In this document: positions 1 through 64,000 of the stretch, piece after piece
How the letters are laid out: each line of letters starts with the position of its first letter
Numbering within the stretch: the first letter of the stretch is position 1
DNA from: a virus
Strand: one strand, 5' to 3'
Virus record (IMG/VR): IMGVR_UViG_3300032282_002699
Location: 26,323-90,322 of that record
DNA: 64,000 nt
The notes under the pieces: model-generated
Seen by the model: only the letters and a program-made list of their open reading frames with translations
Databases searched by the model: none
What the model was told of the DNA's origin: nothing
Position numbers and translations under genes: made by a program

Positions 1-1
1 G

Positions 2-424
2 GTCAAACAGTTTTGGGCTCAAATCCAGGGTGACATCCCCCAGGGGTGGCGAATCTGCGGTGAGAACCTTTGGGCCCGCCACAGCATTTCCTACTCTGAT
101 CTGCAGTCGTTTTTCTACGGGTTCAGCATCTGGGATGAAAACAACATGGCTCTCTCTTGGGAGGATACTGTTGAATACTTCGGTATGCTTGGTGTCCAGC
201 CGGTGCCCGTTATCTACTCTGGGGTCTGGAACGAGAAGGAAATTCGCAACCTTGTGAAGGGCCTTGACGTGTCCAAGACTGAGGGTTACGTTGTTCGCCT
301 GGCTGATGCCTTTGCCTACGACAACTTCAGCCAATCCGTGGCAAAGTTTGTCCGCAAGGGCCATGTTCAGACCGACAAGCACTGGCGGCATCAGGCTATT
401 GTCCCCAATGCCCTCATTGCTTGA
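2..424 (+). CDS. RNA ligase (Rnl2-like family), 5'-truncated by window
   Basis: The frame is open from nt 2 (VKQFWAQIQGDIPQGWRICGENLWARHSI...FYGFSIWD...EGYVVRLAD...AKFVRKGHVQTDKHW). It carries nucleotidyltransferase motifs GE, EGYV and AKFV. Confidence 0.8.
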   Translation, partial: VKQFWAQIQGDIPQGWRICGENLWARHSISYSDLQSFFYGFSIWDENNMALSWEDTVEYFGMLGVQPVPVIYSGVWNEKEIRNLVKGLDVSKTEGYVVRLADAFAYDNFSQSVAKFVRKGHVQTDKHWRHQAIVPNALIA

Positions 425-430
425 TTGACT

Positions 431-453
431 GGCCCCTGGGAAAGGGGCCTTTT
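431..453 (+). terminator. Rho-independent terminator
   Basis: GGCCCC-TGGGAAA-GGGGCC followed by TTTT. Confidence 0.65.
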
Positions 454-513
454 CTCTATTGACTATCGGCGGGTAAGAGAATGGGGTTGACCCGCCAAAT
501 AAATACCCCAGTT

Positions 514-1278
514 ATGAAATTAGAAGCAGTAATCGTCTGTGTGAACTACGCCGACTTCCTATCACATACTCTGCCAAGTTCCTCCTCTCAGATTGATAAC
601 CTCGTTGTTGTTACGCATCCTAGCGACAAGGACACACAGGCACTATGTTCCTATTATGGGGTTGAATGCGTTGTAACGGAAGTTTTTTACGAAAACGGAG
701 ACATTTTCAATAAAGGTAAGGGTATCTGTGAGGGGTTGAAACACCTTGACATGGACGGGTGGGTGCTTCACATGGATGCTGATATTTACCTCCCTCCAAC
801 AACTAGGAAGGCTCTTGATAATGTCCCATTGGACTCATCTAAGATTTACGGGGTTGACAGGTTGATGTGTCAAGGGTATGACAAGTGGGTTAAGTTCATA
901 GAAAACCCCCGGCCCATACACACTTCCGGCTACCTCGTCCACTTAGGCTATTTCCCTGTTGGAGCACGTTTGGTGAAGTACAAGGATCCGGGACAAGGGT
1001 ATGAGCCGATCGGGTTTTTCCAGCTATGGGACCCTTCAGGGTCGGGGGTGTACGAGTACCCTAAGAAGCATGGTGCGGCGGACAAAACAGACGTCATCCA
1101 TGCTAAGAAGTGGCCCAGGAGTAAGAGGGAGCTTTTGCCGGAAGTTGTTGTTATCCATCTGGCAACAACTCAGAAGATGGGGGCTAATTGGAATGGTAGG
1201 ACTTCCCCAAGGTTTGGAAACTTCTCCACCTCTGACTACCTTGACCTACCTGATTACGGAGGTTATTCATCAACCTAA
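514..1278 (+). CDS. GT-A fold glycosyltransferase (GT2-like)
   Basis: N-terminal VIVCVNYADFL, FNKGKGI, DxD motif HMDADIYL, GFFQLW. Alternative ATG at 481. Confidence 0.7.
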   Translation: MKLEAVIVCVNYADFLSHTLPSSSSQIDNLVVVTHPSDKDTQALCSYYGVECVVTEVFYENGDIFNKGKGICEGLKHLDMDGWVLHMDADIYLPPTTRKALDNVPLDSSKIYGVDRLMCQGYDKWVKFIENPRPIHTSGYLVHLGYFPVGARLVKYKDPGQGYEPIGFFQLWDPSGSGVYEYPKKHGAADKTDVIHAKKWPRSKRELLPEVVVIHLATTQKMGANWNGRTSPRFGNFSTSDYLDLPDYGGYSST

Positions 1279-1331
1279 CGGTAACTACACTTTTCTAAAA
1301 CTTTTCTAAACTTTCCAACAAGTTTTGTAAA

Positions 1332-1859
1332 ATGGTAACTATCTACAAACCTCCCACAAGTCTATCGAGTGTATGGTCACGGGACAGGTATAAGGTGTTT
1401 CTGGCGGGATCAATCGAGATGGGGAAGGCTGAGGATTGGCAATCCCGCATTGAGAGTGAACTGTCCGATCTTGATATGGACATTTACAACCCCCGCAGAG
1501 ATGACTGGGATTCCACCTGGGAGCAGAGGGCCGATAATCCTCAGTTTAGGGAACAGGTGGAATGGGAGCTTTCGGCCCTTGAGGCTGTCAACACCATTGT
1601 CATGTACCTGTCGCCTGGGACAATCAGCCCCATCTCCTTGTTGGAGCTTGGCTTATTTGCAAAACCTTTCAACGGGAGGCTAATCGTTTGTTGTCCCGAG
1701 GGTTTTCACAGAAAGGGCAACGTTGACATTGTTTGCCAAAGGTGCAACATTAAGCAGGTTGAGCAACTAGATGATGTGGTTTCTCTGCTAAGACAGAAAG
1801 AGGAAAAGTTCAGGAATGAACCTGCACCTGGTCCTTACGAACTTTTCATTATCTCTTGA
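1332..1859 (+). CDS. Nucleoside 2-deoxyribosyltransferase-like protein
   Basis: VFLAGSIEMG..DWQ, NPRRDDWD, QVEWEL, SPISLLELG motifs. Confidence 0.8.
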   Translation: MVTIYKPPTSLSSVWSRDRYKVFLAGSIEMGKAEDWQSRIESELSDLDMDIYNPRRDDWDSTWEQRADNPQFREQVEWELSALEAVNTIVMYLSPGTISPISLLELGLFAKPFNGRLIVCCPEGFHRKGNVDIVCQRCNIKQVEQLDDVVSLLRQKEEKFRNEPAPGPYELFIIS

Positions 1860-1925
1860 AGTGAGGGGGTAATAATAATAAAAAAAAGTTTTTCATATTC
1901 TTTTGAAAATTATTTCTAGGCAAGT

Positions 1926-2207
1926 ATGGTATCTCTGAAGATAGTTGTTAAGTCGGGAGGAAAGTGGCACCGGGCCATCTATACAAATGACTCCACGGGG
2001 GTTCAAGTCGCTGTTCTGGTTAGGGAGCCCCAAGGGGACAAGGTGAGGCTGTCCATTCCGATCGAAGGGATGGGAGGCTGGGCCGTGACCCTCCCGTCGC
2101 CGCAACTGGCTACCAAAGTGGCTCACAGGGAGGTGTCGATGGTCGGAAGGCTCTACAACAGGATCGTGTTCCTGCCGTGGGCGTTCATCCGTCACGAGCT
2201 TCGTTGA
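1926..2207 (+). CDS. hypothetical protein
   Basis: ORF track; co-oriented and fills the gap between genes. Confidence 0.55.
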   Translation: MVSLKIVVKSGGKWHRAIYTNDSTGVQVAVLVREPQGDKVRLSIPIEGMGGWAVTLPSPQLATKVAHREVSMVGRLYNRIVFLPWAFIRHELR

Positions 2208-2233
2208 CCTCCGGCCCCCTGGCGTGCTATAGT
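2204..2233 (+). promoter_or_regulatory. sigma70-like promoter
   Basis: TTGACC-N18-TATAGT with extended TG. Confidence 0.6.
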
Positions 2234-2257
2234 GTAAGCAGTTAGGTGCCAACGGAA

Positions 2258-2893
2258 ATGCAAGTAAGGTTTATAGGAGATGTACACGGGAAGTGGAACA
2301 TCTATAAGAAGATAATCAAAGGGTGTGACCGATCCTTGCAGGTGGGGGACTTTGGGGTGGGCTTCCGTAACCCGATGACGGAAAAAGACTATAGCAATCC
2401 CCCCTACGACCACATGAAGAAGGGTGAGCATTACTTCATCCGGGGTAACCACGATAACCCCGCAGTTTGCTCTAGGCACCCGTTCTGGATCAAGGATGGT
2501 GGCAATGTTTTCGGGAGAAACGACATCTTCTGTGTCGGCGGAGCACTGTCTATAGACAAGGATCGTCGGACTGAGGGGTACGACTGGTGGCACGATGAGG
2601 AGCTTTCCTATGGGCAGCTCTGCAATCTCATGGATGCCTATGAGCTTATCAAGCCTGCCATTGTCGTGAGCCATGAGTGCCCCGATACTGTGATTTCAAG
2701 GGTTTGCCATGAGAAGGGAATGCACAAGTATGACATCCCCTCTGTGACAAGAAGGTGCTTCGACAACTTCCTAGAGATTCATAGGCCTGACATCTGGATT
2801 CATGGCCATTGGCATCTCTCGTATTGGGCTATTCACAGGGGAGTCCAGTTCATCGGTTTGGGTGAACTAGAGCATCTTGACCTTGACATTTAA
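2258..2893 (+). CDS. Calcineurin-like metallophosphoesterase
   Basis: GDVHG, GDFG, RGNHD, SHE and HGHWH motifs. Confidence 0.85.
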   Translation: MQVRFIGDVHGKWNIYKKIIKGCDRSLQVGDFGVGFRNPMTEKDYSNPPYDHMKKGEHYFIRGNHDNPAVCSRHPFWIKDGGNVFGRNDIFCVGGALSIDKDRRTEGYDWWHDEELSYGQLCNLMDAYELIKPAIVVSHECPDTVISRVCHEKGMHKYDIPSVTRRCFDNFLEIHRPDIWIHGHWHLSYWAIHRGVQFIGLGELEHLDLDI

Positions 2894-2904
2894 CCCGTTG
2901 TTAG

Positions 2905-3294
2905 ATGACCGAATCACTTAGTTTAATGGACATAGACGAGTTCATAGTTAGTTACGGGAAGTTGTTCGACTTCAAGGAGTTTAAGTATGACCTTCTCTAC
3001 GAAGCAACAGAAGTTGAAACTTTCTTCGGTCGCAAGAAGGTTGAAAACAGGTACTACATGACACGCTCCTGCCGGGATACCATCTACGAAGGGGTGCATC
3101 ATGTTTTCTCCTATGACCGCTTATTCGGCTCATACAAGTTTGTGAGGCCAAATCATTTACCACACGACAGGATATCTACAGTGTACTGGGAAGATCGCCA
3201 AGATTCTATCAATTTCCTGACAACATTGAAGGGTCGGCTAGACCCGAAGGAGCACGTGTCTTATGTTGTGTTTAGCTCCGACGATGTTCCTTAG
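2905..3294 (+). CDS. hypothetical protein
   Basis: ORF track. Confidence 0.55.
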   Translation: MTESLSLMDIDEFIVSYGKLFDFKEFKYDLLYEATEVETFFGRKKVENRYYMTRSCRDTIYEGVHHVFSYDRLFGSYKFVRPNHLPHDRISTVYWEDRQDSINFLTTLKGRLDPKEHVSYVVFSSDDVP

Positions 3295-3336
3295 CAAGGG
3301 TAAAATCTTGACTGTCGTATCAATTCTCCCAGAGAA

Positions 3337-3435
3337 ATGGGATTCCCTTATGGAGTAACAGCGGGGATCGGTCTTGTTTTACTAGCAACGATCTGGTTTA
3401 TTTATTACGTTCTAACCCTAGATTCCACGAAATAG
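3337..3435 (+). CDS. small membrane protein (32 aa)
   Basis: Hand-translated MGFPYGVTAGIGLVLLATIWFIYYVLTLDSTK: one TM helix, downstream of a GGGTAAA motif. Confidence 0.5.
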   Translation: MGFPYGVTAGIGLVLLATIWFIYYVLTLDSTK

Positions 3436-3690
3436 TAGAGAAATGTTTGAGCTTAAACTGAATGAGGCTGCGTCCATCGTATGCAGAAACCCTGTCCATG
3501 TGCCACAAGCTGTATCACTACTATCCAAATCACTACCAAAAGACAACTCCGTGTCCATGAGTGTGGACGCTATAGTTAGTCACTGGTGGGACCGACAGCT
3601 CTTCCTTAACATTAAGCTGACGTGAAAATAGGGTAATAGTTCAGCTAAAGGACTTTTTAACAATGTCCTAGTAGTTGTTCAGTTTAATCT

Positions 3691-3978
3691 ATGGTTCACT
3701 TATTAGTATCGGAGGGGAGGAATACCGACCCAGTAAGATTCTTTCGCAGCAGGGTTAGGGTTTATGTGGGTGAAGACTATGCCTATGGCTTCTGGGTAGA
3801 TGAGGACGTTCTATTTTCTTTCCTAGACATTGACCAGAAGAAGGAATACCTGACTAAAAAGAAAGGAATCCCCTTAGAGTTGACAATAGAGCGCCGTCTG
3901 GTTCAGCGGCTTGTGGAGACCGATCACACCATCAAGGGTAAGAGGGAGATCCTCCAGTTTTTGTCAGAGGTTGACTAA
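3691..3978 (+). CDS. hypothetical protein
   Basis: ORF track. Confidence 0.55.
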   Translation: MVHLLVSEGRNTDPVRFFRSRVRVYVGEDYAYGFWVDEDVLFSFLDIDQKKEYLTKKKGIPLELTIERRLVQRLVETDHTIKGKREILQFLSEVD

Positions 3979-4022
3979 GGTAGGGTAAAATGCTAAAATG
4001 GTAGGAGGACGCTCGGAGTCAA

Positions 4023-4184
4023 ATGGACATTAACAGCCCCGAAATCAGCAGGAAGCTTGCTATTCTGATTCAGTACCTTGACTTTGAGGAAAGGCGGAAG
4101 TTCCTTGAGAAGGCGGCTGAGTCCCCTGACCTGCGCTTTTTCCTGGAGAGTTTGATCGAAGCTAAGGGGGTTAAGGACTTATGA
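4023..4184 (+). CDS. hypothetical protein (53 aa)
   Basis: Hand-translated MDINSPEISRKLAIL...; its stop overlaps the next ATG (ATGA). Confidence 0.55.
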   Translation: MDINSPEISRKLAILIQYLDFEERRKFLEKAAESPDLRFFLESLIEAKGVKDL

Positions 4185-5074
4185 CAATCCTTTCTTTCTC
4201 TGGCAAGGACAGATGCCACCTTGGTAAATCATGTGGGGCCTCTTGTATTTCCTCCCTAAAGAGATGTGTTATCGAACTGGGTGAGGTTTTTAAGGGTTCG
4301 CTTGATAAACTAAAGTCTCGTGTTTCTGGGGTTTTCAAAAAGGAACCTTCCCCATTAGAGGGGTCACCTAAGTATGATAAGACGTTAGGAAGCAGGACAC
4401 CCCTAGAGAAGGGGAAGGTCACAGATAAAACTACGCTTGCCGACGTTTATAAAATGCAAGGGTTCAACTCTAAGCCCGAGCTAGTTGCAAAGAGAACCGA
4501 CCTACTGGGCAGAGGAGATACTCTCAGGGATAGTTCGGGAGCCCCGGTTATGTTTTATAGGGGTGTATCCAATAAGGAATACTCTAACCAGTTTAAGGGG
4601 GCGGGGGAAAATGGGGGGGTTCACTTCCCAGGAAAGGGGGTATACGGGGATGGTACTTATGCCGCCGCTAGCTCTGTCAAGGACGAGAAAGCATCTAGAC
4701 ACGCTAGAAACACCGCCATTAGCTACTCACAGCCAACGAATGTACTGTCCTTATCCCCCGGTAAGAGAGAACTTAACAGGAGGGTAACTGCTTTTTCCTT
4801 GCGAAGGGATGCAAATCTAGTACAGTTTGAGGGGACTCCTCAGGAGAGGCACAGCAAGTTCTGGGAGTGGGCTAATAAAACCGTTGATGCAGCGAGAAAG
4901 CAAACAGGAGTTCCTATAAATGACGTTGGTCTTGCCGCTGCAATAATGGGCATCCATGCCTACCAGGTTCCACTAGAGCCTGTGGAAGGGAGGAAGTTCT
5001 CAGATTATTGGGTTATACTAAACCGGGGAGCAGTCATAGCAGCAGTGAATCCAGAGCTTTATCCTAAAAAATAA
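4181..5074 (+). CDS. Cys-motif protein with putative ADP-ribosyltransferase-like C-terminal domain
   Basis: N-terminal C-x3-KSCGASCIS-x3-RC; C-terminal FYRGV...GxGVYGDGTYAA, typical of ART-like phage domains. Confidence 0.45.
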   Translation: MTILSFSGKDRCHLGKSCGASCISSLKRCVIELGEVFKGSLDKLKSRVSGVFKKEPSPLEGSPKYDKTLGSRTPLEKGKVTDKTTLADVYKMQGFNSKPELVAKRTDLLGRGDTLRDSSGAPVMFYRGVSNKEYSNQFKGAGENGGVHFPGKGVYGDGTYAAASSVKDEKASRHARNTAISYSQPTNVLSLSPGKRELNRRVTAFSLRRDANLVQFEGTPQERHSKFWEWANKTVDAARKQTGVPINDVGLAAAIMGIHAYQVPLEPVEGRKFSDYWVILNRGAVIAAVNPELYPKK

Positions 5075-5085
5075 ACCACATAACT

Positions 5086-5617
5086 ATGGAAAGAACACAA
5101 CCAACTAATCTTTGCGGACTTAAGTCCCAATATGAATTCGTAGAAGATTGCTTAGGCTACTATCGGAAAAACGGCATAGAGCAAGGCAACCCCGATCACG
5201 GTACTTGGGACAAGTGTCATTACCCAGCACCTAAATGTTTAGGGGGCAAGAATACTATCATGTTACTTAAAGAGCACCACGCAGTTCAGGGGGTGCTTCA
5301 GTCTGAAGAGTATTGCCATCCCTGCATATTTGGTTGGGAGAAGAATTTTTTTTGTCAGGCAGGGAGTTAGAGACATGGGGATAAAAGCCAGAAAAAATGA
5401 GTCTTATGAGGTAAAGGCGGCCAGGGCTCTTGCTATACCTAAGGAGGCTACCGCTAAAGCGAGAGCTATACTAAACTCTAGAAAGTTTAGGTGCCTGGTT
5501 ACGGGCAAAGTTTCTACATGCGGACCGCTAACCAGATTTCAAATGAAGAGGGGTATAGATCCATCTCTAAGGGAAGAACTATTCAACCTTGACACGAAAA
5601 ACCATGAATCAAACTAA
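5086..5617 (+). pseudogene. HNH-type homing endonuclease remnant, frameshifted
   Basis: CHYPAPKCLGG...LLKEHHAVQGVLQSEE in ORF 5086-5370, and C-terminal FRCLVTGKVSTCGPL in ORF 5330-5617. The two frames join at a T8 run (5346-5353). Confidence 0.55.
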
Positions 5618-7637
5618 CGGCTACATTCCTGTAAGTATAACCAAACAAGTCAAAGAAGATTATCTAGCTTACTCTCTCAGTGTCTTAGTAGGAAGGGCAA
5701 TCCCGGATCTCTACGACGGTCTTAAAGTTTCCCAGAGAAGGATTCTACAAGTTATGGTAGAGGAAGGTCTCCTACCTGACAAAAAATATGTAAAGTCCGC
5801 CAGGATCACCGGCTTGACTATGGGCCTTCTACACCCTCAAGGGGATTGCTATGGTACCTTGGTAAATATGGCAACTACATGGACTAACAATGTCCCTTGG
5901 ATTGATGGACATGGCAACTTCGGTAGCAGTACGGATCAAGCTGCTAGCCCGAGGTACACTGAAGCTAAATTACGTCCAGAGGCTGTGGATCTCCTTCTAC
6001 AGGATCGCCAGGTCTGGGACACTAAACCAAACTACGACGGCTCCCGCTCAGAGGCAGTTCGCTTTAACAGCTCAATACCTACAGTTTTACTTAACGGGGA
6101 CTCCGGAATTGCAGTAGGATTTGCAACCAAGTTAGCTCCTCACAACCTCCAATCAGTTGTTGAAAGTATCAAACTTATCTGCAAAGACTCCGCTAGTGAA
6201 AAGACAAGGGTGGAGAACTTAAGGAAAGCTAGGGAATGTTTAGTACCGGATTTCCCTACAGGGCCGAACGTAGTTAAAGATGATCAATTGAACCAGTACC
6301 TCAAAACGGGTTCGGGAAACATAAGGTGCATCGCTAAGCACTCCGTCTCAACGGTTAAGAAGCAGGGGAAAGGGAAAGAACTCCCTACAATTACTTTTAC
6401 TAACCTCCCTCCTGGCACCAATCCTGAACGCCTAGGGGAGCAGATCAAGAATGAACTGGAAAAGGGTAGGATTGTAGGTGTTACTGGTATAAACGACCTC
6501 TCCGACTTAAGCGGGGATCGCTTAGAGGTTGTCGCAAAGTCTGGCACTAACGTTGAATCTTTAAAACAACAGCTTTTCTTCTATACAGACTTAGACACCA
6601 AGTATTCAGCAAAAACCTTAGTAATAGATGGTACTAACCCTGTGGAACTACCTCCGGTAGACATAGTAAAAAGGTGGGTTTCATGGAGGCTTGGGGTATT
6701 ACTGGCAAAGTTTAATAAGGAGTTAGGTCTTAAAAGAGATAGGGCTCACATTGTAGAGGGTCTAGTCAAAGCCATTGACAAGATGGATCTTATCATTAAG
6801 AGGATCCGAGCGTCCAAGGACAAAGCGGAAGCCAAAGCGGCTCTGATGGGTGGTTCGCTTAAGTTCACTGAGCCACAGGCAGAGGCTATCCTGGAGATGA
6901 GGCTTCGCCAGCTAACTAACCTTGACCAGAAGGATCTAGAGGATGAACTGGCGAGTCTTTTGGCCAGGATTAAGGAACTAGAGACTTTGGTGAATGGTGA
7001 TGCTGAAGGGGTAGCCGCAAGGAAAAAGTTCTTAGTTCAGGTAGTTTCCGAGATAGGGAAGAAGTATGGGGAAGATCGCAAGAGCCCTTTGATTGAAGTG
7101 GCTGAGGAGTTTGTCAATAAGTCGGAAGGAGTAGCTAGGAAAACTATTGCTGCCGCACCGAAGCCCAAATTCATCAAAATAGACGCTACCAAGGGGGTGG
7201 TTGAACAGTCTAAAGGACCCAGGGGAGCCCTTGTGATCGATGCTAAGGAGAAAGTCATCCTTATGACTGAAGATGGCACTCTGAAGAAAGTCGGGGCTAA
7301 CTTCAAGGGCCCAATCTCTGTCGGATTCTCTAAGGTAGTTTTAGGGAAAAGGGAGAAAGAAGTCTCTATCCGGTCTTATCTGACAGTGTTTGAGCTGGAG
7401 GGTCAAGTCAGGGCAATGGTGGTGAAGGGGGAGGATTTATGTAAATCAACTAGCAAAGGGAAGAAGTGGCTACCGGAGGGGGCCAAACTGGTTTACTTTG
7501 GGGAGGGGACCCATACAATAGAGTGGGTGTCGAAGAGGAAGAAGCCGATGGTCGTCACCCTTGAGACCAAGGTTGGGAAGCCTGGGGCAAGGGGAGTGAA
7601 GATCGGGGATTCTAAGGACATTGCGTCGGTGGGGTAA
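5604..7637 (+). CDS. gyrA: Type IIA topoisomerase subunit A (GyrA/ParC-like)
   Basis: RAIPDLYDGLK..QRRIL, HPQGD, GHGNFGS, catalytic AASPRYTE, GIAVGFAT, PDFPTG, QAEAILEMRLRQLT. Confidence 0.92.
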   Translation: MNQTNGYIPVSITKQVKEDYLAYSLSVLVGRAIPDLYDGLKVSQRRILQVMVEEGLLPDKKYVKSARITGLTMGLLHPQGDCYGTLVNMATTWTNNVPWIDGHGNFGSSTDQAASPRYTEAKLRPEAVDLLLQDRQVWDTKPNYDGSRSEAVRFNSSIPTVLLNGDSGIAVGFATKLAPHNLQSVVESIKLICKDSASEKTRVENLRKARECLVPDFPTGPNVVKDDQLNQYLKTGSGNIRCIAKHSVSTVKKQGKGKELPTITFTNLPPGTNPERLGEQIKNELEKGRIVGVTGINDLSDLSGDRLEVVAKSGTNVESLKQQLFFYTDLDTKYSAKTLVIDGTNPVELPPVDIVKRWVSWRLGVLLAKFNKELGLKRDRAHIVEGLVKAIDKMDLIIKRIRASKDKAEAKAALMGGSLKFTEPQAEAILEMRLRQLTNLDQKDLEDELASLLARIKELETLVNGDAEGVAARKKFLVQVVSEIGKKYGEDRKSPLIEVAEEFVNKSEGVARKTIAAAPKPKFIKIDATKGVVEQSKGPRGALVIDAKEKVILMTEDGTLKKVGANFKGPISVGFSKVVLGKREKEVSIRSYLTVFELEGQVRAMVVKGEDLCKSTSKGKKWLPEGAKLVYFGEGTHTIEWVSKRKKPMVVTLETKVGKPGARGVKIGDSKDIASVG

Positions 7638-7742
7638 ATCTAGGTATCTACTAGGGGTCGCATGGATGTATCCGTAAAAGTTTGGAGAAGTTTTCTCTTT
7701 TCTTGACTAAGTAACAAAAGACCATCTAATCACATTAAAGCC

Positions 7743-8285
7743 ATGTCAATCGTATATCCAGTATCCCGTTTACTAGCACAACCAAAAATCTTCAACGCCA
7801 TTGCTAATCATTTCAAAGGCCCTGATGCAGAAACGATCCGTACCTCCTTCTACGACCTGTTAGAGATTGAGTTTGACGACCAGGAGCCGGAAGATTGTGA
7901 GTTTGATGCCCAGGAAGTGGAGTTTGAGTGTGAGGGTGATGGGGCAATCTTCACCATTCAACTGGATACTGGCATAGCCTGTAAGCTTGAGGCGGTTGAA
8001 GGTGAGGTAAGGGCTCACATTAAGACGGACAGGGAGCTAGCTGCCACCTCAGCAGTGTACCAAAGGCTGGTCACAGCCATTGAGGAGAGCTGCCCTGAGT
8101 TTATGGGGGACATTGCCCTTTGCTCCCCACCGACCCCTGGAAATAACTTTCTCAGTTCAGAGGAGGGGGATTGTTTCATTGGGAGCTTCCACCTGAAGTC
8201 TAACCCTGAGCAGAGGTTTTCGTTCAATGTTTTGGTAATTGACCCTGACTCTGACGAAATGCAGGCTACCATTAAACCAATGTGA
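7743..8285 (+). CDS. hypothetical acidic protein
   Basis: ORF track. Confidence 0.65.
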   Translation: MSIVYPVSRLLAQPKIFNAIANHFKGPDAETIRTSFYDLLEIEFDDQEPEDCEFDAQEVEFECEGDGAIFTIQLDTGIACKLEAVEGEVRAHIKTDRELAATSAVYQRLVTAIEESCPEFMGDIALCSPPTPGNNFLSSEEGDCFIGSFHLKSNPEQRFSFNVLVIDPDSDEMQATIKPM

Positions 8286-8314
8286 ACTCAGGTTTGGTAT
8301 TATGCGGTAGGGGG

Positions 8315-8343
8315 TTGACAGGCCGACCCCACCCACCTAAGAT
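8315..8343 (+). promoter_or_regulatory. sigma70-like promoter
   Basis: TTGACA-N17-TAAGAT. Confidence 0.55.
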
Positions 8344-8399
8344 GGTGGCAGCAGGCTCCGCCCCGACTTCGGGCAGCTCAAAACAACGTAACAAACCGG

Positions 8400-9233
8400 A
8401 TGAACGAAAATCTAAGAAATGCCACTGAGTCTCTGAGAACGTCCATCAGACAGCTAAAGTCTAAGATCAATGCAGTTAAGGCCGACATTGAAGCATTGTC
8501 AATGGAGTTTGATAGGACTTTAGATAAGTTTGATAAAATTGAGAGAGAGTCGTTCTCCTATATTGACATGATGCACCGCCACTATGAAAGGAAGCTCAAG
8601 CTGGCGGAAAAAGAGATAAGGGTTGATACCATCAGACAGATAGTAAACAACACTGCCCTCTCTGAAGATGATGAGTTTAGTGACATTGACCCTGAGGATT
8701 TGGGTGTATCCACCACAGTGTCCATCCTAGAGGCGTTTATAGACATCATCGCAGACGGGGATGAGGGATTTGAATTGATGTCCAGGGCGGTCCTATTCCG
8801 ATGCGTCTATGAGAAGTTGGTGGGCACGGGTACAAACCCAGAGGACTACTTTATCCTCAAGGTTCCTGAAGATGCTGTGAGCATAGCTGACTATGGCCGA
8901 GAGTTCTCTAAAGAGATAATCAATAAAACTCCGTATCAACTTACAAACAAGGCTGTATGGGATTCGATCATAGGGGAAGTTTCCGAGTGGTGGAAAACGT
9001 CTATGTTACCTTTCCTTTACGGGGACGTTATTCCAGACGTGTCAGATGAGCCCTATCAACTAGACGATATCAAAAGGTGGAAAGATCACGAGGCGCTTAG
9101 GTACAAGGAGTTTCCCAGAGTCAATGACGTCACTAACAAACTACTGTCATTTAAGGATAGGATTGATAGAGCAGCCGGGGTGAGCGGGTTAACTACAGAA
9201 TTTGTGAAGAGGAAGATGGGTAAGATTAGTTGA
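8400..9233 (+). CDS. hypothetical protein, N-terminal coiled coil
   Basis: ORF track; heptad-like N-terminus. Confidence 0.65.
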   Translation: MNENLRNATESLRTSIRQLKSKINAVKADIEALSMEFDRTLDKFDKIERESFSYIDMMHRHYERKLKLAEKEIRVDTIRQIVNNTALSEDDEFSDIDPEDLGVSTTVSILEAFIDIIADGDEGFELMSRAVLFRCVYEKLVGTGTNPEDYFILKVPEDAVSIADYGREFSKEIINKTPYQLTNKAVWDSIIGEVSEWWKTSMLPFLYGDVIPDVSDEPYQLDDIKRWKDHEALRYKEFPRVNDVTNKLLSFKDRIDRAAGVSGLTTEFVKRKMGKIS

Positions 9234-9248
9234 TTACTGAGGATTAAA

Positions 9249-9575
9249 ATGGTACCTAGAACCGTTCAGATGAGCAAGGTTATCAGCTCTGTGATTGGTC
9301 CATACTACGAGTCTCAGTTGGGGAACATTCTGGGACCGCAGGGGTTTGGTTGGTCAAACCTCAACGCCCAGTGGTTTCTTAACGGACCCACCACTCTGGG
9401 AAACCCCGCCATCTTCAGCTATGTGATCCATCACTATGATCCAGATGGAACGCCATACTACTCCCAGCCCCCTGTTAGAAGGCATCTGAGCCTAGGCTCC
9501 TGTCTCCACCCTGTGGCAGACAACCCCGTCCCGCCGCCCCTTTCCGACCTGTCACTAGGGATGTACGGAGGGTGA
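9249..9575 (+). CDS. hypothetical protein
   Basis: ORF track. Confidence 0.55.
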   Translation: MVPRTVQMSKVISSVIGPYYESQLGNILGPQGFGWSNLNAQWFLNGPTTLGNPAIFSYVIHHYDPDGTPYYSQPPVRRHLSLGSCLHPVADNPVPPPLSDLSLGMYGG

Positions 9576-9621
9576 TAGGGGTTAAACCCCTGTAAACCAA
9601 TAAACTACAATCTATCGCTCC

Positions 9622-12507
9622 ATGAGACTTACAGAACTTGGTTATCCTGTCATTTCTAACGAAGCTCATGATAAGATTTTCGGGTCTGAGTCTCTAAGAG
9701 AGATGACCACGGAAGAGAGGTGGAGAACTGAGAACCTGTTGGAAAGATTTGGTATTAAGGTTCCGGTTGACTATCCTGAAAACCTTTACAATGGTCCGTT
9801 GCCTTTACCCGATCTAAAGGCAGGAAACCTCATGGATCACTTCAACAAGGTTGCTGAAGAGCAGGTTGGCAAATACAAGAAACTTGGTGATAGACTTAGT
9901 AGGTGTGATCTACCCAAGGCTCCAACTGTCAAGGACTTCATTTATCAGCCTGGGTGGACCCGGTATGAATGGGTATGGGGTGAAGGTGAGTTTAGAAAGG
10001 AAAGGGTGCCTTACCCGTTGGAGGAAGCATTCACCTTTGACACAGAGACCTTCGTGTATGAGGGGGCTTATCCTATCATCGGCACCGCAGTGTCAGACAA
10101 GGCTTGTTACATCTGGTTAGCTTCAGAGCTTATCGACCTTACTATAAAGAGAGAGGACTGGGATCAGTTCAAGATGATTCCGGTTGGGAAGGGGAGATTC
10201 ATCGCCGGTCACAACATTTCCTACGATCGTGTTAGAACCAGGGAGGCGTATAGCCTAGATAACACCGAGCCTGAGAACTTCTTCTTTGATACCCTATCTG
10301 CCCATGTCGGCGTTTCAGGTCTGGCCAGCGGGCAAAGGTGGCTATTCACCCTAGCTGATAAGAGCCCTGAAGACATGACCAGCTCTGAGAAGAGTCTTCT
10401 TAGAAGATCCCCTGAGTGGTTCGATAAGGGGTCAACTAACAGCTTGGTAAAGTGTTACAACTTCCATGTTTGCAAAGAGCAGTTCTTCTCTGAGTTTGAG
10501 CCTATGGACATAGGTGAGAAGCGCATTAGAGACGTTTTCGTAGTCTCTGAGTACCTGTCTGAAATTGCGGCTGTCATGGATCAGGTGGTTGACTACGCCA
10601 TGAAGGACGCTGTTTATACGGCTAGACTGTTCCAGGCACTATGGCCTAAATACCTGGACAGTACGCCGTCTATGGTGGCTCTTTGCGGTCACTACCACCT
10701 CAACGGATCCATCGTCCCTCTGGTGGACAACTGGTCCGATTGGATTGTGGAGGCGGAACGGGTGTACCAAGAGTATAACAACGAGATGACAGGCTTGTGC
10801 CGTGAACTCTTACAAAAGACCTATTCAGAGTGGAGGGCCATTGTTGAGAGTTGTGAAGATGTGAAAGAGGGGCTTGAGAAGGCCAACGAGTGGGTTTCTA
10901 GTGATCCTTGGAACCGACAGCTAGATTGGAAAATAAAGACTTTTAAAGGGAAGTACGCAAAGATCCCCAACTGGTACCGGGATTTTGTTAAGGAGCCAGA
11001 CCTACATATTGGGGTTAAATCCAAGCTCTCTCACTTCCTGCTCAAGCTTAAGTACAAAGGGACTCCTTTGTTGTTTGAGAAGGGAATGGGATGGTGCTTC
11101 ACGGATGAGGGTGGAGACATTGCTAAAATACCTCACCCTAAGGGGACTGGGGAGAACGTAGGTGGAGTTCTTAGCAAGGACTTTGTACAGGACATGGAGG
11201 TGGGTAGGTTGAGCAGTGACCTACCTGAGGCTAAACGAGCCTTGGAAATTGCCAATGCTATCTCATACTGGACTTCCGTAAGGAAAAGGGTGATGAACCG
11301 CATTGTTACCCCTGCTGAGAATCCTTATGGTAAGGATGCCCTGGTCACCCTACCAGAAATCCTGTGTCATGGCACCGTGACCCGTAGGACAGTGGAAAAC
11401 CTGTTCGTGACCATGTGTTCTACCAAGAACTGGAGGATCGGGACAGAGCTAAAGACTAGGGTTGTTGCCCCGGAAGGGTGGAAGATCGTGGGGGCTGACT
11501 TTGACGGGCAAGAAATGCAGGTTGCGTCTATTTACAGTGATAAGTGGGAGGGTGGGTTCATTGGGTGCTCGCCATTCGGGTATAACGTCCTGAGCGGCTC
11601 TAAGGAGTCTGGCACCGATCCCCATACTGCCTTGGCCAGGGCCATCATGCCCGAGTTGTTTGTAGGACTCACCTGGGATAAGAAGCTGGGGATTTGTGAA
11701 ACTATCAACGGGGAGCTTACCCCTGTATCACCGGAAAGGAAAAAGGAGCTGTCAAAGGCCAGGGATCTTGCTAAAGTTGTAGGGTTCACAACCCTCTACG
11801 GGGGAGGGGCAAAAGCTATCCAAACCTATATCCGTAAGATTTATCCCGACAAGACCGAAGCTGAGGTGGAACAGTTTGCCCGCACCGCCCTTAAGACCAA
11901 AAAGGGCACTATGGACGGGGGCTTATACTCTGGAGGATCTGACTCAGGCTGCTTCAACTTCATGGAGGAGATTGCCCTGCGACAAGAGGTTTCCACCTTG
12001 CCTTGCCTGGGTACCAAAATCTCTACGGCAATGCGCAAGAAAGCTGTGGCGGACGACTTCAAGACTGGTAGAGTCAACTGGACCATCCAATCCTCAGGGG
12101 CAGAAATCCTATCAATCATCTTGACTTCGGTTCACTGGTTAGCCAAGGAATACAAGATCCCCTGCCGCTTTGTCCTGAGCATCCATGATGAGGTGTGGTT
12201 TATGACTCCGGAGAGGTATGCAGAGCAATTTGCTGTGTTATTCCAGATCGCACACGTATACACATGGTCATTGTTCCATAGCAGAGTGGGTATACCTGAA
12301 TTGCCCCTAAGTAGAGCTTATTTCTCATCCGTAGCTATTGACAACAGGATTAGGAAGTCTCCAAAGGAATGCACGGTATCCCCGTCAAACCTCAATGGAG
12401 CTGAGGAGCCTAATGGGGTAGAACACTCCATGACCGAACTTTCGGAAATAGGGGCAATAAACAAACTGACTACCAGACTGAATGCGATAAAGAGTGGGCT
12501 GATTTAG
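9622..12507 (+). CDS. polA: Family A DNA polymerase, mitochondrial Pol gamma-like
   Basis: Exonuclease motifs FDTET, GHNISYDR, YAMKD; polymerase motifs VGADFDGQE, RDLAK..GF..LYG, SIHDE; POLG-type blocks GTVTRRTVE..RIGTELK and RVNWTIQSSG. Confidence 0.92.
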   Translation: MRLTELGYPVISNEAHDKIFGSESLREMTTEERWRTENLLERFGIKVPVDYPENLYNGPLPLPDLKAGNLMDHFNKVAEEQVGKYKKLGDRLSRCDLPKAPTVKDFIYQPGWTRYEWVWGEGEFRKERVPYPLEEAFTFDTETFVYEGAYPIIGTAVSDKACYIWLASELIDLTIKREDWDQFKMIPVGKGRFIAGHNISYDRVRTREAYSLDNTEPENFFFDTLSAHVGVSGLASGQRWLFTLADKSPEDMTSSEKSLLRRSPEWFDKGSTNSLVKCYNFHVCKEQFFSEFEPMDIGEKRIRDVFVVSEYLSEIAAVMDQVVDYAMKDAVYTARLFQALWPKYLDSTPSMVALCGHYHLNGSIVPLVDNWSDWIVEAERVYQEYNNEMTGLCRELLQKTYSEWRAIVESCEDVKEGLEKANEWVSSDPWNRQLDWKIKTFKGKYAKIPNWYRDFVKEPDLHIGVKSKLSHFLLKLKYKGTPLLFEKGMGWCFTDEGGDIAKIPHPKGTGENVGGVLSKDFVQDMEVGRLSSDLPEAKRALEIANAISYWTSVRKRVMNRIVTPAENPYGKDALVTLPEILCHGTVTRRTVENLFVTMCSTKNWRIGTELKTRVVAPEGWKIVGADFDGQEMQVASIYSDKWEGGFIGCSPFGYNVLSGSKESGTDPHTALARAIMPELFVGLTWDKKLGICETINGELTPVSPERKKELSKARDLAKVVGFTTLYGGGAKAIQTYIRKIYPDKTEAEVEQFARTALKTKKGTMDGGLYSGGSDSGCFNFMEEIALRQEVSTLPCLGTKISTAMRKKAVADDFKTGRVNWTIQSSGAEILSIILTSVHWLAKEYKIPCRFVLSIHDEVWFMTPERYAEQFAVLFQIAHVYTWSLFHSRVGIPELPLSRAYFSSVAIDNRIRKSPKECTVSPSNLNGAEEPNGVEHSMTELSEIGAINKLTTRLNAIKSGLI

Positions 12508-12750
12508 TTCAACATCGCCTTTGGTGGAATAGTCAGATTTACAACTAGATAAAATGACTAAGAAACCAAGGGTTAAAAGACAAAGGGCCCAGAGCGTGAT
12601 TATGCACGAGTGTAAAACCAAGGCATCTTCTTTCTGGCACCCATCACCGTTTGATAAGAAGAACAAGTTCATACCTTCCTCAGTGGACTGCCTCTTCAAT
12701 CAAGAATACTTCAGTATGGACGAAGCAGCCAATATGCTTAGGTCGCTATA

Positions 12751-12996
12751 ATGCCCTTCCCTCTTCCCCGGAATCCCGATTTCATCAAAGAGGTTGTGAG
12801 TTCCTGGATAGACGACGTAGATGATAGGTTGCTTTTTGGTGACCTGGACGGGGCTAGGTTAAGCCTGCAAACGGCACATAGGTTATACCTGTCCCTCCCG
12901 GCTGGGGCAGGGGACACTCTTTTGGAAGAAGGTCTTGTAAAAGCTGGGGTAAACATAGAACAGCATTCTCAAAAACAATATGCGAACTGTAACTGA
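12751..12996 (+). CDS. hypothetical protein
   Basis: ORF track; translationally coupled with neighbours. Confidence 0.55.
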   Translation: MPFPLPRNPDFIKEVVSSWIDDVDDRLLFGDLDGARLSLQTAHRLYLSLPAGAGDTLLEEGLVKAGVNIEQHSQKQYANCN

Positions 12997-13327
12997 GCAA
13001 CAACCAACTCCCGCACTTGAAGTGCCACCTATTCCGGTAACCCCTCCTACAACTGTGGAAACCTTTAGTGCCACCTTAAGGAGTGGCAAGGTTGTTACTA
13101 TTAGAGAAATGACTGGAAAGGATCTTGTCCACATTGAAGAGGAACTTGTCAACATGGGGGAAACTAGAAGAAGTTTCCACATTATTGAGCTTCTAAACGT
13201 AGGAGAGAATAAGTATTCTTACGAGGACATCGAGTCCCTCGGGGTTAGGGACATTAAAACCATCTCCGACCTAATAGGTAAGGCCAATGGGGATACTGCT
13301 GATTCCGAGGAAAGTCCCCCAAAGTGA
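12980..13327 (+). CDS. putative tail assembly chaperone
   Basis: LRSGKVVTIREMTGKDL...EDIESLGVRD pattern; sits at the start of the tail module. Confidence 0.5.
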   Translation: MRTVTEQQPTPALEVPPIPVTPPTTVETFSATLRSGKVVTIREMTGKDLVHIEEELVNMGETRRSFHIIELLNVGENKYSYEDIESLGVRDIKTISDLIGKANGDTADSEESPPK

Positions 13328-13749
13328 CGGTGGTTGACCTTGAGGACTTCTCCTATAAGGTAACTTTCAACTCCTATGGCCCTTTTCACATACGTGAGAT
13401 AAAGCCTAAGGATCTATACTTAGCCCAAATACTCAGGAACGAGGATAAGAACTACCTACCTTTGATGCTCCGGCTTATCCAAAACAAGGAGATGCTGGGA
13501 TTAGTCCCATCCAGGATATTTAGACTAATGACCATCTGGGTTATGGAAAACGTCATGTCAGACAGCATCATGACTGTTGAAAATTGGATGGAAGTTGCTT
13601 TCCATTTATGTAAACAAAGGTGGGATTCCTCAATAGACTGGCTGGAAAATCAGCCTATGAGTAAGATCAAGCTCATGGTAGATATCAACAGGAAGTTCGC
13701 TCAACAACAGGAGGAGGACATGAAAAAGGCATCCAAGAGGAAGAGATGA
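13324..13749 (+). CDS. hypothetical (possible tail chaperone partner)
   Basis: GTGA overlap with the upstream gene. Confidence 0.55.
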   Translation: MTVVDLEDFSYKVTFNSYGPFHIREIKPKDLYLAQILRNEDKNYLPLMLRLIQNKEMLGLVPSRIFRLMTIWVMENVMSDSIMTVENWMEVAFHLCKQRWDSSIDWLENQPMSKIKLMVDINRKFAQQQEEDMKKASKRKR

Positions 13750-14144
13750 TTTCTATAAGGTTTGAGGGGAGGTTTAGGCCCCTTAAGACAAACTGGTGGT
13801 TACCCACTAAGAAGGAATGGGCCCCCACCCTCATGGAAGATAACCGTGAAATCTGGCCTAAAATGGTCTCTGCTGATGGTAAACCCTGGAAGTCCTTGTC
13901 ACCAAGTTATCAAAAATGGAAAACCGAGACCTTCGGACCTGGACCTATTTTGGAAGAAACTGGCGAAATGTTGAACCGGGCTTCCCTTAACGTCAGAGGC
14001 AACAAGTTTGTAGTCGTGACTAACGAAGAGGGTGTCTATAACCAGTTCGGAACCAGAAAGATGCCAGCTAGACCCTGGATGGGGGTGCCCAATAAGTCTC
14101 TAAACAAGCTCTCTGAGCTAGCAGTTAAACACATTTTATCCTAA
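13746..14144 (+). CDS. Phage virion morphogenesis / tail completion protein (Mu gpG-like)
   Basis: GKPWKSLS...ILEETGEM...YNQFGTRKMPARPWMG. Confidence 0.75.
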   Translation: MISIRFEGRFRPLKTNWWLPTKKEWAPTLMEDNREIWPKMVSADGKPWKSLSPSYQKWKTETFGPGPILEETGEMLNRASLNVRGNKFVVVTNEEGVYNQFGTRKMPARPWMGVPNKSLNKLSELAVKHILS

Positions 14145-14153
14145 TTATTACTT

Positions 14154-14549
14154 ATGGCAAGACGTCGTAGCAGTTCATCAGAAGAACAAGAAATGGAGAA
14201 TAGCGACCCGGTGACCATTACACCTGAGTTAGAAGAGTCTCCTGTAGCAGAATCACCAGCGGTAGAGCCAGTTAAAGCGAGTGACCCCACTGCCCCGGCT
14301 GTGCTGGAACTAAGGGTAGGGTCCACTGAAAACAAGTTGCCTGAGAAGCTCAGCAAGGAGAAAATCGAAGCCTCAGTTAAAGAGAAACTGTCCAGGAAGA
14401 CTGATGACCCTAACTCAAACCCATTTGTCCCCCAAACCCAACTAGAGAACGAAGTTAAAGAGGTAGCTAAGGCTAAAGGGTTCCCCCTTTCCCGTGGTAC
14501 TGAAATTGGAGCCAGACTATTGGCCAGATCAAGGAGAAAGGACGGGTGA
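14154..14549 (+). CDS. hypothetical protein
   Basis: ORF track. Confidence 0.6.
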   Translation: MARRRSSSSEEQEMENSDPVTITPELEESPVAESPAVEPVKASDPTAPAVLELRVGSTENKLPEKLSKEKIEASVKEKLSRKTDDPNSNPFVPQTQLENEVKEVAKAKGFPLSRGTEIGARLLARSRRKDG

Positions 14550-14905
14550 ACACCTTTACTTTCTCACCAAACTTTACATGGAGGAAGGCAGGTTTTCTTT
14601 TCCTGTCTAACTCCCTCTCTTACCGTGAGGTTTTAGATGCCAACCCTGGCTGGGACATAACTAGCAGCCCTCCCCCAGGGTCAACTCTGAAAAGACCTAG
14701 TTCTGGCAAGGTGGGTGGACTTAACATGGCTCCCATAACGACCCAGAACTTCCCAAGCCCAACTCCCGAAGTTTACTATCCCTTTAACTCCAAGGACGAG
14801 TATATCATGGCCACCATCCGGTACAGTCCCTCTGCTTTAATGGACGTTGAAAAGTGTAACGGTTATACCTCTACTTCCTCAAGGGTTCTCTCCGGTCTAG
14901 GGTAG
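14546..14905 (+). CDS. putative baseplate LysM/tail X-like protein
   Basis: TWRKAG...YREVLDANP...PPPGSTL resembles P2 gpX-type proteins; immediately upstream of the sheath gene. Confidence 0.45.
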   Translation: MNTFTFSPNFTWRKAGFLFLSNSLSYREVLDANPGWDITSSPPPGSTLKRPSSGKVGGLNMAPITTQNFPSPTPEVYYPFNSKDEYIMATIRYSPSALMDVEKCNGYTSTSSRVLSGLG

Positions 14906-14958
14906 TTTTATAGAGAGAAAGTTGCCAACCTTGCAGTTGGGTAAAACTATACTGCAAA

Positions 14959-15030
14959 CCCAAACCTTTGGCCTACGGGCACCACCGCTGGATACATCCT
15001 CGCCAGCACAAAGGAGGGAAAAAGGAGGAT
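14959..15030 (+). promoter_or_regulatory. Structured 5' UTR of tail sheath (3-way junction, potential SD pseudoknot)
   Basis: CCTTTG/CAAAGG, GCC-TACG-GGC and GCTGG/CCAGC stems; loop ATCCTC is complementary to GAGGAT in the AGGAGG element. Confidence 0.55.
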
Positions 15031-15042
15031 TAACTAAATAAA

Positions 15043-18000
15043 ATGGCAACCTTTTCTTTTGGAGTCGCCCCTGGCGCACCCGGAACCTATATCAATGAGT
15101 CAGTCGGAAACGTTGCAGCCGCAGCTATCGCCTCATTCAGCACTGTTTACATGCTGGTTGAAACTGAGGAAACTGTATCTGTAACTAACTTCCCATACAA
15201 CAAGCCTATGATGGTAACATCTGTGGCTGACTATAAAGCTTTAGTCGGAGGAGTAATACCTGATTCTGGTATCCCCCTACTCAGCTACAATTGCGTCAAC
15301 TCCTTCTTCCAGAATGCCCAGGTGGGCGATCTGAGGGTAGTCCGTGTTGGAACCCCTAACCAGATCGTAGAGATTGAGATCCTTGCTTCTGGTACGAAGA
15401 TTAGCAACTCTGGTATCCCTTCCCCCTTAGAGGCAGGCGATATTGTCTATGCTCAGCTTCTCCTAAACAACCTGAAGCTAGTTGCTGGTGACGGGTCAAC
15501 CGGGTACTCCTCTTCAGGGGATTGGTACGGTGTTCCTGTCACAATCCCTGTTGATTACATTGCCGGAGATACTGTCAATAACAGGAAGATTTCAAAGGCT
15601 ATCGCTGATGCCATTTCAGGCGCCATCGAAAGCAACCCAAGTGTGAGAAGTTCAGTCTTTGTCAGAGACTACGGTCTTCTTGTAGACCTAGACTCTACTT
15701 CAACTTCAGAGAACGCTTTTGTAAGCATCGCCGCTACAACCTATGGTGGCAGCCTGTCGGTAGTGACTCAGCAGAACCCAGTGGGCTCTAAGTCAATGCT
15801 CATGAACAACACTTACGATGTTCAGAACATTGTGGGCTTAGAGGGTAACCTAGTGCGGGTTCCCCAGGACTACATCCAGTGCATCAGCACTGCATTTGAC
15901 GGTCAGCAAGACCAGGGCTACCTAATCACTCCTACCGCTTATGCCCAGTTTGACACGACTGGAAGGGCGGCTGTTGGAGCTGCTGCCGCTGCTCATTGCC
16001 AGAGCAATGACTTCAAGTGGATGGCTCTAGCTGACCCCGGTCCTTTCCTAATTACGGACGTTAACAAGTATAGCACCTATGCTCCTCATCTACCTGCGGA
16101 TGATCTGGAAACCGGTAAGAAGTACCTTGTTGATAATGCTATCTATGAGTGGACTGGTGTCGATGTTTCCTACGATAAACTGAGGTACCAGGCAATCATC
16201 GGCGGCTATGACCCCAAAGTGGCTGTTCAGCAGTCTGTGGAGGCTGTTGGAGCTGGTGAAAAGGTGGGGGCTATTGACCCTGGAACATTCACCCTTTCCT
16301 CTGAGTCACCTTATGCAGAGGACGGTAAGTTCATTATTACCTCATCAAGCGTTTGGCCCGCAGGACTCCAAATCATGGAGGTTAACCTGTCCAATAAAGG
16401 GGCTGATTTCGCTTCTCTAGGGGATCAGGTATACATCGTAGCACCTCCTTACGATTCTGCCCAATACGGCCCTTACCCCTCTGACGGATCAACTCAAATC
16501 GTTTACATCGCTACATCTGCAACCGCAGCTTCTAGCGTGTATAACGAGGTAGTGTCCCAGGGTGGTAGCGACCTAACGTCTTCAGCCCCCGTTGATTGCT
16601 TCTCCGTTTCTTCACCCGTTGGTTCAACCGTTGAAGCCTCTTACGGAACCCCAAGCTGGGATCTAGGCGCTCAGATCAACATTAACGGTCAATCATCTAA
16701 CCTGATCCAGAACATCAGCGACACCGAGAGCTACTATGTGAACACCACTCACATTCCTGGAACTCTCCAAGACTCCACCAATGATTATCGCCTAGGTTTT
16801 GTCAGCAGAACGCTGTTCAACCCTCAGGACGTAATCTCCTCTACCACCATCGGAGGAAACTCCTATTGCCTGTTCACTTGCGACAACCACAAGCTTGTAA
16901 ATGGTCAACAGGTATTCTTCACAAGAGCAATCAAGTACAACTCAACCACTGTATTTAAGGCCACCTCTCAAGCTAGCGTTAACCCTTACTACGTTAAGGC
17001 GATTGATCTCAACACCTTTGTGTTGGCATCTTCGTACTCTAACTACTTAGCAACTAGCTATGTGACCTACCCCGGTGTTATCACCACCGTAACCCCCTCA
17101 GTTCTCTACTCCAAAATTACCGGAGGAGAGCTAACCGCCATCAACCTTGGTGAACTATCCACCATCACGATGACGAGAGGACGTAAGTTCGGTCTTGCAA
17201 GTGGGTCTATTGCTAATACTGCTTATGACACTGACGAAGGGGCGGCCCAAACCCCCCCTAGCGTTTCCATCTACATGAACAACAGCTCTGTTGTCCTCGG
17301 AAATGAGCAGATATTCCCATACGGTGAGGACATCAATGCTGGTTGGCAGCCCACCCTTGAGCTGGTCAACTACGGCACATCAACCACAGAGATTGAAAAC
17401 TTCGTCTGCACCCCAACGGTAGATCAAAGGTACGGATCTGAGGCTTACCTCGTTCCTTCCATTGACGCTATTTACGGTGGTGAGTACGACCCATCCATGA
17501 TGAACACTACTGGCCCTCTTGAAACTGTTGGAAATCTCTCCACAGGGGCTGTGGCAAAGCCTACAGGCACATACCAAAATGTTGCCGTGTCGGGTGGTTC
17601 AGGAACCGGTGCAAAAGCCACTGTCGTAGTTGACGGTGCCCAAGAAGTTGTGAGCGTAACAATCACGGACGGAGGCTTAAACTACTCAGTGTCTGACACT
17701 GGGCTTGGTTTAAGTGACGGATCCCTGTACTCAGGCTTCACGATGGATGCAGCTACTGTCATGGTTCCTGCCGGTCCTCTATCCTCAGTTACTAACTTAG
17801 ACGCTGGTGCTGTTTCTCAAGCTGCGGGTACTTACGTTGACGTTGAAGTGACAGGCGGTTCAGGCACCGGAGCCAAAGCCACTGTTGTAGTAAGCGGTCT
17901 CAACGTAGTCACAAGCGTTGTTATCACTACGGGTGGAACTGGCTATGAGCAAGGTGATACGGGTCTAGGCCTCTCGGGAGCCGGGTATTCCGGTTTCACT

Positions 18001-19170
18001 ATGGACGTCTCGGAGATCGCTAGTGGATACGCAACGTCACTTTCTGACTACGCTATTGCTGCTGGTGTTGTAGATGGGGTTTCCGGAGAGAGACTCGGTG
18101 ACCTGAAAGACACCCTTCTAGGCGTGTATTTCGACGTTACGGCAGACGGCTTGGCTCCAGACGGTACCCAGTCAGTTGTTTCCGGCGATCGTGTTGCCGT
18201 TGTGTATAGCGGATCTACCTACTCTTGGGCAGTTGTTCCTGCTGACTACCTGGGCGGGGACATGAGTTCTGTGGCACACGTTTGCTACGGCGCTCAAGTC
18301 GAAATCTCACTGACTCAGGAGCAAGCACCTCCTAGCATCCTGTGGAGATTCGATGCAATCACCTCTACCGAGATCATGGACAATGCCCTAAGGGGTGTTG
18401 GGTTCAATGGCGAACCTCAAGCCGTGTTTATCGAGGCTGGTGTTGACAATGTAAACCGCCTGTATGAAGATAGCCAACGCTACTTCAACGCATTCGGATT
18501 CATTGCCTACTACGGTTCTTACATCTACAACGCATCCGGTCAGTACATCCCACCAACCCCGTATGTCACTGGCGTGGCTATCCGCCGCTACCGTGCAGAA
18601 GGGTTCCAGTTCCCACCGGCTGGCGTCAAGTATCAGCTTGCTGATGCTATCTCTGTTCAGATTCCGGTGAACTCCGCTCAGCAGAACCTGCTCAACCCTG
18701 ACGGATGCAACGTTGTTAGAACCCTGCCTGGCTACCCCGATACTTCAGTGTTCATCTGGGGTGGTAGAACTAGGGTAAACAGTGATGTAGCCGATCAGCG
18801 CAAGTTCCAGTTTGTGAACACCCGTGTGATTCAGAACGTTGTTTATGGCTCACTGAGGAGCGCTTTCGACAACCAGATATTCTCTATCGTTGATGGGTTT
18901 GGGGTAGTATTTAACCAGATTGTTTCCATCGGAAACAGTGTCCTGGGTCAGCTATGGTCTTCCGGAGCCCTATTCGGTGCAAGACCTTCAGATGCCTTCC
19001 AAGTCATCTGCGACAACCGCATTAACACTTCCGAGAACCTGGAGAACGGCCTCGTATACGTTAAAGTATTCGACGTCCCCGTCCCAACTCTTGAAAGAAT
19101 CGAGGTTGACCTGATCAGGGTGTCGGTTGGCCAAATGAACAAGGAGCTTGAATCTCAAGGTCTTTCCTAA
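15043..19170 (+). CDS. Contractile tail sheath protein with large insertions (1375 aa)
   Basis: N-terminal APGTYINE...FFQN; C-terminal PPAG, LNPDGCNVVR, IWGGRT, FVNTR, ICDNRIN, VPVPTLERI. Confidence 0.9.
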   Translation: MATFSFGVAPGAPGTYINESVGNVAAAAIASFSTVYMLVETEETVSVTNFPYNKPMMVTSVADYKALVGGVIPDSGIPLLSYNCVNSFFQNAQVGDLRVVRVGTPNQIVEIEILASGTKISNSGIPSPLEAGDIVYAQLLLNNLKLVAGDGSTGYSSSGDWYGVPVTIPVDYIAGDTVNNRKISKAIADAISGAIESNPSVRSSVFVRDYGLLVDLDSTSTSENAFVSIAATTYGGSLSVVTQQNPVGSKSMLMNNTYDVQNIVGLEGNLVRVPQDYIQCISTAFDGQQDQGYLITPTAYAQFDTTGRAAVGAAAAAHCQSNDFKWMALADPGPFLITDVNKYSTYAPHLPADDLETGKKYLVDNAIYEWTGVDVSYDKLRYQAIIGGYDPKVAVQQSVEAVGAGEKVGAIDPGTFTLSSESPYAEDGKFIITSSSVWPAGLQIMEVNLSNKGADFASLGDQVYIVAPPYDSAQYGPYPSDGSTQIVYIATSATAASSVYNEVVSQGGSDLTSSAPVDCFSVSSPVGSTVEASYGTPSWDLGAQININGQSSNLIQNISDTESYYVNTTHIPGTLQDSTNDYRLGFVSRTLFNPQDVISSTTIGGNSYCLFTCDNHKLVNGQQVFFTRAIKYNSTTVFKATSQASVNPYYVKAIDLNTFVLASSYSNYLATSYVTYPGVITTVTPSVLYSKITGGELTAINLGELSTITMTRGRKFGLASGSIANTAYDTDEGAAQTPPSVSIYMNNSSVVLGNEQIFPYGEDINAGWQPTLELVNYGTSTTEIENFVCTPTVDQRYGSEAYLVPSIDAIYGGEYDPSMMNTTGPLETVGNLSTGAVAKPTGTYQNVAVSGGSGTGAKATVVVDGAQEVVSVTITDGGLNYSVSDTGLGLSDGSLYSGFTMDAATVMVPAGPLSSVTNLDAGAVSQAAGTYVDVEVTGGSGTGAKATVVVSGLNVVTSVVITTGGTGYEQGDTGLGLSGAGYSGFTMDVSEIASGYATSLSDYAIAAGVVDGVSGERLGDLKDTLLGVYFDVTADGLAPDGTQSVVSGDRVAVVYSGSTYSWAVVPADYLGGDMSSVAHVCYGAQVEISLTQEQAPPSILWRFDAITSTEIMDNALRGVGFNGEPQAVFIEAGVDNVNRLYEDSQRYFNAFGFIAYYGSYIYNASGQYIPPTPYVTGVAIRRYRAEGFQFPPAGVKYQLADAISVQIPVNSAQQNLLNPDGCNVVRTLPGYPDTSVFIWGGRTRVNSDVADQRKFQFVNTRVIQNVVYGSLRSAFDNQIFSIVDGFGVVFNQIVSIGNSVLGQLWSSGALFGARPSDAFQVICDNRINTSENLENGLVYVKVFDVPVPTLERIEVDLIRVSVGQMNKELESQGLS
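17512..18009 (+). repeat. Tandem ~85-aa duplication within the sheath
   Basis: GPL..V.NL..GAV....GTY..V.V.GGSGTGAKATVVV...V.IT.GG..Y...DTGLGLS...YSGFTMD occurs twice. Confidence 0.85.
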
Positions 19171-19185
19171 TAAACTGAGTGAGTT

Positions 19186-19455
19186 ATGAGCAAGGAACTA
19201 AATCTACAAATTCCTGACTCACTCTTTAACTCTCTAGAAATGAGAGCCAAAGGGCAGGGTGTTTCAATAGAGGCACTCTGCCTTTCCCTATTGGATGGTG
19301 GGGGCAAGTTAGTAGAACCTGTCCTTTACTCCTCTATGGCTAATGGTGAGTTGAGAGCAGAGATAGGTCGGGTACTGGGAAGCAGCCTGCCCAAAGAAGA
19401 GATTAGGAAGAGGGTAAGAACTTTAGAGACCCAGATCACAAGATTTATCAAATGA
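19186..19455 (+). CDS. Ribbon-helix-helix-like small protein
   Basis: LNLQIPDSLFNSLEMRAKGQGVSIEALC (HicB/CopG-like RHH pattern). Confidence 0.55.
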   Translation: MSKELNLQIPDSLFNSLEMRAKGQGVSIEALCLSLLDGGGKLVEPVLYSSMANGELRAEIGRVLGSSLPKEEIRKRVRTLETQITRFIK

Positions 19456-19814
19456 GTACGCCCAGAATAAGGGGTTTGACCTACCCGCTTACCGTAATAA
19501 ATGGGAACTTAGGGGTCAGCACGGACTACAACCTTAAAACTCAGCAGATTCGTAGTGTTGTTGAGACAAGGTTCTATGAGAGGGTGATGCGGGCTGACTA
19601 TGGAGTGAGCGACCATACCCTAGACATTATAGATCCGGGCCTTATCAACTCAGAGATGCAAACGGCAATCCTGGAGTATGTGGACGGGCTATCGGCACTT
19701 ACGGTAACCGGGGACTGGCAAACCTCTGGAGAAGACGGTCTTTACAGGGTTTTCATAACTTACTCTGTTGACGGGAAGCCTCAACCTCCTGTGCAGTTTT
19801 CATTAAGCAGGTGA
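19452..19814 (+). CDS. Baseplate wedge protein (gp25/GPW-like)
   Basis: GLTYPL...IRSVVETRFYERVMRADYG. Confidence 0.8.
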   Translation: MSTPRIRGLTYPLTVINGNLGVSTDYNLKTQQIRSVVETRFYERVMRADYGVSDHTLDIIDPGLINSEMQTAILEYVDGLSALTVTGDWQTSGEDGLYRVFITYSVDGKPQPPVQFSLSR

Positions 19815-19818
19815 TTAC

Positions 19819-20643
19819 ATGTTTACATACTTTGCTATAAATCTATCCAGTAAGAAGTTTCAAGTTGGAAGCACCTCCGATTTTCCTCGGAGATTTAAGG
19901 AACATTTGTGCTCTGACATGAACCCAGAGTTTAATAGGTCTTTGCGTAAGAACCCTGAGAACTTTTTCTGGCTAGTCAGTGAGGATGACGGTCTAGATGA
20001 TAGGAGTGAGGAACAGTTTTATCTGGACTTTTACTACGGCACTGAGTGGTGTTATAACGCTAATCCAAATGCTCTAGAGCCCCCTTCCCAAGTAGGGACG
20101 AAATGGTGGACAGATGGGGTGACTAATACGATCTCTATGGATTGTCCGGGTGATGGGTGGAGACCGGGAAGGGTTGTAACAAGGGATCATGCCAGAAAGA
20201 TGAGTGAATCAGGGTCTGGTAGTGTATGGTGGAACAATGGAGTAGAGGAGACTAGGGCTAAGGAGTGTCCTGGCGAGGGTTGGGTATCCGGGAGGGTTTA
20301 TAGCGCAGAGGGTAAAGTGGCTTGGACTGATGGTGTTAATAATACCTATAACATTGAGCCACCTGGACCGGAATGGTACAGGGGGATTACTTTGTCGGAA
20401 GAGCAAAGGCGCAGAAGAGGAGATGCTAACAGGGGTAAAAAGTATGGGAAGAGGGATCCTTCTATTGGAAGAAAGATTTCTGAAAGTAAGAGAGGGAGGA
20501 AGTTTAGTGAATCCCATAAAAATGCGCTTTCAGAGGCTAGGTCGGATATTCCTACTCTTACTTGTGAAATCTGCGGCAAGGTAATTAGGGGAGGGAAGGG
20601 TAACTTGAGGCAACACTTGCATAAGCATCAGAGGGAGGGTTAA
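19819..20643 (+). mobile_element. Free-standing GIY-YIG homing endonuclease
   Basis: FTY...FQVGST..F.RR.KEH, EQFYLD..YN; WWTDG/WWNNG repeats; NUMOD3-like SESHKNALSE; C-terminal C2H2-like finger. Confidence 0.75.
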
Positions 20644-22679
20644 TGGCTCAAAGATTTAAGACACCGCCTGTCCCCACTGGGGAGGTAAGTTCATACATAA
20701 GTGATCCTTATAATTTGAGCGCCATCTATATGATGGGATCGAGTTCTCCCTTCACAGGAGCGGGGAACACGATCGTTCGTCCCAGTGACGACCTCCTCAT
20801 CTCAAAGGGAGGCAACAGGGCTCTATCCGTCTATCAACGCCTCCTATTCGATGAACACGTCCAATCCTCCTTTGCCAAGCTAGTCCAGGAGGTTACAGCT
20901 AGGCCCTGGTACGTTGAGGAGTATAGCCAGAAACCGGGGGATTTGGCCGTCCGTGACTACGTGGCTGAGGTTCTAGAGGAGCTGGCGATAGATGAGCTTT
21001 ACAAGGGGATGTGTGAAGCCCTGATTGTTGGCTATTCTGTTGGAGAAGTCATGTGGAAGAAGACGAAGAGGGGGGTTATCCCGTTCGACATTCGCATGAG
21101 AGATCAGCGTAGATTCGTCTTCCAGGAGAATGAGGATGCCCAGACTGGCTTCACCATGAGGTGTCTAACCTTCAACCGAATGTTTGAAGGTATTGAGCTA
21201 CCTGCTAGGAAGTTCATCGTGAATAGGCACTGGGCCTTCCACAATGGAGACCCCTATGGTTCTGGCTTAGGCAGGGTCCTGTACCCCTTAGTAAAGTTCA
21301 GGCGCAGGGCGATTGAGTCCTATGTCCTCTACGGGGACAGATTCGCAACCCCCACCGTCGTAGCAACCTCCCCTTTGAGTGCATCAACGGCAGAAATCGA
21401 CACTATTTACAATCACATATCTAACCTGTCTCAGGAGACGGCCCTTGTCCTCCCTGAGGGATTCAAGCTAGATTTTATTAACCCCTCCGGCAATCCAGAT
21501 GTCTTCAAAAGCCTTGTTGACTACATTGACAAGGAGATTAGTTTGCTCATTTGCGGTGAGAACGAAGCGGGTCAAGCTGAATCAGGTTCTAGGGCCTCCT
21601 CTCAAGTTGCCAACGTAGTTAGAGTTGTTAAAGCTGCGGAGATATCTGAAATTGTTTCCCAAGTCTTAACAAGAACCCTGATCCGGTGGATCGTTGACCT
21701 CAACTTTGGGGTTGATGTTGCCAGTCCTACGATAAAGAGAGAGTTTAGAATAGAGGAGTCTAGTCTAACTGTGGCCGACGTATCAATGCTAATGCAATCT
21801 GGATTTAAGCCTAAGAAGGAATGGGTGGAAAGGCACTTTAGGGTTGACCTTGAGGAGGAGCCCCCCTCTTATACCCCTGGCGGGAAGCAAGACGACGACT
21901 CCCCTGTCAAGTACGACGCTGAGAAGGATAAGGATCTTTATGAGTCTATCTTTGGTCCTGAGGAACCTGTGGCGGAAACACCTGAAGCTACCGCAGAAAC
22001 TCCGGCTGAGGCCCCGGTTGAGGAGACACCTGAAACTCCTGTTGAGGCAGCTCCTGAAGCTACCGCAGAAACTCCGGCTGAGGAAACTCCCGAGACTGCC
22101 CCTGAAGAAGTACCAACTGAAGAAGCCGCACCTGTAGCTACCCCGGAGGAAACACCTTCACTAGAACCTGAGGTTCCTGCTGAGGAAACACCTGAGACCA
22201 CACCTGAAGCTACCACGGAGGAAACACCTTCACCAGAACCTGAGGTTCCTGCTGAGGAAACCCCCGATGAAAACTTACTGGCTGAAGCAGAAAACTTAAC
22301 AGGAGAGGAGCCTAATACCCCGGCCGAGGAGACTCCAGAAGCCACTACAGAGGGGGCCCCATCTAGTAAAAACGAAGACCTTCTAAGAGAAGCTAATACA
22401 ATGTTAGATGAACTTCCCCCGGAGGAAACACCTGAGACTACCCCGGAAGCTACCACTGAGGAGACTCCGCCAGAGAGTGATGAGGATCTGTTGAATGAAG
22501 CTAGCTCAATGCTGGAGGAGGAGACTCCAAAAGGTAAGTCTAAGGCTGAACCCGCAAGTAAAAAACCCAAGAAAAAAGGTAAGAAAAAGGCTAAAACTCC
22601 GGCCCCGGTTGAGGAAGAGCCGAGAAGATCCATACCAACAGATGCAGAAATAGACGATCTGATCAACTCTGTACCCTAA
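20643..22679 (+). CDS. Portal protein (Mu gp29/DUF935-like) with long acidic Pro/Glu/Thr tail
   Basis: DEHVQS, GYSVGEVMW, DPYGSGLGRVLYP, RFATP, EIS..ICG, GSRA, LIRWIVDLNFG. Confidence 0.85.
   Translation: MAQRFKTPPVPTGEVSSYISDPYNLSAIYMMGSSSPFTGAGNTIVRPSDDLLISKGGNRALSVYQRLLFDEHVQSSFAKLVQEVTARPWYVEEYSQKPGDLAVRDYVAEVLEELAIDELYKGMCEALIVGYSVGEVMWKKTKRGVIPFDIRMRDQRRFVFQENEDAQTGFTMRCLTFNRMFEGIELPARKFIVNRHWAFHNGDPYGSGLGRVLYPLVKFRRRAIESYVLYGDRFATPTVVATSPLSASTAEIDTIYNHISNLSQETALVLPEGFKLDFINPSGNPDVFKSLVDYIDKEISLLICGENEAGQAESGSRASSQVANVVRVVKAAEISEIVSQVLTRTLIRWIVDLNFGVDVASPTIKREFRIEESSLTVADVSMLMQSGFKPKKEWVERHFRVDLEEEPPSYTPGGKQDDDSPVKYDAEKDKDLYESIFGPEEPVAETPEATAETPAEAPVEETPETPVEAAPEATAETPAEETPETAPEEVPTEEAAPVATPEETPSLEPEVPAEETPETTPEATTEETPSPEPEVPAEETPDENLLAEAENLTGEEPNTPAEETPEATTEGAPSSKNEDLLREANTMLDELPPEETPETTPEATTEETPPESDEDLLNEASSMLEEETPKGKSKAEPASKKPKKKGKKKAKTPAPVEEEPRRSIPTDAEIDDLINSVP
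21960..22530 (+). repeat. Low-complexity PEETPEAT repeats in the portal C-terminus
   Basis: Nucleotide-level duplications, e.g. CCTGAAGCTACCGCAGAAACTCCGGCTGAGG at 21981 and 22052. Confidence 0.8.
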
Positions 22680-22723
22680 GTTCCCATTAGGGTAAAAACA
22701 AGTTACTGTCACCTAATCGAAAA

Positions 22724-25700
22724 GTGTTTACGAAACGTCTCCACGTATTTAAGGCTGGGCCTCAGGTTTCAGCACAAGGGGTTGAAAGAGAGTTTTCTCC
22801 CAAAGACTTGCAAGAAGTTGTAGAATCCTATGACCCCAAAACCCACGAAGCGCCCCTTGTTATTGGGCATTCTGGGGATAACGATAGCGCCCCTTCATAC
22901 GGATGGATTGAGAAGTTCGTCCGAAAGGGTGATAACCTGTATGCTGATGTTAACTTTACAGACACAGCTAAGGATCTCGTCAAAGATGGGCATTATAGAA
23001 AGGTATCCATATCCTTCTACTCCCCGTCCTCTCCTATCAACCCCCATAAAGGTCAATGGAGTGCTAGGCACCTCGCCCTACTGGGTGCATCTCCACCGGC
23101 TGTAAAAGGATTGGAACCATTCTCATTCTCTGAGAAACAAGGTGTGTTTGACTTTGCTACAGCTTTGTCTCCAGATACCATTTTTGATAAAGAACTAGGC
23201 CCTACCATGATTATAGAAAAAAGCCCACTAGAACTCCTTAAGGATCGCCTCGAAGAAATCAGAGGCCAAATCAATGACTCTCTGGAAGAGTTAAAGGCAA
23301 ACCAAGAGCAACAAGCGGAAAGCAACGTGGCCCCCGAAGAAAACATGGCTCCAGAGGGTGATAACGCATCCCCTCAATCTCCTGAAGCTAGCTTTGCTGA
23401 GGGTAAGAAGAAAAAGATGGGTCTTGAAGGGACGGAAACGTCTGAAGCGTCACAGAAACTAGCGAACATGGAAACTATGGCTCCGGATGATAGGTATGAT
23501 GAAGGGGTGACCAGGAAGACCGCCAAAGGCGCTAATGGTCAAGAAGTGCAGGTTGTTGAGGAGGTTTTTGAGGAAGGTGTTGATCGGAAAGTATCTAAAG
23601 GTGCTCACGGTCATGAGGTCCAAGTGGTTGAGGAAGTCTTTGAGGAGTCTCCTAAGAAGAAGGCTAAGAAGGTCCCGATGGAGATGGATGTAGAGGAGGA
23701 GGAGTTTAAGGAGAAGCATGGGAAAAAGGCTAAGGCCATGCCCATGGAAATGGATGATGAAGAAATGGAAGAGGAGGAGTTTAAGGAGAAAGGGTGTGGT
23801 AAAAAGACCAAAGCCATGGAAATGGGTGAGGATAAAATGGACGCCCTGTATAAGGAGAAGAGTGGGAAGAAGGCTGTGCCCATGGAAATGGATAGTGAGG
23901 AGGAAGAGGATCAGGAAGAGTTCGGTGAAGGTGTTGGCGATAAGTCCGCAAAAGGCGGCAAAGTCGCATTTGGACACCATGCCGAAAAGACCGCTGATGT
24001 AGCAGGTAGGGGTTTAACCGGAAGGTCTAAGTCCGATAGCTATGGTGACCGTCAATCTGTCGGTAAGGGGGGAGGCGACGGTAGGGACATGACCTCCGAT
24101 GACAAAGGTTCCCAAGACAAGGATAGGGAAGCCACCACTAAGAACTCCGCTCAGAAGGAGAGCAGGGAGAAGCTCGCTAAGGCTAACGCTGCTGGTGATG
24201 CCGGTGATGCTGAGTCTCGTTGGGCCGATCAACCTGAGGCTAAGAAGTTGGCCATGAATGCTGACCAGTATGACGAGAAGGGTGGTGACTATGAGGATAG
24301 GCAGAAGCCCGGTATTTCAGATGGCGATGAGCCACATGGTAGGGATGGTGGTCCAACCAAGGTATCTTCCGTAATGGAAGAGGAACCCTCCAATGAGGAA
24401 TTTGCTGTCGATGTGAAGAACTCTAAGGATAGCGACAAGGTTAGGGTCATTCACCAAACATCTAGCGGTAAGAGAGCTGCTGTCAAAGGCGGTGAGATTC
24501 CTACCGATGCCAAGGAAGCTGAGTATGTTGAAGGTGTGAGCCACAAGACTACAAAAGATGGCAAAGTGTCATTTGGCTACCATGGTGAGAAGGGTGAAGA
24601 TCCTACGGGTAGGGGTGAAGTTGCTAAGGCCGGAGAAGATGATTCCCGTGATTCCAAGGGGGCTGCCCCTGAGGAGGACCGTGAAGGCGTCATTGCCAAC
24701 GATGACCAGGACATGGATCGTGTCAAGACTGCTAGCGATGCTGAGCAGGATGATGATAGGGTTAAGGAAGCCAAGGCAGGTGAAGATGCCGGTGATGCTG
24801 AGTCCCGCTGGGAGGGTCAACCCGAGGCTAAGGAACATGCCATGAACAACGATCAGTTTGACGACTCTCACGACGCAGGCATTTCCGATGGCAATGAGCC
24901 CCATGGTAGAGACGGTGGCCCCACCAAAGTCTCCAACATCATGGAAGAAGAGCCTTCTAACGAAGAGATTGCTGTTCCCCTTCACAATGTTAAGGAAGAT
25001 GACTCTGTCCGGGTCATGTATCAGAAGGCTGGTGAGAAGAGGGCCCCTGTCAAGGGAGGTGCTATTGATCACGCTGAAGGTGAGGCTGATGGCCTGACCA
25101 GAGAGCCTAAGGCTGCCAAGGTTTCCGGTAAGAAGGATGCTCATGGCAGAAGCGGCGGTCCTACCGAGTTCCCCGACAAGTCTGAAGAAGATCCCGATAA
25201 CCTGGAAATGGCTGTGGATCTGCCGAACGCAACCCAGGACAAGAAGGTTAGGATTGTTCGCCAGAAGTCCGGTGATGCCCCCACCCTTGACCATAAGGAA
25301 AAGGCAAAAACCCCAATGACCAAAACTGGCAAGGGTTCTACTTACGGTCAGAAGACCCCTGTCCTTGTAGAGGAAGAGGAAGAAGTGGAAATGGAGGAGT
25401 ATTGTGGTATGGGTTCCATGGGCCAAGCTAAGGCCATGGGTTACCCGACTGCAATGTTTGAGGAGCTGGAGGCCCTTAAGCAGGAGAACAACCGCCTTAA
25501 GAAGGAGTATGAGGAGCAGAAGGTCAAGGCTCGCAAGAACAAAATCGCTGAGTTTGTCGAAGGTCTTTATGTCTCTGGCAAACTAACCGATGGTGTCATC
25601 CCACAAAGGGAACTCCAGAACTACTGCGAAGGTCTTGAGTTTGGAACTCTTGAGTTCTCCGAAGGTGAGTCCCCCGTCTCCACCCTATTCGCTTTGCTGG

Positions 25701-25876
25701 AGAGACTCCCCAACATGGTGTACTTCGGTGAAGTTGTCTCCAATGCGCAGTATCAGGATCCTGCCGACGATGACCTTGATCCCCACGAAAGGGCCATGAA
25801 GATGGTTGCTAATGGGGAAGCTTCTGACTATGTTGAGGCTATCAAGATGTGCATTCCCTGGGGAACCAGAGGGTGA
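22724..25876 (+). CDS. Mu-like prohead protease fused to a very long repeated scaffold
   Basis: APLVIGH, APSYGW, YRKVSISFY, HLALLGASPPAVKGL; C-terminal coiled coil and IAEFVEGL...GKL scaffold; internal duplications. Confidence 0.85.
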   Translation: MFTKRLHVFKAGPQVSAQGVEREFSPKDLQEVVESYDPKTHEAPLVIGHSGDNDSAPSYGWIEKFVRKGDNLYADVNFTDTAKDLVKDGHYRKVSISFYSPSSPINPHKGQWSARHLALLGASPPAVKGLEPFSFSEKQGVFDFATALSPDTIFDKELGPTMIIEKSPLELLKDRLEEIRGQINDSLEELKANQEQQAESNVAPEENMAPEGDNASPQSPEASFAEGKKKKMGLEGTETSEASQKLANMETMAPDDRYDEGVTRKTAKGANGQEVQVVEEVFEEGVDRKVSKGAHGHEVQVVEEVFEESPKKKAKKVPMEMDVEEEEFKEKHGKKAKAMPMEMDDEEMEEEEFKEKGCGKKTKAMEMGEDKMDALYKEKSGKKAVPMEMDSEEEEDQEEFGEGVGDKSAKGGKVAFGHHAEKTADVAGRGLTGRSKSDSYGDRQSVGKGGGDGRDMTSDDKGSQDKDREATTKNSAQKESREKLAKANAAGDAGDAESRWADQPEAKKLAMNADQYDEKGGDYEDRQKPGISDGDEPHGRDGGPTKVSSVMEEEPSNEEFAVDVKNSKDSDKVRVIHQTSSGKRAAVKGGEIPTDAKEAEYVEGVSHKTTKDGKVSFGYHGEKGEDPTGRGEVAKAGEDDSRDSKGAAPEEDREGVIANDDQDMDRVKTASDAEQDDDRVKEAKAGEDAGDAESRWEGQPEAKEHAMNNDQFDDSHDAGISDGNEPHGRDGGPTKVSNIMEEEPSNEEIAVPLHNVKEDDSVRVMYQKAGEKRAPVKGGAIDHAEGEADGLTREPKAAKVSGKKDAHGRSGGPTEFPDKSEEDPDNLEMAVDLPNATQDKKVRIVRQKSGDAPTLDHKEKAKTPMTKTGKGSTYGQKTPVLVEEEEEVEMEEYCGMGSMGQAKAMGYPTAMFEELEALKQENNRLKKEYEEQKVKARKNKIAEFVEGLYVSGKLTDGVIPQRELQNYCEGLEFGTLEFSEGESPVSTLFALLERLPNMVYFGEVVSNAQYQDPADDDLDPHERAMKMVANGEASDYVEAIKMCIPWGTRG

Positions 25877-25896
25877 TACTTTACTAAGATGACACT

Positions 25897-26676
25897 GTGC
25901 AACTATCTTTCATAGAGTCAACGGATCTCCTTTCCATGGTGGGGCAATCCACTAAACGGAAGGGAGATTTTCTCTCTCAGGCAGAAAACTTGGCCAAGTT
26001 GGTTAAAACTCCCGAGAAGTTGGAGCGTAAGATGTTAGTGGAGTCCCGAATCCTTGTAAAGGCTCTTCGGGACAAACAGATTAAGTGGGATGAGTATTCT
26101 CGTTCCCTGATTCAGAATACTTTGGTTTCGGCCCTCTGTGCCGTTTACCTTGGCAGCAAGGATAATAACCCTAAGAAAAAGATGGAGGCTGCTTGGCCCA
26201 TCATCATAGGGGACATGCTTCCCCCTCTTGTAAAGTTCTTAGCAGAGACTAAATACCGGATTGACACCGGGAAGCTGCTGCTGGGGGACACTACGGTGGA
26301 CTTTGCAGATCCTGTGGAGTCTGAGGATTATGACCCTGGTGAAGAAGGTGAGGGGTGGGATGAGATAGAGTGGGATGATGACGGGTCTGATGCTAACGAA
26401 AAGGAGAAGAAGGGTAAGACTTGGTTCGGTCTTTACGGCAGGGTAAATAGATACATGGTTACCCCTGTGTATTCCTATATTGCCCTAGCATCTTTCCTTA
26501 TTAGGCAAGAGCAGGGATACAAGGAAATGAGAAGGGTAGCTGTGAAGGATAAGAAGACTTGTGATGATTGTAAAAACTTTGCCTCTTTGGGCTGGCAACC
26601 TATCGGGTATCTGCCTATGCCAGGGAGGAAGTGTACTTGTTATGACAGGTGTAGGTGTAAGATAGAGTATCGTTGA
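25897..26676 (+). CDS. Head morphogenesis protein (Mu gpF-like)
   Basis: C-terminal DKKTCDDC...GWQPIG.LP.PG..C.CYDRCRC. Confidence 0.65.
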   Translation: MQLSFIESTDLLSMVGQSTKRKGDFLSQAENLAKLVKTPEKLERKMLVESRILVKALRDKQIKWDEYSRSLIQNTLVSALCAVYLGSKDNNPKKKMEAAWPIIIGDMLPPLVKFLAETKYRIDTGKLLLGDTTVDFADPVESEDYDPGEEGEGWDEIEWDDDGSDANEKEKKGKTWFGLYGRVNRYMVTPVYSYIALASFLIRQEQGYKEMRRVAVKDKKTCDDCKNFASLGWQPIGYLPMPGRKCTCYDRCRCKIEYR

Positions 26677-26704
26677 CCAAATAGTAAAACAACCCTGTAG
26701 AAAA

Positions 26705-27265
26705 ATGGCAATTTTATCAGCTTTATGGAAGAGCCAGTTTGAGGTATCCCTGGAAAGCACTGACGGGGAACTCAACTACCCATCCTCCTTCATTACCACA
26801 ACTGGCTTTGATATCGGGATCAAGGAAAACTACTCTGTTTTCAATCCTATCGAAATCGCAACTTGCTATGACCACGAATACTTCGAGGATCTGATTGGCT
26901 ATGTTTTAGACCTGTCCTCAAGCAGAGTCCTGGACAGCCCGTTCAAGGAGAAAAGGTTTGACCTTAAGGTTCTCACGAAGAACTGTACAGGGAGCAGGAA
27001 CTTCGGATTTTCGTATTGCGCCCATGACTGTTACTTGACCGGTGCGAGATTCCTAGATGTTGATCGTTGCTTCTATGATGACGAGGATACTAAGAAGACA
27101 GAGGGCCATGAGACAGGGGGTAATAGAGTAGCAAAACTGTCATTGACCCTTGTACCTCGCTACATCAGCCGTTTCATCCCTGAGGGGGACGTAGGGGAAG
27201 ACAAGGAGGAAGAGTTGGGTAAAGATAGTGTATCTCAACTAGGTGAAAAACTAGTCCTAGAGTAA
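26705..27265 (+). CDS. possible tail tube-like protein
   Basis: SQFEV..., DC..TG..F.DVDR...VAKLSLTL pattern resembles tube proteins; weak support. Confidence 0.35.
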   Translation: MAILSALWKSQFEVSLESTDGELNYPSSFITTTGFDIGIKENYSVFNPIEIATCYDHEYFEDLIGYVLDLSSSRVLDSPFKEKRFDLKVLTKNCTGSRNFGFSYCAHDCYLTGARFLDVDRCFYDDEDTKKTEGHETGGNRVAKLSLTLVPRYISRFIPEGDVGEDKEEELGKDSVSQLGEKLVLE

Positions 27266-27295
27266 TCAACAAAGAAAACCTTATCACAAAGAAAC

Positions 27296-27802
27296 ATGTC
27301 TCTGAATATCGCACCCGTTTACGGTCGTCAATACATTAGATACGCCTCTACCTGGGAAGCCGCTACTGATGCTGAAACAGGTTCTGACAACGCCGTTGCC
27401 GCAGGAACCGAAATCGGTATCGTAGAAATCCCTGAGTTTGCTGTAGTTGCCTATGCAACCTACGACACTGCCCCCGCAAATAAGGTCTGCCGCCCCGGCG
27501 ATCTTGCCACCTTTGAGGGTCCAGTCGTTGGCGTCAACCAAGGTTACATCCCTACCGCTCTGGCTCAGCCTTACACCGCTCGCCAAGCCTCCGTCGCCTC
27601 CAGCGGTTCACTCATCGTTGAAGTGGATCCCCTGAACGTTGCTGCCTTCACCCTCAATGCCCAACTATCCGTTGGTCTAACCGGTAAGGCTCTAACTGTT
27701 GCTGACGGTGGAGTCGAAGTGACTGTTGATGGTACCACCCCCCTCATCCGTGAGGTTGTGGACATCGGCGGTCGCCACATTCTGATCGTTTCCTTCAACT
27801 GA
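27296..27802 (+). CDS. Capsid decoration/cement protein
   Basis: Small Ala/Gly/Val-rich beta protein (VVGVNQ..ASVASSGSLIVEV) downstream of the protease; codon usage typical of highly expressed genes. Confidence 0.55.
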   Translation: MSLNIAPVYGRQYIRYASTWEAATDAETGSDNAVAAGTEIGIVEIPEFAVVAYATYDTAPANKVCRPGDLATFEGPVVGVNQGYIPTALAQPYTARQASVASSGSLIVEVDPLNVAAFTLNAQLSVGLTGKALTVADGGVEVTVDGTTPLIREVVDIGGRHILIVSFN

Positions 27803-27840
27803 TTAACCGGGGTTTTCACCCCTGTATCAAGTCGTTACCA

Positions 27841-27866
27841 AAGGCCCTTCGGGGCCTTTTTCTTTT
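27841..27866 (+). terminator. Rho-independent terminator ending the structural module
   Basis: AAGGCCC-TTCG-GGGCCTT followed by a T-run. Confidence 0.85.
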
Positions 27867-27879
27867 GCGCAGCAAAAGG

Positions 27880-27908
27880 TTGACAGGCCTCTACAGGAGA
27901 CCTACAAT
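27880..27908 (+). promoter_or_regulatory. sigma70-like early promoter
   Basis: TTGACA-N17-TACAAT. Confidence 0.75.
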
Positions 27909-27926
27909 AGATGGGAACGCCTTGGC

Positions 27927-28238
27927 ATGAGTATGGAAGTCGCAAACTGGGGCGTAGGCCCCCTATGCCACCTTTACACCTTCTACGATACTGAATGCAG
28001 GTTCGATAGGGTAAAGAGAAGGGTTAAGAGTGCCATTTGCGCAGGAAACGCTGTCAAGGGTTTTGAGTTTACCCGTGTGACCAGTGTTCCTGTTACCTAT
28101 GATAGGGCCGTCAAGTCTATCGAGACCAGCACCAGGGGCAAGTATCCGAACGCAGCCATTGTTCGCTATGACGGAGAACTGGTACATATGGTTTTGGCAG
28201 ACGGCTCAGTCGCTATCTACCCTGAAACCCTGGGCTAA
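27927..28238 (+). CDS. hypothetical protein
   Basis: ORF directly after the promoter. Confidence 0.6.
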   Translation: MSMEVANWGVGPLCHLYTFYDTECRFDRVKRRVKSAICAGNAVKGFEFTRVTSVPVTYDRAVKSIETSTRGKYPNAAIVRYDGELVHMVLADGSVAIYPETLG

Positions 28239-28248
28239 TCGAAAACTA

Positions 28249-28611
28249 ATGGAACTCATTCTCGTTAATCAGGTGGACCCTGAGACTACGTACCATTGTA
28301 TGTGGCGCAGCAGTAGCGGCATGTGGTCGATCGGAACATGGAAGGTGATGTTTGGTGTTCGGGCAGTCGCCTGGCGCAAAGGCTCTGCGGGTCCGTGTGT
28401 TGACTACTGCGCTGGCGATGACCCTGCCTTCCTGATTGAACTCCTAGCAACCTTGCGATCCATCTTCCTGCACCTCCCTGAGGGTATAAGCGAACGGGAT
28501 GTGGTAGAATTGTTGCCCGGATGGCAAACACGTCCTATTAGCCATGACCCCTGCTGGGGGGCCCTACAGCAACTTGCCCAATCACTCATTACAGGAGGTA
28601 GAGCAAAATGA
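28249..28611 (+). CDS. hypothetical protein
   Basis: Start chosen at ATG 28249, after the upstream stop. Confidence 0.55.
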   Translation: MELILVNQVDPETTYHCMWRSSSGMWSIGTWKVMFGVRAVAWRKGSAGPCVDYCAGDDPAFLIELLATLRSIFLHLPEGISERDVVELLPGWQTRPISHDPCWGALQQLAQSLITGGRAK

Positions 28612-28865
28612 AGTTCACCCTAACCACCACAAAGCTGACCTATACGCCTGAAGAGGCCGATGAGCTTAAACCCCTAGGGTTCTCCTTTCTGAGCTATAAC
28701 CCTATGTTACGGGAAGACCAGGAGGAGGTCTTGGCAATCGTGCAGACCAAGAACCCTTCCATAGAGTTGAACACCCTTGAGGAGCTGATGGAGTTCCGCA
28801 GGAAGTATGGGATGCTGATCCTTAGTGAAGGTCAGATAGAGCTTTATAATGGTTATCGTGAGTAA
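28608..28865 (+). CDS. hypothetical protein
   Basis: SD GGAGG; C-terminal IELYNGYRE. Confidence 0.6.
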   Translation: MKFTLTTTKLTYTPEEADELKPLGFSFLSYNPMLREDQEEVLAIVQTKNPSIELNTLEELMEFRRKYGMLILSEGQIELYNGYRE

Positions 28866-28870
28866 CTGCT

Positions 28871-29104
28871 ATGGTAATGAAGGAGTTTTTTCAAGAGATT
28901 AGGGTAGAGGAAAAAAGCCCCGAAGACTGGAGGTCATTCCTTACTTGGCACGACTATGAGGACAGAATGACTTATAGGCTCCGGGGTTATGGGGATACTC
29001 CTGGGAAGGCGGCCGATGACGCCTGGAGACGGTATCAAGAAGGGCTGAAGGAGGATTTTGAGTACACCGAGATAGACCGTGCTGTGCCGTTCCCTGCCGA
29101 CTGA
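28871..29104 (+). CDS. hypothetical protein
   Basis: ORF track. Confidence 0.55.
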   Translation: MVMKEFFQEIRVEEKSPEDWRSFLTWHDYEDRMTYRLRGYGDTPGKAADDAWRRYQEGLKEDFEYTEIDRAVPFPAD

Positions 29105-29122
29105 CTTTTTCGCAGAAAGGGG

Positions 29123-29151
29123 TTGACACTGTCCTGAGGGTGGTGTAGGCT
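29123..29151 (+). promoter_or_regulatory. sigma70-like promoter
   Basis: TTGACA-N17-TAGGCT. Confidence 0.55.
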
Positions 29152-29459
29152 GGGAATGTAAACGGAGTGAATCCCATGATCTATGTTACTTTTTGCTCTA
29201 GAAAGGGGGTGTCTGGCCACGTCAATGACGAGGTTTTCGCCGATGAGTTGAAGGCTCAGATGGAGCAATCAGAAGTTTACGGCATCCAGGCTGACGGTGA
29301 TGAGTTGGCAGTTTGCTGCGACATCCTCGGCCGCAGACTACCGAGCAAGCGGGTTTATACCTTCTTGGGGGATAACGCCAAAGAGATTGCTCAGAACTGG
29401 TGACACTCCTGGGGTGCCGTCAAAAGTGCTATAGTGCCAATACGCACCCCATAACCAGC

Positions 29460-29906
29460 ATGTCAGACGAAAAACTTTTCGAACTTCTTAAGAAAAAACT
29501 TCCAGATAATCTTGCTTTTAAGACAGAGGGAGGACTTAAGGGCAAAACTGAAATCTCGGGTAGTCTTGAAGACTTTCTGGATTTTGTCGAAAGAGTTTGG
29601 AAAGACGGGTACTATCTTGACCCCCAGGATTCCCACATAAACGCAGAGGGTGACTTTGTAGTCATGCCTGACTTTGATAGGATTGCAGATGAGTATGATA
29701 TTGTAGTCAGGGAAGGAGGGGTTGGTCTTGTCCCCAAGGGAAGGATTAACATGGCGGACGTCCGACCCCCACGACCCACCCCTGAAAAAACAGAGAAACT
29801 TCCGTTTTCGGATCCCAAAAGGTGGGTAGAGTGGTGGCGCAACCCTCAGGAAGGCAAGGTGATCGACGTAACTGCTCACCCCGTTGATGAGAATAATGAC
29901 GATTAG
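29460..29906 (+). CDS. hypothetical protein
   Basis: ORF track; ATG 29460 chosen. Confidence 0.55.
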   Translation: MSDEKLFELLKKKLPDNLAFKTEGGLKGKTEISGSLEDFLDFVERVWKDGYYLDPQDSHINAEGDFVVMPDFDRIADEYDIVVREGGVGLVPKGRINMADVRPPRPTPEKTEKLPFSDPKRWVEWWRNPQEGKVIDVTAHPVDENNDD

Positions 29907-30141
29907 CCCTGCTGCTCAGGCTGTTTTGGATGCGTACGGGAATGCTCCCGATTTCCAACGGAACTACAGTGTTGACGAGTTGGAAAGAGTTTGTGTTGCC
30001 GCCGCTATTCAAGAAGCTTCCAATCAGGCAAACCCTGAGGAGAATATTGAAGACATTGACTATGCCCACCAACTTTATGTGGATGGTTGGAGGGATGCGT
30101 TGGAGACGATTCTTTCTATCGCCGCTGACTTGAGAAAATGA
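29896..30141 (+). CDS. hypothetical protein (SPAAQAVL family)
   Basis: N-terminus is paralogous to the ORF at 55755. Confidence 0.55.
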   Translation: MTISPAAQAVLDAYGNAPDFQRNYSVDELERVCVAAAIQEASNQANPEENIEDIDYAHQLYVDGWRDALETILSIAADLRK

Positions 30142-30563
30142 ACCGTTTCAAACAACGTATCCCTGCGTTCATCGACTCTAGGGGGATAACGAGAGTTAAC
30201 TTTGATTTCAATACGGTTGAGGAGCTTACCAGCCATCCTTTTATTCAAAGGTGGTTGAGTCACTACCCCGACTCAGTCCTTAGTAAAACAACCGGCACCA
30301 CCTTGCTGGTAGTGTCCAATGAGGGGTTCACCTGGCGGGCCATCGGTTGGATTGACGATCCCGAAAGTCTTGATCTGCCCGTGTGGAGAGGGGGAAAGCA
30401 CATCGTTAGGTATGCTGACGGGACAACTGAGGCGTTGACGCCAGAGAGTGACCCCAAGGTAGCAGTTGTCAGGTCTGGCGGAGAAGCTACCCTTAGCAAT
30501 GGTGCCAAGTGCAGTATCATCGAGTACAATGACTGGATCAAGGACAATGCCCAAAAAATCTGA
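30138..30563 (+). CDS. hypothetical protein
   Basis: ATGA coupling. Confidence 0.6.
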   Translation: MNRFKQRIPAFIDSRGITRVNFDFNTVEELTSHPFIQRWLSHYPDSVLSKTTGTTLLVVSNEGFTWRAIGWIDDPESLDLPVWRGGKHIVRYADGTTEALTPESDPKVAVVRSGGEATLSNGAKCSIIEYNDWIKDNAQKI

Positions 30564-30846
30564 TAAGACAATCAAGGAAGTTGACCTTAACAAGGTAAGA
30601 AAGATGATGGAGGGGTATCCGCAGGGAACCCGCATCAGGATGAAGGACGATCAGCCTTTGCCAGGCGTGACAGGGACGATTGTGGGACGTTGCACCCAGG
30701 GTCAACCCGTGATCGGGATAAACTACATCATCCGCCCTGATGACTCTTCCCAGGTAAAATGCGAGCAATACCCGTACGACTTCTTCTCTGCCTTTGAGTG
30801 CATGTTTACCGTCGTTGAAGGGGACTTGTGCCAATTTCTCCATTGA
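30547..30846 (+). CDS. hypothetical protein (SH3/KOW-like)
   Basis: YPQGTRIRM...GVTGTIVG. Confidence 0.5.
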   Translation: MPKKSDKTIKEVDLNKVRKMMEGYPQGTRIRMKDDQPLPGVTGTIVGRCTQGQPVIGINYIIRPDDSSQVKCEQYPYDFFSAFECMFTVVEGDLCQFLH

Positions 30847-30911
30847 CGGCACTTCTGACGATAACATCCAATTAAGGTGATTAACCCCCTATCCCCCCAC
30901 CTGTGAGACAA

Positions 30912-31409
30912 ATGACAACTAAGAAGGATTTACAAGCAAAGATTGAGGAGCTAGAGTCACAGCTTACGGAGTTTAAGCATCAGCTCTCACAGTTCAAGGA
31001 TTATCCCAGTATTTCTGAGGCTAATGCAGGGGATACCTTGGAAGATGGCAGCGTCGTTATCTACAACCCATGCAGTGTAGCTATCGTAATAGCCCCCAAG
31101 GAAACAGAGCGGCTTTGTGAGTGGCGCCTAACCTTGGCTTCCCCCGTGTACAATGCCCTTGTCAATAACGGCTTTCTGCCAAGTCAGTGGTTTATCCCCA
31201 CAGTCAAGCAGCTCCAGTATGCTATGGTTGCGGTTCCTGAGCAGTTCAAGGAAGGGACGTACTGGACGTCTGAAAAGTCCCAAGGCAATAACCACATTGA
31301 AAAGGGTGGTATAGCTCTTGGCTTCAACGGGAAAACTCCAGGCAACCCCTGCCACCTAATGTCCGATCTTCAGATGAACGTTAGGGCATTCCGCTGCATC
31401 TTTCACTGA
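30912..31409 (+). CDS. DUF1566/Lcl-like domain protein
   Basis: WFIPTVKQLQ...YWTSE...VRAFR. Confidence 0.55.
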   Translation: MTTKKDLQAKIEELESQLTEFKHQLSQFKDYPSISEANAGDTLEDGSVVIYNPCSVAIVIAPKETERLCEWRLTLASPVYNALVNNGFLPSQWFIPTVKQLQYAMVAVPEQFKEGTYWTSEKSQGNNHIEKGGIALGFNGKTPGNPCHLMSDLQMNVRAFRCIFH

Positions 31410-32304
31410 CTTGCCATGGATACCATTATCTACTTGTTTGACCCCTGCACCCTAAGTGACGATGAACTCTGGGAACTTGTCAACCAGTATGAAGAGTTTC
31501 AGAGGGAAGGGGTGATCGGGGATTGCCGACTCAGGGAGATTGCCGAGAAAGAAGAACAGTATGAAGGGCTAGTCGCTAGCCTGACGATCATGAGGATGGC
31601 GATAATAGCTCATCGCTCCTCTACAGAAATCCTCCGCCGAAACTTCCCCCACAGATTTCAGGACGGCCAGGGGAGTGTGTGTTGTTCGGAGGGGGATTAG
31701 ATGCCCAGGGAGATACTGCACCTTTACAAGCACCCTGAGATTGACTTCTCAGTTAGGGTGCCAACGGACTGGGATTACTGGACCTATGACGGGGAAAGGG
31801 TTAACTTCAGGATCAAAAAACTGGAGAATCCTGACCACCCCAACCACACAGGGTTCTACATCATCCTGTGGATCTTCTCTATCGCACTGATTTGGATGAA
31901 ACCCCGCAATGAAACTATCTGAAGAATCCTCTGTAGCCATCTCCTTTCTTATCGGACTGTTATTTTTCGGCCTGATTGCTTTTTCCTTCAACGCCTATGA
32001 AGGTTACTTAAAAGCATGGAGCACTCAGCAAGATCGACTAATGTTTCAGAAGGCATACGAGGCTGCCTTGGATTGCCGCCAAAAGGTTAGTCAATCCAGC
32101 TCTTCCCCCGGCAGCCGTATTATGGACCCAGATAAAATCTGCGGGACCGTCCCCTTCTTTACCGATTCTGTAGCATGATCCTTGTATTTTGGGTTGTTAC
32201 GTTTGCGGTTGACCTCTTATTCCCCCGTCATGGCCCCAGCTTCATGCTTGGTGCGATCTTCGGCATTGCGCTAACTGCTCTCTGTGCCAGGGGGGCTCCA
32301 GGGG

Positions 32305-32334
32305 TTGACAGGACCGGGGGGAGGGGACTATAAT
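32305..32334 (+). promoter_or_regulatory. sigma70-like early promoter
   Basis: TTGACA-N18-TATAAT. Confidence 0.75.
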
Positions 32335-32355
32335 ATGGGAACTTGCCCCAGCACC

Positions 32356-32607
32356 GTGACCAAAGAAGTGTGGCACATTCACAATTACGACGACCCGGAC
32401 GGGGAGCAGTGCTGCTTCCCCACCTTCGACAGCCGCAAGGATGCCGAAAAGTGCATCGCTGATGTCAGGGCAATGGCCGTGAGGGAGGGGTGGGGATGGC
32501 CTTCCCTTGCCCCGGTAGAGGGGAATCCGCCCGCTCCAGCCCCGGCCATGGGTGACGTTATGGGTGAACACGTCTATAACGGTGGTTGGTCATTCCCCGA
32601 TCGTTAG
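32356..32607 (+). CDS. hypothetical protein
   Basis: GTG start downstream of the promoter; GC-rich codons. Confidence 0.5.
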   Translation: MTKEVWHIHNYDDPDGEQCCFPTFDSRKDAEKCIADVRAMAVREGWGWPSLAPVEGNPPAPAPAMGDVMGEHVYNGGWSFPDR

Positions 32608-32677
32608 CCAACCGCCAATACTTCTAAGTATGCTAAACTGCGACTCTTGCTCTTCTTAAAGTCTCAAGCATTACGGT

Positions 32678-34333
32678 ATGAAAATCAACCTGAGTGATGA
32701 AGATAAAAAACAGATAAAAGATTACCTAGATTCTAATAGTTATCTTCCTGATAAATACAGGTTCTTACTATTTGACAATGACCGAAAAACCGAGCTAGTG
32801 TGGGAGGGAAAGACAGATCAAGTTTGCAATGAAGTAGTCCCCTTCGTAAACTCTGAGACAATAGGCTCTCAAGGCAGTAACTGCGAAGGTAATTGGGTTA
32901 ATAAGTTGATATTGGGAGATAATAAGCTGATTCTGAGTTCGCTGAAGAATGGCCCCTTGCGGCAGCAAATCGAAGATCAGGGCGGCCTCAAGCTGATCTA
33001 TATCGATCCGCCCTTTGACGTGGGTGCAGATTTTTCGATGGATGTCGAGATTGGAGAGAATAAATTCACTAAGAAGCCCAACATCCTTGAGGAGATAGCA
33101 TACCGTGACACCTGGGGGAAGGGGGCCGATTCTTTCGTTTCCATGATTTTTGAGCGTCTTGTACTCATGAGGGACTTGCTTTCTGAGTCTGGAAGCATCT
33201 ATTTGCATTGCGACTACAGAGTGACGGCAATCGTGAGATGCGCAATGGACGAAATATTCGGGGCAAAGAATCACATTAACGAAGTCATCTGGTGCTACAC
33301 TCAAGGCGGTAGGCCTCAAGAGGGATACCCCAACAAGCACGACACCCTCCACTTCTACGCAAAGAATATAGACGCATTTACCCTCAACAAAGACAAGATC
33401 AAAATCGCATACGACCTGTATTCCGACAAGTCATCCTCGGCCTTCACTAAAACAGATCAGGATGGCCGCAAATATTACACGAAGGTCGTAAATGGTAAGG
33501 AATATAGATATTATCAGGATGAAGGGAAGAATCCCTACGACTGGTGGAGTGATATCCCAAAAGTCACAGGCCGAGCTGCTGTTGCCGTGGGTTCCGAGCT
33601 AGTTGGATATCCCACGCAGAAGCCAGAAAAACTTCTTAATCGCATCATCCTGTCTGCTTCTGAAGAGAACGATCTAGTCGCAGACTTTTTCTGTGGTTCT
33701 GGAACAATGGCGGCAGTCGCCGAAAAACAAGGGCGTAAATGGATCGCAGCCGATCTTGGCAAGTTTGCAATACATACAACCCGTAAGCGGATGATTGGTG
33801 TTCAAGGCCACCTTATAGACAATGGTAAAGACTACAGGTCTTTCGAGGTTATTGAAGCAAGGGGGTGCGGGAGGGATAAAAACCTAACCGAAATAGCTGA
33901 TGCTGAAATTGTTTGGGAGGGTGATAGGTTTAAGGTGAACCTGATAAACTTTAGAGTAAGCTCTAGCATCTCACTAGAAGATGCAAAAAACAACTTGTTG
34001 TCCGGTAGAAAGAAAACAGCCACAGTAGTAGTCGATAACAATCTAGTAAGAGTTAGTAGACTGCCGGATAATAGTTTCTTCCAAACACAGCTAACTCACC
34101 ACTGGTGTGACTGGATCGATTATTGGTCTGTTGACTTTGACTACGGTGGAAGAGAATTTAAAAGCCATTGGCAAAGTTTCAGGACCCGTAAGTGCAGGAC
34201 TTTATGCTTAAGCTCTTGCGACTACCAACCTAATGGAACGACATCCATCGTGGCAGTAAAAGTTATTGACGTATTTTGTAACGAGGTCTCTCTAACTATC
34301 CCTCTGACCTTGTATAATGGTGACTTCTTATGA
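32678..34333 (+). CDS. Beta-class adenine DNA methyltransferase (type III Mod-like), orphan
   Basis: LIYIDPPF, AYRDTW, YPTQKPEKLL, DFFCGSG; C-terminal WIDYWSVDFDY...WQSFRT...VKVIDVF. Confidence 0.9.
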   Translation: MKINLSDEDKKQIKDYLDSNSYLPDKYRFLLFDNDRKTELVWEGKTDQVCNEVVPFVNSETIGSQGSNCEGNWVNKLILGDNKLILSSLKNGPLRQQIEDQGGLKLIYIDPPFDVGADFSMDVEIGENKFTKKPNILEEIAYRDTWGKGADSFVSMIFERLVLMRDLLSESGSIYLHCDYRVTAIVRCAMDEIFGAKNHINEVIWCYTQGGRPQEGYPNKHDTLHFYAKNIDAFTLNKDKIKIAYDLYSDKSSSAFTKTDQDGRKYYTKVVNGKEYRYYQDEGKNPYDWWSDIPKVTGRAAVAVGSELVGYPTQKPEKLLNRIILSASEENDLVADFFCGSGTMAAVAEKQGRKWIAADLGKFAIHTTRKRMIGVQGHLIDNGKDYRSFEVIEARGCGRDKNLTEIADAEIVWEGDRFKVNLINFRVSSSISLEDAKNNLLSGRKKTATVVVDNNLVRVSRLPDNSFFQTQLTHHWCDWIDYWSVDFDYGGREFKSHWQSFRTRKCRTLCLSSCDYQPNGTTSIVAVKVIDVFCNEVSLTIPLTLYNGDFL

Positions 34334-34417
34334 AATAATTGCGGGTGGAAACGATCTTTTTCCACATTTACAAGTTTTTTGCGAATAAATACAAAAACTT
34401 TCCCAATTCTCAAGAAA

Positions 34418-35869
34418 ATGTTACTGACTCAGGAACTGGTCAAAGAAACTGAAAAGAAGAAGCCTTACATCTCCATGAGGAAGATTGCGAGCTATCGCAA
34501 AAACCTTGTCAAAACTGAAAAAGGCAGGAGTGCTAATGCGGTATTCTCGGTGGTCGCCTTTGAGCATGAGGGCAAGGTGTCCTTTATCTGCGGTCACGGA
34601 TGTAGACAATCACCGACCGACCACAAGTTCCTATTCTCCAACCACTTCACCTACACCCTGTCTCTAAAGACTAACAAAGATGGGCAGAAGAGGTTTACCT
34701 TCTATAAGGTGAATAAGGATGCTCGCACAGGGGCCAACAAAGTAATAACAGTGAGTCCCAACCGGCTAAGGGACAAGATAGAGCAGGTGTTTGTAGATAC
34801 CCGGCCCAAGAACAAAAGGGATGGTCTTCCCAAAGTTCAGCTACAAAGACTCCTATCTGTTGTTCGTGCATTCCTAAGGAGGAATGGGATCAGCTATAAA
34901 GGGCTGAGCAAAGACCCATTCTGCCTAATGTATCAGCTTTGCTACCCCGGCTCAGCAAACTTCCACGATCAGACGGTGAGGAACCTGGGATGTTCTCGAC
35001 ATCTGAGAAATGACCCTCTCAAAGAAGTTCTTAGGACGAAGGGAAAACTTAGTCGTAGGCTCCTCTATGGGGCAATCATGAACCACCCCAGAGCATCTAA
35101 TAAGATCCTAATCCTGGCAAGGTACATCCGCATACACAAGTCCCTTGACCATGCCCAGCAGTTCCTGAAGGCAGTATCTGAGTGTAAACGGTACTTGTCG
35201 GATGACCCGTTCATGGTCTACAAAATTAACAGCTTAAAAGTCGGGCAGATGAAAGTGTTTGACAAACTGGAAGTTACTGAGTTTGTCGAAGTCGTTAGAG
35301 ATTCCCTCACCGTCTCTGACACATTCCGAATGATTGAGCAACTAGGGGGGAATAATGGCTTCAACCATGAGCAAATTCAATACAAGACGCTGAGAGAACT
35401 TCACGACCAACTGTCTCAGATGGTGCCTGGTATAGGTCGCCGGGGCCATACCATTGCATTTAAGCATTACGACTTTGATGCGACCAAGCCGTCAATGGAG
35501 TTCTGCTCCCTGCTCTCTGAGAGAATGAGCAAGTATAAGGTTGAGTATGCGAAGAATACATTGGAACTTGAGGAACAAGCGAAGAAGATGCACAACTGCT
35601 CCTTTTTCTACCACTCTTCGATCGCAAGTGGCGGTTATGCCATCTTCTGCATTGACGATAAGTACATGTTTGGGGTTAACCTCACAAGGGCTAAAGGGGG
35701 TTCGATCTTCGGCGGGATAGTCGAGTTAGACCAGGCTGTTACATTTTGTAATAGGAAGATTGAGGAGCATGAGCTGAGAGAAATGAATCAGGAGATTGAA
35801 AGGGTGCTGAGTGGGGTTGTCGATTATTGGTATTGTGGAAAGCTGGGAGTATGGGAAGATATTTGTTAA
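34418..35869 (+). CDS. PcfJ-like domain protein
   Basis: C-terminal LRELHD...LEEQAKKMHNC..Y. Confidence 0.6.
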   Translation: MLLTQELVKETEKKKPYISMRKIASYRKNLVKTEKGRSANAVFSVVAFEHEGKVSFICGHGCRQSPTDHKFLFSNHFTYTLSLKTNKDGQKRFTFYKVNKDARTGANKVITVSPNRLRDKIEQVFVDTRPKNKRDGLPKVQLQRLLSVVRAFLRRNGISYKGLSKDPFCLMYQLCYPGSANFHDQTVRNLGCSRHLRNDPLKEVLRTKGKLSRRLLYGAIMNHPRASNKILILARYIRIHKSLDHAQQFLKAVSECKRYLSDDPFMVYKINSLKVGQMKVFDKLEVTEFVEVVRDSLTVSDTFRMIEQLGGNNGFNHEQIQYKTLRELHDQLSQMVPGIGRRGHTIAFKHYDFDATKPSMEFCSLLSERMSKYKVEYAKNTLELEEQAKKMHNCSFFYHSSIASGGYAIFCIDDKYMFGVNLTRAKGGSIFGGIVELDQAVTFCNRKIEEHELREMNQEIERVLSGVVDYWYCGKLGVWEDIC

Positions 35870-36191
35870 CCCACCATACGGAAAAGATAAAGAAACAAAG
35901 ACTTCCATTAAAGATTGGCTCCGGCTATGTCACAATGCTAACCTTGTCCATAACTCCGAAGTCTTGGCTCTGATTCCGGTAGCCACTAATACAAGCCACT
36001 GGAAAAACTTCGTATTCGGTTCTGCTACGTCAGTATCATTTCTAGGAGACACTAGACTTAAGTTCATGATAAACGGTGTAGAAAGTGCCAAGGGTGCCCC
36101 CATGGCTTGCGCTATGGTGTATTGGGGCAATGACCACAGGAAGTTCAACAACGTATTCTCATCAGTCGGGGCGGTTGTCAGGTTGCGCTGA
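35811..36191 (+). pseudogene. N-terminally truncated phage Dam-like N6-adenine methyltransferase
   Basis: IFVNPPYG, LALIPVATNTSHW, RLKF, GAPMAC; no upstream SAM-binding segment; overlaps the PcfJ 3' end. Confidence 0.65.
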
Positions 36192-36234
36192 CTTGAGAGG
36201 GGCAGAACAGTCACGTCTCCTCAGTGCAGTGTGT

Positions 36235-36282
36235 TATAATATGGGAGTCAGCGGGCGAAGCCCGCACCGCTCCAAAACCATG
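36235..36282 (+). promoter_or_regulatory. Promoter-hairpin leader element copy 1
   Basis: TATAAT ATGGGAGTCA GCGGGC-GAA-GCCCGC ACCGC ... ATG. Confidence 0.85.
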
Positions 36283-36582
36283 GACAACGCCAACCAGACC
36301 GTCAACCACGAGCTTATCCGCCAGGTGATCCAGGAGGCTGGGTCGAAGATGGTCTCCGTGACCTTCACCAAGGCCGATGGCAGCGAGCGTCAGCTCACCT
36401 TCAACCCCCGCCACAAGGGGCAGATCCTGGGCACTGGCAACCCCATCAAGGATCCCGAGAAGGCTCAGAATGTCTTCCGCATCATGGACATCAACCTGAA
36501 TGAGTGGAGGAGCTTTGATGCCCGCCGGGTCTACCGGGTCAAGTTCCAAGGGAAGGTGGTGGATCTGCCCACCGCCGCCTAA
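36280..36582 (+). CDS. WYL_2/Sm-like SH3 beta-barrel protein
   Basis: VSVTFTKADGSER...MD....WRSFD. Confidence 0.65.
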   Translation: MDNANQTVNHELIRQVIQEAGSKMVSVTFTKADGSERQLTFNPRHKGQILGTGNPIKDPEKAQNVFRIMDINLNEWRSFDARRVYRVKFQGKVVDLPTAA

Positions 36583-36592
36583 TCCTTTTGTC

Positions 36593-36618
36593 AAGCCCTG
36601 GCTAACGCTGGGGCTTTT
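36593..36618 (+). terminator. Rho-independent terminator
   Basis: AAGCCCTGGC-TAAC-GCTGGGGCTT followed by TT. Confidence 0.7.
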
Positions 36619-36643
36619 CCCTATTTCCCTTCTTGCTTAGAAA

Positions 36644-37015
36644 ATGGATAACCATCCGATGCAACCCTCAGAGCAACAACTCAACCAGTGGTTCCGTGAG
36701 GCCCGGAATGCCCACCCTACCTCATACCTATGTGGCAAGGATACAGCCACCATTGCCCACCATGTTGCGAAACATGCTTATGCTGCTGCCGCTGACACTC
36801 AACTTGAGGTGTGTGCAGACTTCCTTGACAACTGCCTCCTCCCCTTAACACGGGCCAACCTCATGGAGAACTGTAGGCCGAAGCCCCTTAGCAAAAAGCA
36901 GAAGGCGCTGAAGGCTCTGGACAGGCTATCAAAGAGTGACTACCCAGCAAACATGCAGGATGATGCTGATTACGAGGCCATTCGGTCAGCATTGGATGAG
37001 ATCCCTGGAGATTGA
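36644..37015 (+). CDS. hypothetical protein
   Basis: ADTQLE.C module shared with the ORF at 57641. Confidence 0.6.
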   Translation: MDNHPMQPSEQQLNQWFREARNAHPTSYLCGKDTATIAHHVAKHAYAAAADTQLEVCADFLDNCLLPLTRANLMENCRPKPLSKKQKALKALDRLSKSDYPANMQDDADYEAIRSALDEIPGD

Positions 37016-37607
37016 CCTCACCTAAGGAACTGTAAATGTCCAAGAAAGATAGGTCAGGGTCAAGGCTTTTCCAGCATCGCTACAAAGGTGATGTTGTTGA
37101 AGTTTGGTATGGCCCTCCCGACGATTTCGAAAGCGAGCTTATCACAGCTATTCACTACACCTTCATCCCTGAGCTAATTGCCACCCTTAGGGGTTGCCTT
37201 GGGGATAAGGCACGGTCTTACCCCAACGACTGAATCAAACCCCAGGAATAAGAAGGAATTTTCAATGGAAAGGGCAACTGCGATTTCAGGGTCTATTGAT
37301 GATGCAGTTAAGGGACTTGTGAGTGAGACAATGGGCCTAACCCTCAAACCCTGCCGTGGTGATCGAGAGAGGGTTATCGCCGCTGTTTTGCAATGGGTGG
37401 TTGATAACCTTAGCGCTCAGGGGGTTGAGGGAAGCATCATTTTAGAGGGGGATGTTGGGAAGGTTATTGAAAGGTTGAGGTTGTTGTCGGAGCAAAAGGA
37501 GGGCCGCCCTCTTGATAGAGTGACTGTCTGTGGAACTATGGAAATGACCTATCAACCTAGCTCCTTCAGGACAGACCAAAGTTCGGATAAACTTAAGGAG
37601 GAATGAA

Positions 37608-37973
37608 ATGAACTACTTTGCACTGATTAGGTCCCCAAGAAGTGTATCCATAACTCTGCCCGATTCAGGGTTCCACATCGAGAGTAAGGAGGGGCTTGGG
37701 GATTACTTGGTATCCTTAGTCGATGAAATGGTTGGAGAGTCAGAGTCTTCAACCTATAACGCCTCGACATTCGGGAGGTTTGACAAGGATGCTTGGGGTT
37801 CCCCCTTAGACAACATTATCGTCTGTAAAGTAGTGAGCGAGATTGACAAGGTTCCCACATCTGACTGGATTCTCCAAAGAGTCATTGGCAGGAATGAGAA
37901 GGATAGGGATGAACGGTTCCAGCTTTACCTAGAGTTGAAGAAGGAGTTTGAGGGGGTTGACAATGGGGGCTGA
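37608..37973 (+). CDS. hypothetical protein
   Basis: SD AGGAGG; C-terminal YLELKKEFE. Confidence 0.6.
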   Translation: MNYFALIRSPRSVSITLPDSGFHIESKEGLGDYLVSLVDEMVGESESSTYNASTFGRFDKDAWGSPLDNIIVCKVVSEIDKVPTSDWILQRVIGRNEKDRDERFQLYLELKKEFEGVDNGG

Positions 37974-38029
37974 CGTGCCTTAGAATATGGGGGTAAGGCG
38001 GCAGAGCCGCCACCGCTCCGATAGCAATG
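37957..38029 (+). promoter_or_regulatory. Promoter-hairpin leader element copy 2
   Basis: TTGACA-N18-TAGAAT ATGGGGGTAA GGCGGC-AGA-GCCGCC ACCGC ... ATG. Confidence 0.85.
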
Positions 38030-38314
38030 TTCCCCGAAGTTTGGCAACCGCAGGACATCACCGATGCAACCGCCCTTGGCATCATCGAAGTTCCTACGGG
38101 TGATGACAACCCGTACTTTGAGGTGCTCAGGACGGCCGACAGCCTTGTGTTTGGCGGATCCACCAACGCCACTTTCCTTCAGAGTGGCTACCTGAGGTTG
38201 GATGAGGGTGAGAGCACGGATGAGGGTCTCCAGGAGCTAGTTGAGGATCTCCGTGTTTTCTATGCGGATGGCCCCCAATACGTGTCCCGGATTGTCGTCA
38301 ATGAGCGTATGTAA
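38027..38314 (+). CDS. hypothetical protein
   Basis: Follows leader copy 2. Confidence 0.65.
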   Translation: MFPEVWQPQDITDATALGIIEVPTGDDNPYFEVLRTADSLVFGGSTNATFLQSGYLRLDEGESTDEGLQELVEDLRVFYADGPQYVSRIVVNERM

Positions 38315-38343
38315 CCCCCTTGTCTTTGCGGAGCAAAGGGTGG

Positions 38344-38395
38344 TATAATATTGGGGTAAGGGCGGCCGAGTCGTCCACCTTATGGAGGTATCATG
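38344..38395 (+). promoter_or_regulatory. Promoter-hairpin leader element copy 3
   Basis: TATAAT ATTGGGGTAA GGGCGGC-CGA-GTCGTCC (two G.U pairs) ACC ... ATG. Confidence 0.8.
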
Positions 38396-38521
38396 CCTAA
38401 CCTTGAGGATCTCTACGTCGTTCCCACCGATGAGGAACTGGCCCTGGAGCGGCAGGATGACGACCGTAGGGAGGCGTGGGACTCCATGTACCTTGCCGAT
38501 AATTACGGCTCCGGTGCCTAA
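38393..38521 (+). CDS. small acidic protein (42 aa)
   Basis: Hand-translated MPNLEDLYVVPTDEELALERQDDDRREAWDSMYLADNYGSGA; a terminator follows. Confidence 0.6.
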   Translation: MPNLEDLYVVPTDEELALERQDDDRREAWDSMYLADNYGSGA

Positions 38522-38591
38522 TAGCACCGCCCTCCGCCCTAGCAATGCTGGGGCTTTTTGTCCCACCCTGCCACTCACGGGGTAAGGGTGG

Positions 38592-38640
38592 TATAATATG
38601 GGGGTAAGGCGGCAGGAGCCGCCACCGCTTCAGTGCAATG
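38592..38640 (+). promoter_or_regulatory. Promoter-hairpin leader element copy 4
   Basis: TATAAT ATGGGGGTAA GGCGGC-AGGA-GCCGCC ACCGC ... ATG. Confidence 0.85.
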
Positions 38641-38982
38641 CCTAGCCCCTATCGCCAGCAACTTGTCTCCGAGGCCAACCCCCTTGGGATCATTGCCCCT
38701 CCCGACCTGAATGGCTCCGCCAGGATCGCCCTGACCCAGGCAATCCGCCTGATGCCCGAACCTGAGCGGCTCGGTCTTCTCCTTAGCCGCAACCTGAAGT
38801 TGGTTAGGGTTGAGAGGGAGTATGCCCGCCTCCCCCGTGATCGTTATAGCCGCTGGCTTATCTCTGCCCTTTCCCGCCAAGAGCTGGAATACTGGTATGA
38901 ACAGGATTACAACTTGTCGGCTGAGGCTCGCCGGTTGCGCAACCAAGTCTCTTGCGGTACCCTGAGGGTTGACCCTTCCTAA
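38638..38982 (+). CDS. hypothetical protein
   Basis: Follows leader copy 4. Confidence 0.6.
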   Translation: MPSPYRQQLVSEANPLGIIAPPDLNGSARIALTQAIRLMPEPERLGLLLSRNLKLVRVEREYARLPRDRYSRWLISALSRQELEYWYEQDYNLSAEARRLRNQVSCGTLRVDPS

Positions 38983-39150
38983 GGGGGTCTACCCCCATCA
39001 CCACCCTCCGAGACGGATGAAGCTCAGTAACTATTGCTTCCTTACAGCGTCTATTTTCATAGCCGTACTCATGAAAGATAGTCCGGCATTTCTAATCCTT
39101 ATGGCGTTTAGCTGGTCTGGTGTAGCCATGTTCGCAATGAGTAAAGGCGA

Positions 39151-39495
39151 ATGAGCACTCACTGCCTCATCGCCATTAGACACGCCGATGGCACAGCCCA
39201 ATCCATCTACTGCCACTGTGACGGGTATCCCTCCCACACAGGCCCAGTCCTCCTCAACCATTTCAACACCTACGCCAAGGTGGTTGACCTGATCTCGGGA
39301 GGAGACGTTTCTAGAATTTCTAGCGAGGGGGTTGCTGATCGTTCAGAACTGCCCTATGCTTCCCACGACAACCTCAACGACCTGTCCAACTACCTTGAGC
39401 CTTACAACTACCTGTTTGATGGGACCCAGTGGATCCTGTTTGACAGGGTTCACAACAATGACGCCTTGGGAGTGAGGGTCGAGCTATGCGCATGA
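39151..39495 (+). CDS. conserved phage hypothetical protein (YCHxDGYP family)
   Basis: MST...I...SIYCHCDGYP..TG..L...EPYNYLFDG..W. Confidence 0.6.
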   Translation: MSTHCLIAIRHADGTAQSIYCHCDGYPSHTGPVLLNHFNTYAKVVDLISGGDVSRISSEGVADRSELPYASHDNLNDLSNYLEPYNYLFDGTQWILFDRVHNNDALGVRVELCA

Positions 39496-40440
39496 CCAAA
39501 ACCCCGGTACTAAACCCCCTGCAACAATACAAATTTGAGGACTTTGTAAGATGCAAGGTGCAGAAGGAGTGGATCTGCGATAATTGCCTCAGGTGCGGGG
39601 ATTCTACATGCTGCTCCGGGGATCACACAATGTTTCGACTCCCCAGGGTTGACTTTTCCTTATGTTCTATCTGCCTTAAGGGCGTATCCTAACATCAACC
39701 TAACATCAAAATGGCACTTCAAGTAAGTTTTTCCGAGTTAAAAGCAATCTTCGCAGAGGCGAAAGAGATTTACCTCTCTTCCATCTCTTGGGACGCTAAG
39801 TTCGATCTAATCTTCTCCGACCGTATCCGTGGTAGGGTTGATGTTGATTGGTACGCCCATGACGCATCCTATGAGGAAGACGTCTCTGCGTTTATGAAGG
39901 CTTTTTATAGGTATATGGGGGAGGAGCATGAGTGAACCCACCCCAGTCCAGTTGCAGATCCTTAAGGAGATTCGGGAAGCCCTTGAGACATCCCATTCAG
40001 AGTCTCTCTTTGACGAGGATAGGATGAGGGAGCAAAGGGAGGTTGGGGGTAGAATGCTGTTCCAAGACCTTAAGGGTTGGGCTAGTAGTAGCCCGTCCAA
40101 CTTCCGTAGCATCGTCTGTGACGAGACTAACAACACGGAGGAAAATCTTAAGGAAGGGGTTGTAAACATCCACGTTTTCAATCACCCACCCCTGGAAAGA
40201 ATCACTGTTGACATCAAGAGGGGTAGGAAAGATGGTTGAAACCGACACGGTTTGGCCACTTCACGAAGGGAGCAAGGTGACCCTGTTCAGTGATGGCCAG
40301 GGACACAGTAACCTGGAATCAGAACCAGGGTACATCAAGGAGTTGTTTTCCTACTTTGGCCTAGGGCTTGCTATCGTGTACTTCCCCCGGTCAAACATGC
40401 AAGTGGAATGCCCCGTCAAAGAACTGAAACCCCTTGAAAA

Positions 40441-41061
40441 ATGAGCTTTGAACTAGACTATCTCCCTCCAAAATGCGGGAGGTACGAGTGGTATCACAAA
40501 ACTATGAACTATAGTTGTTGGAGCCTGGGGATCTCTGAAAAACTCCGGGAGTTAAGAGTTCCCGCAGTTAAGAGCATTTGGCCCATGAACATTACTTGCA
40601 AGGTTGACTTTTTAGACAGCAGGTACTGGTGGCTTGTTAGTGCTACTGACTGGGAGTTCGGGAGGTCAGAAACCAGTGGGTGGGCCGATACCGCAGAGGA
40701 GGCAATTTGCAAGGCTGAGGAGATAGGGGAAAGATACTGGGATCAATTGGTTAAGGATTGGATGAGGGAGGCATTGCAAAATGGGTGGAGGCCACCTTCA
40801 ACGCCCTCGATAGCCTACGGAAGTTCTCCAAAGGCTTTTTCTCTGAATACGCAGCATGAACCCGCCAGCCTGATGGATCAACAACTCAGTGTGGAGTGTT
40901 GGTGTCAAGAGTGCTGTAAAGAGCAAACAGGTTCGTACCACATGTTCCGCATGGTGTTGTGTCCCGAGTGTGGCAACAAGAGGTGTCCTAAAGCATCGAA
41001 CCACGAACTTGCCTGCACAGGGAGCAATGAGCCCGGTCAGGGGGGAAGTGTGTACAGTTGA
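40441..41061 (+). CDS. hypothetical protein with C-terminal Cys-rich module
   Basis: CWCQEC...MVLCPECGNKRCPKASNHELACTGSNEPGQ. Confidence 0.6.
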   Translation: MSFELDYLPPKCGRYEWYHKTMNYSCWSLGISEKLRELRVPAVKSIWPMNITCKVDFLDSRYWWLVSATDWEFGRSETSGWADTAEEAICKAEEIGERYWDQLVKDWMREALQNGWRPPSTPSIAYGSSPKAFSLNTQHEPASLMDQQLSVECWCQECCKEQTGSYHMFRMVLCPECGNKRCPKASNHELACTGSNEPGQGGSVYS

Positions 41062-41080
41062 GGGAATAGGGGCCACCCAC

Positions 41081-41242
41081 AAATCCGCTTGCTGACCCCC
41101 CTATAACCATGAACAAGGCTGGTATCAGGGGCAGTCCTCGACGGGACCTTGACTCAAAGAAGAGGCTTAGCCCCGTATCCGGATACTGGGGCAACCCACC
41201 GCATGACCCGAGCAGTGGTAAGCATTCTTAAGGAGCGGATTT
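41081..41242. ncRNA. candidate structured non-coding RNA
   Basis: Closing 9-bp stem AAATCCGCT/AGCGGATTT encloses 4-5 hairpins in an intergenic gap. Confidence 0.4.
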
Positions 41243-41287
41243 ATCTAATAGATCGGGTGTAAAACCCCGCCCTTTAGGGCGGCTTTT
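41241..41287 (+). mobile_element. Orphan IS200/IS605-family end
   Basis: TTAT-CTAATAGATCGGGTGTAAAACCCCGCCCTTTAGGGCGGCTTTT matches the typical cyanobacterial IS605 subterminal hairpin; no tnpA/tnpB adjacent. Confidence 0.6.
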
Positions 41288-41391
41288 GTGGGCAACAACA
41301 GGCTTGGGTAAAAGGAGGGCCATGAGCAAACGCTGAATCAGCAAGCGCTGACAGTTCTGGCCTGAGCCACACTGTGCCCCCAGGGGGGTGC

Positions 41392-41439
41392 TATAATATG
41401 TAGGTAAGCGGCTGAGGCCGCACCGCCTTGAGACCAATG
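41392..41439 (+). promoter_or_regulatory. Promoter-hairpin leader element copy 5
   Basis: TATAAT ATGTAGGTAA GCGGC-TGAG-GCCGC ACCGC ... ATG 41437. Confidence 0.85.
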
Positions 41440-41697
41440 ACCGCTCTGTATTCCCTGGCAGGTAGCAGCGTCACTGCCCAACTGGCAATCCGTGAGGATG
41501 GACAGGCGTTCAAGCGCCGCAAGATCCAGGATGCTCGGTACGGGTGGCGCTGGAGCCGGTGGGAGAAGACCGATGAGGAGCCGGTGTTCCACATGGGGGA
41601 CGGGGATCCCGCTTCCTATGACGATGGCAGCAACGGCCATGGTTGGATTCCGGCCAATACCGCCTATACTGGGAAGGTGCGGTTGCCCAAAGGGTGA
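41437..41697 (+). CDS. hypothetical protein
   Basis: Follows leader copy 5; YGWRWSRW...VRLPK. Confidence 0.6.
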   Translation: MTALYSLAGSSVTAQLAIREDGQAFKRRKIQDARYGWRWSRWEKTDEEPVFHMGDGDPASYDDGSNGHGWIPANTAYTGKVRLPKG

Positions 41698-42468
41698 CCC
41701 CCCCTTTTTTTTATAGCCCCCAGGGAAATGGAGTTCAACTCAATTAGCGATGTCAAGGACTTCTACCAGAAGGTTGGTAGACTGGCATCGAGCTGCTCGG
41801 TTTACTACATTAGTGTGAGTAAATCAAGGTCGGACAACAAAGTGTTCCAGACCTTTCACCTGAAGGAGAGGCCGATCAACAGTTCTGATCGAGTGGTACT
41901 GAGCGCATCCTCGCTTGAGGAGATTTACGGTAAGTTGGAGGCTATGTTAAAGGCCACGAAGGTTGCTATGGCAGCCGACCTTCTGGAGTCCTCCGATAAG
42001 TTTATGGAGACAGAGTATTTCCCCAAGTTTCCTCCCACCACTGAATCAGAACCCCTCACCGATAGGCAATGATTTCTTACTCTATTAAAGAGGATGAAAC
42101 GGGGGTTGCCATAGCGGTCAAACCTTTGCTTCTTGGTTCTAGCCTGGAGGGGGACAAACTTAAGTCCCGATCCTTGTCAGAGCTTACGGAGAAGCTTCAA
42201 CTTATTGATGTGACAATCGAAAGGTTGCAGCAGTACATGGTCATGGACGGGGGTGTCGATGAAGTTACTCTGCACTCAGGGGGTCTGAGTTGTCAAGCTC
42301 AGGCAGTTAAGGTAGGGGAGTTGGGTTACATAGCTGTTAGAGATTGGAATCAATCCTTAAACAGACCTGAGGAACTGTCTTTCGTCTTCCTATCCCCACA
42401 AGAAGCCCAGATACACACCCATCGTATGCTATCCTTAATCCAAGATCGCTCCAATACCATCAACTGAG

Positions 42469-43584
42469 ATGACACCCATTACCCGCAAAGAGATTGAGGA
42501 CGGGATGATCCTGTTCTGTAAGTCCGGCTCCCATGCCTATGGTCTCAACACTGAGACATCGGATCTGGACTACAAAGGGATCTGCATTGCTCCCCGCAGG
42601 TTCTACCTGTCAATGGAGGAGTTTGAGCAGAAGGATAAGGGCTGGGGGGAAGAAACGTCCCCGGACACGAGGTTTTCGGAGCTGGACGGGTCTGACTCCA
42701 CTGTCTACGACGTTCGCAGGTACCTGAGGTTGTTGCAATCCCAGAATCCAAACATTTTGGAAATGCTATGGCAAGAGCCTGAGGATTACATCTTCATCAC
42801 ACCACCTGCCCAAATCCTGGTGGACAATAGGTATAAGCTGATTTCTAGGAGGATTGCCGGAACGTTCATCCAGTATGCACGGGCTCAGATTAAGAAGATG
42901 CAGACGCACAGGAAATGGTTGCTTGACCCTCCCACAAAGCGCCCTGAGTGGGAAGATTACAATGTTCCGTCCGCCAACTTGACCAATACTCAAATCGAGG
43001 CATTCATCGAATACCTTTATCTCCTGGTGAAGGATCGGGTGGAGTATTATCAGGAGGCCAAGGATTTGTATGAGATCATCCATGACAGGGTGGATTGGAA
43101 AGGTGTGCTCAAACAGAGCTTGCTCCCGGAACAATGCGTGGAAATGACGCAGCAGATCACAAGGGCTAGCGATGAGTACATGGTTCTCCTTAGAGTTAGC
43201 CAGCGATACCGTTCTGACCTGAAACGTTGGAACAACTATCAAGATTGGCTAAAGAATCGCAACCCTAAAAGGTCGGAGATTGAGGGGCAATGTGGCTATG
43301 ATGGCAAGAATGCTAGCCATTGCGTAAGGCTCATGGTGATGGCCATTGAGGGGATGAAGACCGGGGAGATTGTGGTCAATCGGCGTAAGGCTGGCGATCG
43401 ACAGTTACTCTTGGACATCAAACAGGGGAAGCTTCCCTATACGGAAGTGGATGAAATGGTTAACGGCTTGTTTGGGGAGTCGGAGCGGGTTCTTAAGGAG
43501 GAGTGCATCTTGCCGGATAGGGTTGACTACTCCCTGGTAAGCTCCTTGTGCGGGGAGGTTATCTGTGCCTATGGCATAGGTTGA
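42469..43584 (+). CDS. Pol-beta-superfamily nucleotidyltransferase (Nuc-transf type)
   Basis: SGSHAYGLNTETSDLDYKG, NPNILEML, GYDGKNASHCVRL, LLDIKQG. Confidence 0.85.
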   Translation: MTPITRKEIEDGMILFCKSGSHAYGLNTETSDLDYKGICIAPRRFYLSMEEFEQKDKGWGEETSPDTRFSELDGSDSTVYDVRRYLRLLQSQNPNILEMLWQEPEDYIFITPPAQILVDNRYKLISRRIAGTFIQYARAQIKKMQTHRKWLLDPPTKRPEWEDYNVPSANLTNTQIEAFIEYLYLLVKDRVEYYQEAKDLYEIIHDRVDWKGVLKQSLLPEQCVEMTQQITRASDEYMVLLRVSQRYRSDLKRWNNYQDWLKNRNPKRSEIEGQCGYDGKNASHCVRLMVMAIEGMKTGEIVVNRRKAGDRQLLLDIKQGKLPYTEVDEMVNGLFGESERVLKEECILPDRVDYSLVSSLCGEVICAYGIG

Positions 43585-43668
43585 GCGGGGATAGGTGAAG
43601 GCAACCTAAACCCTCCTTAGGTTGCCTGATGGCAACACCCCTTGGCTCCAACAGCGGGGCCAGGGGGC

Positions 43669-43740
43669 TTGCGCTTGAGCCGGTGGTGGAGTATAATATA
43701 GGGGTAAGGCGGCAGGGGCCGCCACCGCATTACCGAAATG
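43669..43740 (+). promoter_or_regulatory. Promoter-hairpin leader element copy 6
   Basis: TTGCGC-N17-TATAAT ATAGGGGTAA GGCGGC-AGGG-GCCGCC ACCGC ... ATG. Confidence 0.85.
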
Positions 43741-44901
43741 GACCTTGTGAAGCTGTCTGTCGATACCCACGAAACCCACGTCCAGGCCTGGCTCAACCAA
43801 CAACTTGAGGAGCTGTTCTCCTTTGGCTCGGCTGATTACGTTCGGTTGTTCCGGTGGCAACGCCCTTCCCAGGGGCAGAAGGTTCGGGAACGATGGGCGG
43901 GCTGGTATGGCCGCAACGAAATTACCCTTAACCCTGACTTTTTCACGGGCATTGATAACCCTCGCAAGCAGGCTGAGGCTATCGAAAACGTCCTCCTGCA
44001 CGAACTGTGCCATCACGTTCAACGATGCACCTATGGTGATAACGTCCCCCCGCACGGTAAGGAGTTCCGCAAACTTGCTTTCTATGTGAATGGGAAGATG
44101 GGCCGTGATGCCGTTGACATCTACCATTCCCTGGCGAAAACACCAGAGGGGGAAGAGGCTGAGCGGGCACAACGCAAAGCGCTAGCTCTGTTGGCCCGTA
44201 CCACGTCGTCTAACGAACATGAGGCGGCACTGGCTGCGGCTAAGTATGCTCAGTTCACCGCAGAGAACAACATCGTTCTGGATGCTCACGCTCAAGTCCT
44301 GGCCAACGGCTTGCCCGAGGCTGTGAAAGAGCACATCTGGACTTCCAAAGTCAAGGCTACTTGGCTGTCCACGATTCTGTCCGCCGTGTCCTATACGCAA
44401 GGGTGCGTCTATACCTACATCCGTACCCAGGATTCCTGCACGAAGTTCCACTTCTATGGGCGCCCCCTCAAAATCTCCCAGTCTTATGACCTGATTGATT
44501 ACCTTACGGAGGCTGTGGATCGGGTTGTTAATAAGGCTAAGCAAGAGGCTAAAGGGGAGTCGCCAAAAGGCAAGTCCTATTGGATGGCGTTCCGTGAAGG
44601 GGTGGCTTCCAGAGTGGCAAAATCCCTATATGACGATCACGAACGTCGTATGAAGGACGGCCTGATTGCATCGAACGGGGTTAGCCACGTTCCCGGTCTT
44701 GTGTTGAAGAGTTCCTTCGATAAGGAGCGGGAGGCTGCTAAGGAGTTCCTTGCTGAGTTGCACCCCGATCTTAGCAAGGGAACCGCCAGCAAAGGCTCCA
44801 ATTCCGCTGCTGGACGCCATGCGGGCTACTCCGCAGGGGGTTCCATCTCTACGGCTCGCCAGGCTGTTGGGTCATCCCAGCGGGCTCTCCGGGGTCGCTG
44901 A
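43738..44901 (+). CDS. SprT-like zinc metalloprotease domain fused to DUF2786-type domain
   Basis: LLHELCHH...PHGKEF; then RKALALLA..SSNEHEA..AAAK, F..GVA, AG..AG. Confidence 0.75.
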   Translation: MDLVKLSVDTHETHVQAWLNQQLEELFSFGSADYVRLFRWQRPSQGQKVRERWAGWYGRNEITLNPDFFTGIDNPRKQAEAIENVLLHELCHHVQRCTYGDNVPPHGKEFRKLAFYVNGKMGRDAVDIYHSLAKTPEGEEAERAQRKALALLARTTSSNEHEAALAAAKYAQFTAENNIVLDAHAQVLANGLPEAVKEHIWTSKVKATWLSTILSAVSYTQGCVYTYIRTQDSCTKFHFYGRPLKISQSYDLIDYLTEAVDRVVNKAKQEAKGESPKGKSYWMAFREGVASRVAKSLYDDHERRMKDGLIASNGVSHVPGLVLKSSFDKEREAAKEFLAELHPDLSKGTASKGSNSAAGRHAGYSAGGSISTARQAVGSSQRALRGR

Positions 44902-44936
44902 TTGCACCGGGGTAACCCCCTTCCAGCGGAGGGGGG

Positions 44937-45008
44937 TTGACACCCTCCCAGGATGGTGTAGAATATAGGGGTAAGGGCGGTTGACCCGCCCACCGCTTTG
45001 GAACCATG
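44937..45008 (+). promoter_or_regulatory. Promoter-hairpin leader element copy 7
   Basis: TTGACA-N16-TAGAAT ATAGGGGTAA GGGCGG-TTGAC-CCGCCC ACCGC ... ATG. Confidence 0.85.
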
Positions 45009-45377
45009 CTTGCTACCACTCAGGAGAAGGGAGCCGTCACCACGACCCTGGAGCAGACGGTCGCACGGATGAAGGCCCTGGATGCTATGCAAATGGGGAT
45101 GGTTGCCGAGCAGCTCTTTGAGACGAGCTGGTTGCTGGATCGCCGCAAGCTCTACCGGGGCATGACCAAGGATCAGGCACGGGAGGTGTTCAAGGCTGAC
45201 CTTGCCAAGGGGCTGCAGGAGCGGGCTGCTGCCCGACCTGTGGTGACCATTGAGGCGGACAACGTCGCCGGGGCTCTGCGGTCGGCAATCGGCGCCCTCA
45301 AGGTTGCGGATGAGGGAATGCCGGAGCTGCTGGATCAGGCAATCAACCTGCGGATGGGGGCGGAGGGGCTGGCCTGA
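45006..45377 (+). CDS. hypothetical protein
   Basis: Follows leader copy 7; GC-rich codons. Confidence 0.65.
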   Translation: MLATTQEKGAVTTTLEQTVARMKALDAMQMGMVAEQLFETSWLLDRRKLYRGMTKDQAREVFKADLAKGLQERAAARPVVTIEADNVAGALRSAIGALKVADEGMPELLDQAINLRMGAEGLA

Positions 45378-45416
45378 GCCCCCCCATTTTTTTATGTAGT
45401 CCCCCCTTAAACAGCG

Positions 45417-45860
45417 ATGACGCAAGTATCGAAGGCAAACATCAAAAAGGCGAAGACCCGCTATTACAGTAGCGGTTCCCTGGGAAGAGACCTATACGTC
45501 TCTGAACTGTCGTCACTACCCTTGGAGGATCTAAAGGCTCTCCATGTAGAGGTGAAGGCCAACCTCTCATTCTACAAGTCTGAACTCAACACCTTGGCTC
45601 CAGAAGAGGTTGAAAAAGTAAAGTTCCAAAGATTTATCAACACCTTTTTCATTAAGGCGATCGAAGCTGAGGTGACTCAGCGGAGAGAACGAGATAAGAA
45701 AGCTGCCCAAATGGAGAGGGTTGAACGGGAGGTTTTTATGAGAATGCTTAAGGGGAGGTTCGGATCTGATGCCATAGATGAGATCGTGAGGCTTTCTAGG
45801 GAGGTTGCTAAGGCTCAGTTCCCTGCGGAGGGGTTGACACCCCCTCAGGAGGGTGTATAA
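45417..45860 (+). CDS. hypothetical protein
   Basis: ORF track. Confidence 0.6.
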   Translation: MTQVSKANIKKAKTRYYSSGSLGRDLYVSELSSLPLEDLKALHVEVKANLSFYKSELNTLAPEEVEKVKFQRFINTFFIKAIEAEVTQRRERDKKAAQMERVEREVFMRMLKGRFGSDAIDEIVRLSREVAKAQFPAEGLTPPQEGV

Positions 45861-45903
45861 TATAGGGGTAAGCGGCTGAGGCCGCACTGCCTTTAGTCAG
45901 ATG
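45834..45903 (+). promoter_or_regulatory. Promoter-hairpin leader element copy 8
   Basis: TTGACA-N16-TATAAT ATAGGGGTAA GCGGC-TGAG-GCCGC ACTGC ... ATG. Confidence 0.85.
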
Positions 45904-46164
45904 GACATCGCTACATTCGACAACGACCGCTTCGAGACCCTGCGCCAGATGTACACGGACGCCCTGGATCGTGGGGAGAACCTCCGCTCCGTGATGACCA
46001 GGGAGGAGATCGATGAGCTGCGTCAGGGGTTCCCTATCTACAATCAGAAGCTCAGGGCTCGGGTTGAGGCGGCTAGGGAGGCTGGCCGGAAGCGGATGGA
46101 GGAGATCAAGCGGCTCATGGCTGCTCAGGCTCAGCGGGAAGAGTGGTTGTCGATGCCTGTCTGA
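45901..46164 (+). CDS. hypothetical protein
   Basis: Follows leader copy 8; terminator at ~46190-46220. Confidence 0.65.
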   Translation: MDIATFDNDRFETLRQMYTDALDRGENLRSVMTREEIDELRQGFPIYNQKLRARVEAAREAGRKRMEEIKRLMAAQAQREEWLSMPV

Positions 46165-46242
46165 GGCTGTCCTGATGCGGCAAGGGGGAGTGCCCTGGCT
46201 TTGGCCGGGGCCTTTCTTTTGCGCAAGCCAAAGGCAAAGGGA

Positions 46243-46314
46243 TTGACAGCACCTGAGCAAAGGTGTATAATATGGGTGTAAGGCGGCAGGGCCGCCACTG
46301 CTTTAGAGACAATG
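46243..46314 (+). promoter_or_regulatory. Promoter-hairpin leader element copy 9
   Basis: TTGACA-N17-TATAAT ATGGGTGTAA GGCGGC-AGG-GCCGCC ACTGC ... ATG. Confidence 0.85.
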
Positions 46315-46488
46315 GCCACCGCTGAAATCAACTACCTGACCCAAGAGATTCGCAATCTTGCCGAGTTTCCCGGTATCAATGTTCAACGGGTTCAGGCTGA
46401 ACTGGATAAAGCCGGTGGCAACATCCCTAAGCTCACTGACCTCTATAACAAGCTGATGGAGGATTGCTATGGTGGCGACGTTTATTGA
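46312..46488 (+). CDS. small hypothetical protein (58 aa)
   Basis: Hand-translated MATAEINYLTQEIRNLAEFPG...CYGGDVY. Confidence 0.6.
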   Translation: MATAEINYLTQEIRNLAEFPGINVQRVQAELDKAGGNIPKLTDLYNKLMEDCYGGDVY

Positions 46489-46519
46489 TCCCCTTATCTA
46501 TTGAGAAGGAGGCAGGGGA

Positions 46520-46828
46520 ATGGGATGGCGAATCGTAAAGCAGCCTAATGGCCTTCTGGCAAGGTTCTCAGATGTTGTGGACCACTTCACCCACCTGGAC
46601 TTCAGGGAGGATGAGGCTGTAGAGCTTTGCATGGGGTATGGCTGCTCTATGCACGAGGCTCAAGCCAAAGTGGATGCCGGGGTTCGGGACTTTAAGCCCT
46701 GGACGACCACTCCCGGCAACGGACTAGAGAGGTGGGATCACTGCCTAGAGGCTGTGGGGAGGGTGCATGGGCAGGATGAGGTTTCCTCATTGCTGAGGGG
46801 GTTGACGCCCCAGGAAAAAGGTGTATAA
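46520..46828 (+). CDS. hypothetical protein
   Basis: SD GGAGG; IVKQPNGLLARFS.VVD. Confidence 0.6.
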   Translation: MGWRIVKQPNGLLARFSDVVDHFTHLDFREDEAVELCMGYGCSMHEAQAKVDAGVRDFKPWTTTPGNGLERWDHCLEAVGRVHGQDEVSSLLRGLTPQEKGV

Positions 46829-46835
46829 TGTGAGC

Positions 46836-46946
46836 ATGACACCTGAAAAGAGGCCGTTCATTGAGCCATTCAGCTTCATTACTGGTTTCCTAATGGCTCT
46901 GCTCACAGTCGCAATAGTTGTCCATCGCATTGCCCCCTTGCTTTAA
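46836..46946 (+). CDS. leaderless small membrane protein (36 aa)
   Basis: TTGACG-N16-TATAAT with the ATG 6 nt downstream; one TM helix. Confidence 0.45.
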   Translation: MTPEKRPFIEPFSFITGFLMALLTVAIVVHRIAPLL

Positions 46947-47250
46947 TGGAGGTTAAAGATGTTTTCTGAACCGCAAGCCAAAACAAAAACCAGGGCCGTT
47001 TATGAGGCAATGGATCCTCTAATGGATGGCCTTACGATCATGGATGGCCGTGGTGACTTGATGTACCCCGTTGTGCTATGGGTAAAGGCTCTGAACCATA
47101 ATGGGTGGAACCGATGCAGCCCGATCGTTGAACTGAAGGTTGCTCGTCGGTGGGCTAAAGCGTGGAGTAAAACCATGACCGTGGCGATTACGCCTGCCAG
47201 CCGAATCTCCAAGACCATCCAGTTGCCCCGCTACTAGGCCCCGTTGTAGG

Positions 47251-47321
47251 TTGACGTTTACCCAGGGAAGGCAGTATAATTAGGGGGTAAGCGGCTGAGC
47301 CGCACTGCCTTAAGACCGATG
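47251..47321 (+). promoter_or_regulatory. Promoter-hairpin leader element copy 10
   Basis: TTGACG-N18-TATAAT TAGGGGGTAA GCGGC-TGA-GCCGC ACTGC ... ATG. Confidence 0.85.
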
Positions 47322-47504
47322 ACGCCCGTAGAAGAAGCTTACCTGTCCCAGCACAATGAGGTTATGGGGTTGATGAAGGCCCTCCAGGATCGCATGGTTG
47401 ACATGCCAGCCCCTGACGGTGATACCCCGATCAACTGGGGCCACGTGGGTACCGTTGCGGAGGTTCGCAACAAGCTGGAGATGGTTCTGGAGTTTCTCGG
47501 GTAG
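47319..47504 (+). CDS. hypothetical protein (INWGHVG family)
   Basis: Follows leader copy 10. Confidence 0.65.
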   Translation: MTPVEEAYLSQHNEVMGLMKALQDRMVDMPAPDGDTPINWGHVGTVAEVRNKLEMVLEFLG

Positions 47505-47545
47505 ACACGGGGGTAAATACCCTAAAGTATTAAGAACAGGTGTAA

Positions 47546-48283
47546 ATGAAAGATTGTTGTATAGCACTGCCTGAGACAGGTATTTGTGACATTGACTGGA
47601 GCAAGGTGTTAAAGTCGATGAAACCTGGATCACACATTGTTGCACTTTGTCCCATTCTTGAGCACCACCGTATAACTCAAAGGGTTGAGGATGCTGGGTT
47701 TGAGATCAGGGACTCGGTGCTGTTCTTGGGGAAACCGAGGCTAATCGTGACATTGGCCAGGGTGCCTTTGGATGGGACGGTTGCGGAGAATGTGCTTAGG
47801 TACGGGGTAGGGGCGATAAATATAGATGGGTGCAGAGTGAGCTTCGACTCAAACGATGACCCAAGAATAGGCAAAAACTATCACCACAACGCAGCATCTG
47901 ATTACAATCCTGGGGTAAGAAAGAACAATAAAGATGGTAACCCACTGGAACTTTACAAGGGAAACGGGAGATGGCCCGCAAACCTAATCCACGACGGTGG
48001 CCCAGAAGTGCTGAGGAACTTCCCAGAGGCAGGGAATGGGTGGAAGAAGAACTATGGTCAGGATGACTATTTAGGCAAGCAGTATGGGGGAGGTTGTTTC
48101 GGCGGGGGTGGATACATCGGGAACTCCACCTATTGTGATCATGGATCTGCTGCACGGTTTTTCTACTCAGTCCAGGGGGATGATAAGGTCAAAGGGTTGA
48201 TCGACTACCTGGTCAAGATGATAAACCCCCCTGGTGGTGAGGTATTGTTCCTAGGTTCGGTGGGAGATTATGAACATCAGTAA
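47546..48283 (+). CDS. Catalytically inactive beta-class MTase paralogue 1
   Basis: KPGSH..HHR..EDAGFEIRD, GTVAENVL..GAINIDGCRV, GRWPAN, GSAARFFY; lacks DPPY and DPFxGSG. Confidence 0.75.
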   Translation: MKDCCIALPETGICDIDWSKVLKSMKPGSHIVALCPILEHHRITQRVEDAGFEIRDSVLFLGKPRLIVTLARVPLDGTVAENVLRYGVGAINIDGCRVSFDSNDDPRIGKNYHHNAASDYNPGVRKNNKDGNPLELYKGNGRWPANLIHDGGPEVLRNFPEAGNGWKKNYGQDDYLGKQYGGGCFGGGGYIGNSTYCDHGSAARFFYSVQGDDKVKGLIDYLVKMINPPGGEVLFLGSVGDYEHQ

Positions 48284-49046
48284 AGTAGACTCTTGTATCG
48301 CTTACTTTAATGGCTCCAATAGTTCAAATTGGAGCACGGTGGCAAGTAGGTTAAAGCCTGGTTCACACATTGCTGCCCTGTGCCCGGTATTGGAGCACCA
48401 CCGTATAACTCAAGGTATTGAGGATGTAGGGTTTGAGATTAGAGATTGTATCATGTTTTTGGGAAACCCTAAGCTAATGATAACTTTAGCCAGATTACCT
48501 TTAGAGGCGTCTGTGGCTCAGAACGTATTAAGATACGGAACGGGGGCAATAAGCATAGGTAGTTGCAGAGTACCTGTCGATGCTAAAGCCGATGCTAGTC
48601 AGTTGAGGACTATAAACAGGAATGTGAGGGATAAGGGGGACGGGTGGGGGTTATCCACCTTGGAAAATACCCGACCTCAGGTATTAAAGGAGGAGGGGAG
48701 GTGGCCAACTAATGTTATCATCCAAGACGATGAGGCCATAAGGGCAAAGTTTCCCTTTAGCAAGTCTTGCAACTCCCCCTCATCAGCAAAACCGGAAAGC
48801 AAGTATAGGCCGGGACAAGGTAACTATCAGCCACAGGGAAGGATTTATCCAGGGGATTCCGGATCAGCCGCCCGGTTCTTCCACACTGTAACCGAAGATA
48901 ACAGATTACTGGAACTAATGAGCTACATGTGCAAACTTTGCACCCCACCTCAGGGCAAAGCCCTGGTTGTCGGTTTGGGTAACGATGCTATAATAGGGTT
49001 GGAAAGCCTTGGGTTTAACGTCTTTCAATACAGTAGCAATGAGTAA
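48270..49046 (+). CDS. Catalytically inactive beta-class MTase paralogue 2
   Basis: Same blocks as paralogue 1 with different variable loops; no catalytic or SAM motifs. Confidence 0.75.
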   Translation: MNISKVDSCIAYFNGSNSSNWSTVASRLKPGSHIAALCPVLEHHRITQGIEDVGFEIRDCIMFLGNPKLMITLARLPLEASVAQNVLRYGTGAISIGSCRVPVDAKADASQLRTINRNVRDKGDGWGLSTLENTRPQVLKEEGRWPTNVIIQDDEAIRAKFPFSKSCNSPSSAKPESKYRPGQGNYQPQGRIYPGDSGSAARFFHTVTEDNRLLELMSYMCKLCTPPQGKALVVGLGNDAIIGLESLGFNVFQYSSNE

Positions 49047-49796
49047 ATACGATAGTTGCGTCTATTTAAGTAGTGATGAGGTTGTAGACTGGGGTAGGGT
49101 GTTTGGGTCGATGAAGCTCGGAGCCCACACCGTAGCAATTTGCCCGGTATTGGAACATCACCGCATAACACAGAAGGTCGAGGATGCAGGGTTTGAAATC
49201 AGAGACTGTGTATTGTCTCTAGGCAACCCTTGCTACATGGTTACATTGGGGAGAGTCCCTATAAAGGGAACAGTAGCGCAAAATGTGCTAAAGCACGGTG
49301 TCGGGGCATTGAACATTGACGAGTGTAGGATTGTAGCCACAGAGGACTTATCCCAGATTAAAGCGTTTGGCTCTATGCCTGAGAATAAGACAAATGACAA
49401 AGGTTTTACAGGCCTTGGATGGAAGACCGGCAGTCCATTTTAGATAAACAGAACGCTGCGATTGAGCGGATGAAGTCTATGGGTAGGTGGCCCGCCAATA
49501 CTATCCTTTCTAGTTGCGCTGGAGTTGTGGAGGGATTCCCAGACACAGGCATCAGTAGAGGTGGAAATTCTCTTCAAATAAACTCGGGGTCAGGGAAGTA
49601 TAACTGGAACGCAGGCGATAAAAGGGACAGCCCAAACAAAGTTGACCCAGGGTACGGTAATTCAGGCAGTGCAGCCCGTTACTTCTATAACATCACCGAA
49701 GACAACAAGTTGCAAGGTTTGGTCGCATACCTACACAAGCTCATCACTCCACCAGGTGGAACCACCCTCTTCATCCCCGACCCCTTCCCCCAATGA
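49039..49796 (+). pseudogene. Inactive MTase paralogue 3, split by a -1 frameshift
   Basis: ORFs 49039-49443 and 49419-49796 join if one T is added to the T4 run at 49404-49407 (...KGFYRPWMEDR...). Confidence 0.7.
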
Positions 49797-50036
49797 GCAT
49801 CTTTACAGTGTATGTGATGGGGGCATTACTAACCACATACCTGCCCTTTGTCATCTTGCCCGAAGAAGAACGGATCTACGATCCAGTCATCTATGCCCTT
49901 TTTGGGTTGCTGTGGCCATTCACCATACCTTGTACTGTCCTGCTAATACTATTCCCCAACCTTTAAGTAATAGGTTATCACCATACCCGTAAAGGATTAC
50001 TTTACCCCCCAAACCCAAACAATCACCACACAGAAA

Positions 50037-51572
50037 ATGGAAATGGAAACAGCGACTATGAATAACCAAACCTCGGTCTTAATGCTTGGGAACTGCCTAG
50101 ACCGCCTCAAGGAAATGGACGACAATAGCATTGATGCTATCTGTACTGACCCGCCATACGGGTTCGGTGGGGGTAAGACGACTGGATTTATGGGTAAAGA
50201 GTGGGATCGTGATGTCCCTTCTGTTGCAATTTGGCAGGAGTGTCTCAGAGTGCTGAAACCCGGTGGAAGCTTGCTGGCTTTCGCAGGCACTCGCACTCAG
50301 CATCGCATGGCTATCAACATTGAAGATGCGGGCTTTGTCCTAAAGGACATTGTATCTTGGGTGTACGGTTGCCTAAGCGAAGATACCCTTGCAATAACCC
50401 CTGAAGGCCCCAAATCCTACAAAGACCTCAAGGTCGGGGATGCTGTTATGGGGTACAACATTGAGACGTGGTTGGCCCAGAAAGTAGAAATTCAGGAGAT
50501 TGTGGAATATGATTATGATGAAGATGCCTATTTGATTGAAGGCATTGACGGCACTCAGCTCGTATCCAGAAATCACAGAGTTATTTGCCTCAGGAATGAT
50601 AAACTGTCGTATGTAATGGCTGAGTTTCTCAATGAGGAGGAAAAGATTCCCTTTTATGCTTCAGAGGGATTACAAGTTATACAGGATGTTAAAATAAGTA
50701 GGGTTCCGTATAAGGGTAAGGTGTGGTGTCTCAGGGTGCCGACTGGGGCCTTTGTTGCTATACGGGGTGGGGTTGCCTTCCCCACTGGAAATAGTGGGTT
50801 CCCTAAGTCTCTCAATGTTTCTAAGGCTATTGATAAAATGAAAGGGGCTGAGAGGAAGGTGATAGGGATGAAGCCTGGGACTTATGCAGACGTACGAGGA
50901 GCTAATGGTGTAGATGCTCAGAATAGTAGTGAAAAGCCCAGGTTGCAAATCCCTATCACAGAAGCCGGTTCAGATGAAGCTAAGAGGTGGGAGGGGTTTG
51001 GCACTGCCTTGAAACCGAGCCATGAGCCAATCACCTGGGCGATTAAACCGCCCCTGACCCCCTCAGAAACGGAAACTGATGGGATGCCCGTATTTAAGTA
51101 TTGCGCAAAAGCTGCCAAGAAAGACCGTAATTCAGGGTTATCTAACTACGTTGTTTTCCGTTTCCCAGTTGCCAATTTGCCAGCCAACCTTAGTGAGCTA
51201 AACAATCTGACCGAGGACGATAACGCAAGGTGGGTTATTGACGACAAAAAGGAAAATGTCATGGTTATCTGCCCTAAAGACAACCTTGATTCACTTCTGG
51301 GTAACTTGGGTGATGGAACTAAGCCGGGGGGAATTGACGATCTGACAAAATGGGAACCTTTGACCAACCAACATGCTACGGTCAAACCCATCGAACTAAT
51401 GCGGTGGTTATGCAAACTTGCCACTCCCGAAGGTGGAACAATTTTGGACCCATTCATGGGAAGTGGCTCCACTGGTGCTGCTGCTTTGCAAGAAGGGTTC
51501 AGTTTTATTGGCATCGAGATGGAGCCATCATACCTGGAGATTGCCAAGTTGCGCATTTCCCCCTTGGGCTAG
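50037..51572 (+). CDS. Beta-class N4/N6 DNA methyltransferase containing a mini-intein
   Basis: TDPPY, RVLKPGG, YG|SGFPKS, GTALKP, HATVKP, DPFMGSGSTG. Confidence 0.9.
   Translation: MEMETATMNNQTSVLMLGNCLDRLKEMDDNSIDAICTDPPYGFGGGKTTGFMGKEWDRDVPSVAIWQECLRVLKPGGSLLAFAGTRTQHRMAINIEDAGFVLKDIVSWVYGCLSEDTLAITPEGPKSYKDLKVGDAVMGYNIETWLAQKVEIQEIVEYDYDEDAYLIEGIDGTQLVSRNHRVICLRNDKLSYVMAEFLNEEEKIPFYASEGLQVIQDVKISRVPYKGKVWCLRVPTGAFVAIRGGVAFPTGNSGFPKSLNVSKAIDKMKGAERKVIGMKPGTYADVRGANGVDAQNSSEKPRLQIPITEAGSDEAKRWEGFGTALKPSHEPITWAIKPPLTPSETETDGMPVFKYCAKAAKKDRNSGLSNYVVFRFPVANLPANLSELNNLTEDDNARWVIDDKKENVMVICPKDNLDSLLGNLGDGTKPGGIDDLTKWEPLTNQHATVKPIELMRWLCKLATPEGGTILDPFMGSGSTGAAALQEGFSFIGIEMEPSYLEIAKLRISPLG
50370..50792 (+). 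mobile_element. Mini-intein (141 aa, no endonuclease)
   Basis: Starts CLSEDT, block B VSRNHRV, block F/G YKGKVWCLRVPTGAFVA...TGN followed by Ser; excision restores WVYG-SGFPKS. Confidence 0.88.
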
Positions 51573-51986
51573 TGAGTTACAGTACCCAAGATGGGTATAA
51601 AGCGAGTTACCACCCTAACCTACAATGAAAATGGGAACCATCACTAAAAATCAACGCCAAGCCACTATCCGCCAACAGGTAAATGTTGGACCTAAGATTA
51701 GCCAAGTCTCACCCCTCTCATACTGGATCGGTCAAACCATCCTGACACCTGAAGGGGTACTAGGGGCCTTTGAGCTTTCCTATCAGCAATGCCTGGACGG
51801 CATGGGTGAGTCCCTTGAACAATGGACAGGACTAACAAGCGATCAAATCAGACTCCTCATCGATCCTGAGACAAGGTACGAAACGGCGGCGGAACTCGTT
51901 GCGGCCAAGCTGATCCATGCTCGTTGACCAGCTCTGGTTTACGAACTTGTTTTGTGGGTACCCTGCCACTGCCCCGCATACTATGC

Positions 51987-52035
51987 TATAATATAGGAGT
52001 CAGCGGGCGAGGCCCGCACCGCCTTGAGACCGATG
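51987..52035 (+). promoter_or_regulatory. Promoter-hairpin leader element copy 11
   Basis: TATAAT ATAGGAGTCA GCGGGC-GAG-GCCCGC ACCGC ... ATG 52033. Confidence 0.85.
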
Positions 52036-52284
52036 ACTGCCGTTGCCGAGACCTACACTGTCGTCTGCACCTCCTGGGAAGACATGGAGCACCTTCCCCC
52101 GGACATGATCACTGCCTACAGCGTTCGCTTTGGGGAGGGGTTCAAGACCCGTGAGGAAGCGGATGCGTTCGCCAATCGCCTGAACAACCGGGATGGTAAC
52201 CAGGAGTGGCACCACTATTCCCTCACTGCTACGGAAGCAAAATCTGTCTTTGCCGAAAGCGGCACCTTTCAACTCCAGTCCTGA
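52033..52284 (+). CDS. hypothetical protein
   Basis: Follows leader copy 11. Confidence 0.6.
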   Translation: MTAVAETYTVVCTSWEDMEHLPPDMITAYSVRFGEGFKTREEADAFANRLNNRDGNQEWHHYSLTATEAKSVFAESGTFQLQS

Positions 52285-52586
52285 GGATCTACCAATGACC
52301 ATCACCACCGTAACAATCGAAAAGCTCTGCCTGCAAGAGGAGAGTTACTTTGAGGGGCAAAGGCAAGGGCGGTTGGCCTTGATTGAGGCCGCCATGGATA
52401 GCAGGAATTACGACTTTCTGGACAAGGAGTTTGCCTTTATTGGGGCCGAACCAATCCCCACCAACGATCGCCCCCAACTCTGGTGTGAAACCTGCAAGTT
52501 TCACCAGCTACGCCTTTCCGGCTTCAACCTGGAGGAGGCCCTGGAGCGGATGGTTGGTGTGGCCCACGCTTAATGCTGGGCTGTGC

Positions 52587-52637
52587 TATAATATGTAGGT
52601 CAGCGGGCGATGTCCGCATTATCCCCCCGGAAAAATG
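52587..52637 (+). promoter_or_regulatory. Promoter-hairpin leader element copy 12
   Basis: TATAAT ATGTAGGTCA GCGGGC-GAT-GTCCGC ... ATG. Confidence 0.8.
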
Positions 52638-52835
52638 AACGAGACAATCGCCCGAATCCTTAACATCACCACTGACCGTGCCCGTCTGGTTGAGGGGTAC
52701 CTCCGACTCACCTATCGATCCCTGGGCAGCCTGAGCGCCGAACAGATCGAGGATGAGTACCGCAATGGCATCAGTAACGTTATTGATGCTGACCCGGCCA
52801 TGGCAAACTTCATCGCTGGATCCTACGGACTCTGA
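52635..52835 (+). CDS. hypothetical protein
   Basis: Follows leader copy 12. Confidence 0.6.
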   Translation: MNETIARILNITTDRARLVEGYLRLTYRSLGSLSAEQIEDEYRNGISNVIDADPAMANFIAGSYGL

Positions 52836-53463
52836 CGCATGGTGCTAACAAGGAGACTAAGGAAGCTTGACCACCTTAGACGTGGAATCCGCATTATGCG
52901 GAAACAGCAAGGGGATAAGGAAGTATTCATAATAAGGTCGTATCAAAGCCTCCCTGGTTTATACAATCTTGAGACCAATCTATTCGAGTCTTTAGATGAC
53001 GCTAAGTTATCCTTGTTAGACTTCAGGAAGACCCTAAAAGGCGGTTGCCCCAAGCTAAGGCAAAAGACTCGCTACGAAGTTAGCTGGTTGCCCCCCGATA
53101 CTAAGGTACGGCAACACAGGCACTTCTTCAGGATGAAGGCCGTCAGGAAGTTTGTAAAGTTCATTCACCTGAACGACCTGTCTATGGAGCCCGTGGATGT
53201 GGAGATGGTACGGTGTTACAGGGACAATGCCATTTCTCACAAAGTGTGGTGGTTTTCCGATTCCAATGGAAACTTGGTAAAGTTAGGTCAATGCTGAGAG
53301 AGCTTAAGGATTTTTTAGGAATTGAGACGTTGCCCTCATCTCACCCCCCTGTATGATAAGGTGAACCCCACCAATGGGTCAATGTGTCGCCTTTGTAGTC
53401 CCGACCCCGCAGAGCGCAGGCAAGAATGGGTCTGACCTTTAATCACGAAACAACAAGATAAAA

Positions 53464-54690
53464 ATGACGGACAACAAAGAATGGGTAGACCTGAGGAACC
53501 ACCTCTCTCAAAGTCTTAATCTGCACAGGGCAGGAATTCATGGTCACTCTGAGGTTGACGATGACTACTTCACTGCACTGAGGTATGTGGTCGGTAAGAT
53601 GGATGAGACCCTAGCTATTATCAACCAGGGAAACTGGCCCACTGACTCAGACATCATTGAGCTTTATGACCGTCACTGTGATGCACAGCTAGACGACCCC
53701 CACCCTTGTGAAATGAGTGAGGATAGTTTCAAGGAAGCTATCTATGAAGCCCTGTCAAGGTGGGGGTCCAACAAGGATAATCGACCTGAAGTTGCTGAGG
53801 AGGCGGCCAAGGACGTGTCTCAGGTGAGCGACGGCTACCATACTTTTGAGGAGTTGTATGAGCACCGCCATGCCCTATGCCTGGCATTTATGAAGGCAAT
53901 GCCTCAGCGATGGTGGTTCAGTAAGCGCCACTCCGATGGAGAACTCTGTTTCGGTGACGGTGAATGGTTCATCGTCGGGGCAGAGCTACCGGGTATGGGA
54001 AAGCACGGCTCAATAACATACCATTTGCCCATCCGTCTGTGGAATGTTGCGAAGGAGACAGGGGCATCTGAGCTTGTTAAAGGTAGGCCGTGGGATGGAC
54101 ACACTGCTGACGAGGTAGTGTCACGTCTGGTTAAATGGGCATCTGTTGAGGCTCCTGTGGGAAAGGGTCCCACTGATGACCAGATAAGGGCAACGATCCT
54201 GGACTCACTTAACTCATTCCCACCGAATCACCCCGACGCTAAAAAACTCTCCGCCACTGACTATGAGCGGGAGTTGGAAATGGTTAAGGCACGGGCTATC
54301 CTTTCCCGGTGGGGTCACATCACGCCCCAACCCCTTAGCTGGGTGTCGGAAGATGAGCTTGCCAAGGTTATTTACGAGGAGGCAATGAGGGGATGTTCTA
54401 ATCAACTGAACTGGCCCAAATGGGAGGACTTGCCGGTGTCGCTAGCTAGGGATTGCGCATTCGATGCTGCCCGATCTGTCATGACCCTCTTTGGTAAGTC
54501 GCCCTCATTGCATCAGTCTAAGGGGAGTTTGATAAAGGAGGTGAACATAGCCATGAACACAGCTCCTTGGGTTGATGGCCCCAGTGCCGCTATCAAAGCT
54601 ATGGCACGGTGGTTAAGGGAAGAGTCTCAGGGTCACTTGGGCAATGGTGAATACTGGGCAAATCGCATGGAGTCGGAGGCACAACGATGA
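53464..54690 (+). CDS. Mosaic protein with WDGH-type domain
   Basis: SDGYHTFEELYEHR...ITYHLP...WDGHTADEVVSRL, flanked by PTD...LSRWG modules. Confidence 0.65.
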   Translation: MTDNKEWVDLRNHLSQSLNLHRAGIHGHSEVDDDYFTALRYVVGKMDETLAIINQGNWPTDSDIIELYDRHCDAQLDDPHPCEMSEDSFKEAIYEALSRWGSNKDNRPEVAEEAAKDVSQVSDGYHTFEELYEHRHALCLAFMKAMPQRWWFSKRHSDGELCFGDGEWFIVGAELPGMGKHGSITYHLPIRLWNVAKETGASELVKGRPWDGHTADEVVSRLVKWASVEAPVGKGPTDDQIRATILDSLNSFPPNHPDAKKLSATDYERELEMVKARAILSRWGHITPQPLSWVSEDELAKVIYEEAMRGCSNQLNWPKWEDLPVSLARDCAFDAARSVMTLFGKSPSLHQSKGSLIKEVNIAMNTAPWVDGPSAAIKAMARWLREESQGHLGNGEYWANRMESEAQR

Positions 54691-55754
54691 ACAACCCCCA
54701 AGACCTGGCAATGTGTGCCTATGCGGGAGATAGCGTAGCGTCACCGCAGAAGGTTTTCGATGCTCTAGTCAACCTTGAGAACCGTCTTAGTGGTCGTATC
54801 GAGGAACTGGAGAAGGCGGTTAGGGATTTGCAGGGTAGGGTATCCGTGGGATCAGATACAGTGTATTTGAGTGGAAGTCACCCGGATCGAATCCACTTCC
54901 ATACCAATGTAGAGTTGGGTAAGGTAAACCATTTTGCTAACGTTAGCAAAAAGGTTGCTCCGGGAACTTTGGTGGATACCCTGATAAAGGTGGAGGAAAA
55001 GGTCAACCCCTACAGGTGGGGGTCGGAGTATGATCGAATCCGCCTCTATTTATCTGCTATTGCCGACTGGATAGAGAGTCAGAATAACGTGGGGATATGC
55101 GATGCCATGGATGCTGTCGAGTGGCTAAGGGAGGAGATTGACCGTGGCTAAGTCCCCCAAGAGAAAACGGAAGACATTTAAGATACTTGAGGTTGACGAA
55201 AACTCCTTCAGCAACATTTTCGACTACCTTCTTGAAGTTGACCGCCTGAAGAGGCAATACGATGAGGTACACGTTATCTGGAGAAGGGTGGAGTAATGGA
55301 CGTAACTAACCGGAATCTGGCCCAGACCTTGAGGATGATGGCATGGGAAAGGGCTAAGGGGGAGCTTAAATCGGTTCTCCACACTTACTGGCCTTCGTAC
55401 TACCTTGATGGCAGTAAGCTTGATGAAGGCTTTGACAAGGTGAATGAAAAGATTGAACAGTTTGTTCAAGACGTGGAGGACTTGATTGTATGAAGGAAAT
55501 GTCACCGATCACCAGGGAAATTGTCAAGGCATTTGAGGATCGCTATGAGCTTTGTGGCCCGTTTGATGGGAACTGGGTTGAACTATGCCTCTCTGCGACA
55601 TTTCAAGTCCTTGCGGATCGTGTTACTCCGAAATCTCCATTTCCGGCTATGGGGGAGGACCCGTGGTTAAACCTTTCCAACCTCTCTACATACATACCTA
55701 AACAAGAACTTCGCCTCACCCTTTTGGGCATGGTTGAAGAACTGGAGAACTCTG

Positions 55755-56336
55755 ATGGCTGACCTTTCCCCTGCCCCCCAAGCTGTCCTGGCTGCTGCTT
55801 TACAGGAGTTGGAACAATCTGACTGCACCGGTATTCACCGTGTCATTGCCGCTGCTTTACGGGAGTTGGCAGAGCTTGACGGGATCCGACATCGGGCAGA
55901 CTTCATTGGCCCCATGACAAGAGCCCAATCTAGATCATACCGTTTCATTAAGTCTATTGCGGATGAGTTAGAAAACCATGTTTCTGAAAAAGTGAGCAAT
56001 GATGGGAAATGGCTTCCTATGGAGTCGGCTCCTACGGACGGGACTAAGATCCTTGCTATTTGTAAGCATGATGACCTTTGTTATTGTGAGGGTGACCCTG
56101 GGTTGACTCCTTACGGGCTATGGTGCGAAAGTGAGGGGCATGTGGAAGATGGCCCCTGCGTTATAGCTTGACAAGAGGGGTACACTGAAGATGAGAGTGG
56201 GGAAGGGTGGGGGCCTTGGACAACAATGCCAGGGTGGTGGTTTGAGACCACCAACTGTGATCCCCCTATCCCCGCTAATCCGATCGGGTGGTTGCCCATC
56301 CCTCCCTTCCCTGTAGATCAATCCCCCGAGAAATGA
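55755..56336 (+). pseudogene. DUF551-like protein interrupted by an in-frame TGA at 56169-56171
   Basis: WLPMESAPTDGT..IL...CVIA*QEGY...ANPIGWLPIP; the frame continues to a stop overlapping the next ATG. Confidence 0.6.
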
Positions 56337-56791
56337 CTACTCCATTAGGCTTGATTGAAAGACTGACCAAGGCTTTGAGGATTCAGGTTGATGACCATGG
56401 CATCGAAACCTCACTCCTGAGGGAAGCAATTTCCTTCATTGCCTTATGCCATAGCTCGGAGGAATACCCCACAGATGGGGAGTTATTCGATCTGGCGAGA
56501 CGTCATGCTGGGGAACACGGGTGGCTTTGCAAATCGGATGCTGTAGATTTTGCCCGCAATGTTCTCCAAAACTGGGGATACATTCAAGTTGATCCCATTC
56601 CCCTAGAGGAATGTCAACCTACGGAGGACGATTGTGACGATGGGGGAATGTGTTGGTTCTACCAGGTTGGCTTGAGCGGTGTTGGGGATTGGGTTAAGCA
56701 GAGGCTGGCGACCCCCTTAAGCTACAAGACCTATAACTTCACCCACTGGTTGCCCTACTGGGCTCTCCCTACCCCTATAATGGAAACATGA
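56333..56791 (+). CDS. hypothetical protein (PT..DCD..G.CW...HWLP family)
   Basis: C-terminus paralogous with the ORFs at 57259, 58526 and 59334. Confidence 0.65.
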   Translation: MTTPLGLIERLTKALRIQVDDHGIETSLLREAISFIALCHSSEEYPTDGELFDLARRHAGEHGWLCKSDAVDFARNVLQNWGYIQVDPIPLEECQPTEDDCDDGGMCWFYQVGLSGVGDWVKQRLATPLSYKTYNFTHWLPYWALPTPIMET

Positions 56792-57083
56792 ACATTCCCT
56801 ACGAACTAATCCAACAACTTGTCAATGAGCTGCAGGGGTATAGGGTAGCTCACCCTGAGCATGACATGCCTGCCCTTGACGCTGCTAAGGATTTCCTTTC
56901 TTCTCACTCTGAACCTAAAGGTGACTTAGAGAAAGCTGCTAAGAGAGTGGGGCATTTCCTATCAGAGTATAGGAGGATCAAGGGACTTGACCCTGATCTC
57001 ATCCACTCTCTAAATACGGGGGATGAGGTAAGAGAAGCACATCTAACTGTCGCTGATTTGTACACCCTTGTTTCTGCATTTTC

Positions 57084-57257
57084 ATGAGTAAGGTCGAACA
57101 TTCGACTAAGCACAGGTTATGGCAGTGTCCTGAGTGCCATTACATTGTGTCCGACCTGGAAAAGAGAAGTTTCAGGTTTTCTGACTTCCCCTGCCCCCGC
57201 TGCGGACGTAGCACCGAGTGTTATGTGCCCAGAACATCCCTTTCCGACTGCACCTAA
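57084..57257 (+). CDS. small zinc-ribbon protein (57 aa)
   Basis: Hand-translated WQCPEC...FPCPRCG; ATGA coupling. Confidence 0.55.
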   Translation: MSKVEHSTKHRLWQCPECHYIVSDLEKRSFRFSDFPCPRCGRSTECYVPRTSLSDCT

Positions 57258-57258
57258 C

Positions 57259-57600
57259 ATGGACGATATGGATTATTTCGGACCGGCAATAGAAAGGGAA
57301 TCACGAAGAGAGGTAGATACGGGGAAGATCGCCCGTCATTACTATGCCAAGGGTTTGGAAGACTCCTGTCGAAACTTTAAGGATTTATGGGAGACTGCAC
57401 CCCCTCCCCTTATCCTTTACAAGCCTCCCGCCCCCATTCCCGTGAGTGAACGCCAGCCTACGGAGGCTGAATGTGACAGTTTAGGGAGGTGCTGGGTTTG
57501 GTGCGGAGATGCGAAGACATGGGAGTTTCGATTCCTAAACCCTCAGATGGCGCATGGCACCCACTGGTTGCCTCACTGGGCCTTGCCGTATCCTGCCTAG
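57259..57600 (+). CDS. hypothetical protein (HWLP family)
   Basis: PIPVSERQPTEAECDSLGRCW...THWLPHWALP. Confidence 0.65.
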   Translation: MDDMDYFGPAIERESRREVDTGKIARHYYAKGLEDSCRNFKDLWETAPPPLILYKPPAPIPVSERQPTEAECDSLGRCWVWCGDAKTWEFRFLNPQMAHGTHWLPHWALPYPA

Positions 57601-57640
57601 GTGTGCTATGGTGGTCAAACCCAAGATACCCTCTTGCATA

Positions 57641-58252
57641 ATGGTACAAGAATACCCTGTTCAACCGCCAAAAGACATGGTATCGAAGTGGACTACCGCC
57701 TTTGAGACTGGTAATGCTAGCCCAAGGCAGATTGCCCACGCTATGTATAAGGCTGGGGCTGATGCTCAACTGGGGAAATGTGGGGAATGGGTGAAGTGGT
57801 TTGTTCACCCTGAGTCTGACTGGGTTGGTAAGTTTTATGAGACCATGCGTCCAAGGTACGAGGCAGAGCCTGACTACCCCGAACAACAAAACTCCCTGCT
57901 CAATGTATTGAATCAACTCACTAGCCAAGTGACCAATGCAACTTCACTGGAACTAAAGGTTGACGCTCTCTATACTTCTGTGAAGTCCACCCTCCGCATC
58001 CTATCTAATGTCGAAAGCTGCTCACCTTCCCTGAACAAACCTGAGGAGGATCCCTGTATGAATCAAGGCTCGGAGTCTCTGGTGAAAGTTGTAGAGGAAG
58101 CGATTGCTCGTGCTCCCTACTCCCTTGAGAAAAATGAGGCTTATGCAGCCTGTGCAGCTATTTCAGCAGTGGCTGATTGGCTCCAAAAGAGAAACCCTGC
58201 AGCGATCGGCTGGTGTGACATGATTCGGGAGGAGGTGGGGCGCCATGGCTAA
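57641..58252 (+). CDS. mosaic hypothetical protein
   Basis: ADAQL..C module plus SLV..V...AAISAVADWL module. Confidence 0.6.
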   Translation: MVQEYPVQPPKDMVSKWTTAFETGNASPRQIAHAMYKAGADAQLGKCGEWVKWFVHPESDWVGKFYETMRPRYEAEPDYPEQQNSLLNVLNQLTSQVTNATSLELKVDALYTSVKSTLRILSNVESCSPSLNKPEEDPCMNQGSESLVKVVEEAIARAPYSLEKNEAYAACAAISAVADWLQKRNPAAIGWCDMIREEVGRHG

Positions 58253-58525
58253 CATTTCAGAATCTTTGGTTGAGGAACTGACGGTGGTTCTGGGGGAATA
58301 CGATATGACTCTTCCGACTGGCCCTGAGGCAGCGGCCAAAGCCACCATCAAAACCCTGACAAAATGGTTAGAAAGCCGTAATCCGTTTGATTGGCAGGAG
58401 TCTGCCGAGCAGGCAGGGTTCGACGAGGCTATCGGGATGCTGGAGAGGGAAGTCTTAGGAAATGCACAAACCTTGCACCATCCACCTAAACCTGATACAA
58501 TAGGGGGGTAATAGAGAGAGTAGCC

Positions 58526-59002
58526 ATGGAACCCGATACAGAATCCGTGCTTGAGCTGGCCGCCATCATCCGTGAGGTTGACGGTTCCCACACATTGGGG
58601 GCCGCTGCCCTCGCTGAGGCGATCCTTGCCCACCCTCGCAGCCGATGGCTCCCTGACCCCGAGCCTACGAATGAGGGTGACCTGGATGGGTTGGCCCACG
58701 AGGTCTGGGCACTAGCTCAGTTAGCCCCCGGTGAAGGCATTGAGGACGGGGTTGACCGGGTTATCGATGCTCTGAAAGGACTTGCCCTCTGGGGGAGCCC
58801 TACCCCTGTCCTGCTGTCAGACCGAGAGCCAACCCCACAAGAATGTGACAATGAGGGGAGATGCTGGTGGTTTCACCCTGCTGAACGTGGATCTTCCCAC
58901 CCCCTGATCTCTAAGGACTGGTGGGTTCTCAGTAGTTACAAGGGTGGTGAGCTATGGTTGCCCTATTGGGCTTTCCCCTCACCCCTAATCCAACCAACCT
59001 GA
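58526..59002 (+). CDS. hypothetical protein (WLP family)
   Basis: LAAIIREVDGSHTLGAAALAEAIL module plus PT..ECD..GRCWW...WLPYWA. Confidence 0.65.
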   Translation: MEPDTESVLELAAIIREVDGSHTLGAAALAEAILAHPRSRWLPDPEPTNEGDLDGLAHEVWALAQLAPGEGIEDGVDRVIDALKGLALWGSPTPVLLSDREPTPQECDNEGRCWWFHPAERGSSHPLISKDWWVLSSYKGGELWLPYWAFPSPLIQPT

Positions 59003-59333
59003 AGATCATGCCTGATGTAAAAAACTGTAGAAACTGTGCTCATTGTCAATTAGACCCCGTTTTGGGGGCAATTGGTGACTACTGCATTCTTTGCGGCTCT
59101 ACTTGTAGAGATTCAAGGAGGTACCCTGGTCCCCCTTGCGATGTTAACTTGAGCGGATGGGTACCTAGGACGTTAGGGCAAGTTATTTGGGATCGTAGAT
59201 ACCTTGTGGCATCTCTTTCTCTTCTCACCATTGTTTTGGTGCTGTGCTATCGTTCTTCACCATTAAGTTCACAGTAGAAAGGATCCTTAGGCTGCTCGGC
59301 TTTAGAGACATTAGCGATATTTGGTATTGACGA

Positions 59334-59564
59334 ATGGAGCCTATTCCCGTTACAGAGTGCCTTCCTAAGTTCGAGAATTCCTCGGGCTATCCAGAAGAGG
59401 TCGTATGGTGGTGGCGTGTTGAAAAAGGTGATGAAGATTTCGGGATCTGGGAGCTTCTTGTCTGGGATCACTGCGTTACAGAGTACAATAAGCTAGACTC
59501 CATATACTTCTATACTCATTGGCTCCCTTACTCAGCCATCCCCCAACCGAAATTGCCAGGCTGA
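59334..59564 (+). CDS. DUF551-like small protein
   Basis: PIPVTECLP...THWLPYSAIP. Confidence 0.6.
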   Translation: MEPIPVTECLPKFENSSGYPEEVVWWWRVEKGDEDFGIWELLVWDHCVTEYNKLDSIYFYTHWLPYSAIPQPKLPG

Positions 59565-59815
59565 GACAAGAGGCTGACCTGGGAGAAAGACCTTACTAGC
59601 CCATTTACAAAACTCAGAGAAAAAAGATGAAAGTTGACATTGATGCAGAAGGATGTCTAACCATCACTGCCACTACGGACATGGAAAGATACGCCCTAAA
59701 CCAGTGGTGGTCTAACTACAATGGGGGGAATAACTCGTCATCCCTCGCCCTCATCTACGATACGTCTAGAAAAGATCAGGATTACATTAGGGACTACCAT
59801 TGATCTTGATGGGGG

Positions 59816-59888
59816 TTGGCAGTTCCCCGCCGGGTGTGCTATAATATGGGGGTAAGCGGGTGAGGCCCGCACCGCTCTTAGAACGATG
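59816..59888 (+). promoter_or_regulatory. Promoter-hairpin leader element copy 13
   Basis: TTGGCA-N18-TATAAT ATGGGGGTAA GCGGGT-GAG-GCCCGC ACCGC ... ATG. Confidence 0.85.
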
Positions 59889-60092
59889 CTCCACCCCATC
59901 TACAACCCCCTCCGCACCTTCACCGTTACGACCGCTGACGGCAACGGCCTGGACGGTGAGGAGTACATTCAGCTCAACGACGCTCGGGAGGTCGCCCAAG
60001 GGTTCGCTGATGAACTAAATGAGGCCGTGAATGTGGTTGAGGAGCACGGCCCCTTCGATACCGAAGTGGTTGAAACTGTTTACCCTAAGTGA
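59886..60092 (+). CDS. small acidic protein
   Basis: Follows leader copy 13. Confidence 0.6.
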   Translation: MLHPIYNPLRTFTVTTADGNGLDGEEYIQLNDAREVAQGFADELNEAVNVVEEHGPFDTEVVETVYPK

Positions 60093-61012
60093 TTAAGGAG
60101 ATTGATAAAATGCCCACCTACAATCTGTTTTTTAGCGACGGAATCTCCGCCTCAATGGGCATAACTACCGCCAATACCAAAAGGTGGAAATCTATGCCGA
60201 CTCCCTGTGGAGGTGCCCGGAAATGCTCACTATTCGCAACTTCCTCATTTCACTGGTAGAAGACAATGAGCTTTGAGGAGGTTACGGAAGAGTGGCATCG
60301 TAGTCACGGTGGCGAAAGGCACTTGCGCCGAGTGTCTGAGAGGATGTGGGTAAGTGTGCTTTACCGTTTGACTGGATTTGGATGGATGCAATGGGAGACT
60401 GCCATTGTCAGGATCAGGGATGATGATGATCCTCTTAAGTACCAGAGGGGGTCGTGGGATGATAGGGAAATGTTTATGGTGGGAGGGGATTGGAGACATG
60501 AACTTGAGCACCTTGACGAGTCTGGGCTATTGGAATGGTTCAAACTAAAATCCCAAGACGCAAACGATTAGATAGTAGGGAAATGAAACCAAAAGAAGCT
60601 GGATTTGATGGAGAAAAAGGTGTCAATTTGAACATCCCCCATATGAAAGGAGGGGGAGTATACTGTCTAAGGCGTGGTAAGAAACCACCCATCGAAAACC
60701 TTAAACGGCCTTTCAACAATCAGCTCTGCTGGTACTACCCGGATGGGCAAGACCCTAAGCTGTTATACTGTAATGATGGGGGAGAATGGTTCGACCTATC
60801 TTTTGAGCCAGTCAATGTAGAGGAGCTATGATGAGGGAACCTGAAGGGAAAGTATGCCCCTACTGTGCTGGTGGGGGTCTGAGATACGTTCTATTGAACC
60901 CCGATGGATACCACTGTCACTCAGAGGAACCTAACATCGGAGTTGACTACTGTGAGGAATGCGGGGGTACAGGTTACGTGAATGACAATGACTTTTTAGA
61001 GGATGGTGAAGA

Positions 61013-61243
61013 ATGAAATCGAGCGAGTTTTGTTACTGGTTGCAGGGGTATTTTGAGCTTAGTCCGGAAGGGCAAGGACTATCCCCGGAACAGACAGACA
61101 TTGTGAAGAGACACCTGGCACTGGTGTTCGCCCATGAGATTGACCCGTCCTATGGGCCTAATCAGGAGAAGCTGCAGAACATTCACGATGGGAAGCCTCC
61201 GGTCAAGCCGTCCTCAGGGTCGGGAACCCTGTACCGGTGCTGA
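61013..61243 (+). CDS. conserved phage hypothetical protein (FCYWLQGYFE family)
   Basis: FCYWLQGYFEL...IVKRHLALVF.HEIDP. Confidence 0.65.
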   Translation: MKSSEFCYWLQGYFELSPEGQGLSPEQTDIVKRHLALVFAHEIDPSYGPNQEKLQNIHDGKPPVKPSSGSGTLYRC

Positions 61244-61245
61244 CG

Positions 61246-61324
61246 GGGCTTTCAGTGAAAGGGGCTTTTTCAACATTTGCTGAAATTTCACTCTCAGTGA
61301 AAAAGCCCAAAGGCTGAAAATCCC
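61246..61324. repeat. Nested ~80-bp imperfect palindrome
   Basis: GGGCTTTTTCA/TGAAAAAGCCC (11 bp) around the central palindrome TGAAATTTCA; outer TTTCAG/CTGAAA. Confidence 0.7.
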
Positions 61325-62143
61325 GCACCAGGGGTGCTATAATGATGGGGAGTTTACCCAGATGGAAATGGCGTACTTTAAGGAGGGGGATAGGGTTGAA
61401 GTGGTTAGAGACATCTTCAGAGCGGAAGGTGTCATAGACTTGACCAAACTCAGTAGGGTTAGGGGGAAGTATGCCTCTCAAGGGGAGGTGGGTACGGTAA
61501 AGGATCTGTTCAGGCCCGTCCCCACAGGATCAGGGGAAATAGGGAAATGGTATGCCAAGGTTGCTATGGATGGTGGCGGCATCAAGACTTTCCGCCTATC
61601 CTCCCTGAGCCGACTAACTGACCTTGGACGTTCGCCCGCAAAGCCATGAGCCGAAACATTGACCTTTCCTACTCTGAATGGGAAATCATCTCAGGTTGTC
61701 TATCTGATCGGGAATACCACCCGTTTATGATTCAGCCCACCCCTCTTAAAGAGTGGGAGGATCTTATCAAGGCCATTGGTCATTCAGGGCGCTCCGGGGA
61801 AGTCAAGTATTGCTTCAAGAGAGTCAATGTACATAACATCGTTCAGTTCATAGACAGTCCTAAGGCCATTAACACCTTGTGGAGGGAGTATTGGCGTAGG
61901 CAGGACATGCCTTATGTCATGGACGACCTGCCCACGTTCATAGGATTTGCCCTGAACCACATTGATGGCTTAAGCCTAGAAACCACCATGGGGGAATGGG
62001 CATCTATCAAAGATAGGTTGCGTGAAGCGGTGACGGAATCTGATCAGAGGTGTTGGACTGAAGGGAACTTGGCCGAGCTGTGCAGAGATGTCTGCAACCT
62101 GCCATAGGCATGGTATAATAGGGAGGTTCCCAGGATAAGAGCC

Positions 62144-62323
62144 ATGAGCGCCAATCCCTACGTTGACCACCTTGTTCAGAAAGGCTACACCGAGCGGGAG
62201 CTTCGCCAGCCTGCCCCCCAGCAGGCAGCCAAGGTTGTCCCTGAGTGGTACTTGAATCGTTACCCGGATGCCACGTGGGACAGCTACCAGGAGGGTCTGG
62301 CGGACTTCCTCAACGGGAACTGA
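62144..62323 (+). CDS. small hypothetical protein (59 aa)
   Basis: Hand-translated MSANPYVDHLVQKGY...; preceded by TATAAT at 62114. Confidence 0.55.
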   Translation: MSANPYVDHLVQKGYTERELRQPAPQQAAKVVPEWYLNRYPDATWDSYQEGLADFLNGN

Positions 62324-62456
62324 TGTCCCCTTAGCCAATGCCCCCTTGCGCCTTACCAGCGTTGGGGGCTTTCCCTTAGATGAGTATGGAAAGGATTACT
62401 CGACAAGAATGGAAACCTTGTAGTCTATCACACTCTCTAAACTTTTTTGAAAGAAT

Positions 62457-62843
62457 ATGAAAAACTTTTTTCTTTTTCTTCTAACTCTTTCATCCTTTAC
62501 TTTCCCACTTACGGCACAAGCTAAAACCTTTACTTACACAGAAATGTGTTGGTACAAGGGGGTTAAGCTAACTTGTAGTATAACCGACTCTAAGGATAGC
62601 GATGGCTTCCTCACCAGCCGAAACATCACGGGTTCGCTAGATGGTAAGGTTATAAAGGTTGACATTAGGGTGGATGATAAGGGGATGGTGATTAGGGATT
62701 CCGATTGTCAGTGTTCGTACCAGTCTTCCTATGGTATTGCTCCGGCACCGACAAGGGTAATCCAAGAGTCCGGGTTGCCCCCTGGCTACATCATTACTGC
62801 TGTAACCTGGAACCTATGGGTTCGGCAGATTACCTGGGATTGA
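62457..62843 (+). CDS. secreted/exported hypothetical protein
   Basis: Signal peptide MKNFFLFLLTLSSFTFPLTAQA. Confidence 0.6.
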   Translation: MKNFFLFLLTLSSFTFPLTAQAKTFTYTEMCWYKGVKLTCSITDSKDSDGFLTSRNITGSLDGKVIKVDIRVDDKGMVIRDSDCQCSYQSSYGIAPAPTRVIQESGLPPGYIITAVTWNLWVRQITWD

Positions 62844-62862
62844 CCCTCAACCCTGTTAAGGG

Positions 62863-62883
62863 AGGCCCGGAAGGGCCTTTTTT
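62863..62883 (+). terminator. Rho-independent terminator
   Basis: AGGCCC-GGAA-GGGCCT followed by a T-run. Confidence 0.75.
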
Positions 62884-62891
62884 CCGTAGGG

Positions 62892-62961
62892 GTGACAACC
62901 TGCGCCAAGGTGCTATAATACATGGGTAAGGCGGCGGGGCCGCCATCTCTTTAGACCAATG
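62892..62961 (+). promoter_or_regulatory. Promoter-hairpin leader element copy 14
   Basis: GTGACA-N16-TATAAT ACATGGGTAA GGCGGC-GGG-GCCGCC ATC ... ATG. Confidence 0.8.
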
Positions 62962-63234
62962 GAACCCTTCAAGTACATCAACCCCGAGGATCACCCCCTT
63001 TGCACCTTCAAGGAGGAGGAGCGTGAGGAGGGTCTGATGTTCCGCATTGAGAGTGAAAAGGAAGAGGATTGTTGCTTTGAGGGAGACCTTGAGGAGGTAA
63101 TGGCCATGTTCGATGCTGACGGTGTCCCCTACATCTTGACAGCCCTGGTCCCTCCCCCAGAGGAGTATGACGATTACAACATCCACAATCACCCTTCTCT
63201 CAGTGCTGCCGAAAGAAATCCAACTCTGCGATAG
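62959..63234 (+). CDS. acidic hypothetical protein
   Basis: Follows leader copy 14; C-terminal HPSLSAAERNPTL. Confidence 0.6.
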   Translation: MEPFKYINPEDHPLCTFKEEEREEGLMFRIESEKEEDCCFEGDLEEVMAMFDADGVPYILTALVPPPEEYDDYNIHNHPSLSAAERNPTLR

Positions 63235-63240
63235 CAGCTT

Positions 63241-63738
63241 ATGAACACACCTGGAGAAAGAGAAAAGTGGGAGGAATTCTTCTCCTCCCTAACAGAGCAT
63301 GAACTGGATGGTGTTGCGCTGATAAGGATCATAGAATGCTCTAACGGCTGCATCCAACATGCGTTTAGGGATAATGACCCTAGGGCCCTCCCCATAGAAC
63401 AAACCCGAGATACAATGAAGTTCTCTATGGGTCTGATGAAAACCCTTGACTTATGTTTGGGAGGCGTGACATACGACTTCTCTGAAACAACAAGGGAAGG
63501 TCTGAGGGGTATAAGGGAGTTGTATGTGAGAGGGTTCAAGCAAGGTGACCCTGAAGCGATGGATGAGTTCTTCCAGTCTTCTTATGCTTGCGTTGACTCC
63601 TTGGGGGTTGACAGGATGAGGAAGGCTACCACCACCGTCAAAAAGGAGCTAGCTGATGTATTCCCGCCGCATACGGTTGACTGGGGTTTCAACTACTTGA
63701 GTCGTCTCATGGAGTCAAGTCCTGGCAACGAAGATTAA
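63241..63738 (+). CDS. hypothetical protein
   Basis: ORF track. Confidence 0.65.
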   Translation: MNTPGEREKWEEFFSSLTEHELDGVALIRIIECSNGCIQHAFRDNDPRALPIEQTRDTMKFSMGLMKTLDLCLGGVTYDFSETTREGLRGIRELYVRGFKQGDPEAMDEFFQSSYACVDSLGVDRMRKATTTVKKELADVFPPHTVDWGFNYLSRLMESSPGNED

Positions 63739-63756
63739 AAACAAACAGCAAGGGAA

Positions 63757-64000
63757 ATGAAAGTAGGAATGATTGGTTTAGGGCGCATGGGAGAAGGTAT
63801 GTCCCGGCGCATGATGAAAGAAGGGATTGAGGTTTGGGGGTATCGTCGGGATTTCTCCAAAGCCCTAGACTCCTGTAGTAAGGGATATGTGTCCGGCGTA
63901 TGCCCGACCATTGAAGACCTTGCGAGAGAGGTGAAAAAAGACGGGAACCGGGGAGTATTCCAACTTGTGGTTCCGGCAGAAACTGTGGAGGAAACGCTAA
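63757..64000 (+). CDS. gnd: 6-phosphogluconate dehydrogenase (decarboxylating), 3'-truncated by window
   Basis: Hand-translated MKVGMIGLGRMGEGMSRRMMKEGIEVWGYRR...GVFQLVVPAETVEETL: Rossmann GxGxMG of the short 6PGDH type known from cyanophages. Confidence 0.85.
   Translation, partial: MKVGMIGLGRMGEGMSRRMMKEGIEVWGYRRDFSKALDSCSKGYVSGVCPTIEDLAREVKKDGNRGVFQLVVPAETVEETL

Follow-up and report, generated by a model that had tools for sequence, protein, structure and literature searches.

Why do genes that have nothing in common, scattered along one phage genome, each begin behind the same arrangement of -10 box, GC hairpin and start codon? The genome belongs to an uncultured freshwater cyanophage, a distant relative of Synechococcus phage S-CBWM1, with a Mu-type portal and a gamma-like family A polymerase; it is not T4-like. 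We analyzed a window of 64,000 nt from this genome, in which an earlier note had listed 14 such sites. The regular expression TA[TG]AAT-N5-8-GT[AC]AG matched exactly those 14 positions on the + strand of the window and had zero matches on its - strand. The 14 cassettes are given below in window positions, with the start of the -10 box in parentheses and R1 scores in bits; orthologs are those of G001, the closest IMG/VR relative.

Cassette 1, 36231..36281, + strand: TGT-TATAAT (36235), hairpin GCGGGC-GAA-GCCCGC, ACCGC tail, ATG 36280; R1 68.5 bits, E 1.1e-13; followed by a 100-aa WYL_2-like ORF.
Cassette 2, 37977..38028, + strand: TTGACA-N18-TAGAAT (37981), -35 box 6/6, hairpin GGCGGC-AGA-GCCGCC, ATG 38027; R1 63.8 bits.
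Cassette 3, 38340..38394, + strand: TGG-TATAAT (38344), 7-bp hairpin with two G.U, ATG 38393 (or 38382); R1 26.1 bits, E 4.5e-4; long-tail class with a GGAGGT SD; terminator-like site at 38536-38554 after its 42-aa ORF.
Cassette 4, 38588..38639, + strand: TGG-TATAAT (38592), hairpin GGCGGC-AGGA-GCCGCC, ATG 38638; R1 59.8 bits; terminator-like hairpin and T-run upstream.
Cassette 5, 41388..41438, + strand: TGC-TATAAT (41392), hairpin GCGGC-TGAG-GCCGC, ATG 41437; R1 53.1 bits; terminator-like sites upstream (41267-41282) and after the first gene (41681-41707).
Cassette 6, 43688..43739, + strand: TATAAT (43692), hairpin GGCGGC-AGGG-GCCGCC, ATG 43738; R1 45.1 bits; heads a SprT-like gene of 387 aa (Pfam).
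Cassette 7, 44955..45007, + strand: TTGACA-N16-TAGAAT (44959), -35 box 6/6, hairpin GGGCGG-TTGAC-CCGCCC, ATG 45006; R1 39.2 bits.
Cassette 8, 45852..45902, + strand: TTGACA-N16-TATAAT (45856), promoter match 12/12, hairpin GCGGC-TGAG-GCCGC, ATG 45901; R1 43.1 bits; heads a single 87-aa gene, then a terminator at 46192-46211.
Cassette 9, 46262..46313, + strand: TTGACA-N17-TATAAT (46266), promoter match 12/12, hairpin GGCGGC-AGG-GCCGCC, ATG 46312; R1 66.8 bits; 58-aa gene, ortholog likewise cassette-headed.
Cassette 10, 47271..47320, + strand: TTGACG-N18-TATAAT (47275), hairpin GCGGC-TGA-GCCGC, ATG 47319; R1 38.6 bits; 61-aa gene, ortholog likewise cassette-headed.
Cassette 11, 51983..52034, + strand: TGC-TATAAT (51987), hairpin GCGGGC-GAG-GCCCGC, ATG 52033; R1 65.2 bits.
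Cassette 12, 52583..52636, + strand: TGC-TATAAT (52587), hairpin GCGGGC-GAT-GTCCGC with one G.U, divergent tail ATTATCCCCCCGGAAAA, ATG 52635; R1 50.9 bits; ortholog of its gene likewise cassette-headed.
Cassette 13, 59836..59887, + strand: TTGGCA-N18-TGC-TATAAT (59840), promoter 11/12 with TG, hairpin GCGGGT-GAG-GCCCGC with one U.G, ATG 59886; R1 70.4 bits.
Cassette 14, 62910..62960, + strand: GTGACA-N16-TGC-TATAAT (62914), promoter 11/12, hairpin GGCGGC-GGG-GCCGCC, tail ATCTC..., ATG 62959; R1 60.8 bits; T-run ggccttttttcc directly upstream.

All 14 sites are thus present on one strand at well above chance frequency: TATAAT-N6-GTMAG with at most one mismatch matched 16 times, against 1.13 +/- 1.10 expected from 100 shuffles, and two of these matches (29694 and 47903) lack the hairpin. 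A covariance model identified 21 copies in the 90-kb genome at E<=4.5e-4, the next match having an E of 0.46. Every one of the 21 lies on the + strand ahead of an ORF start. The element is not limited to 36235-62961; the seven extra copies, at genome (record) positions 4159, 9890, 10503, 16798, 17718, 18747 and 26066, are upstream of the window. Comparison with Rfam matched no family. One compact signal, composed of a host-type promoter, a GC hairpin and a start codon, opens 21 variable accessory gene units.

The proposal that the -10 box is part of a real host-type promoter is borne out by its surroundings. An extended -10 (TGn) is found in 14 of our 21 copies and in 15 of the 19 that the covariance model located in G001, while a -35 box matching at least five of six positions, expected by chance at about 2% per site, is found in 7/21 and 10/19, respectively; 19 of the 21 and all 19 have one or both. 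The G001 -10 hexamer varies in a promoter-like way (TATAAT or TACAAT), the 4-5 nt after it vary, and conservation returns at GGGTAAGG, the predicted start zone, which points to the transcript as the conserved entity. Judging from promoter type, the genes are presumably early ones. About eight consensus promoters in the same genome have no hairpin.

An AU-rich single-stranded stretch beside a GC hairpin is also the classic layout of an RNase E site. UAUAAU and the hairpin might accordingly be cleaved by an RNase E-type activity, or the stem and the ACC that directly follows it in 35/44 copies might be an RNase P-like substrate, either of which would divide polycistronic early RNA into hairpin-capped monocistronic pieces. 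However, only a promoter explains -35 and TGn enrichment at the correct spacing, and the variation of the G001 hexamer and the freedom of the adjoining nucleotides are likewise those of a promoter; we regard processing as highly improbable.

Pairing of the stem was complete, in 100% of 119 cells (21 copies) and 100% of 232 cells (40 copies), whereas slid controls were at most 66% paired. Three of the six stem pairs had changed on both sides, including compensatory GC/CG flips, upholding the covariation noticed earlier. The 57 distinct copies contain some 20 genuine stem variants, a figure that allows for a few misfolds among the 24 arm pairs tallied. Orthologous genes of the two phages carry different, still-pairing stems; the G001 ortholog of the cassette 6 gene, 72% identical, keeps its cassette with the stem GGGGGCG/CGCCCCC. 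These substitutions indicate selection on the hairpin to keep pairing. Wobbles read on the sense strand comprise 10 G.U and 1 A.C (binomial p ~0.006), an asymmetry that argues for a structure formed by the single sense strand and against a dsDNA operator, as was originally suggested. G.U pairs occur in copies 38344 (two), 52587 and 59840, and window loops measure 3-5 nt, both as described before. A further pairing of GGT with ACC is possible in most minimum-energy folds but shows no covariation.

The same data bear on a DNA-level element, either a palindromic operator for an early-promoter repressor or an extruded hairpin for an N4-like phage polymerase. A short, perfect palindrome does span +5 to +20 of the promoter, and its stem (5-7 bp) and loop (mostly 3 nt) are similar in size to those of N4 early promoters. 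Yet the stems change identity while still pairing, and wobbles favor the sense strand 10:1. The 5' arm is the G-rich one in every copy, which makes the site asymmetric as duplex DNA, and no ORF exceeds 1375 aa, so no N4-size virion polymerase is encoded. Among the sequences compared, including 53 kb of G001, no protein is common to all three cassette-bearing genomes. A DNA-level role is extremely improbable. The WYL_2-like ORF, once put forward as the hairpin binder, is a poor candidate, since its Pfam match barely passes (27.0 bits against a 26.7-bit cut-off) and the 53 kb of G001 contain no homologue.

The leader has a fixed geometry. The hairpin, which falls within the predicted transcript, begins 16 nt past the first base of the -10 box. 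Between the last base of that box and the ATG lie 38-42 nt in 13 window copies and 43 nt in copy 38344 using the SD-preceded ATG 38393, in agreement with the range given earlier. Across 44 copies, the stem and AUG are separated by 14 nt in 21 and by 15 nt in 15 (together 36/44); at least five of the eight longer tails contain SD-like G-runs, and spacing is then relaxed to 16-24 nt. The tail is G-poor, without anti-SD complementarity. Its consensus is ACYGC-YYY-ARA-MC, conserved past ACYGC in composition only, while CACCGC keeps its sequence yet has no covarying partner.

Each of these properties (the constant spacing, its loosening beside an SD-like run, the G-poor tail and the unpaired but conserved CACCGC) would suit a translation element, in which hairpin and tail position or recruit the 30S subunit by standby or platform contact on SD-less leaders and the ribosome sets the 14-15 nt. 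We nevertheless consider this unlikely. Copy 38344 is indeed the only window copy with an SD, and 17 of our 21 copies lack one, but SD motifs precede just 37 of 138 non-cassette genes (27%, against 21.6% background) and 4/21 cassette genes. A missing SD in cassette leaders is not special in this genome; because SD absence is the norm, no special recruiter is required, and the SD-independent recruitment raised earlier is not implied. The same genome also has plain promoters whose leaders are short or absent.

The reading that we favor, at about even confidence, is that every copy works as a self-contained cassette for expressing an accessory gene unit, its 5' hairpin stabilizing and insulating the leader. 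Host primary-sigma RNA polymerase would read TGn-TATAAT, with or without a TTGACA box, and start 7-9 nt past the -10 box within the conserved GGTAAG, which would place a 5-7-bp G/C hairpin within 0-5 nt of the message 5' end. The G-poor, SD-less spacer would follow, with AUG exactly 14-15 nt past the stem. Located just outside the ribosome footprint, the hairpin would leave no naked leader RNA, could keep the small-subunit landing pad unstructured whatever the downstream gene, and may guard the short leader against decay of the 5'-end-dependent kind (RNase E, RNase J or RppH).

Protective hairpins at the 5' terminus of mRNAs are known from the E. coli ompA 5' UTR and the Bacillus phage SP82 5' stabilizer. 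Both resemble the cassette in having a stable stem-loop within a few nt of the 5' end, in a short leader near the ribosome binding region; they are single-gene features, whereas the cassette serves 21 unrelated units and recurs in more than one phage, and its effect on half-life is putative. RNase E is reported to be manipulated during cyanophage infection (PMC3113571, PMC9692554).

Several observations fit a stabilizer less well. A start at the first G of GGTAAG would leave 4-5 nt unpaired, unless the non-covarying GGU/ACC pairs form, and the unpaired stretch could keep the 5' end accessible. The constant G-rich 5' arm and conserved CACCGC are unexplained by a pure structural clamp, folding z-scores of single leaders are modest (-0.3 to -2.5), hairpin-less consensus promoters occur in the same genome, and the exact spacing is no worse a fit to a role in translation than to one in stability. 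Two terminator-like sites inside cassette-led units would suit a read-through function.

Those sites follow the first genes of units 41392 and 44959, with more genes behind and no new promoter. Lambda nut (boxA/boxB) and HK022 put are antitermination sites that, like the cassette, combine a promoter-proximal RNA hairpin with a short conserved single-stranded motif. Processive antitermination, with the nascent hairpin and ACCGCYTTAGA loading host Nus factors or modifying polymerase directly so that downstream terminators are ignored, would also account for the position immediately downstream of the promoter and for some tails that resemble boxA, such as CGCTCTTA in copy 59840. Several facts make this reading, which the earlier note had entertained, very unlikely. 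Loops are unconserved (30 kinds among 57 copies), and the tail past ACYGC keeps only its composition. There is no put-like second stem, and no N-like factor was identified. Unlike nut and put, the cassette recurs many times in a genome, always linked to a start codon, and three cassette-led single-gene units, 38344 and 45856 among them, stop at terminators just before the next cassette. With 21 promoters in ~54 kb, long-range read-through is hardly needed.

The first genes were said to be mutually unrelated, and blastp among them gave no matches at E<=1e-3; 16 of 18 scanned had no Pfam match. Our genome contains homologues of only 13 of the 81 accessory ORFs in G001. A largely unrelated phage contig, G006, carries four cassettes and shares 3 of 180 ORF products with our phage, and further cassettes occur in freshwater metagenome contigs. 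Cassettes are thus shared where few genes are, indicating that the cassette outlives its genes and phage lineage. Between collinear anchors (the RlaP, SprT, 58-aa and 61-aa genes), indels are whole cassette-plus-ORF units. In some metagenome contigs the match covers the cassette and is lost on either side of it, weak evidence because the sides are short (22-35 nt) and may be repeat artefacts.

Such patterns are what a recombination linker would produce, with the repeat a homology patch for shuffling and the hairpin an attenuator damping upstream transcription, and PeSLs are reported to behave so (PMC2839356). As the whole explanation, we find this quite improbable: homology alone needs no compensatory stem changes, sense-strand G.U bias or fixed AUG distance. 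Intrinsic termination is unlikely because no U-tract follows the stem, and insulated units use separate canonical terminators. Within the expression-cassette reading, the ~50-bp repeat could still offer homology for PeSL-like swaps of gene modules between phages, and crossovers probably occur at the repeats as well.

The start-associated sequences (SAS/ESAS) of Cluster K mycobacteriophages are likewise dispersed conserved motifs that precede the start codons of unrelated genes by a short, constant interval; SAS is a 13-bp motif overlapping the ribosome binding site, without a promoter, whereas the cassette unit includes promoter and covarying hairpin. Nearest among known systems is the PeSL cassette, the promoter-early stem-loop of T4-type phages RB49/phi1, T4/PST and KVP40/nt-1 (PMC2839356, PMC4122927). 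Both PeSLs and our cassettes are dispersed conserved units of a strong sigma70-type early promoter and a G...C-rich stem-loop, concentrated in variable (hyperplastic) regions, mostly before ORFans, extending to the start codon and conserved far beyond their flanking genes. The contrast drawn earlier, that only here does the hairpin lie downstream of the promoter, was overstated, as one PeSL subclass has its stem-loop downstream of the -10 (PMC2839356). PeSL stem-loop position varies over five subclasses, whereas the cassette hairpin has one fixed position, no U-tract or other sign of a terminator, mostly SD-less leaders (17/21) and a set stem-to-AUG distance of 14-15 nt. Two more differences are that the cassette resides in a phage that is not T4-like and that mini-circles and recombination are putative here. 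The cassettes belong with the promoter/stem-loop units described from T4-type phages, of which they are a cyanophage variant.

In 5'-to-3' order, the cassette comprises often a TTGACA-like -35 box (16-18-nt spacing), usually TGn, then TATAAT, 6 nt, GT(A/C)A, a stem and its loop, a tail beginning ACYGC, and ATG; TAGAAT or TACAAT replaces TATAAT in three copies. The 14 sites listed in the earlier note proved to be exactly the full set of + strand matches to TA[TG]AAT-N5-8-GT[AC]AG in the window, and the same expression had no match on the window's - strand. With a fixed 6-nt gap and at most one mismatch, we observed 16 matches in the window versus 1.13 +/- 1.10 in shuffled sequence; two of the 16 lacked a hairpin. 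The virus record runs to 90,322 bp, of which the window makes up the 3' 64 kb. Across the complete record, a covariance model of the cassette (R1) built from nine gap-free copies identified 21 copies at E<=4.5e-4, and no other match was better than E=0.46. Seven cassettes were thereby added.

Additional cassettes found with R1 (coordinates of the whole record)
Genome 4159, + strand, cassette
Genome 9890, + strand, cassette with TACAAT as -10 box
Genome 10503, + strand, cassette
Genome 16798, + strand, cassette
Genome 17718, + strand, cassette
Genome 18747, + strand, cassette
Genome 26066, + strand, cassette

All 21 copies lie on the + strand, each directly 5' of an ORF start, and cassettes are absent from a conserved block (genome 26.3-62.5 kb) that encodes a topoisomerase, a gamma-like family A DNA polymerase, a Mu-type portal and methyltransferases. 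Relatives and metagenome contigs bring the total to 69 copies, 57 of them distinct, including one metagenome match (contig L121, E 0.0084, 70% GC) that may be false. The earlier note had allowed for the motif belonging to an already characterised Rfam family; no family matched, either across the whole window at the gathering threshold or within 36000-48000 at E<=1. Inside the replication block, a degenerate cassette-like unit at 8298-8402, undetected by R1, has TATTAT, a 7-bp GGGGTTG.../...CGACCCC hairpin, ACC, 11 nt and an ATG, and heads a 277-aa ORF at 8400.

In several copies the promoter portion of the cassette matches the consensus at 11-12 of 12 positions. TGn is present in 14 of the 21 copies, a -35 box with at least five of six matches in seven (the chance expectation being ~2% per site), and one or the other in 19; the corresponding figures for the 19 copies in G001, the closest IMG/VR relative, are 15, 10 and 19. 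An extended -10 and a -35 box that complement each other are the behaviour of working sigma70-type promoters. Transcription is predicted to start 7-9 nt after the -10 box, on the G-G-T-A-A of the conserved GGTAAG, and the hairpin would then lie 0-5 nt from the RNA 5' end. Our genome conserves all of the sequence that follows the -10 box. The G001 copies vary freely over the first 4-5 nt past the box and are conserved again from GGGTAAGG onwards, so that the conserved block begins at about the expected RNA start. We consider it probable that the unit is a promoter plus a transcribed hairpin.

Other promoter-like signals were noted along the genome. Consensus TTGACA-N16-18-TATAAT promoters also occur without a hairpin, about eight in all (window 32305-32334 and 46802-46838; genome 6001, 8230, 10464, 14082, 14709 and 22731). 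An ATG follows TATAAT by 6 nt at 46824, and again at 56776, where there is no good -35 box, and both are possible leaderless starts. The hexamer GGGTAA occurs genome-wide 73 times on the + versus 24 times on the - strand, with many copies inside genes and several placed 30-45 nt before starts that have no sigma70 boxes.

Each of the 21 copies forms a 5-7-bp G/C hairpin in which the 5' arm is always the G-rich one. Loops in this genome are 3-5 nt long, as previously reported, and the 57 distinct copies display 30 different loop sequences of 3-6 nt. The claimed covariation of the stem was borne out: in model-guided alignments all cells were paired (119/119 for 21 copies, 232/232 for 40), and sliding the partner column as a control lowered pairing to 18-66%, percentages that derive from alignments fitted to R1, which favours pairing. 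Changes on both sides were seen in three of the six modelled pairs, amounting to 18 cells among 21 copies and 23 among 40. Independent folding of each of the 57 distinct copies yielded 320 Watson-Crick pairs, 10 G.U and one A.C, the pairs of six copies that RNAfold misfolded (own_62557, own_72178, own_86162, G1_3500, L128:6133 and L121) being alternative helices. Some 20 stem versions exist, among them GGCGGC/GCCGCC, GCGGGC/GCCCGC, GGGCGGC/GCCGCCC, GGGGGCG/CGCCCCC and GCGGGG/CCCCGC. Orthologous genes in this genome and G001 carry different stems with pairing kept; the SprT-like gene, for instance, has GGCGGC in the former versus GGGGGCG in the latter. Folding z-scores of single leaders were modest (-0.3 to -2.5), as expected for short GC-rich RNA, and the case for the hairpin rests on covariation rather than on folding energy.

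A rival reading is that the repeat acts as a DNA operator. Folding energies of the whole leader did not discriminate between strands (-13.99 kcal/mol for sense versus -13.81 for antisense, sense being better in 23 of 44 copies), and we therefore relied on wobble counts. The wobble ratio was 10:1 (binomial p about 0.006), which argues for a sense strand that folds on its own, in agreement with what had been argued from G.U substitutions, and a symmetric duplex operator is ruled out. Of the additional pairing proposed between GGT and ACC, the fold itself was recovered in most minimum-energy structures, but compensatory change was absent, and all three AGT copies in this genome keep ACC; we therefore do not claim an outer GGU/ACC helix.

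The spacing between hairpin and start codon is nearly invariant: the last stem base precedes AUG by 14 nt in 21 of 44 copies and by 15 nt in another 15. Of the eight longer tails (16-24 nt), at least five have a run resembling an SD, for example GGAGG or GGGGG. Short tails follow the pattern ACYGC-YYY-ARA-MC, conserved after ACYGC in composition only and essentially free of anti-SD complementarity. This geometry bears on the rival view of the cassette as a translation element. The 30S subunit covers about 14-15 nt of mRNA 5' of the start codon, and with a pad of that length the hairpin would sit at the edge of the initiating ribosome. SD-like motifs are present in four of the 21 cassette copies of this genome and before 37 of 138 non-cassette genes versus a 21.6% background, figures that, like the synteny and sharing counts below, depend on crude gene calls (longest non-overlapping + strand ORFs, with the first ATG as start). 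The lack of an SD is nothing special to cassettes in this genome. The gene of the window's third cassette is ambiguous (38382-38585), since ATG 38382 gives a 67-aa product and GGAGGT with ATG 38393 a 42-aa product; the 42-aa ORF stops just before a terminator-like site at 38536, and in the fold of this cassette the ACCUU tail pairs with the GGAGGU SD.

As the earlier note had stated, the genes headed by cassettes are unrelated: the first genes have no mutual similarity, and most are orphans (no Pfam match in 16 of 18 scanned), the Pfam matches being to an AAA_33/zeta-like kinase, a SprT-like protein and a borderline WYL_2 ORF. A scan of the window for tRNAs found none. Another rival reading, that the hairpin is a PeSL-type linker or attenuator (PeSLs being the promoter-early stem-loops of T4-type phages), can be set beside the terminator predictions. 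Terminator-like sites lie just upstream of the cassettes at 38592, 41392 and 46266; among the 14 cassette hairpins in the window, the scan detected one (62930), and the cassette stems are not followed by a U-tract. Two further terminator-like sites, at 41681-41715 and 45365-45395, look alike, each having a G-run/C-run stem, CCC(C)C and 7-8 T. They stand right after the first genes of the units at 41392 and 44959, respectively, with more genes behind and no new promoter, and may be attenuators.

We then asked how far the cassette extends among phages. The nearest match of both portal (60% amino-acid identity) and polymerase (58%) is in Synechococcus phage S-CBWM1, the S-TIM5-type cyanophages being more distant. 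A search of phage records for DNA near-identical to 36000-48000 had no match, isolates included, and the listed public sequencing runs containing the stretch are metagenomes, two labelled freshwater and none on record as RNA. A polymerase-based IMG/VR search supplied relatives at 44 loci. R1 found 19 cassettes, on one strand, in G001 (53 kb, polymerase 70% identical). Its matches in four relatives further away, with polymerases 64-67% identical, were absent or unconvincing (none in G002 or G003, one each in G004 and G005, both with E>0.3), and it had no match in S-CBWM1. When G002 and G004 were searched generically for a -10 box followed by a hairpin and ATG, eight and six matches emerged, respectively, a background level, versus 39 overlapping matches in our genome. 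Two similar units, TAGTCTCT plus a 7-bp hairpin and ATG, lie ~1 kb apart in G002 (L172, positions 2 and 992) and may belong to a different cassette family.

An exact-pattern scan of viral contigs added a 47-kb phage contig, G006, that has four cassettes and counterparts of only three of our genome's 180 ORF products. Freshwater metagenome contigs held further copies, for example five on contig L128, several contigs being identical to G001. The 209-aa gene of the cassette at genome 26066 (genome 26117-26746, extending into window positions 1-424) is 68.6% identical to an ORF on another cassette-bearing contig, L123. A second stem pattern matched 12 loci in viral contigs, none of which passed R1 at E<=1, and the exact-pattern scan of genome contigs produced 27 single matches, all in non-cyanobacterial records and none passing R1; these scans thus found no cassette in bacterial genome records. 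Conservation of the cassette reaches past the genes that it heads and past a single phage lineage.

In comparison with G001, the replication and structural block is syntenic: between the polymerase gene and genome 54124, both genomes share 15 ORFs out of 17 at 43-89% identity. In the cassette region a homologue exists in our genome for only 13 of the 81 G001 ORFs. A collinear backbone of RlaP-like, SprT-like, 58-aa, 102-aa, 61-aa and 126-aa genes is common to both, and between these genes the differences consist of whole cassette-plus-ORF units; G001 carries an additional ~2.8 kb between RlaP and SprT, in which three more cassettes lie with their ORFs. The RlaP-like nucleotidyltransferase and SprT-like genes (42469-44901) are the best conserved accessory genes relative to G001 (73% and 72% identity) and anchor the variable region. 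Contig joints between cassettes, and loose ends at cassettes, would be compatible with PeSL-like recombination, but the joints have sides of 22-35 nt and are probably cross-matches of the repeat; they count at most as a weak pointer to the linker reading. At the cassettes at 38592 (38599-38624) and 46266 (46279-46307), Logan contigs from the run that is the likely source break off or overlap, an assembly effect; short-read assemblies are interrupted by such repeats, so contigs from phages of this clade may be fragmented at cassettes.

The closest known counterparts are the PeSLs, described as composites of sigma70-type early promoters and G/C stem-loops in hyperplastic regions ahead of ORFans, with terminator activity and recombination demonstrated (PMC2839356, PMC4122927). 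The cassette resembles them in having a strong sigma70-like promoter, predicted from sequence, within the repeat and an adjacent stable G/C stem-loop with the G-rich arm first, and in sitting in variable regions, mostly ahead of ORFans. It differs in that the start codon at its 3' edge is seldom preceded by an SD-like motif, and in the single fixed position of the hairpin within the predicted transcript with exact AUG spacing. A PeSL-style GGGG...CCCC inverted repeat around the -35 box is attributable to chance (stem of at least 5 in 10 of 44 copies versus 8.9 +/- 2.8 in shuffled sequence). The rival proposal of an antitermination site is countered, for the lambda type, by the loops: a nut site has a boxB with a conserved, N-read loop, and since the loops here vary, the cassette is not a nut site. 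Beside the hairpin, where a nut site carries boxA, the tail is conserved past ACYGC in composition only. The N4 virion RNA polymerase gene encodes ~3500 aa, and with largest ORFs of 1375 aa in the window and 655 aa in the rest of the genome, no size match supports an N4-type DNA-hairpin promoter. A literature search found no description of the cassette; the original S-CBWM1 and S-TIM5 reports, which lay outside that search, may describe promoter motifs. The cassette is a cyanophage variant of the promoter/stem-loop kind, with unusually strict geometry.

The unit is repeated and strand-specific, contains a promoter, and carries a hairpin selected for pairing, with wobbles on the sense strand and a fixed distance to AUG; the observation is real, ordinary in kind and clean in detail. 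Our proposal is that accessory genes, presumably early ones, would be expressed from it as a standard cassette. Hairpins at the 5' end can stabilise mRNAs. Here a 5'-terminal hairpin would guard the short leader against 5'-end-dependent decay and keep the landing pad insulated, while the repeat would also provide a site for crossovers. In cyanophage infection, RNase E is known to matter (PMC3113571, PMC9692554). We put forward this stabiliser or insulator mechanism tentatively, at somewhat under even confidence; an RNA processing site is a further rival reading. It is improbable that the hairpin and CACCGC tail form a shared 5' 'badge' on cyanophage messages, read by a specific host or phage factor, which could be an RNase-shielding or ribosome-loading protein. 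Badged mRNAs would then be exempt from infection-induced RNA decay or prioritised on SD-independent ribosomes, and since unrelated phages of the same hosts carry it, the badge would amount to a post-transcriptional 'self' signal that can be transferred, and so be more than a passive clamp.

The cassette extends promoter/stem-loop cassettes, so far from T4-type phages of proteobacteria, to an unrelated freshwater cyanophage lineage, and does so in a strict form, with a covarying hairpin, predicted to be transcribed, at a fixed 14-15 nt before an SD-less AUG. Its 57 distinct copies and the lack of any Rfam match make it a candidate for a new RNA motif, and as a natural ~50-nt 'plug-and-play' expression unit it might be tried as a component in the engineering of cyanobacteria. 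How cyanophage messages withstand host RNase E and RNase J can be approached concretely through it. Since a phage that is otherwise unrelated also carries the cassette, phages probably sharing hosts seem to exchange regulatory cassettes, and not only genes.

Follow-up and report, generated by a model that had tools for sequence, protein, structure and literature searches.

A predicted phage DNA methyltransferase with divided labor: a catalytic subunit lacking the recognition block and catalytically dead paralogues as candidate specificity subunits

In β-class DNA methyltransferases (MTases), as described in PMC7544214, the recognition domain (TRD) faces away from the catalytic domain of its own subunit; dimers therefore divide the labor, the TRD of one subunit serving the catalytic domain of the other. 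The same source describes EcoP15I Mod2 and CcrM as enzymes in which one subunit recognizes the target and the other methylates, and METTL3-METTL14 and MTA1-MTA9 as an active subunit with a partner of eroded motif IV (EPPL, NALW) that aids substrate binding (PMC7544214). EcoP15I Mod2 and CcrM are homodimers of complete subunits, whereas at the locus described here the redundant halves have apparently been deleted from separate genes. METTL3-METTL14 and ciliate MTA1-MTA9 (AMT1-AMT7) resemble the locus in combining an active subunit with a catalytically eroded paralogue, the make-up that defines the heterodimer class and that we also find here. However, these eukaryotic complexes have one fixed partner of near-complete fold and bind nucleic acid partly through other domains or p1/p2; this locus, in contrast, is phage encoded, has several tandem, putatively interchangeable partners, and combines a clean deletion of four motif regions in these partners with a TRD-less active subunit.

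A second likeness is functional only. In Type I restriction-modification, HsdS is a separate noncatalytic polypeptide whose conserved frame holds two variable recognition regions; recombination shuffles these, and one M subunit can work with several alternative S genes. The likeness lies in the two shuffled variable regions and not in family membership: HsdS is no dead MTase, and Type I M subunits are γ class; assignment of the paralogues to HsdS (Pfam Methylase_S) was rejected, with no Pfam match. Bacillus phages SPR, phi3T, and rho11s encode multispecific C5-cytosine MTases with several TRDs that act against host restriction. There, however, the TRDs stand in series in one polypeptide, whereas here each module is a separate dead amino-MTase paralogue. 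Full-length members of this MTase family in phages share the motifs of the catalytic subunit but hold catalysis and block in one chain. We found no published description of such a split phage methylase.

The window, that is, the whole 64,000-nt stretch analyzed, spans positions 26,323 to 90,322 of IMG/VR virus record IMGVR_UViG_3300032282_002699. An open reading frame (ORF) check placed three tandem ORFs and a downstream MTase where an earlier sequence-only reading had put them. The features, in window coordinates, are as follows.

47546-48283, + strand: par1, 245 aa; catalytically dead MTase paralogue carrying a TRD-like block
48270-49046, + strand: par2, 258 aa; dead paralogue, 14-nt overlap with the par1 stop
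49039-49443, + strand: par3 N-terminal piece; scaffold and start of block, 8-nt overlap with the par2 stop
49398/49419-49796, + strand: par3 C-terminal piece, -1 frame relative to the N-terminal piece; GRWPAN, loop 2, GSAARYF, PPGG
49793-49966, + strand: putative small hydrophobic ORF of 57 aa between par3 and the MTase
50037-51572, + strand: catalytic β-class MTase precursor, 511 aa; PF01555 and its motif set, no TVA..GSAARFF block
50370-50792, + strand: mini-intein, 141 aa, residues 112 to 252; CLSEDT...PTGN, followed by the S of SGFPKS
51042-51113, + strand: block-less junction, IKPPLTPSETETDGMP-VFKYCAKA; full-length relatives have the block here
51141-51362, + strand: clade-specific insert of ~74 aa, SNYVVFRFP..WVIDDKKENVMVICPKDNL..WEPLT, between KKDRNSGL and HATVKP

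By sequence comparison, the ORFs at 47546, 48270, and 49039 are paralogues of β-class N6-adenine MTases. Within the 90-kb phage record, par1 matched par2 (E = 4e-53) and the two par3 pieces (5e-38 and 6e-16), well beyond chance; phmmer related the paralogues to PF01555 proteins (E = 1e-55), and full-length phage MTases with this domain (e.g., P0009 and P0012) share 46 to 50% identity with par1 over scaffold and block. The homology to the β-class core extends to the fold: the core of the AF2 model of par2 was confident, and Foldseek with this model retrieved M.BceJIV, M1.HpyAVI, MTA1, METTL3-14 chains, MboIIA, CcrM, and RsrI (best E, 1.4e-5; TM, 0.4 to 0.5). The block itself had no match among solved structures. 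Pfam returned no family at E ≤ 1 for any of the four pieces, and none reached the gathering threshold; the sole phrog match was phrog_3008 (1e-8 to 4e-7), which covers the initial part of the block.

In an alignment with four intact full-length relatives, the paralogues retain KPGxH, HHR, EDxGFEIRD, TVAxNVL..GxGA..I..CR, GRWPxN, FP, GSAARFF, and the helix ending in PPGG, and are without the N-terminal helix with DPPY, GSGFPKS...GWGTALKPAxEPI, KASxxDR..HPTVKP, and DPFxGSG. This agrees with the sequence-only reading, in which scaffold and block were kept and DPPY, GFPKS..TALKP, and the SAM motif were gone; the losses of HPTVKP and of the N-terminal helix are additions to its list. Motif IV, (D/N/S)PP(Y/F/W), was absent from the paralogues, the aligned position reading CIALPE, CIAYFNG, or CVYLSS, and the motif IV pattern had no match in par1, par2, and 65 of 262 relatives. 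Motif I (FxGxG, SAM binding, with DP before it) was likewise absent from all three. Both par1 and par3 stop a few residues past PPGGxxLF; par2 continues after PPQG into a degenerate strand-helix-strand (VVGLGNDAIIGLESLGFNVFQY), and its VVGLGND in the motif I region is not conserved among its relatives.

The third paralogue had been taken for one ORF but is split by a frameshift at a T4 run (49404-49407), leaving two intact partners of three in this genome. In the intact orthologue P0015, KGFYRPWMED reads across the frameshift site, and a T5 allele occurs in runs X3/X4. The C-terminal piece is under purifying selection (dN 0.093, dS 1.31; 96 codons versus L086f).

The 50037 protein carries what the paralogues have lost: DPPY at residue 38 (50148), GFPKS at 254, TALKP at 323 (51003), HATVKP at 446 (51372), and DPFMGSGS at 471 (51447). 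Motifs IV and I are thus both present, and PF01555 scores 103 bits against a cutoff of 26.7. As the sequence-only reading stated, the protein has the catalytic motifs and no block: between motif VIII and motif X, where its closest full-length relatives have the TRD, there is a 16-residue linker running into VFKYCAKA. The accompanying remark that single-chain enzymes usually hold both parts also fits: when the catalytic MTase is compared with its 120 best homologues, 107 of them have block motifs and 13 are block-less; among 350 fetched loci, full ORFs numbered 290 versus 39 block-less. Among solved structures, CcrM (6pbd, E = 3e-25) is closest in sequence to the full-length family. The ~74-aa insert is common to the nine closest block-less orthologues and could be a private recognition element of the catalytic subunit.

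The paralogues are neither neutral nor confined to this phage. Among the 120 best par1 homologues, 28 have no Pfam domain and a length of 154 to 308 aa, and 65 of the 262 fetched proteins are of the dead type, without motifs IV and I but with the block motifs. All 45 dead rows of a 92-row tree fell on one side of a single branch (SH-aLRT 93). Dozens of diverged members have kept intact reading frames, and for the 22 pairs, out of 45 listed, whose dS could be calculated, dN/dS is 0.07 to 0.33. The dead copies are a diverse family under purifying selection.

Dead genes recur in other contigs, also as tandem arrays; their gene context was inspected in a handful of lineages. L086 has six tandem dead copies and the start of a seventh in 4.8 kb. 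For four dead proteins and for the block-less orthologue P0266 alike, the longest contig listed is one of 119,134 nt; for P0006, P0051, and P0274, the last of them block-less, it is one of 22,262 nt. A 484-kb phage (LR756508.1) carries block-less, full, dead, and second full MTase genes in tandem. In unrelated contigs, at L094/95, L110/111, and L112-114, block-only proteins of 139 to 208 aa abut block-less MTases. Block-only ORFs occur at 12 loci; there, the same-locus MTase was block-less in 6, a cut fragment in 1, full in 2, and not visible in 3. Complementary deletion is not universal, since at L049/L063 an eroded paralogue adjoins a full-length, block-bearing MTase.

The two loops within the block had been described as wholly different in each paralogue, and their types do differ. 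Clustering assigned par1 to type 1 for both loops and par2 to loop-1 type 24 and loop-2 type 12; by eye, par3 loop 1 matches P0015 and loop 2 matches P0016. The loops are shuffled independently: of the types with at least two members, 30/34 loop-1 and 36/38 loop-2 types occur with at least two types of the other loop. Nine loop-1 and 13 loop-2 types are common to dead or mini proteins and intact enzymes. Loop 2 of par1 is of the NGWKKNYG..GGGGY type also present in active full-length MTases, and loop-2 types can be identical between paralogues and full-length phage MTases such as P0009 and P0012. From their position and variability, we infer that the loops may read DNA.

We modeled a complex of par2 with P0267, an intein-free orthologue of 50037, using unpaired alignments. 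Three runs gave ipSAE values of 0.87, 0.87, and 0.86 versus 0.00 for the best of three controls; among solved complexes, 58 of 80 reach the mark, as do 2 of 110 mismatched pairs. The score is a measure of confidence internal to the model, and the catalytic chain is the orthologue rather than the intein-bearing protein of the window. Contacts agreed between runs by at least 87%, with partner pLDDT of at least 72. In the model, the invariant TALKP of P0267 (138-142) lies against RWPxN, likewise invariant, at 145-149 of par2; the expected error there is 0.4 to 0.5 Å. The helix and strands that the paralogues retain are those forming the predicted dimer interface, and its 50 residues include 20 of the 40 positions that are invariant in the dead family (Fisher P = 1.4e-6). 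The ~74-aa insert lies outside this interface; the variable loops are absent from its confident part, partly because their pLDDT is <50 in models of both dead and full proteins. The model predicts, for the P0267-par2 pair, the kind of heterodimer that was envisaged for spliced 50037, which the orthologue represents here. Because solved β-class homodimers and METTL3-14 and MTA1-MTA9 heterodimers exist, passing the controls may be owed to resemblance to such dimers and not to binding between these two proteins.

The best reading of the locus, which we consider somewhat probable, is a heterodimeric division-of-labor MTase with dead paralogues as interchangeable specificity subunits. Spliced 50037 would supply SAM binding and catalysis, having lost the block between motifs VIII and X. 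Each paralogue, stripped of catalytic and cofactor motifs, would contribute the Rossmann-core half on which the β-class dimer interface is built, plus a recognition block. The block framework (VAxNV, GRWPxN, FP, SAARFF) is predicted to dock on GFPKS..TALKP of the catalytic subunit, leaving the two hypervariable loops free for DNA reading. The one catalytic subunit would depend on a partner, pairing successively with par1, with par2, or with par3 where its frame is intact. Several partner-specific methylation specificities could then arise from one active site, most plausibly for protecting the phage genome from host restriction. Of the sequence-only reading, the pairing of a block-less catalytic subunit with dead, block-bearing paralogues is supported by family-wide conservation with purifying selection, recurrence, loop modules shared with active enzymes, and the complex model, and it fits the dimer view of PMC7544214; three intact partners are not, par3 being frameshifted. 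We give about even chances to a broader scheme in large freshwater phages, in which a TRD-less catalytic subunit is aimed by an array of dead paralogues or, elsewhere, by block-only mini-subunits of 140 aa from other lineages, each with two independently recombining specificity loops; the arrangement would have arisen more than once, through tandem duplication of full-length β-class MTases followed by complementary loss.

The paralogues might instead bind the catalytic subunit solely as a scaffold, whether structural, allosteric, or for general DNA binding, much like METTL14, with specificity elsewhere (e.g., in the 74-aa insert) or absent and the copies redundant or stage specific. The complex model is silent on DNA, the variable loops are unstructured in models, and the catalytic clade does have a conserved private insert, all as this account would have it. 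We nevertheless consider it unlikely, since it leaves arrays of three to seven copies with all-different loops hard to explain, and hypervariable loops in an invariant framework, in two independently shuffled modules and with the same types at the TRD position of active single-chain enzymes, speak against it. Alternatively, the dead paralogues could be MTase-independent, sequence-specific DNA binders that occlude restriction sites, regulate genes, or act as decoys beside a self-sufficient MTase. The catalytic MTase does pass the Pfam threshold alone, no MTase lies within 20 kb of the L107 block-only genes, and none is present in the 4.8 kb of L086. Against this, block-only genes repeatedly abut block-less MTases in independent lineages, the paralogues keep exactly the helix and strands of the predicted interface, and the predicted contact of the invariant RWPxN (TALKP) exists only on the other chain; we judge stand-alone binding distinctly unlikely.

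Poison subunits that pair with host β-class MTases or Type III Mod, disabling or retargeting host restriction-modification, are a further candidate, since β-class enzymes act as dimers (PMC7544214) and a dead subunit that still dimerizes could be dominant negative. This is very improbable: linkage to a block-less phage MTase would be needless, the scaffold is most closely related to phage MTases from the family of the neighboring gene, and no relatives were found in 185,579 species genomes. Finally, the paralogues could be decaying duplicates or silent recombination cassettes without protein function, as the par3 frameshift and the resemblance of L107 to a recombination product of two mini genes might suggest. 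With the dN/dS range given above, intact frames in dozens of diverged members, invariant framework residues, and an active gene offering no acceptor block for cassette copying, we regard this as extremely improbable.

If the broader scheme in large freshwater phages is true, it is a natural deletion experiment that backs the division-of-labor model of β-class dimers, and METTL3-METTL14 would have its first counterpart with exchangeable partners in a prokaryote or virus. If the heterodimer reading is true, it lends direct evolutionary support to the proposal that, in β-class amino-MTases, one subunit's active site is served by the recognition domain of its partner, and it reveals a new and cheap phage route to many methylation specificities, one active site with many readers, countering diverse host restriction systems. 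The shuffling of the two-loop module might then be readable as a code from loop type to DNA half-site, which would aid prediction of MTase specificity from sequence and the design of programmable adenine methyltransferases. A sizeable, Pfam-invisible family of "hypothetical proteins" would be MTase-derived pseudoenzymes.

The sequence-only reading spoke of a spliced 50037 protein, implying an intein, and we located one of 141 residues. It has Cys1, a terminal Asn, and a +1 nucleophile (S), and it is precisely absent from orthologue P0267, which reads VYG-SGFPKS; its Pfam matches to Hint_2 and Intein_splicing were subthreshold (E = 0.2 to 0.3). One observation against the main reading is that in the block-less orthologues P0269 and P0274, from a lineage with dead paralogues, DPPY is replaced by DGPY.

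The window spans bases 26323-90322 of a 90-kb IMG/VR record (CheckV completeness, 32%). Genes for topoisomerase II, a DNA polymerase, a tail sheath, a portal, and a head protease all lie on its + strand; we therefore regard the record as part of the genome of a large tailed phage. Sequencing runs labelled metagenome or freshwater metagenome contain DNA near-identical or related to it, and no RNA data set is among the runs listed for this stretch. The methyltransferase (MTase) locus is laid out as follows.

47546-48283, + strand: par1, dead MTase paralogue, ORF of 245 aa
48270-49046, + strand: par2, dead MTase paralogue, ORF of 258 aa
49039-49443 and 49419-49796, + strand: par3, dead MTase paralogue, ORFs (two pieces)
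49793-49966, + strand: small hydrophobic candidate ORF of 57 aa between par3 and the MTase
50037-51572, + strand: catalytic MTase (the 50037 protein), ORF of 511 aa

Stop and start codons overlap by 14 nt between par1 and par2 and by 8 nt between par2 and par3, an arrangement that would fit co-expression. A scan of 46800-52200 gave no excess of promoters (9 versus 6.2 ± 2.5 in shuffled sequences) or terminators (6 versus 5.5 ± 2.7). The 57-aa candidate ORF has two hydrophobic stretches; its start overlaps the par3 stop (ATGA), and the MTase is next downstream.

The paralogues share 43-55% pairwise identity, and par1 matches par2 at E 4e-53 in a search within the phage's own record. Pfam assigned no family to any of the three, and PHROGs annotated them as "DNA methyltransferase" (1e-8 to 4e-7) over only the first part of a TRD-like TVA..NID..GRWPxN..GSAARFF region, here called the block. 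Alignment A2, with the intact full-length relatives P0009, P0012, P0019, and P0021, shows four clean deletions in the paralogues, removing an N-terminal helix with DPPY, the GSGFPKS...GWGTALKPAxEPI segment, KASxxDR...HPTVKP, and DPFxGSG, the last together with everything C-terminal of it in par1 and par3. The framework is retained, with invariant residues in KPGxH, HHR, EDxGFEIRD, TVAxNVL..GxG..I..CR, GRWPxN, FP, GSAARFF, and a helix ending in PPGG. The 50037 protein retains DPPY, GFPKS, TALKP, HATVKP, and DPFMGSGS, scores 103 bits with PF01555 (cutoff, 26.7), and carries a 16-residue linker at the position of the block in its relatives. The sequence-only reading had described dead paralogues beside a catalytic MTase with complementary deletions, and this description is correct. 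Its three tandem paralogue ORFs hold for par1 and par2, which are intact, but par3 is frameshifted into two pieces.

The par3 frame changes at a T4 run (49404-49407), a site that the intact orthologue P0015 spans as KGFYRPWMED; in the window, ...KGF and YRPWMED stand in different frames, the latter at -1. T4 is also present in an assembled contig (Logan; depth, 11.7) of the probable source run, X1. A 151-nt assembled contig from runs X3 and X4, which are equal in size and possibly one data set, covers 49339-49483 and is identical except for an added T behind 49403 that restores the frame (depth, 3). Given T4 in X1 versus T5 in X3/X4, the break is recent or polymorphic, and an intact par3 allele exists. 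The T4 run itself may stem from a recent mutation or be a homopolymer of variable length.

The dead form recurs as a family. Par1's 120 best homologues comprise 28 proteins (154-308 aa) without a Pfam domain and, for the rest, PF01555 enzymes no longer than 428 aa. A par2 scan of 1.84 billion cluster representatives returned 9929 matches, and many of the best 150 are about 220-270 aa long and match end to end. By motif patterns, 65 of the 262 fetched proteins have the block motifs and lack motifs IV and I. We built a 92-row tree from 45 dead proteins (215-300 aa), 46 intein-free full-length enzymes (330-470 aa), and an eroded protein from locus L049, omitting fragments, intein-bearing rows, and minis (proteins of 139-208 aa consisting of one strand and the block alone). 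All dead rows fell on one side of a single branch (SH-aLRT 93), and the dead clade is deep and diverse. Selection was assessed between the window copies and those of L086, a metagenome contig (4771 nt) occupied end to end by six dead copies in tandem and the beginning of a seventh: dN/dS was 0.07-0.33 in the 22 of 45 listed pairs with computable dS, dS being saturated in the other 23. In the best-behaved pair, the par3 C-terminal piece and L086f (96 codons), dN was 0.093 and dS 1.31; this piece is still strongly constrained. Thus, on the two points that the sequence-only reading had named for checking, the paralogues do not evolve neutrally and the dead form is present in relatives.

A dead-family profile had no match at E ≤ 1 among PDB sequences, no solved structure covers the block, and no dead-family relative was found in GTDB species genomes. 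Four queries (par1, the alignments of the dead family and of the minis, and the catalytic orthologue) were scanned against IMG/VR, with 80 loci kept for each; these were almost only full-length MTases, with block-only ORFs solely in L049 and L063. In LR745208.1 (485 kb), the block-bearing frames are all long (516-557 aa), and there is no dead copy. On a 240,882-nt contig, P0048 (308 aa) looks like the C-terminal half of a block fused before a complete dead paralogue, a partial tandem fusion.

The block contains two hypervariable stretches, loop 1 between NIDxCR and GRWPxN and loop 2 between FP and GSAARFF. After clustering at 50% identity across 234 nonduplicate proteins, 34 loop-1 and 38 loop-2 types had at least two members; 30 of the former occurred with two or more loop-2 types, and 36 of the latter with two or more loop-1 types. 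Nine loop-1 and 13 loop-2 types are found in catalytically intact enzymes as well as in dead proteins or minis. The loop 2 of par1 (NGWKKNYG..GGGGY) is found in more than 10 active enzymes, and that of par2 is paired with at least 8 different loop-1 types. Class beta enzymes have the order IV-TRD-I (PMC7544214), and a pair of modules exchanged independently of each other within an invariant frame, at the TRD position, would be the pattern expected of specificity determinants; we infer that the loops read DNA. In the AlphaFold2 (AF2) model of par2 (mean pLDDT, 63.8), the core is confident and both loops are below 50, as are the variable loops of full-length P0012, so that the models hold no structural clue to DNA reading. 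Beta-class TRDs are disordered without DNA (PMC7544214).

A Foldseek search places the par2 model among beta-class adenine MTases (M.BceJIV, M1.HpyAVI, MTA1, MboIIA, CcrM, and RsrI; E down to 1.4e-5, TM 0.4-0.5). The pairing of catalytic chain and paralogue proposed from the sequence was modelled with par2 and P0267, an intein-free orthologue 88% identical to the window's protein (alignment A4), each chain with its own alignment. The ipSAE was 0.87, 0.87, and 0.86 versus 0.00 for the best of three controls, against a mark reached by 58/80 solved complexes and 2/110 mismatched pairs; contact agreement between runs was at least 87% and partner pLDDT at least 72. The model supports, rather than demonstrates, binding, and the pass may reflect likeness to the beta-class homodimers and the METTL3-14 and MTA1-MTA9 heterodimers that have been solved. 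In the modelled geometry, the QHRMA helix of the catalytic chain lies against the HHRITQ helix of par2 in a pseudo-twofold, and the invariant ALKPS of the former contacts the invariant WPTNV of the latter (expected errors, 0.4-0.5 Å), so that each of two facing invariant motifs survives on one chain type only. This modelled contact is the strongest form of the complementary-deletion argument. Half of the dead family's invariant positions (20/40) lie inside the 50-residue predicted interface (Fisher P = 1.4e-6). It includes no residue of the catalytic subunit's private insert and none of the 78 loop residues, the latter partly forced by low confidence.

Split forms occur in other lineages, with gene context known for few. 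A longest contig of 119,134 nt is reported for the dead proteins P0002, P0003, P0015, and P0040 and the block-less P0266, and one of 22,262 nt for P0006, P0051, and the block-less P0274; equal contig size, the one indication of co-residence, suggests that each set shares a contig. Minis follow the pattern FHIVIAMKPxEGTFAENALKHGVAGxNIDxCRI...GRFPANVIHD..FP...GDSGSAARFF and directly adjoin block-less MTases. At L110, two minis are followed 5 nt downstream by the MTase; L112-L114 have a mini, the MTase (4-nt overlap), and a second mini; and at L094/L095 one mini lies upstream of an intein-bearing MTase, with two more within 9 kb. A 484-kb phage carries four tandem MTase-family genes (L356; LR756508.1, 283436-288760).

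LR756508.1 gene 1: block-less, 617 aa, with intein, ARKKGDRVNPDLSKGSRFFY
LR756508.1 gene 2: full (catalytic motifs and block), 459 aa
LR756508.1 gene 3: dead, 339-aa frame, without DPPY, GFPKS..TALKP, or HPTVKP, motif I eroded to DPFLSTGS
LR756508.1 gene 4: second full enzyme, 386 aa

A C-terminal tail (DPxN..T.K..S.I.H.FW) is common to all four, and the cluster has the look of a tandem duplication with later differential loss. The 350 loci L006-L355 contain 290 full ORFs, 39 that are block-less, and 29 that are block-only. These last fall in 12 loci, where the MTase is block-less in 6 (with a truncated catalytic fragment in one more), full in 2, and not visible in 3; these loci are partly redundant, forming about 7 independent groups, so the linkage is a tendency, not a statistic. 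Among the nearest IMG/VR relatives of the catalytic MTase (≤45% identity), 75 of 86 classified ORFs are full-length, and 13 of its 120 best homologues have no block motifs; the block-less state is therefore rare and derived in a family whose members normally carry the block. Nine of those 13 share the window's private insert (WVxDDK pattern). In the block-less orthologues P0269 and P0274, motif IV is DGPY, IEDAGF is replaced by IISAGF, and motif I is intact.

In class beta enzymes, the TRD points away from its own catalytic domain (Woodcock et al., PMC7544214). EcoP15I Mod2 and CcrM split recognition and catalysis between subunits, and MTA1-MTA9 and METTL3-METTL14 combine an active subunit with a partner whose motif IV is eroded (PMC7544214). 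At an asymmetric site, half of a homodimer would be redundant; tandem duplication and subsequent deletion of the redundant halves at the locus would strip the TRD from the catalytic subunit and the catalytic and SAM sites from the recognition subunits, and one active site could then be served by several recognition subunits. Escape from host restriction is the usual role of phage orphan MTases and may be that of the window's system.

Could the catalytic chain instead read DNA by itself? The conserved 74-aa insert of its clade might be its own reader, and several observations count against a split enzyme: the DGPY of P0269 and P0274, the broken par3 in the window's genome, and a single complex model with an orthologue as the catalytic chain. 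Two loci also depart from the pattern. At L049:7908-10259 and L063:2709-5060, a 314-aa frame (DPCY, DPFNHSR) that lacks GFPKS..TALKP immediately precedes a complete block-bearing MTase, and the L049 protein grouped among full-length enzymes in the tree; this is an independent erosion within the full-length clade and an exception to block-less pairing. L107:9971-10429 holds a single mini with the N terminus of the first and the loops of the second mini of L112:9989-11995, and no MTase is in view; recombination between two minis appears to have deleted the MTase and parts of both. A split of one gene by a sequencing artefact was rejected: the block sits mid-protein in full-length enzymes, whereas the block-only genes precede the catalytic one, and each dead copy has its own scaffold. 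Also rejected was a link to the second beta-class MTase in the window (32678-34333; 551 aa, DPPF ... FCGSG, phrog_67), a different, Type III Mod-like enzyme with no TVA..GSAARFF block. The proposal of a catalytic subunit with inactive specificity paralogues is partly supported: anatomy, family, selection, and the P0267-par2 model favor it, but par3 is broken and L049/L063 are an exception. We consider a split MTase with dead-paralogue specificity subunits the best available explanation, and a moderately probable one.

The principles are already known: dimers that divide the labor, partner paralogues that are inactive, and, in Type I systems, separate specificity subunits that each carry two swappable TRDs. 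A full-text literature search found no beta-class MTase, from phage or bacterium, whose specificity subunits are dead paralogues or block-only proteins, nor does one feature in the covered parts of a beta-class review (PMC7544214) and a 224-jumbo-phage comparison (PMC7824862). What appears new is the combination of a TRD-stripped viral orphan amino-MTase, arrays of interchangeable pseudo-MTase readers, and a further reduced mini form. Type I systems resemble it in having separate two-TRD subunits, whereas here the readers are pseudo-MTases of a viral orphan amino-MTase. METTL3-METTL14 and MTA1-MTA9 share the inactive partner paralogue, but here the partners are viral and form interchangeable arrays; EcoP15I Mod2 and CcrM share the division of labor between subunits, but here the TRD is deleted from the catalytic chain.

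The window's catalytic MTase also contains a mini-intein of 141 residues (112-252; nt 50370-50792) just before GFPKS, running CLSEDT...PTGN with Cys1, a terminal Asn, and Ser at +1, and precisely missing from the 323-aa P0267. Among the 120 best homologues of this MTase, 69 show the intein-start pattern. Same-site inteins are found in many relatives, block-bearing and block-less alike, e.g., P0273, P0331, the L094 MTase, and the first LR756508.1 cluster gene. Another orthologue, P0266 (572 aa), has, in addition to the intein, an XRE-type helix-turn-helix (PF01381) inserted after GFPKS within the MTase.
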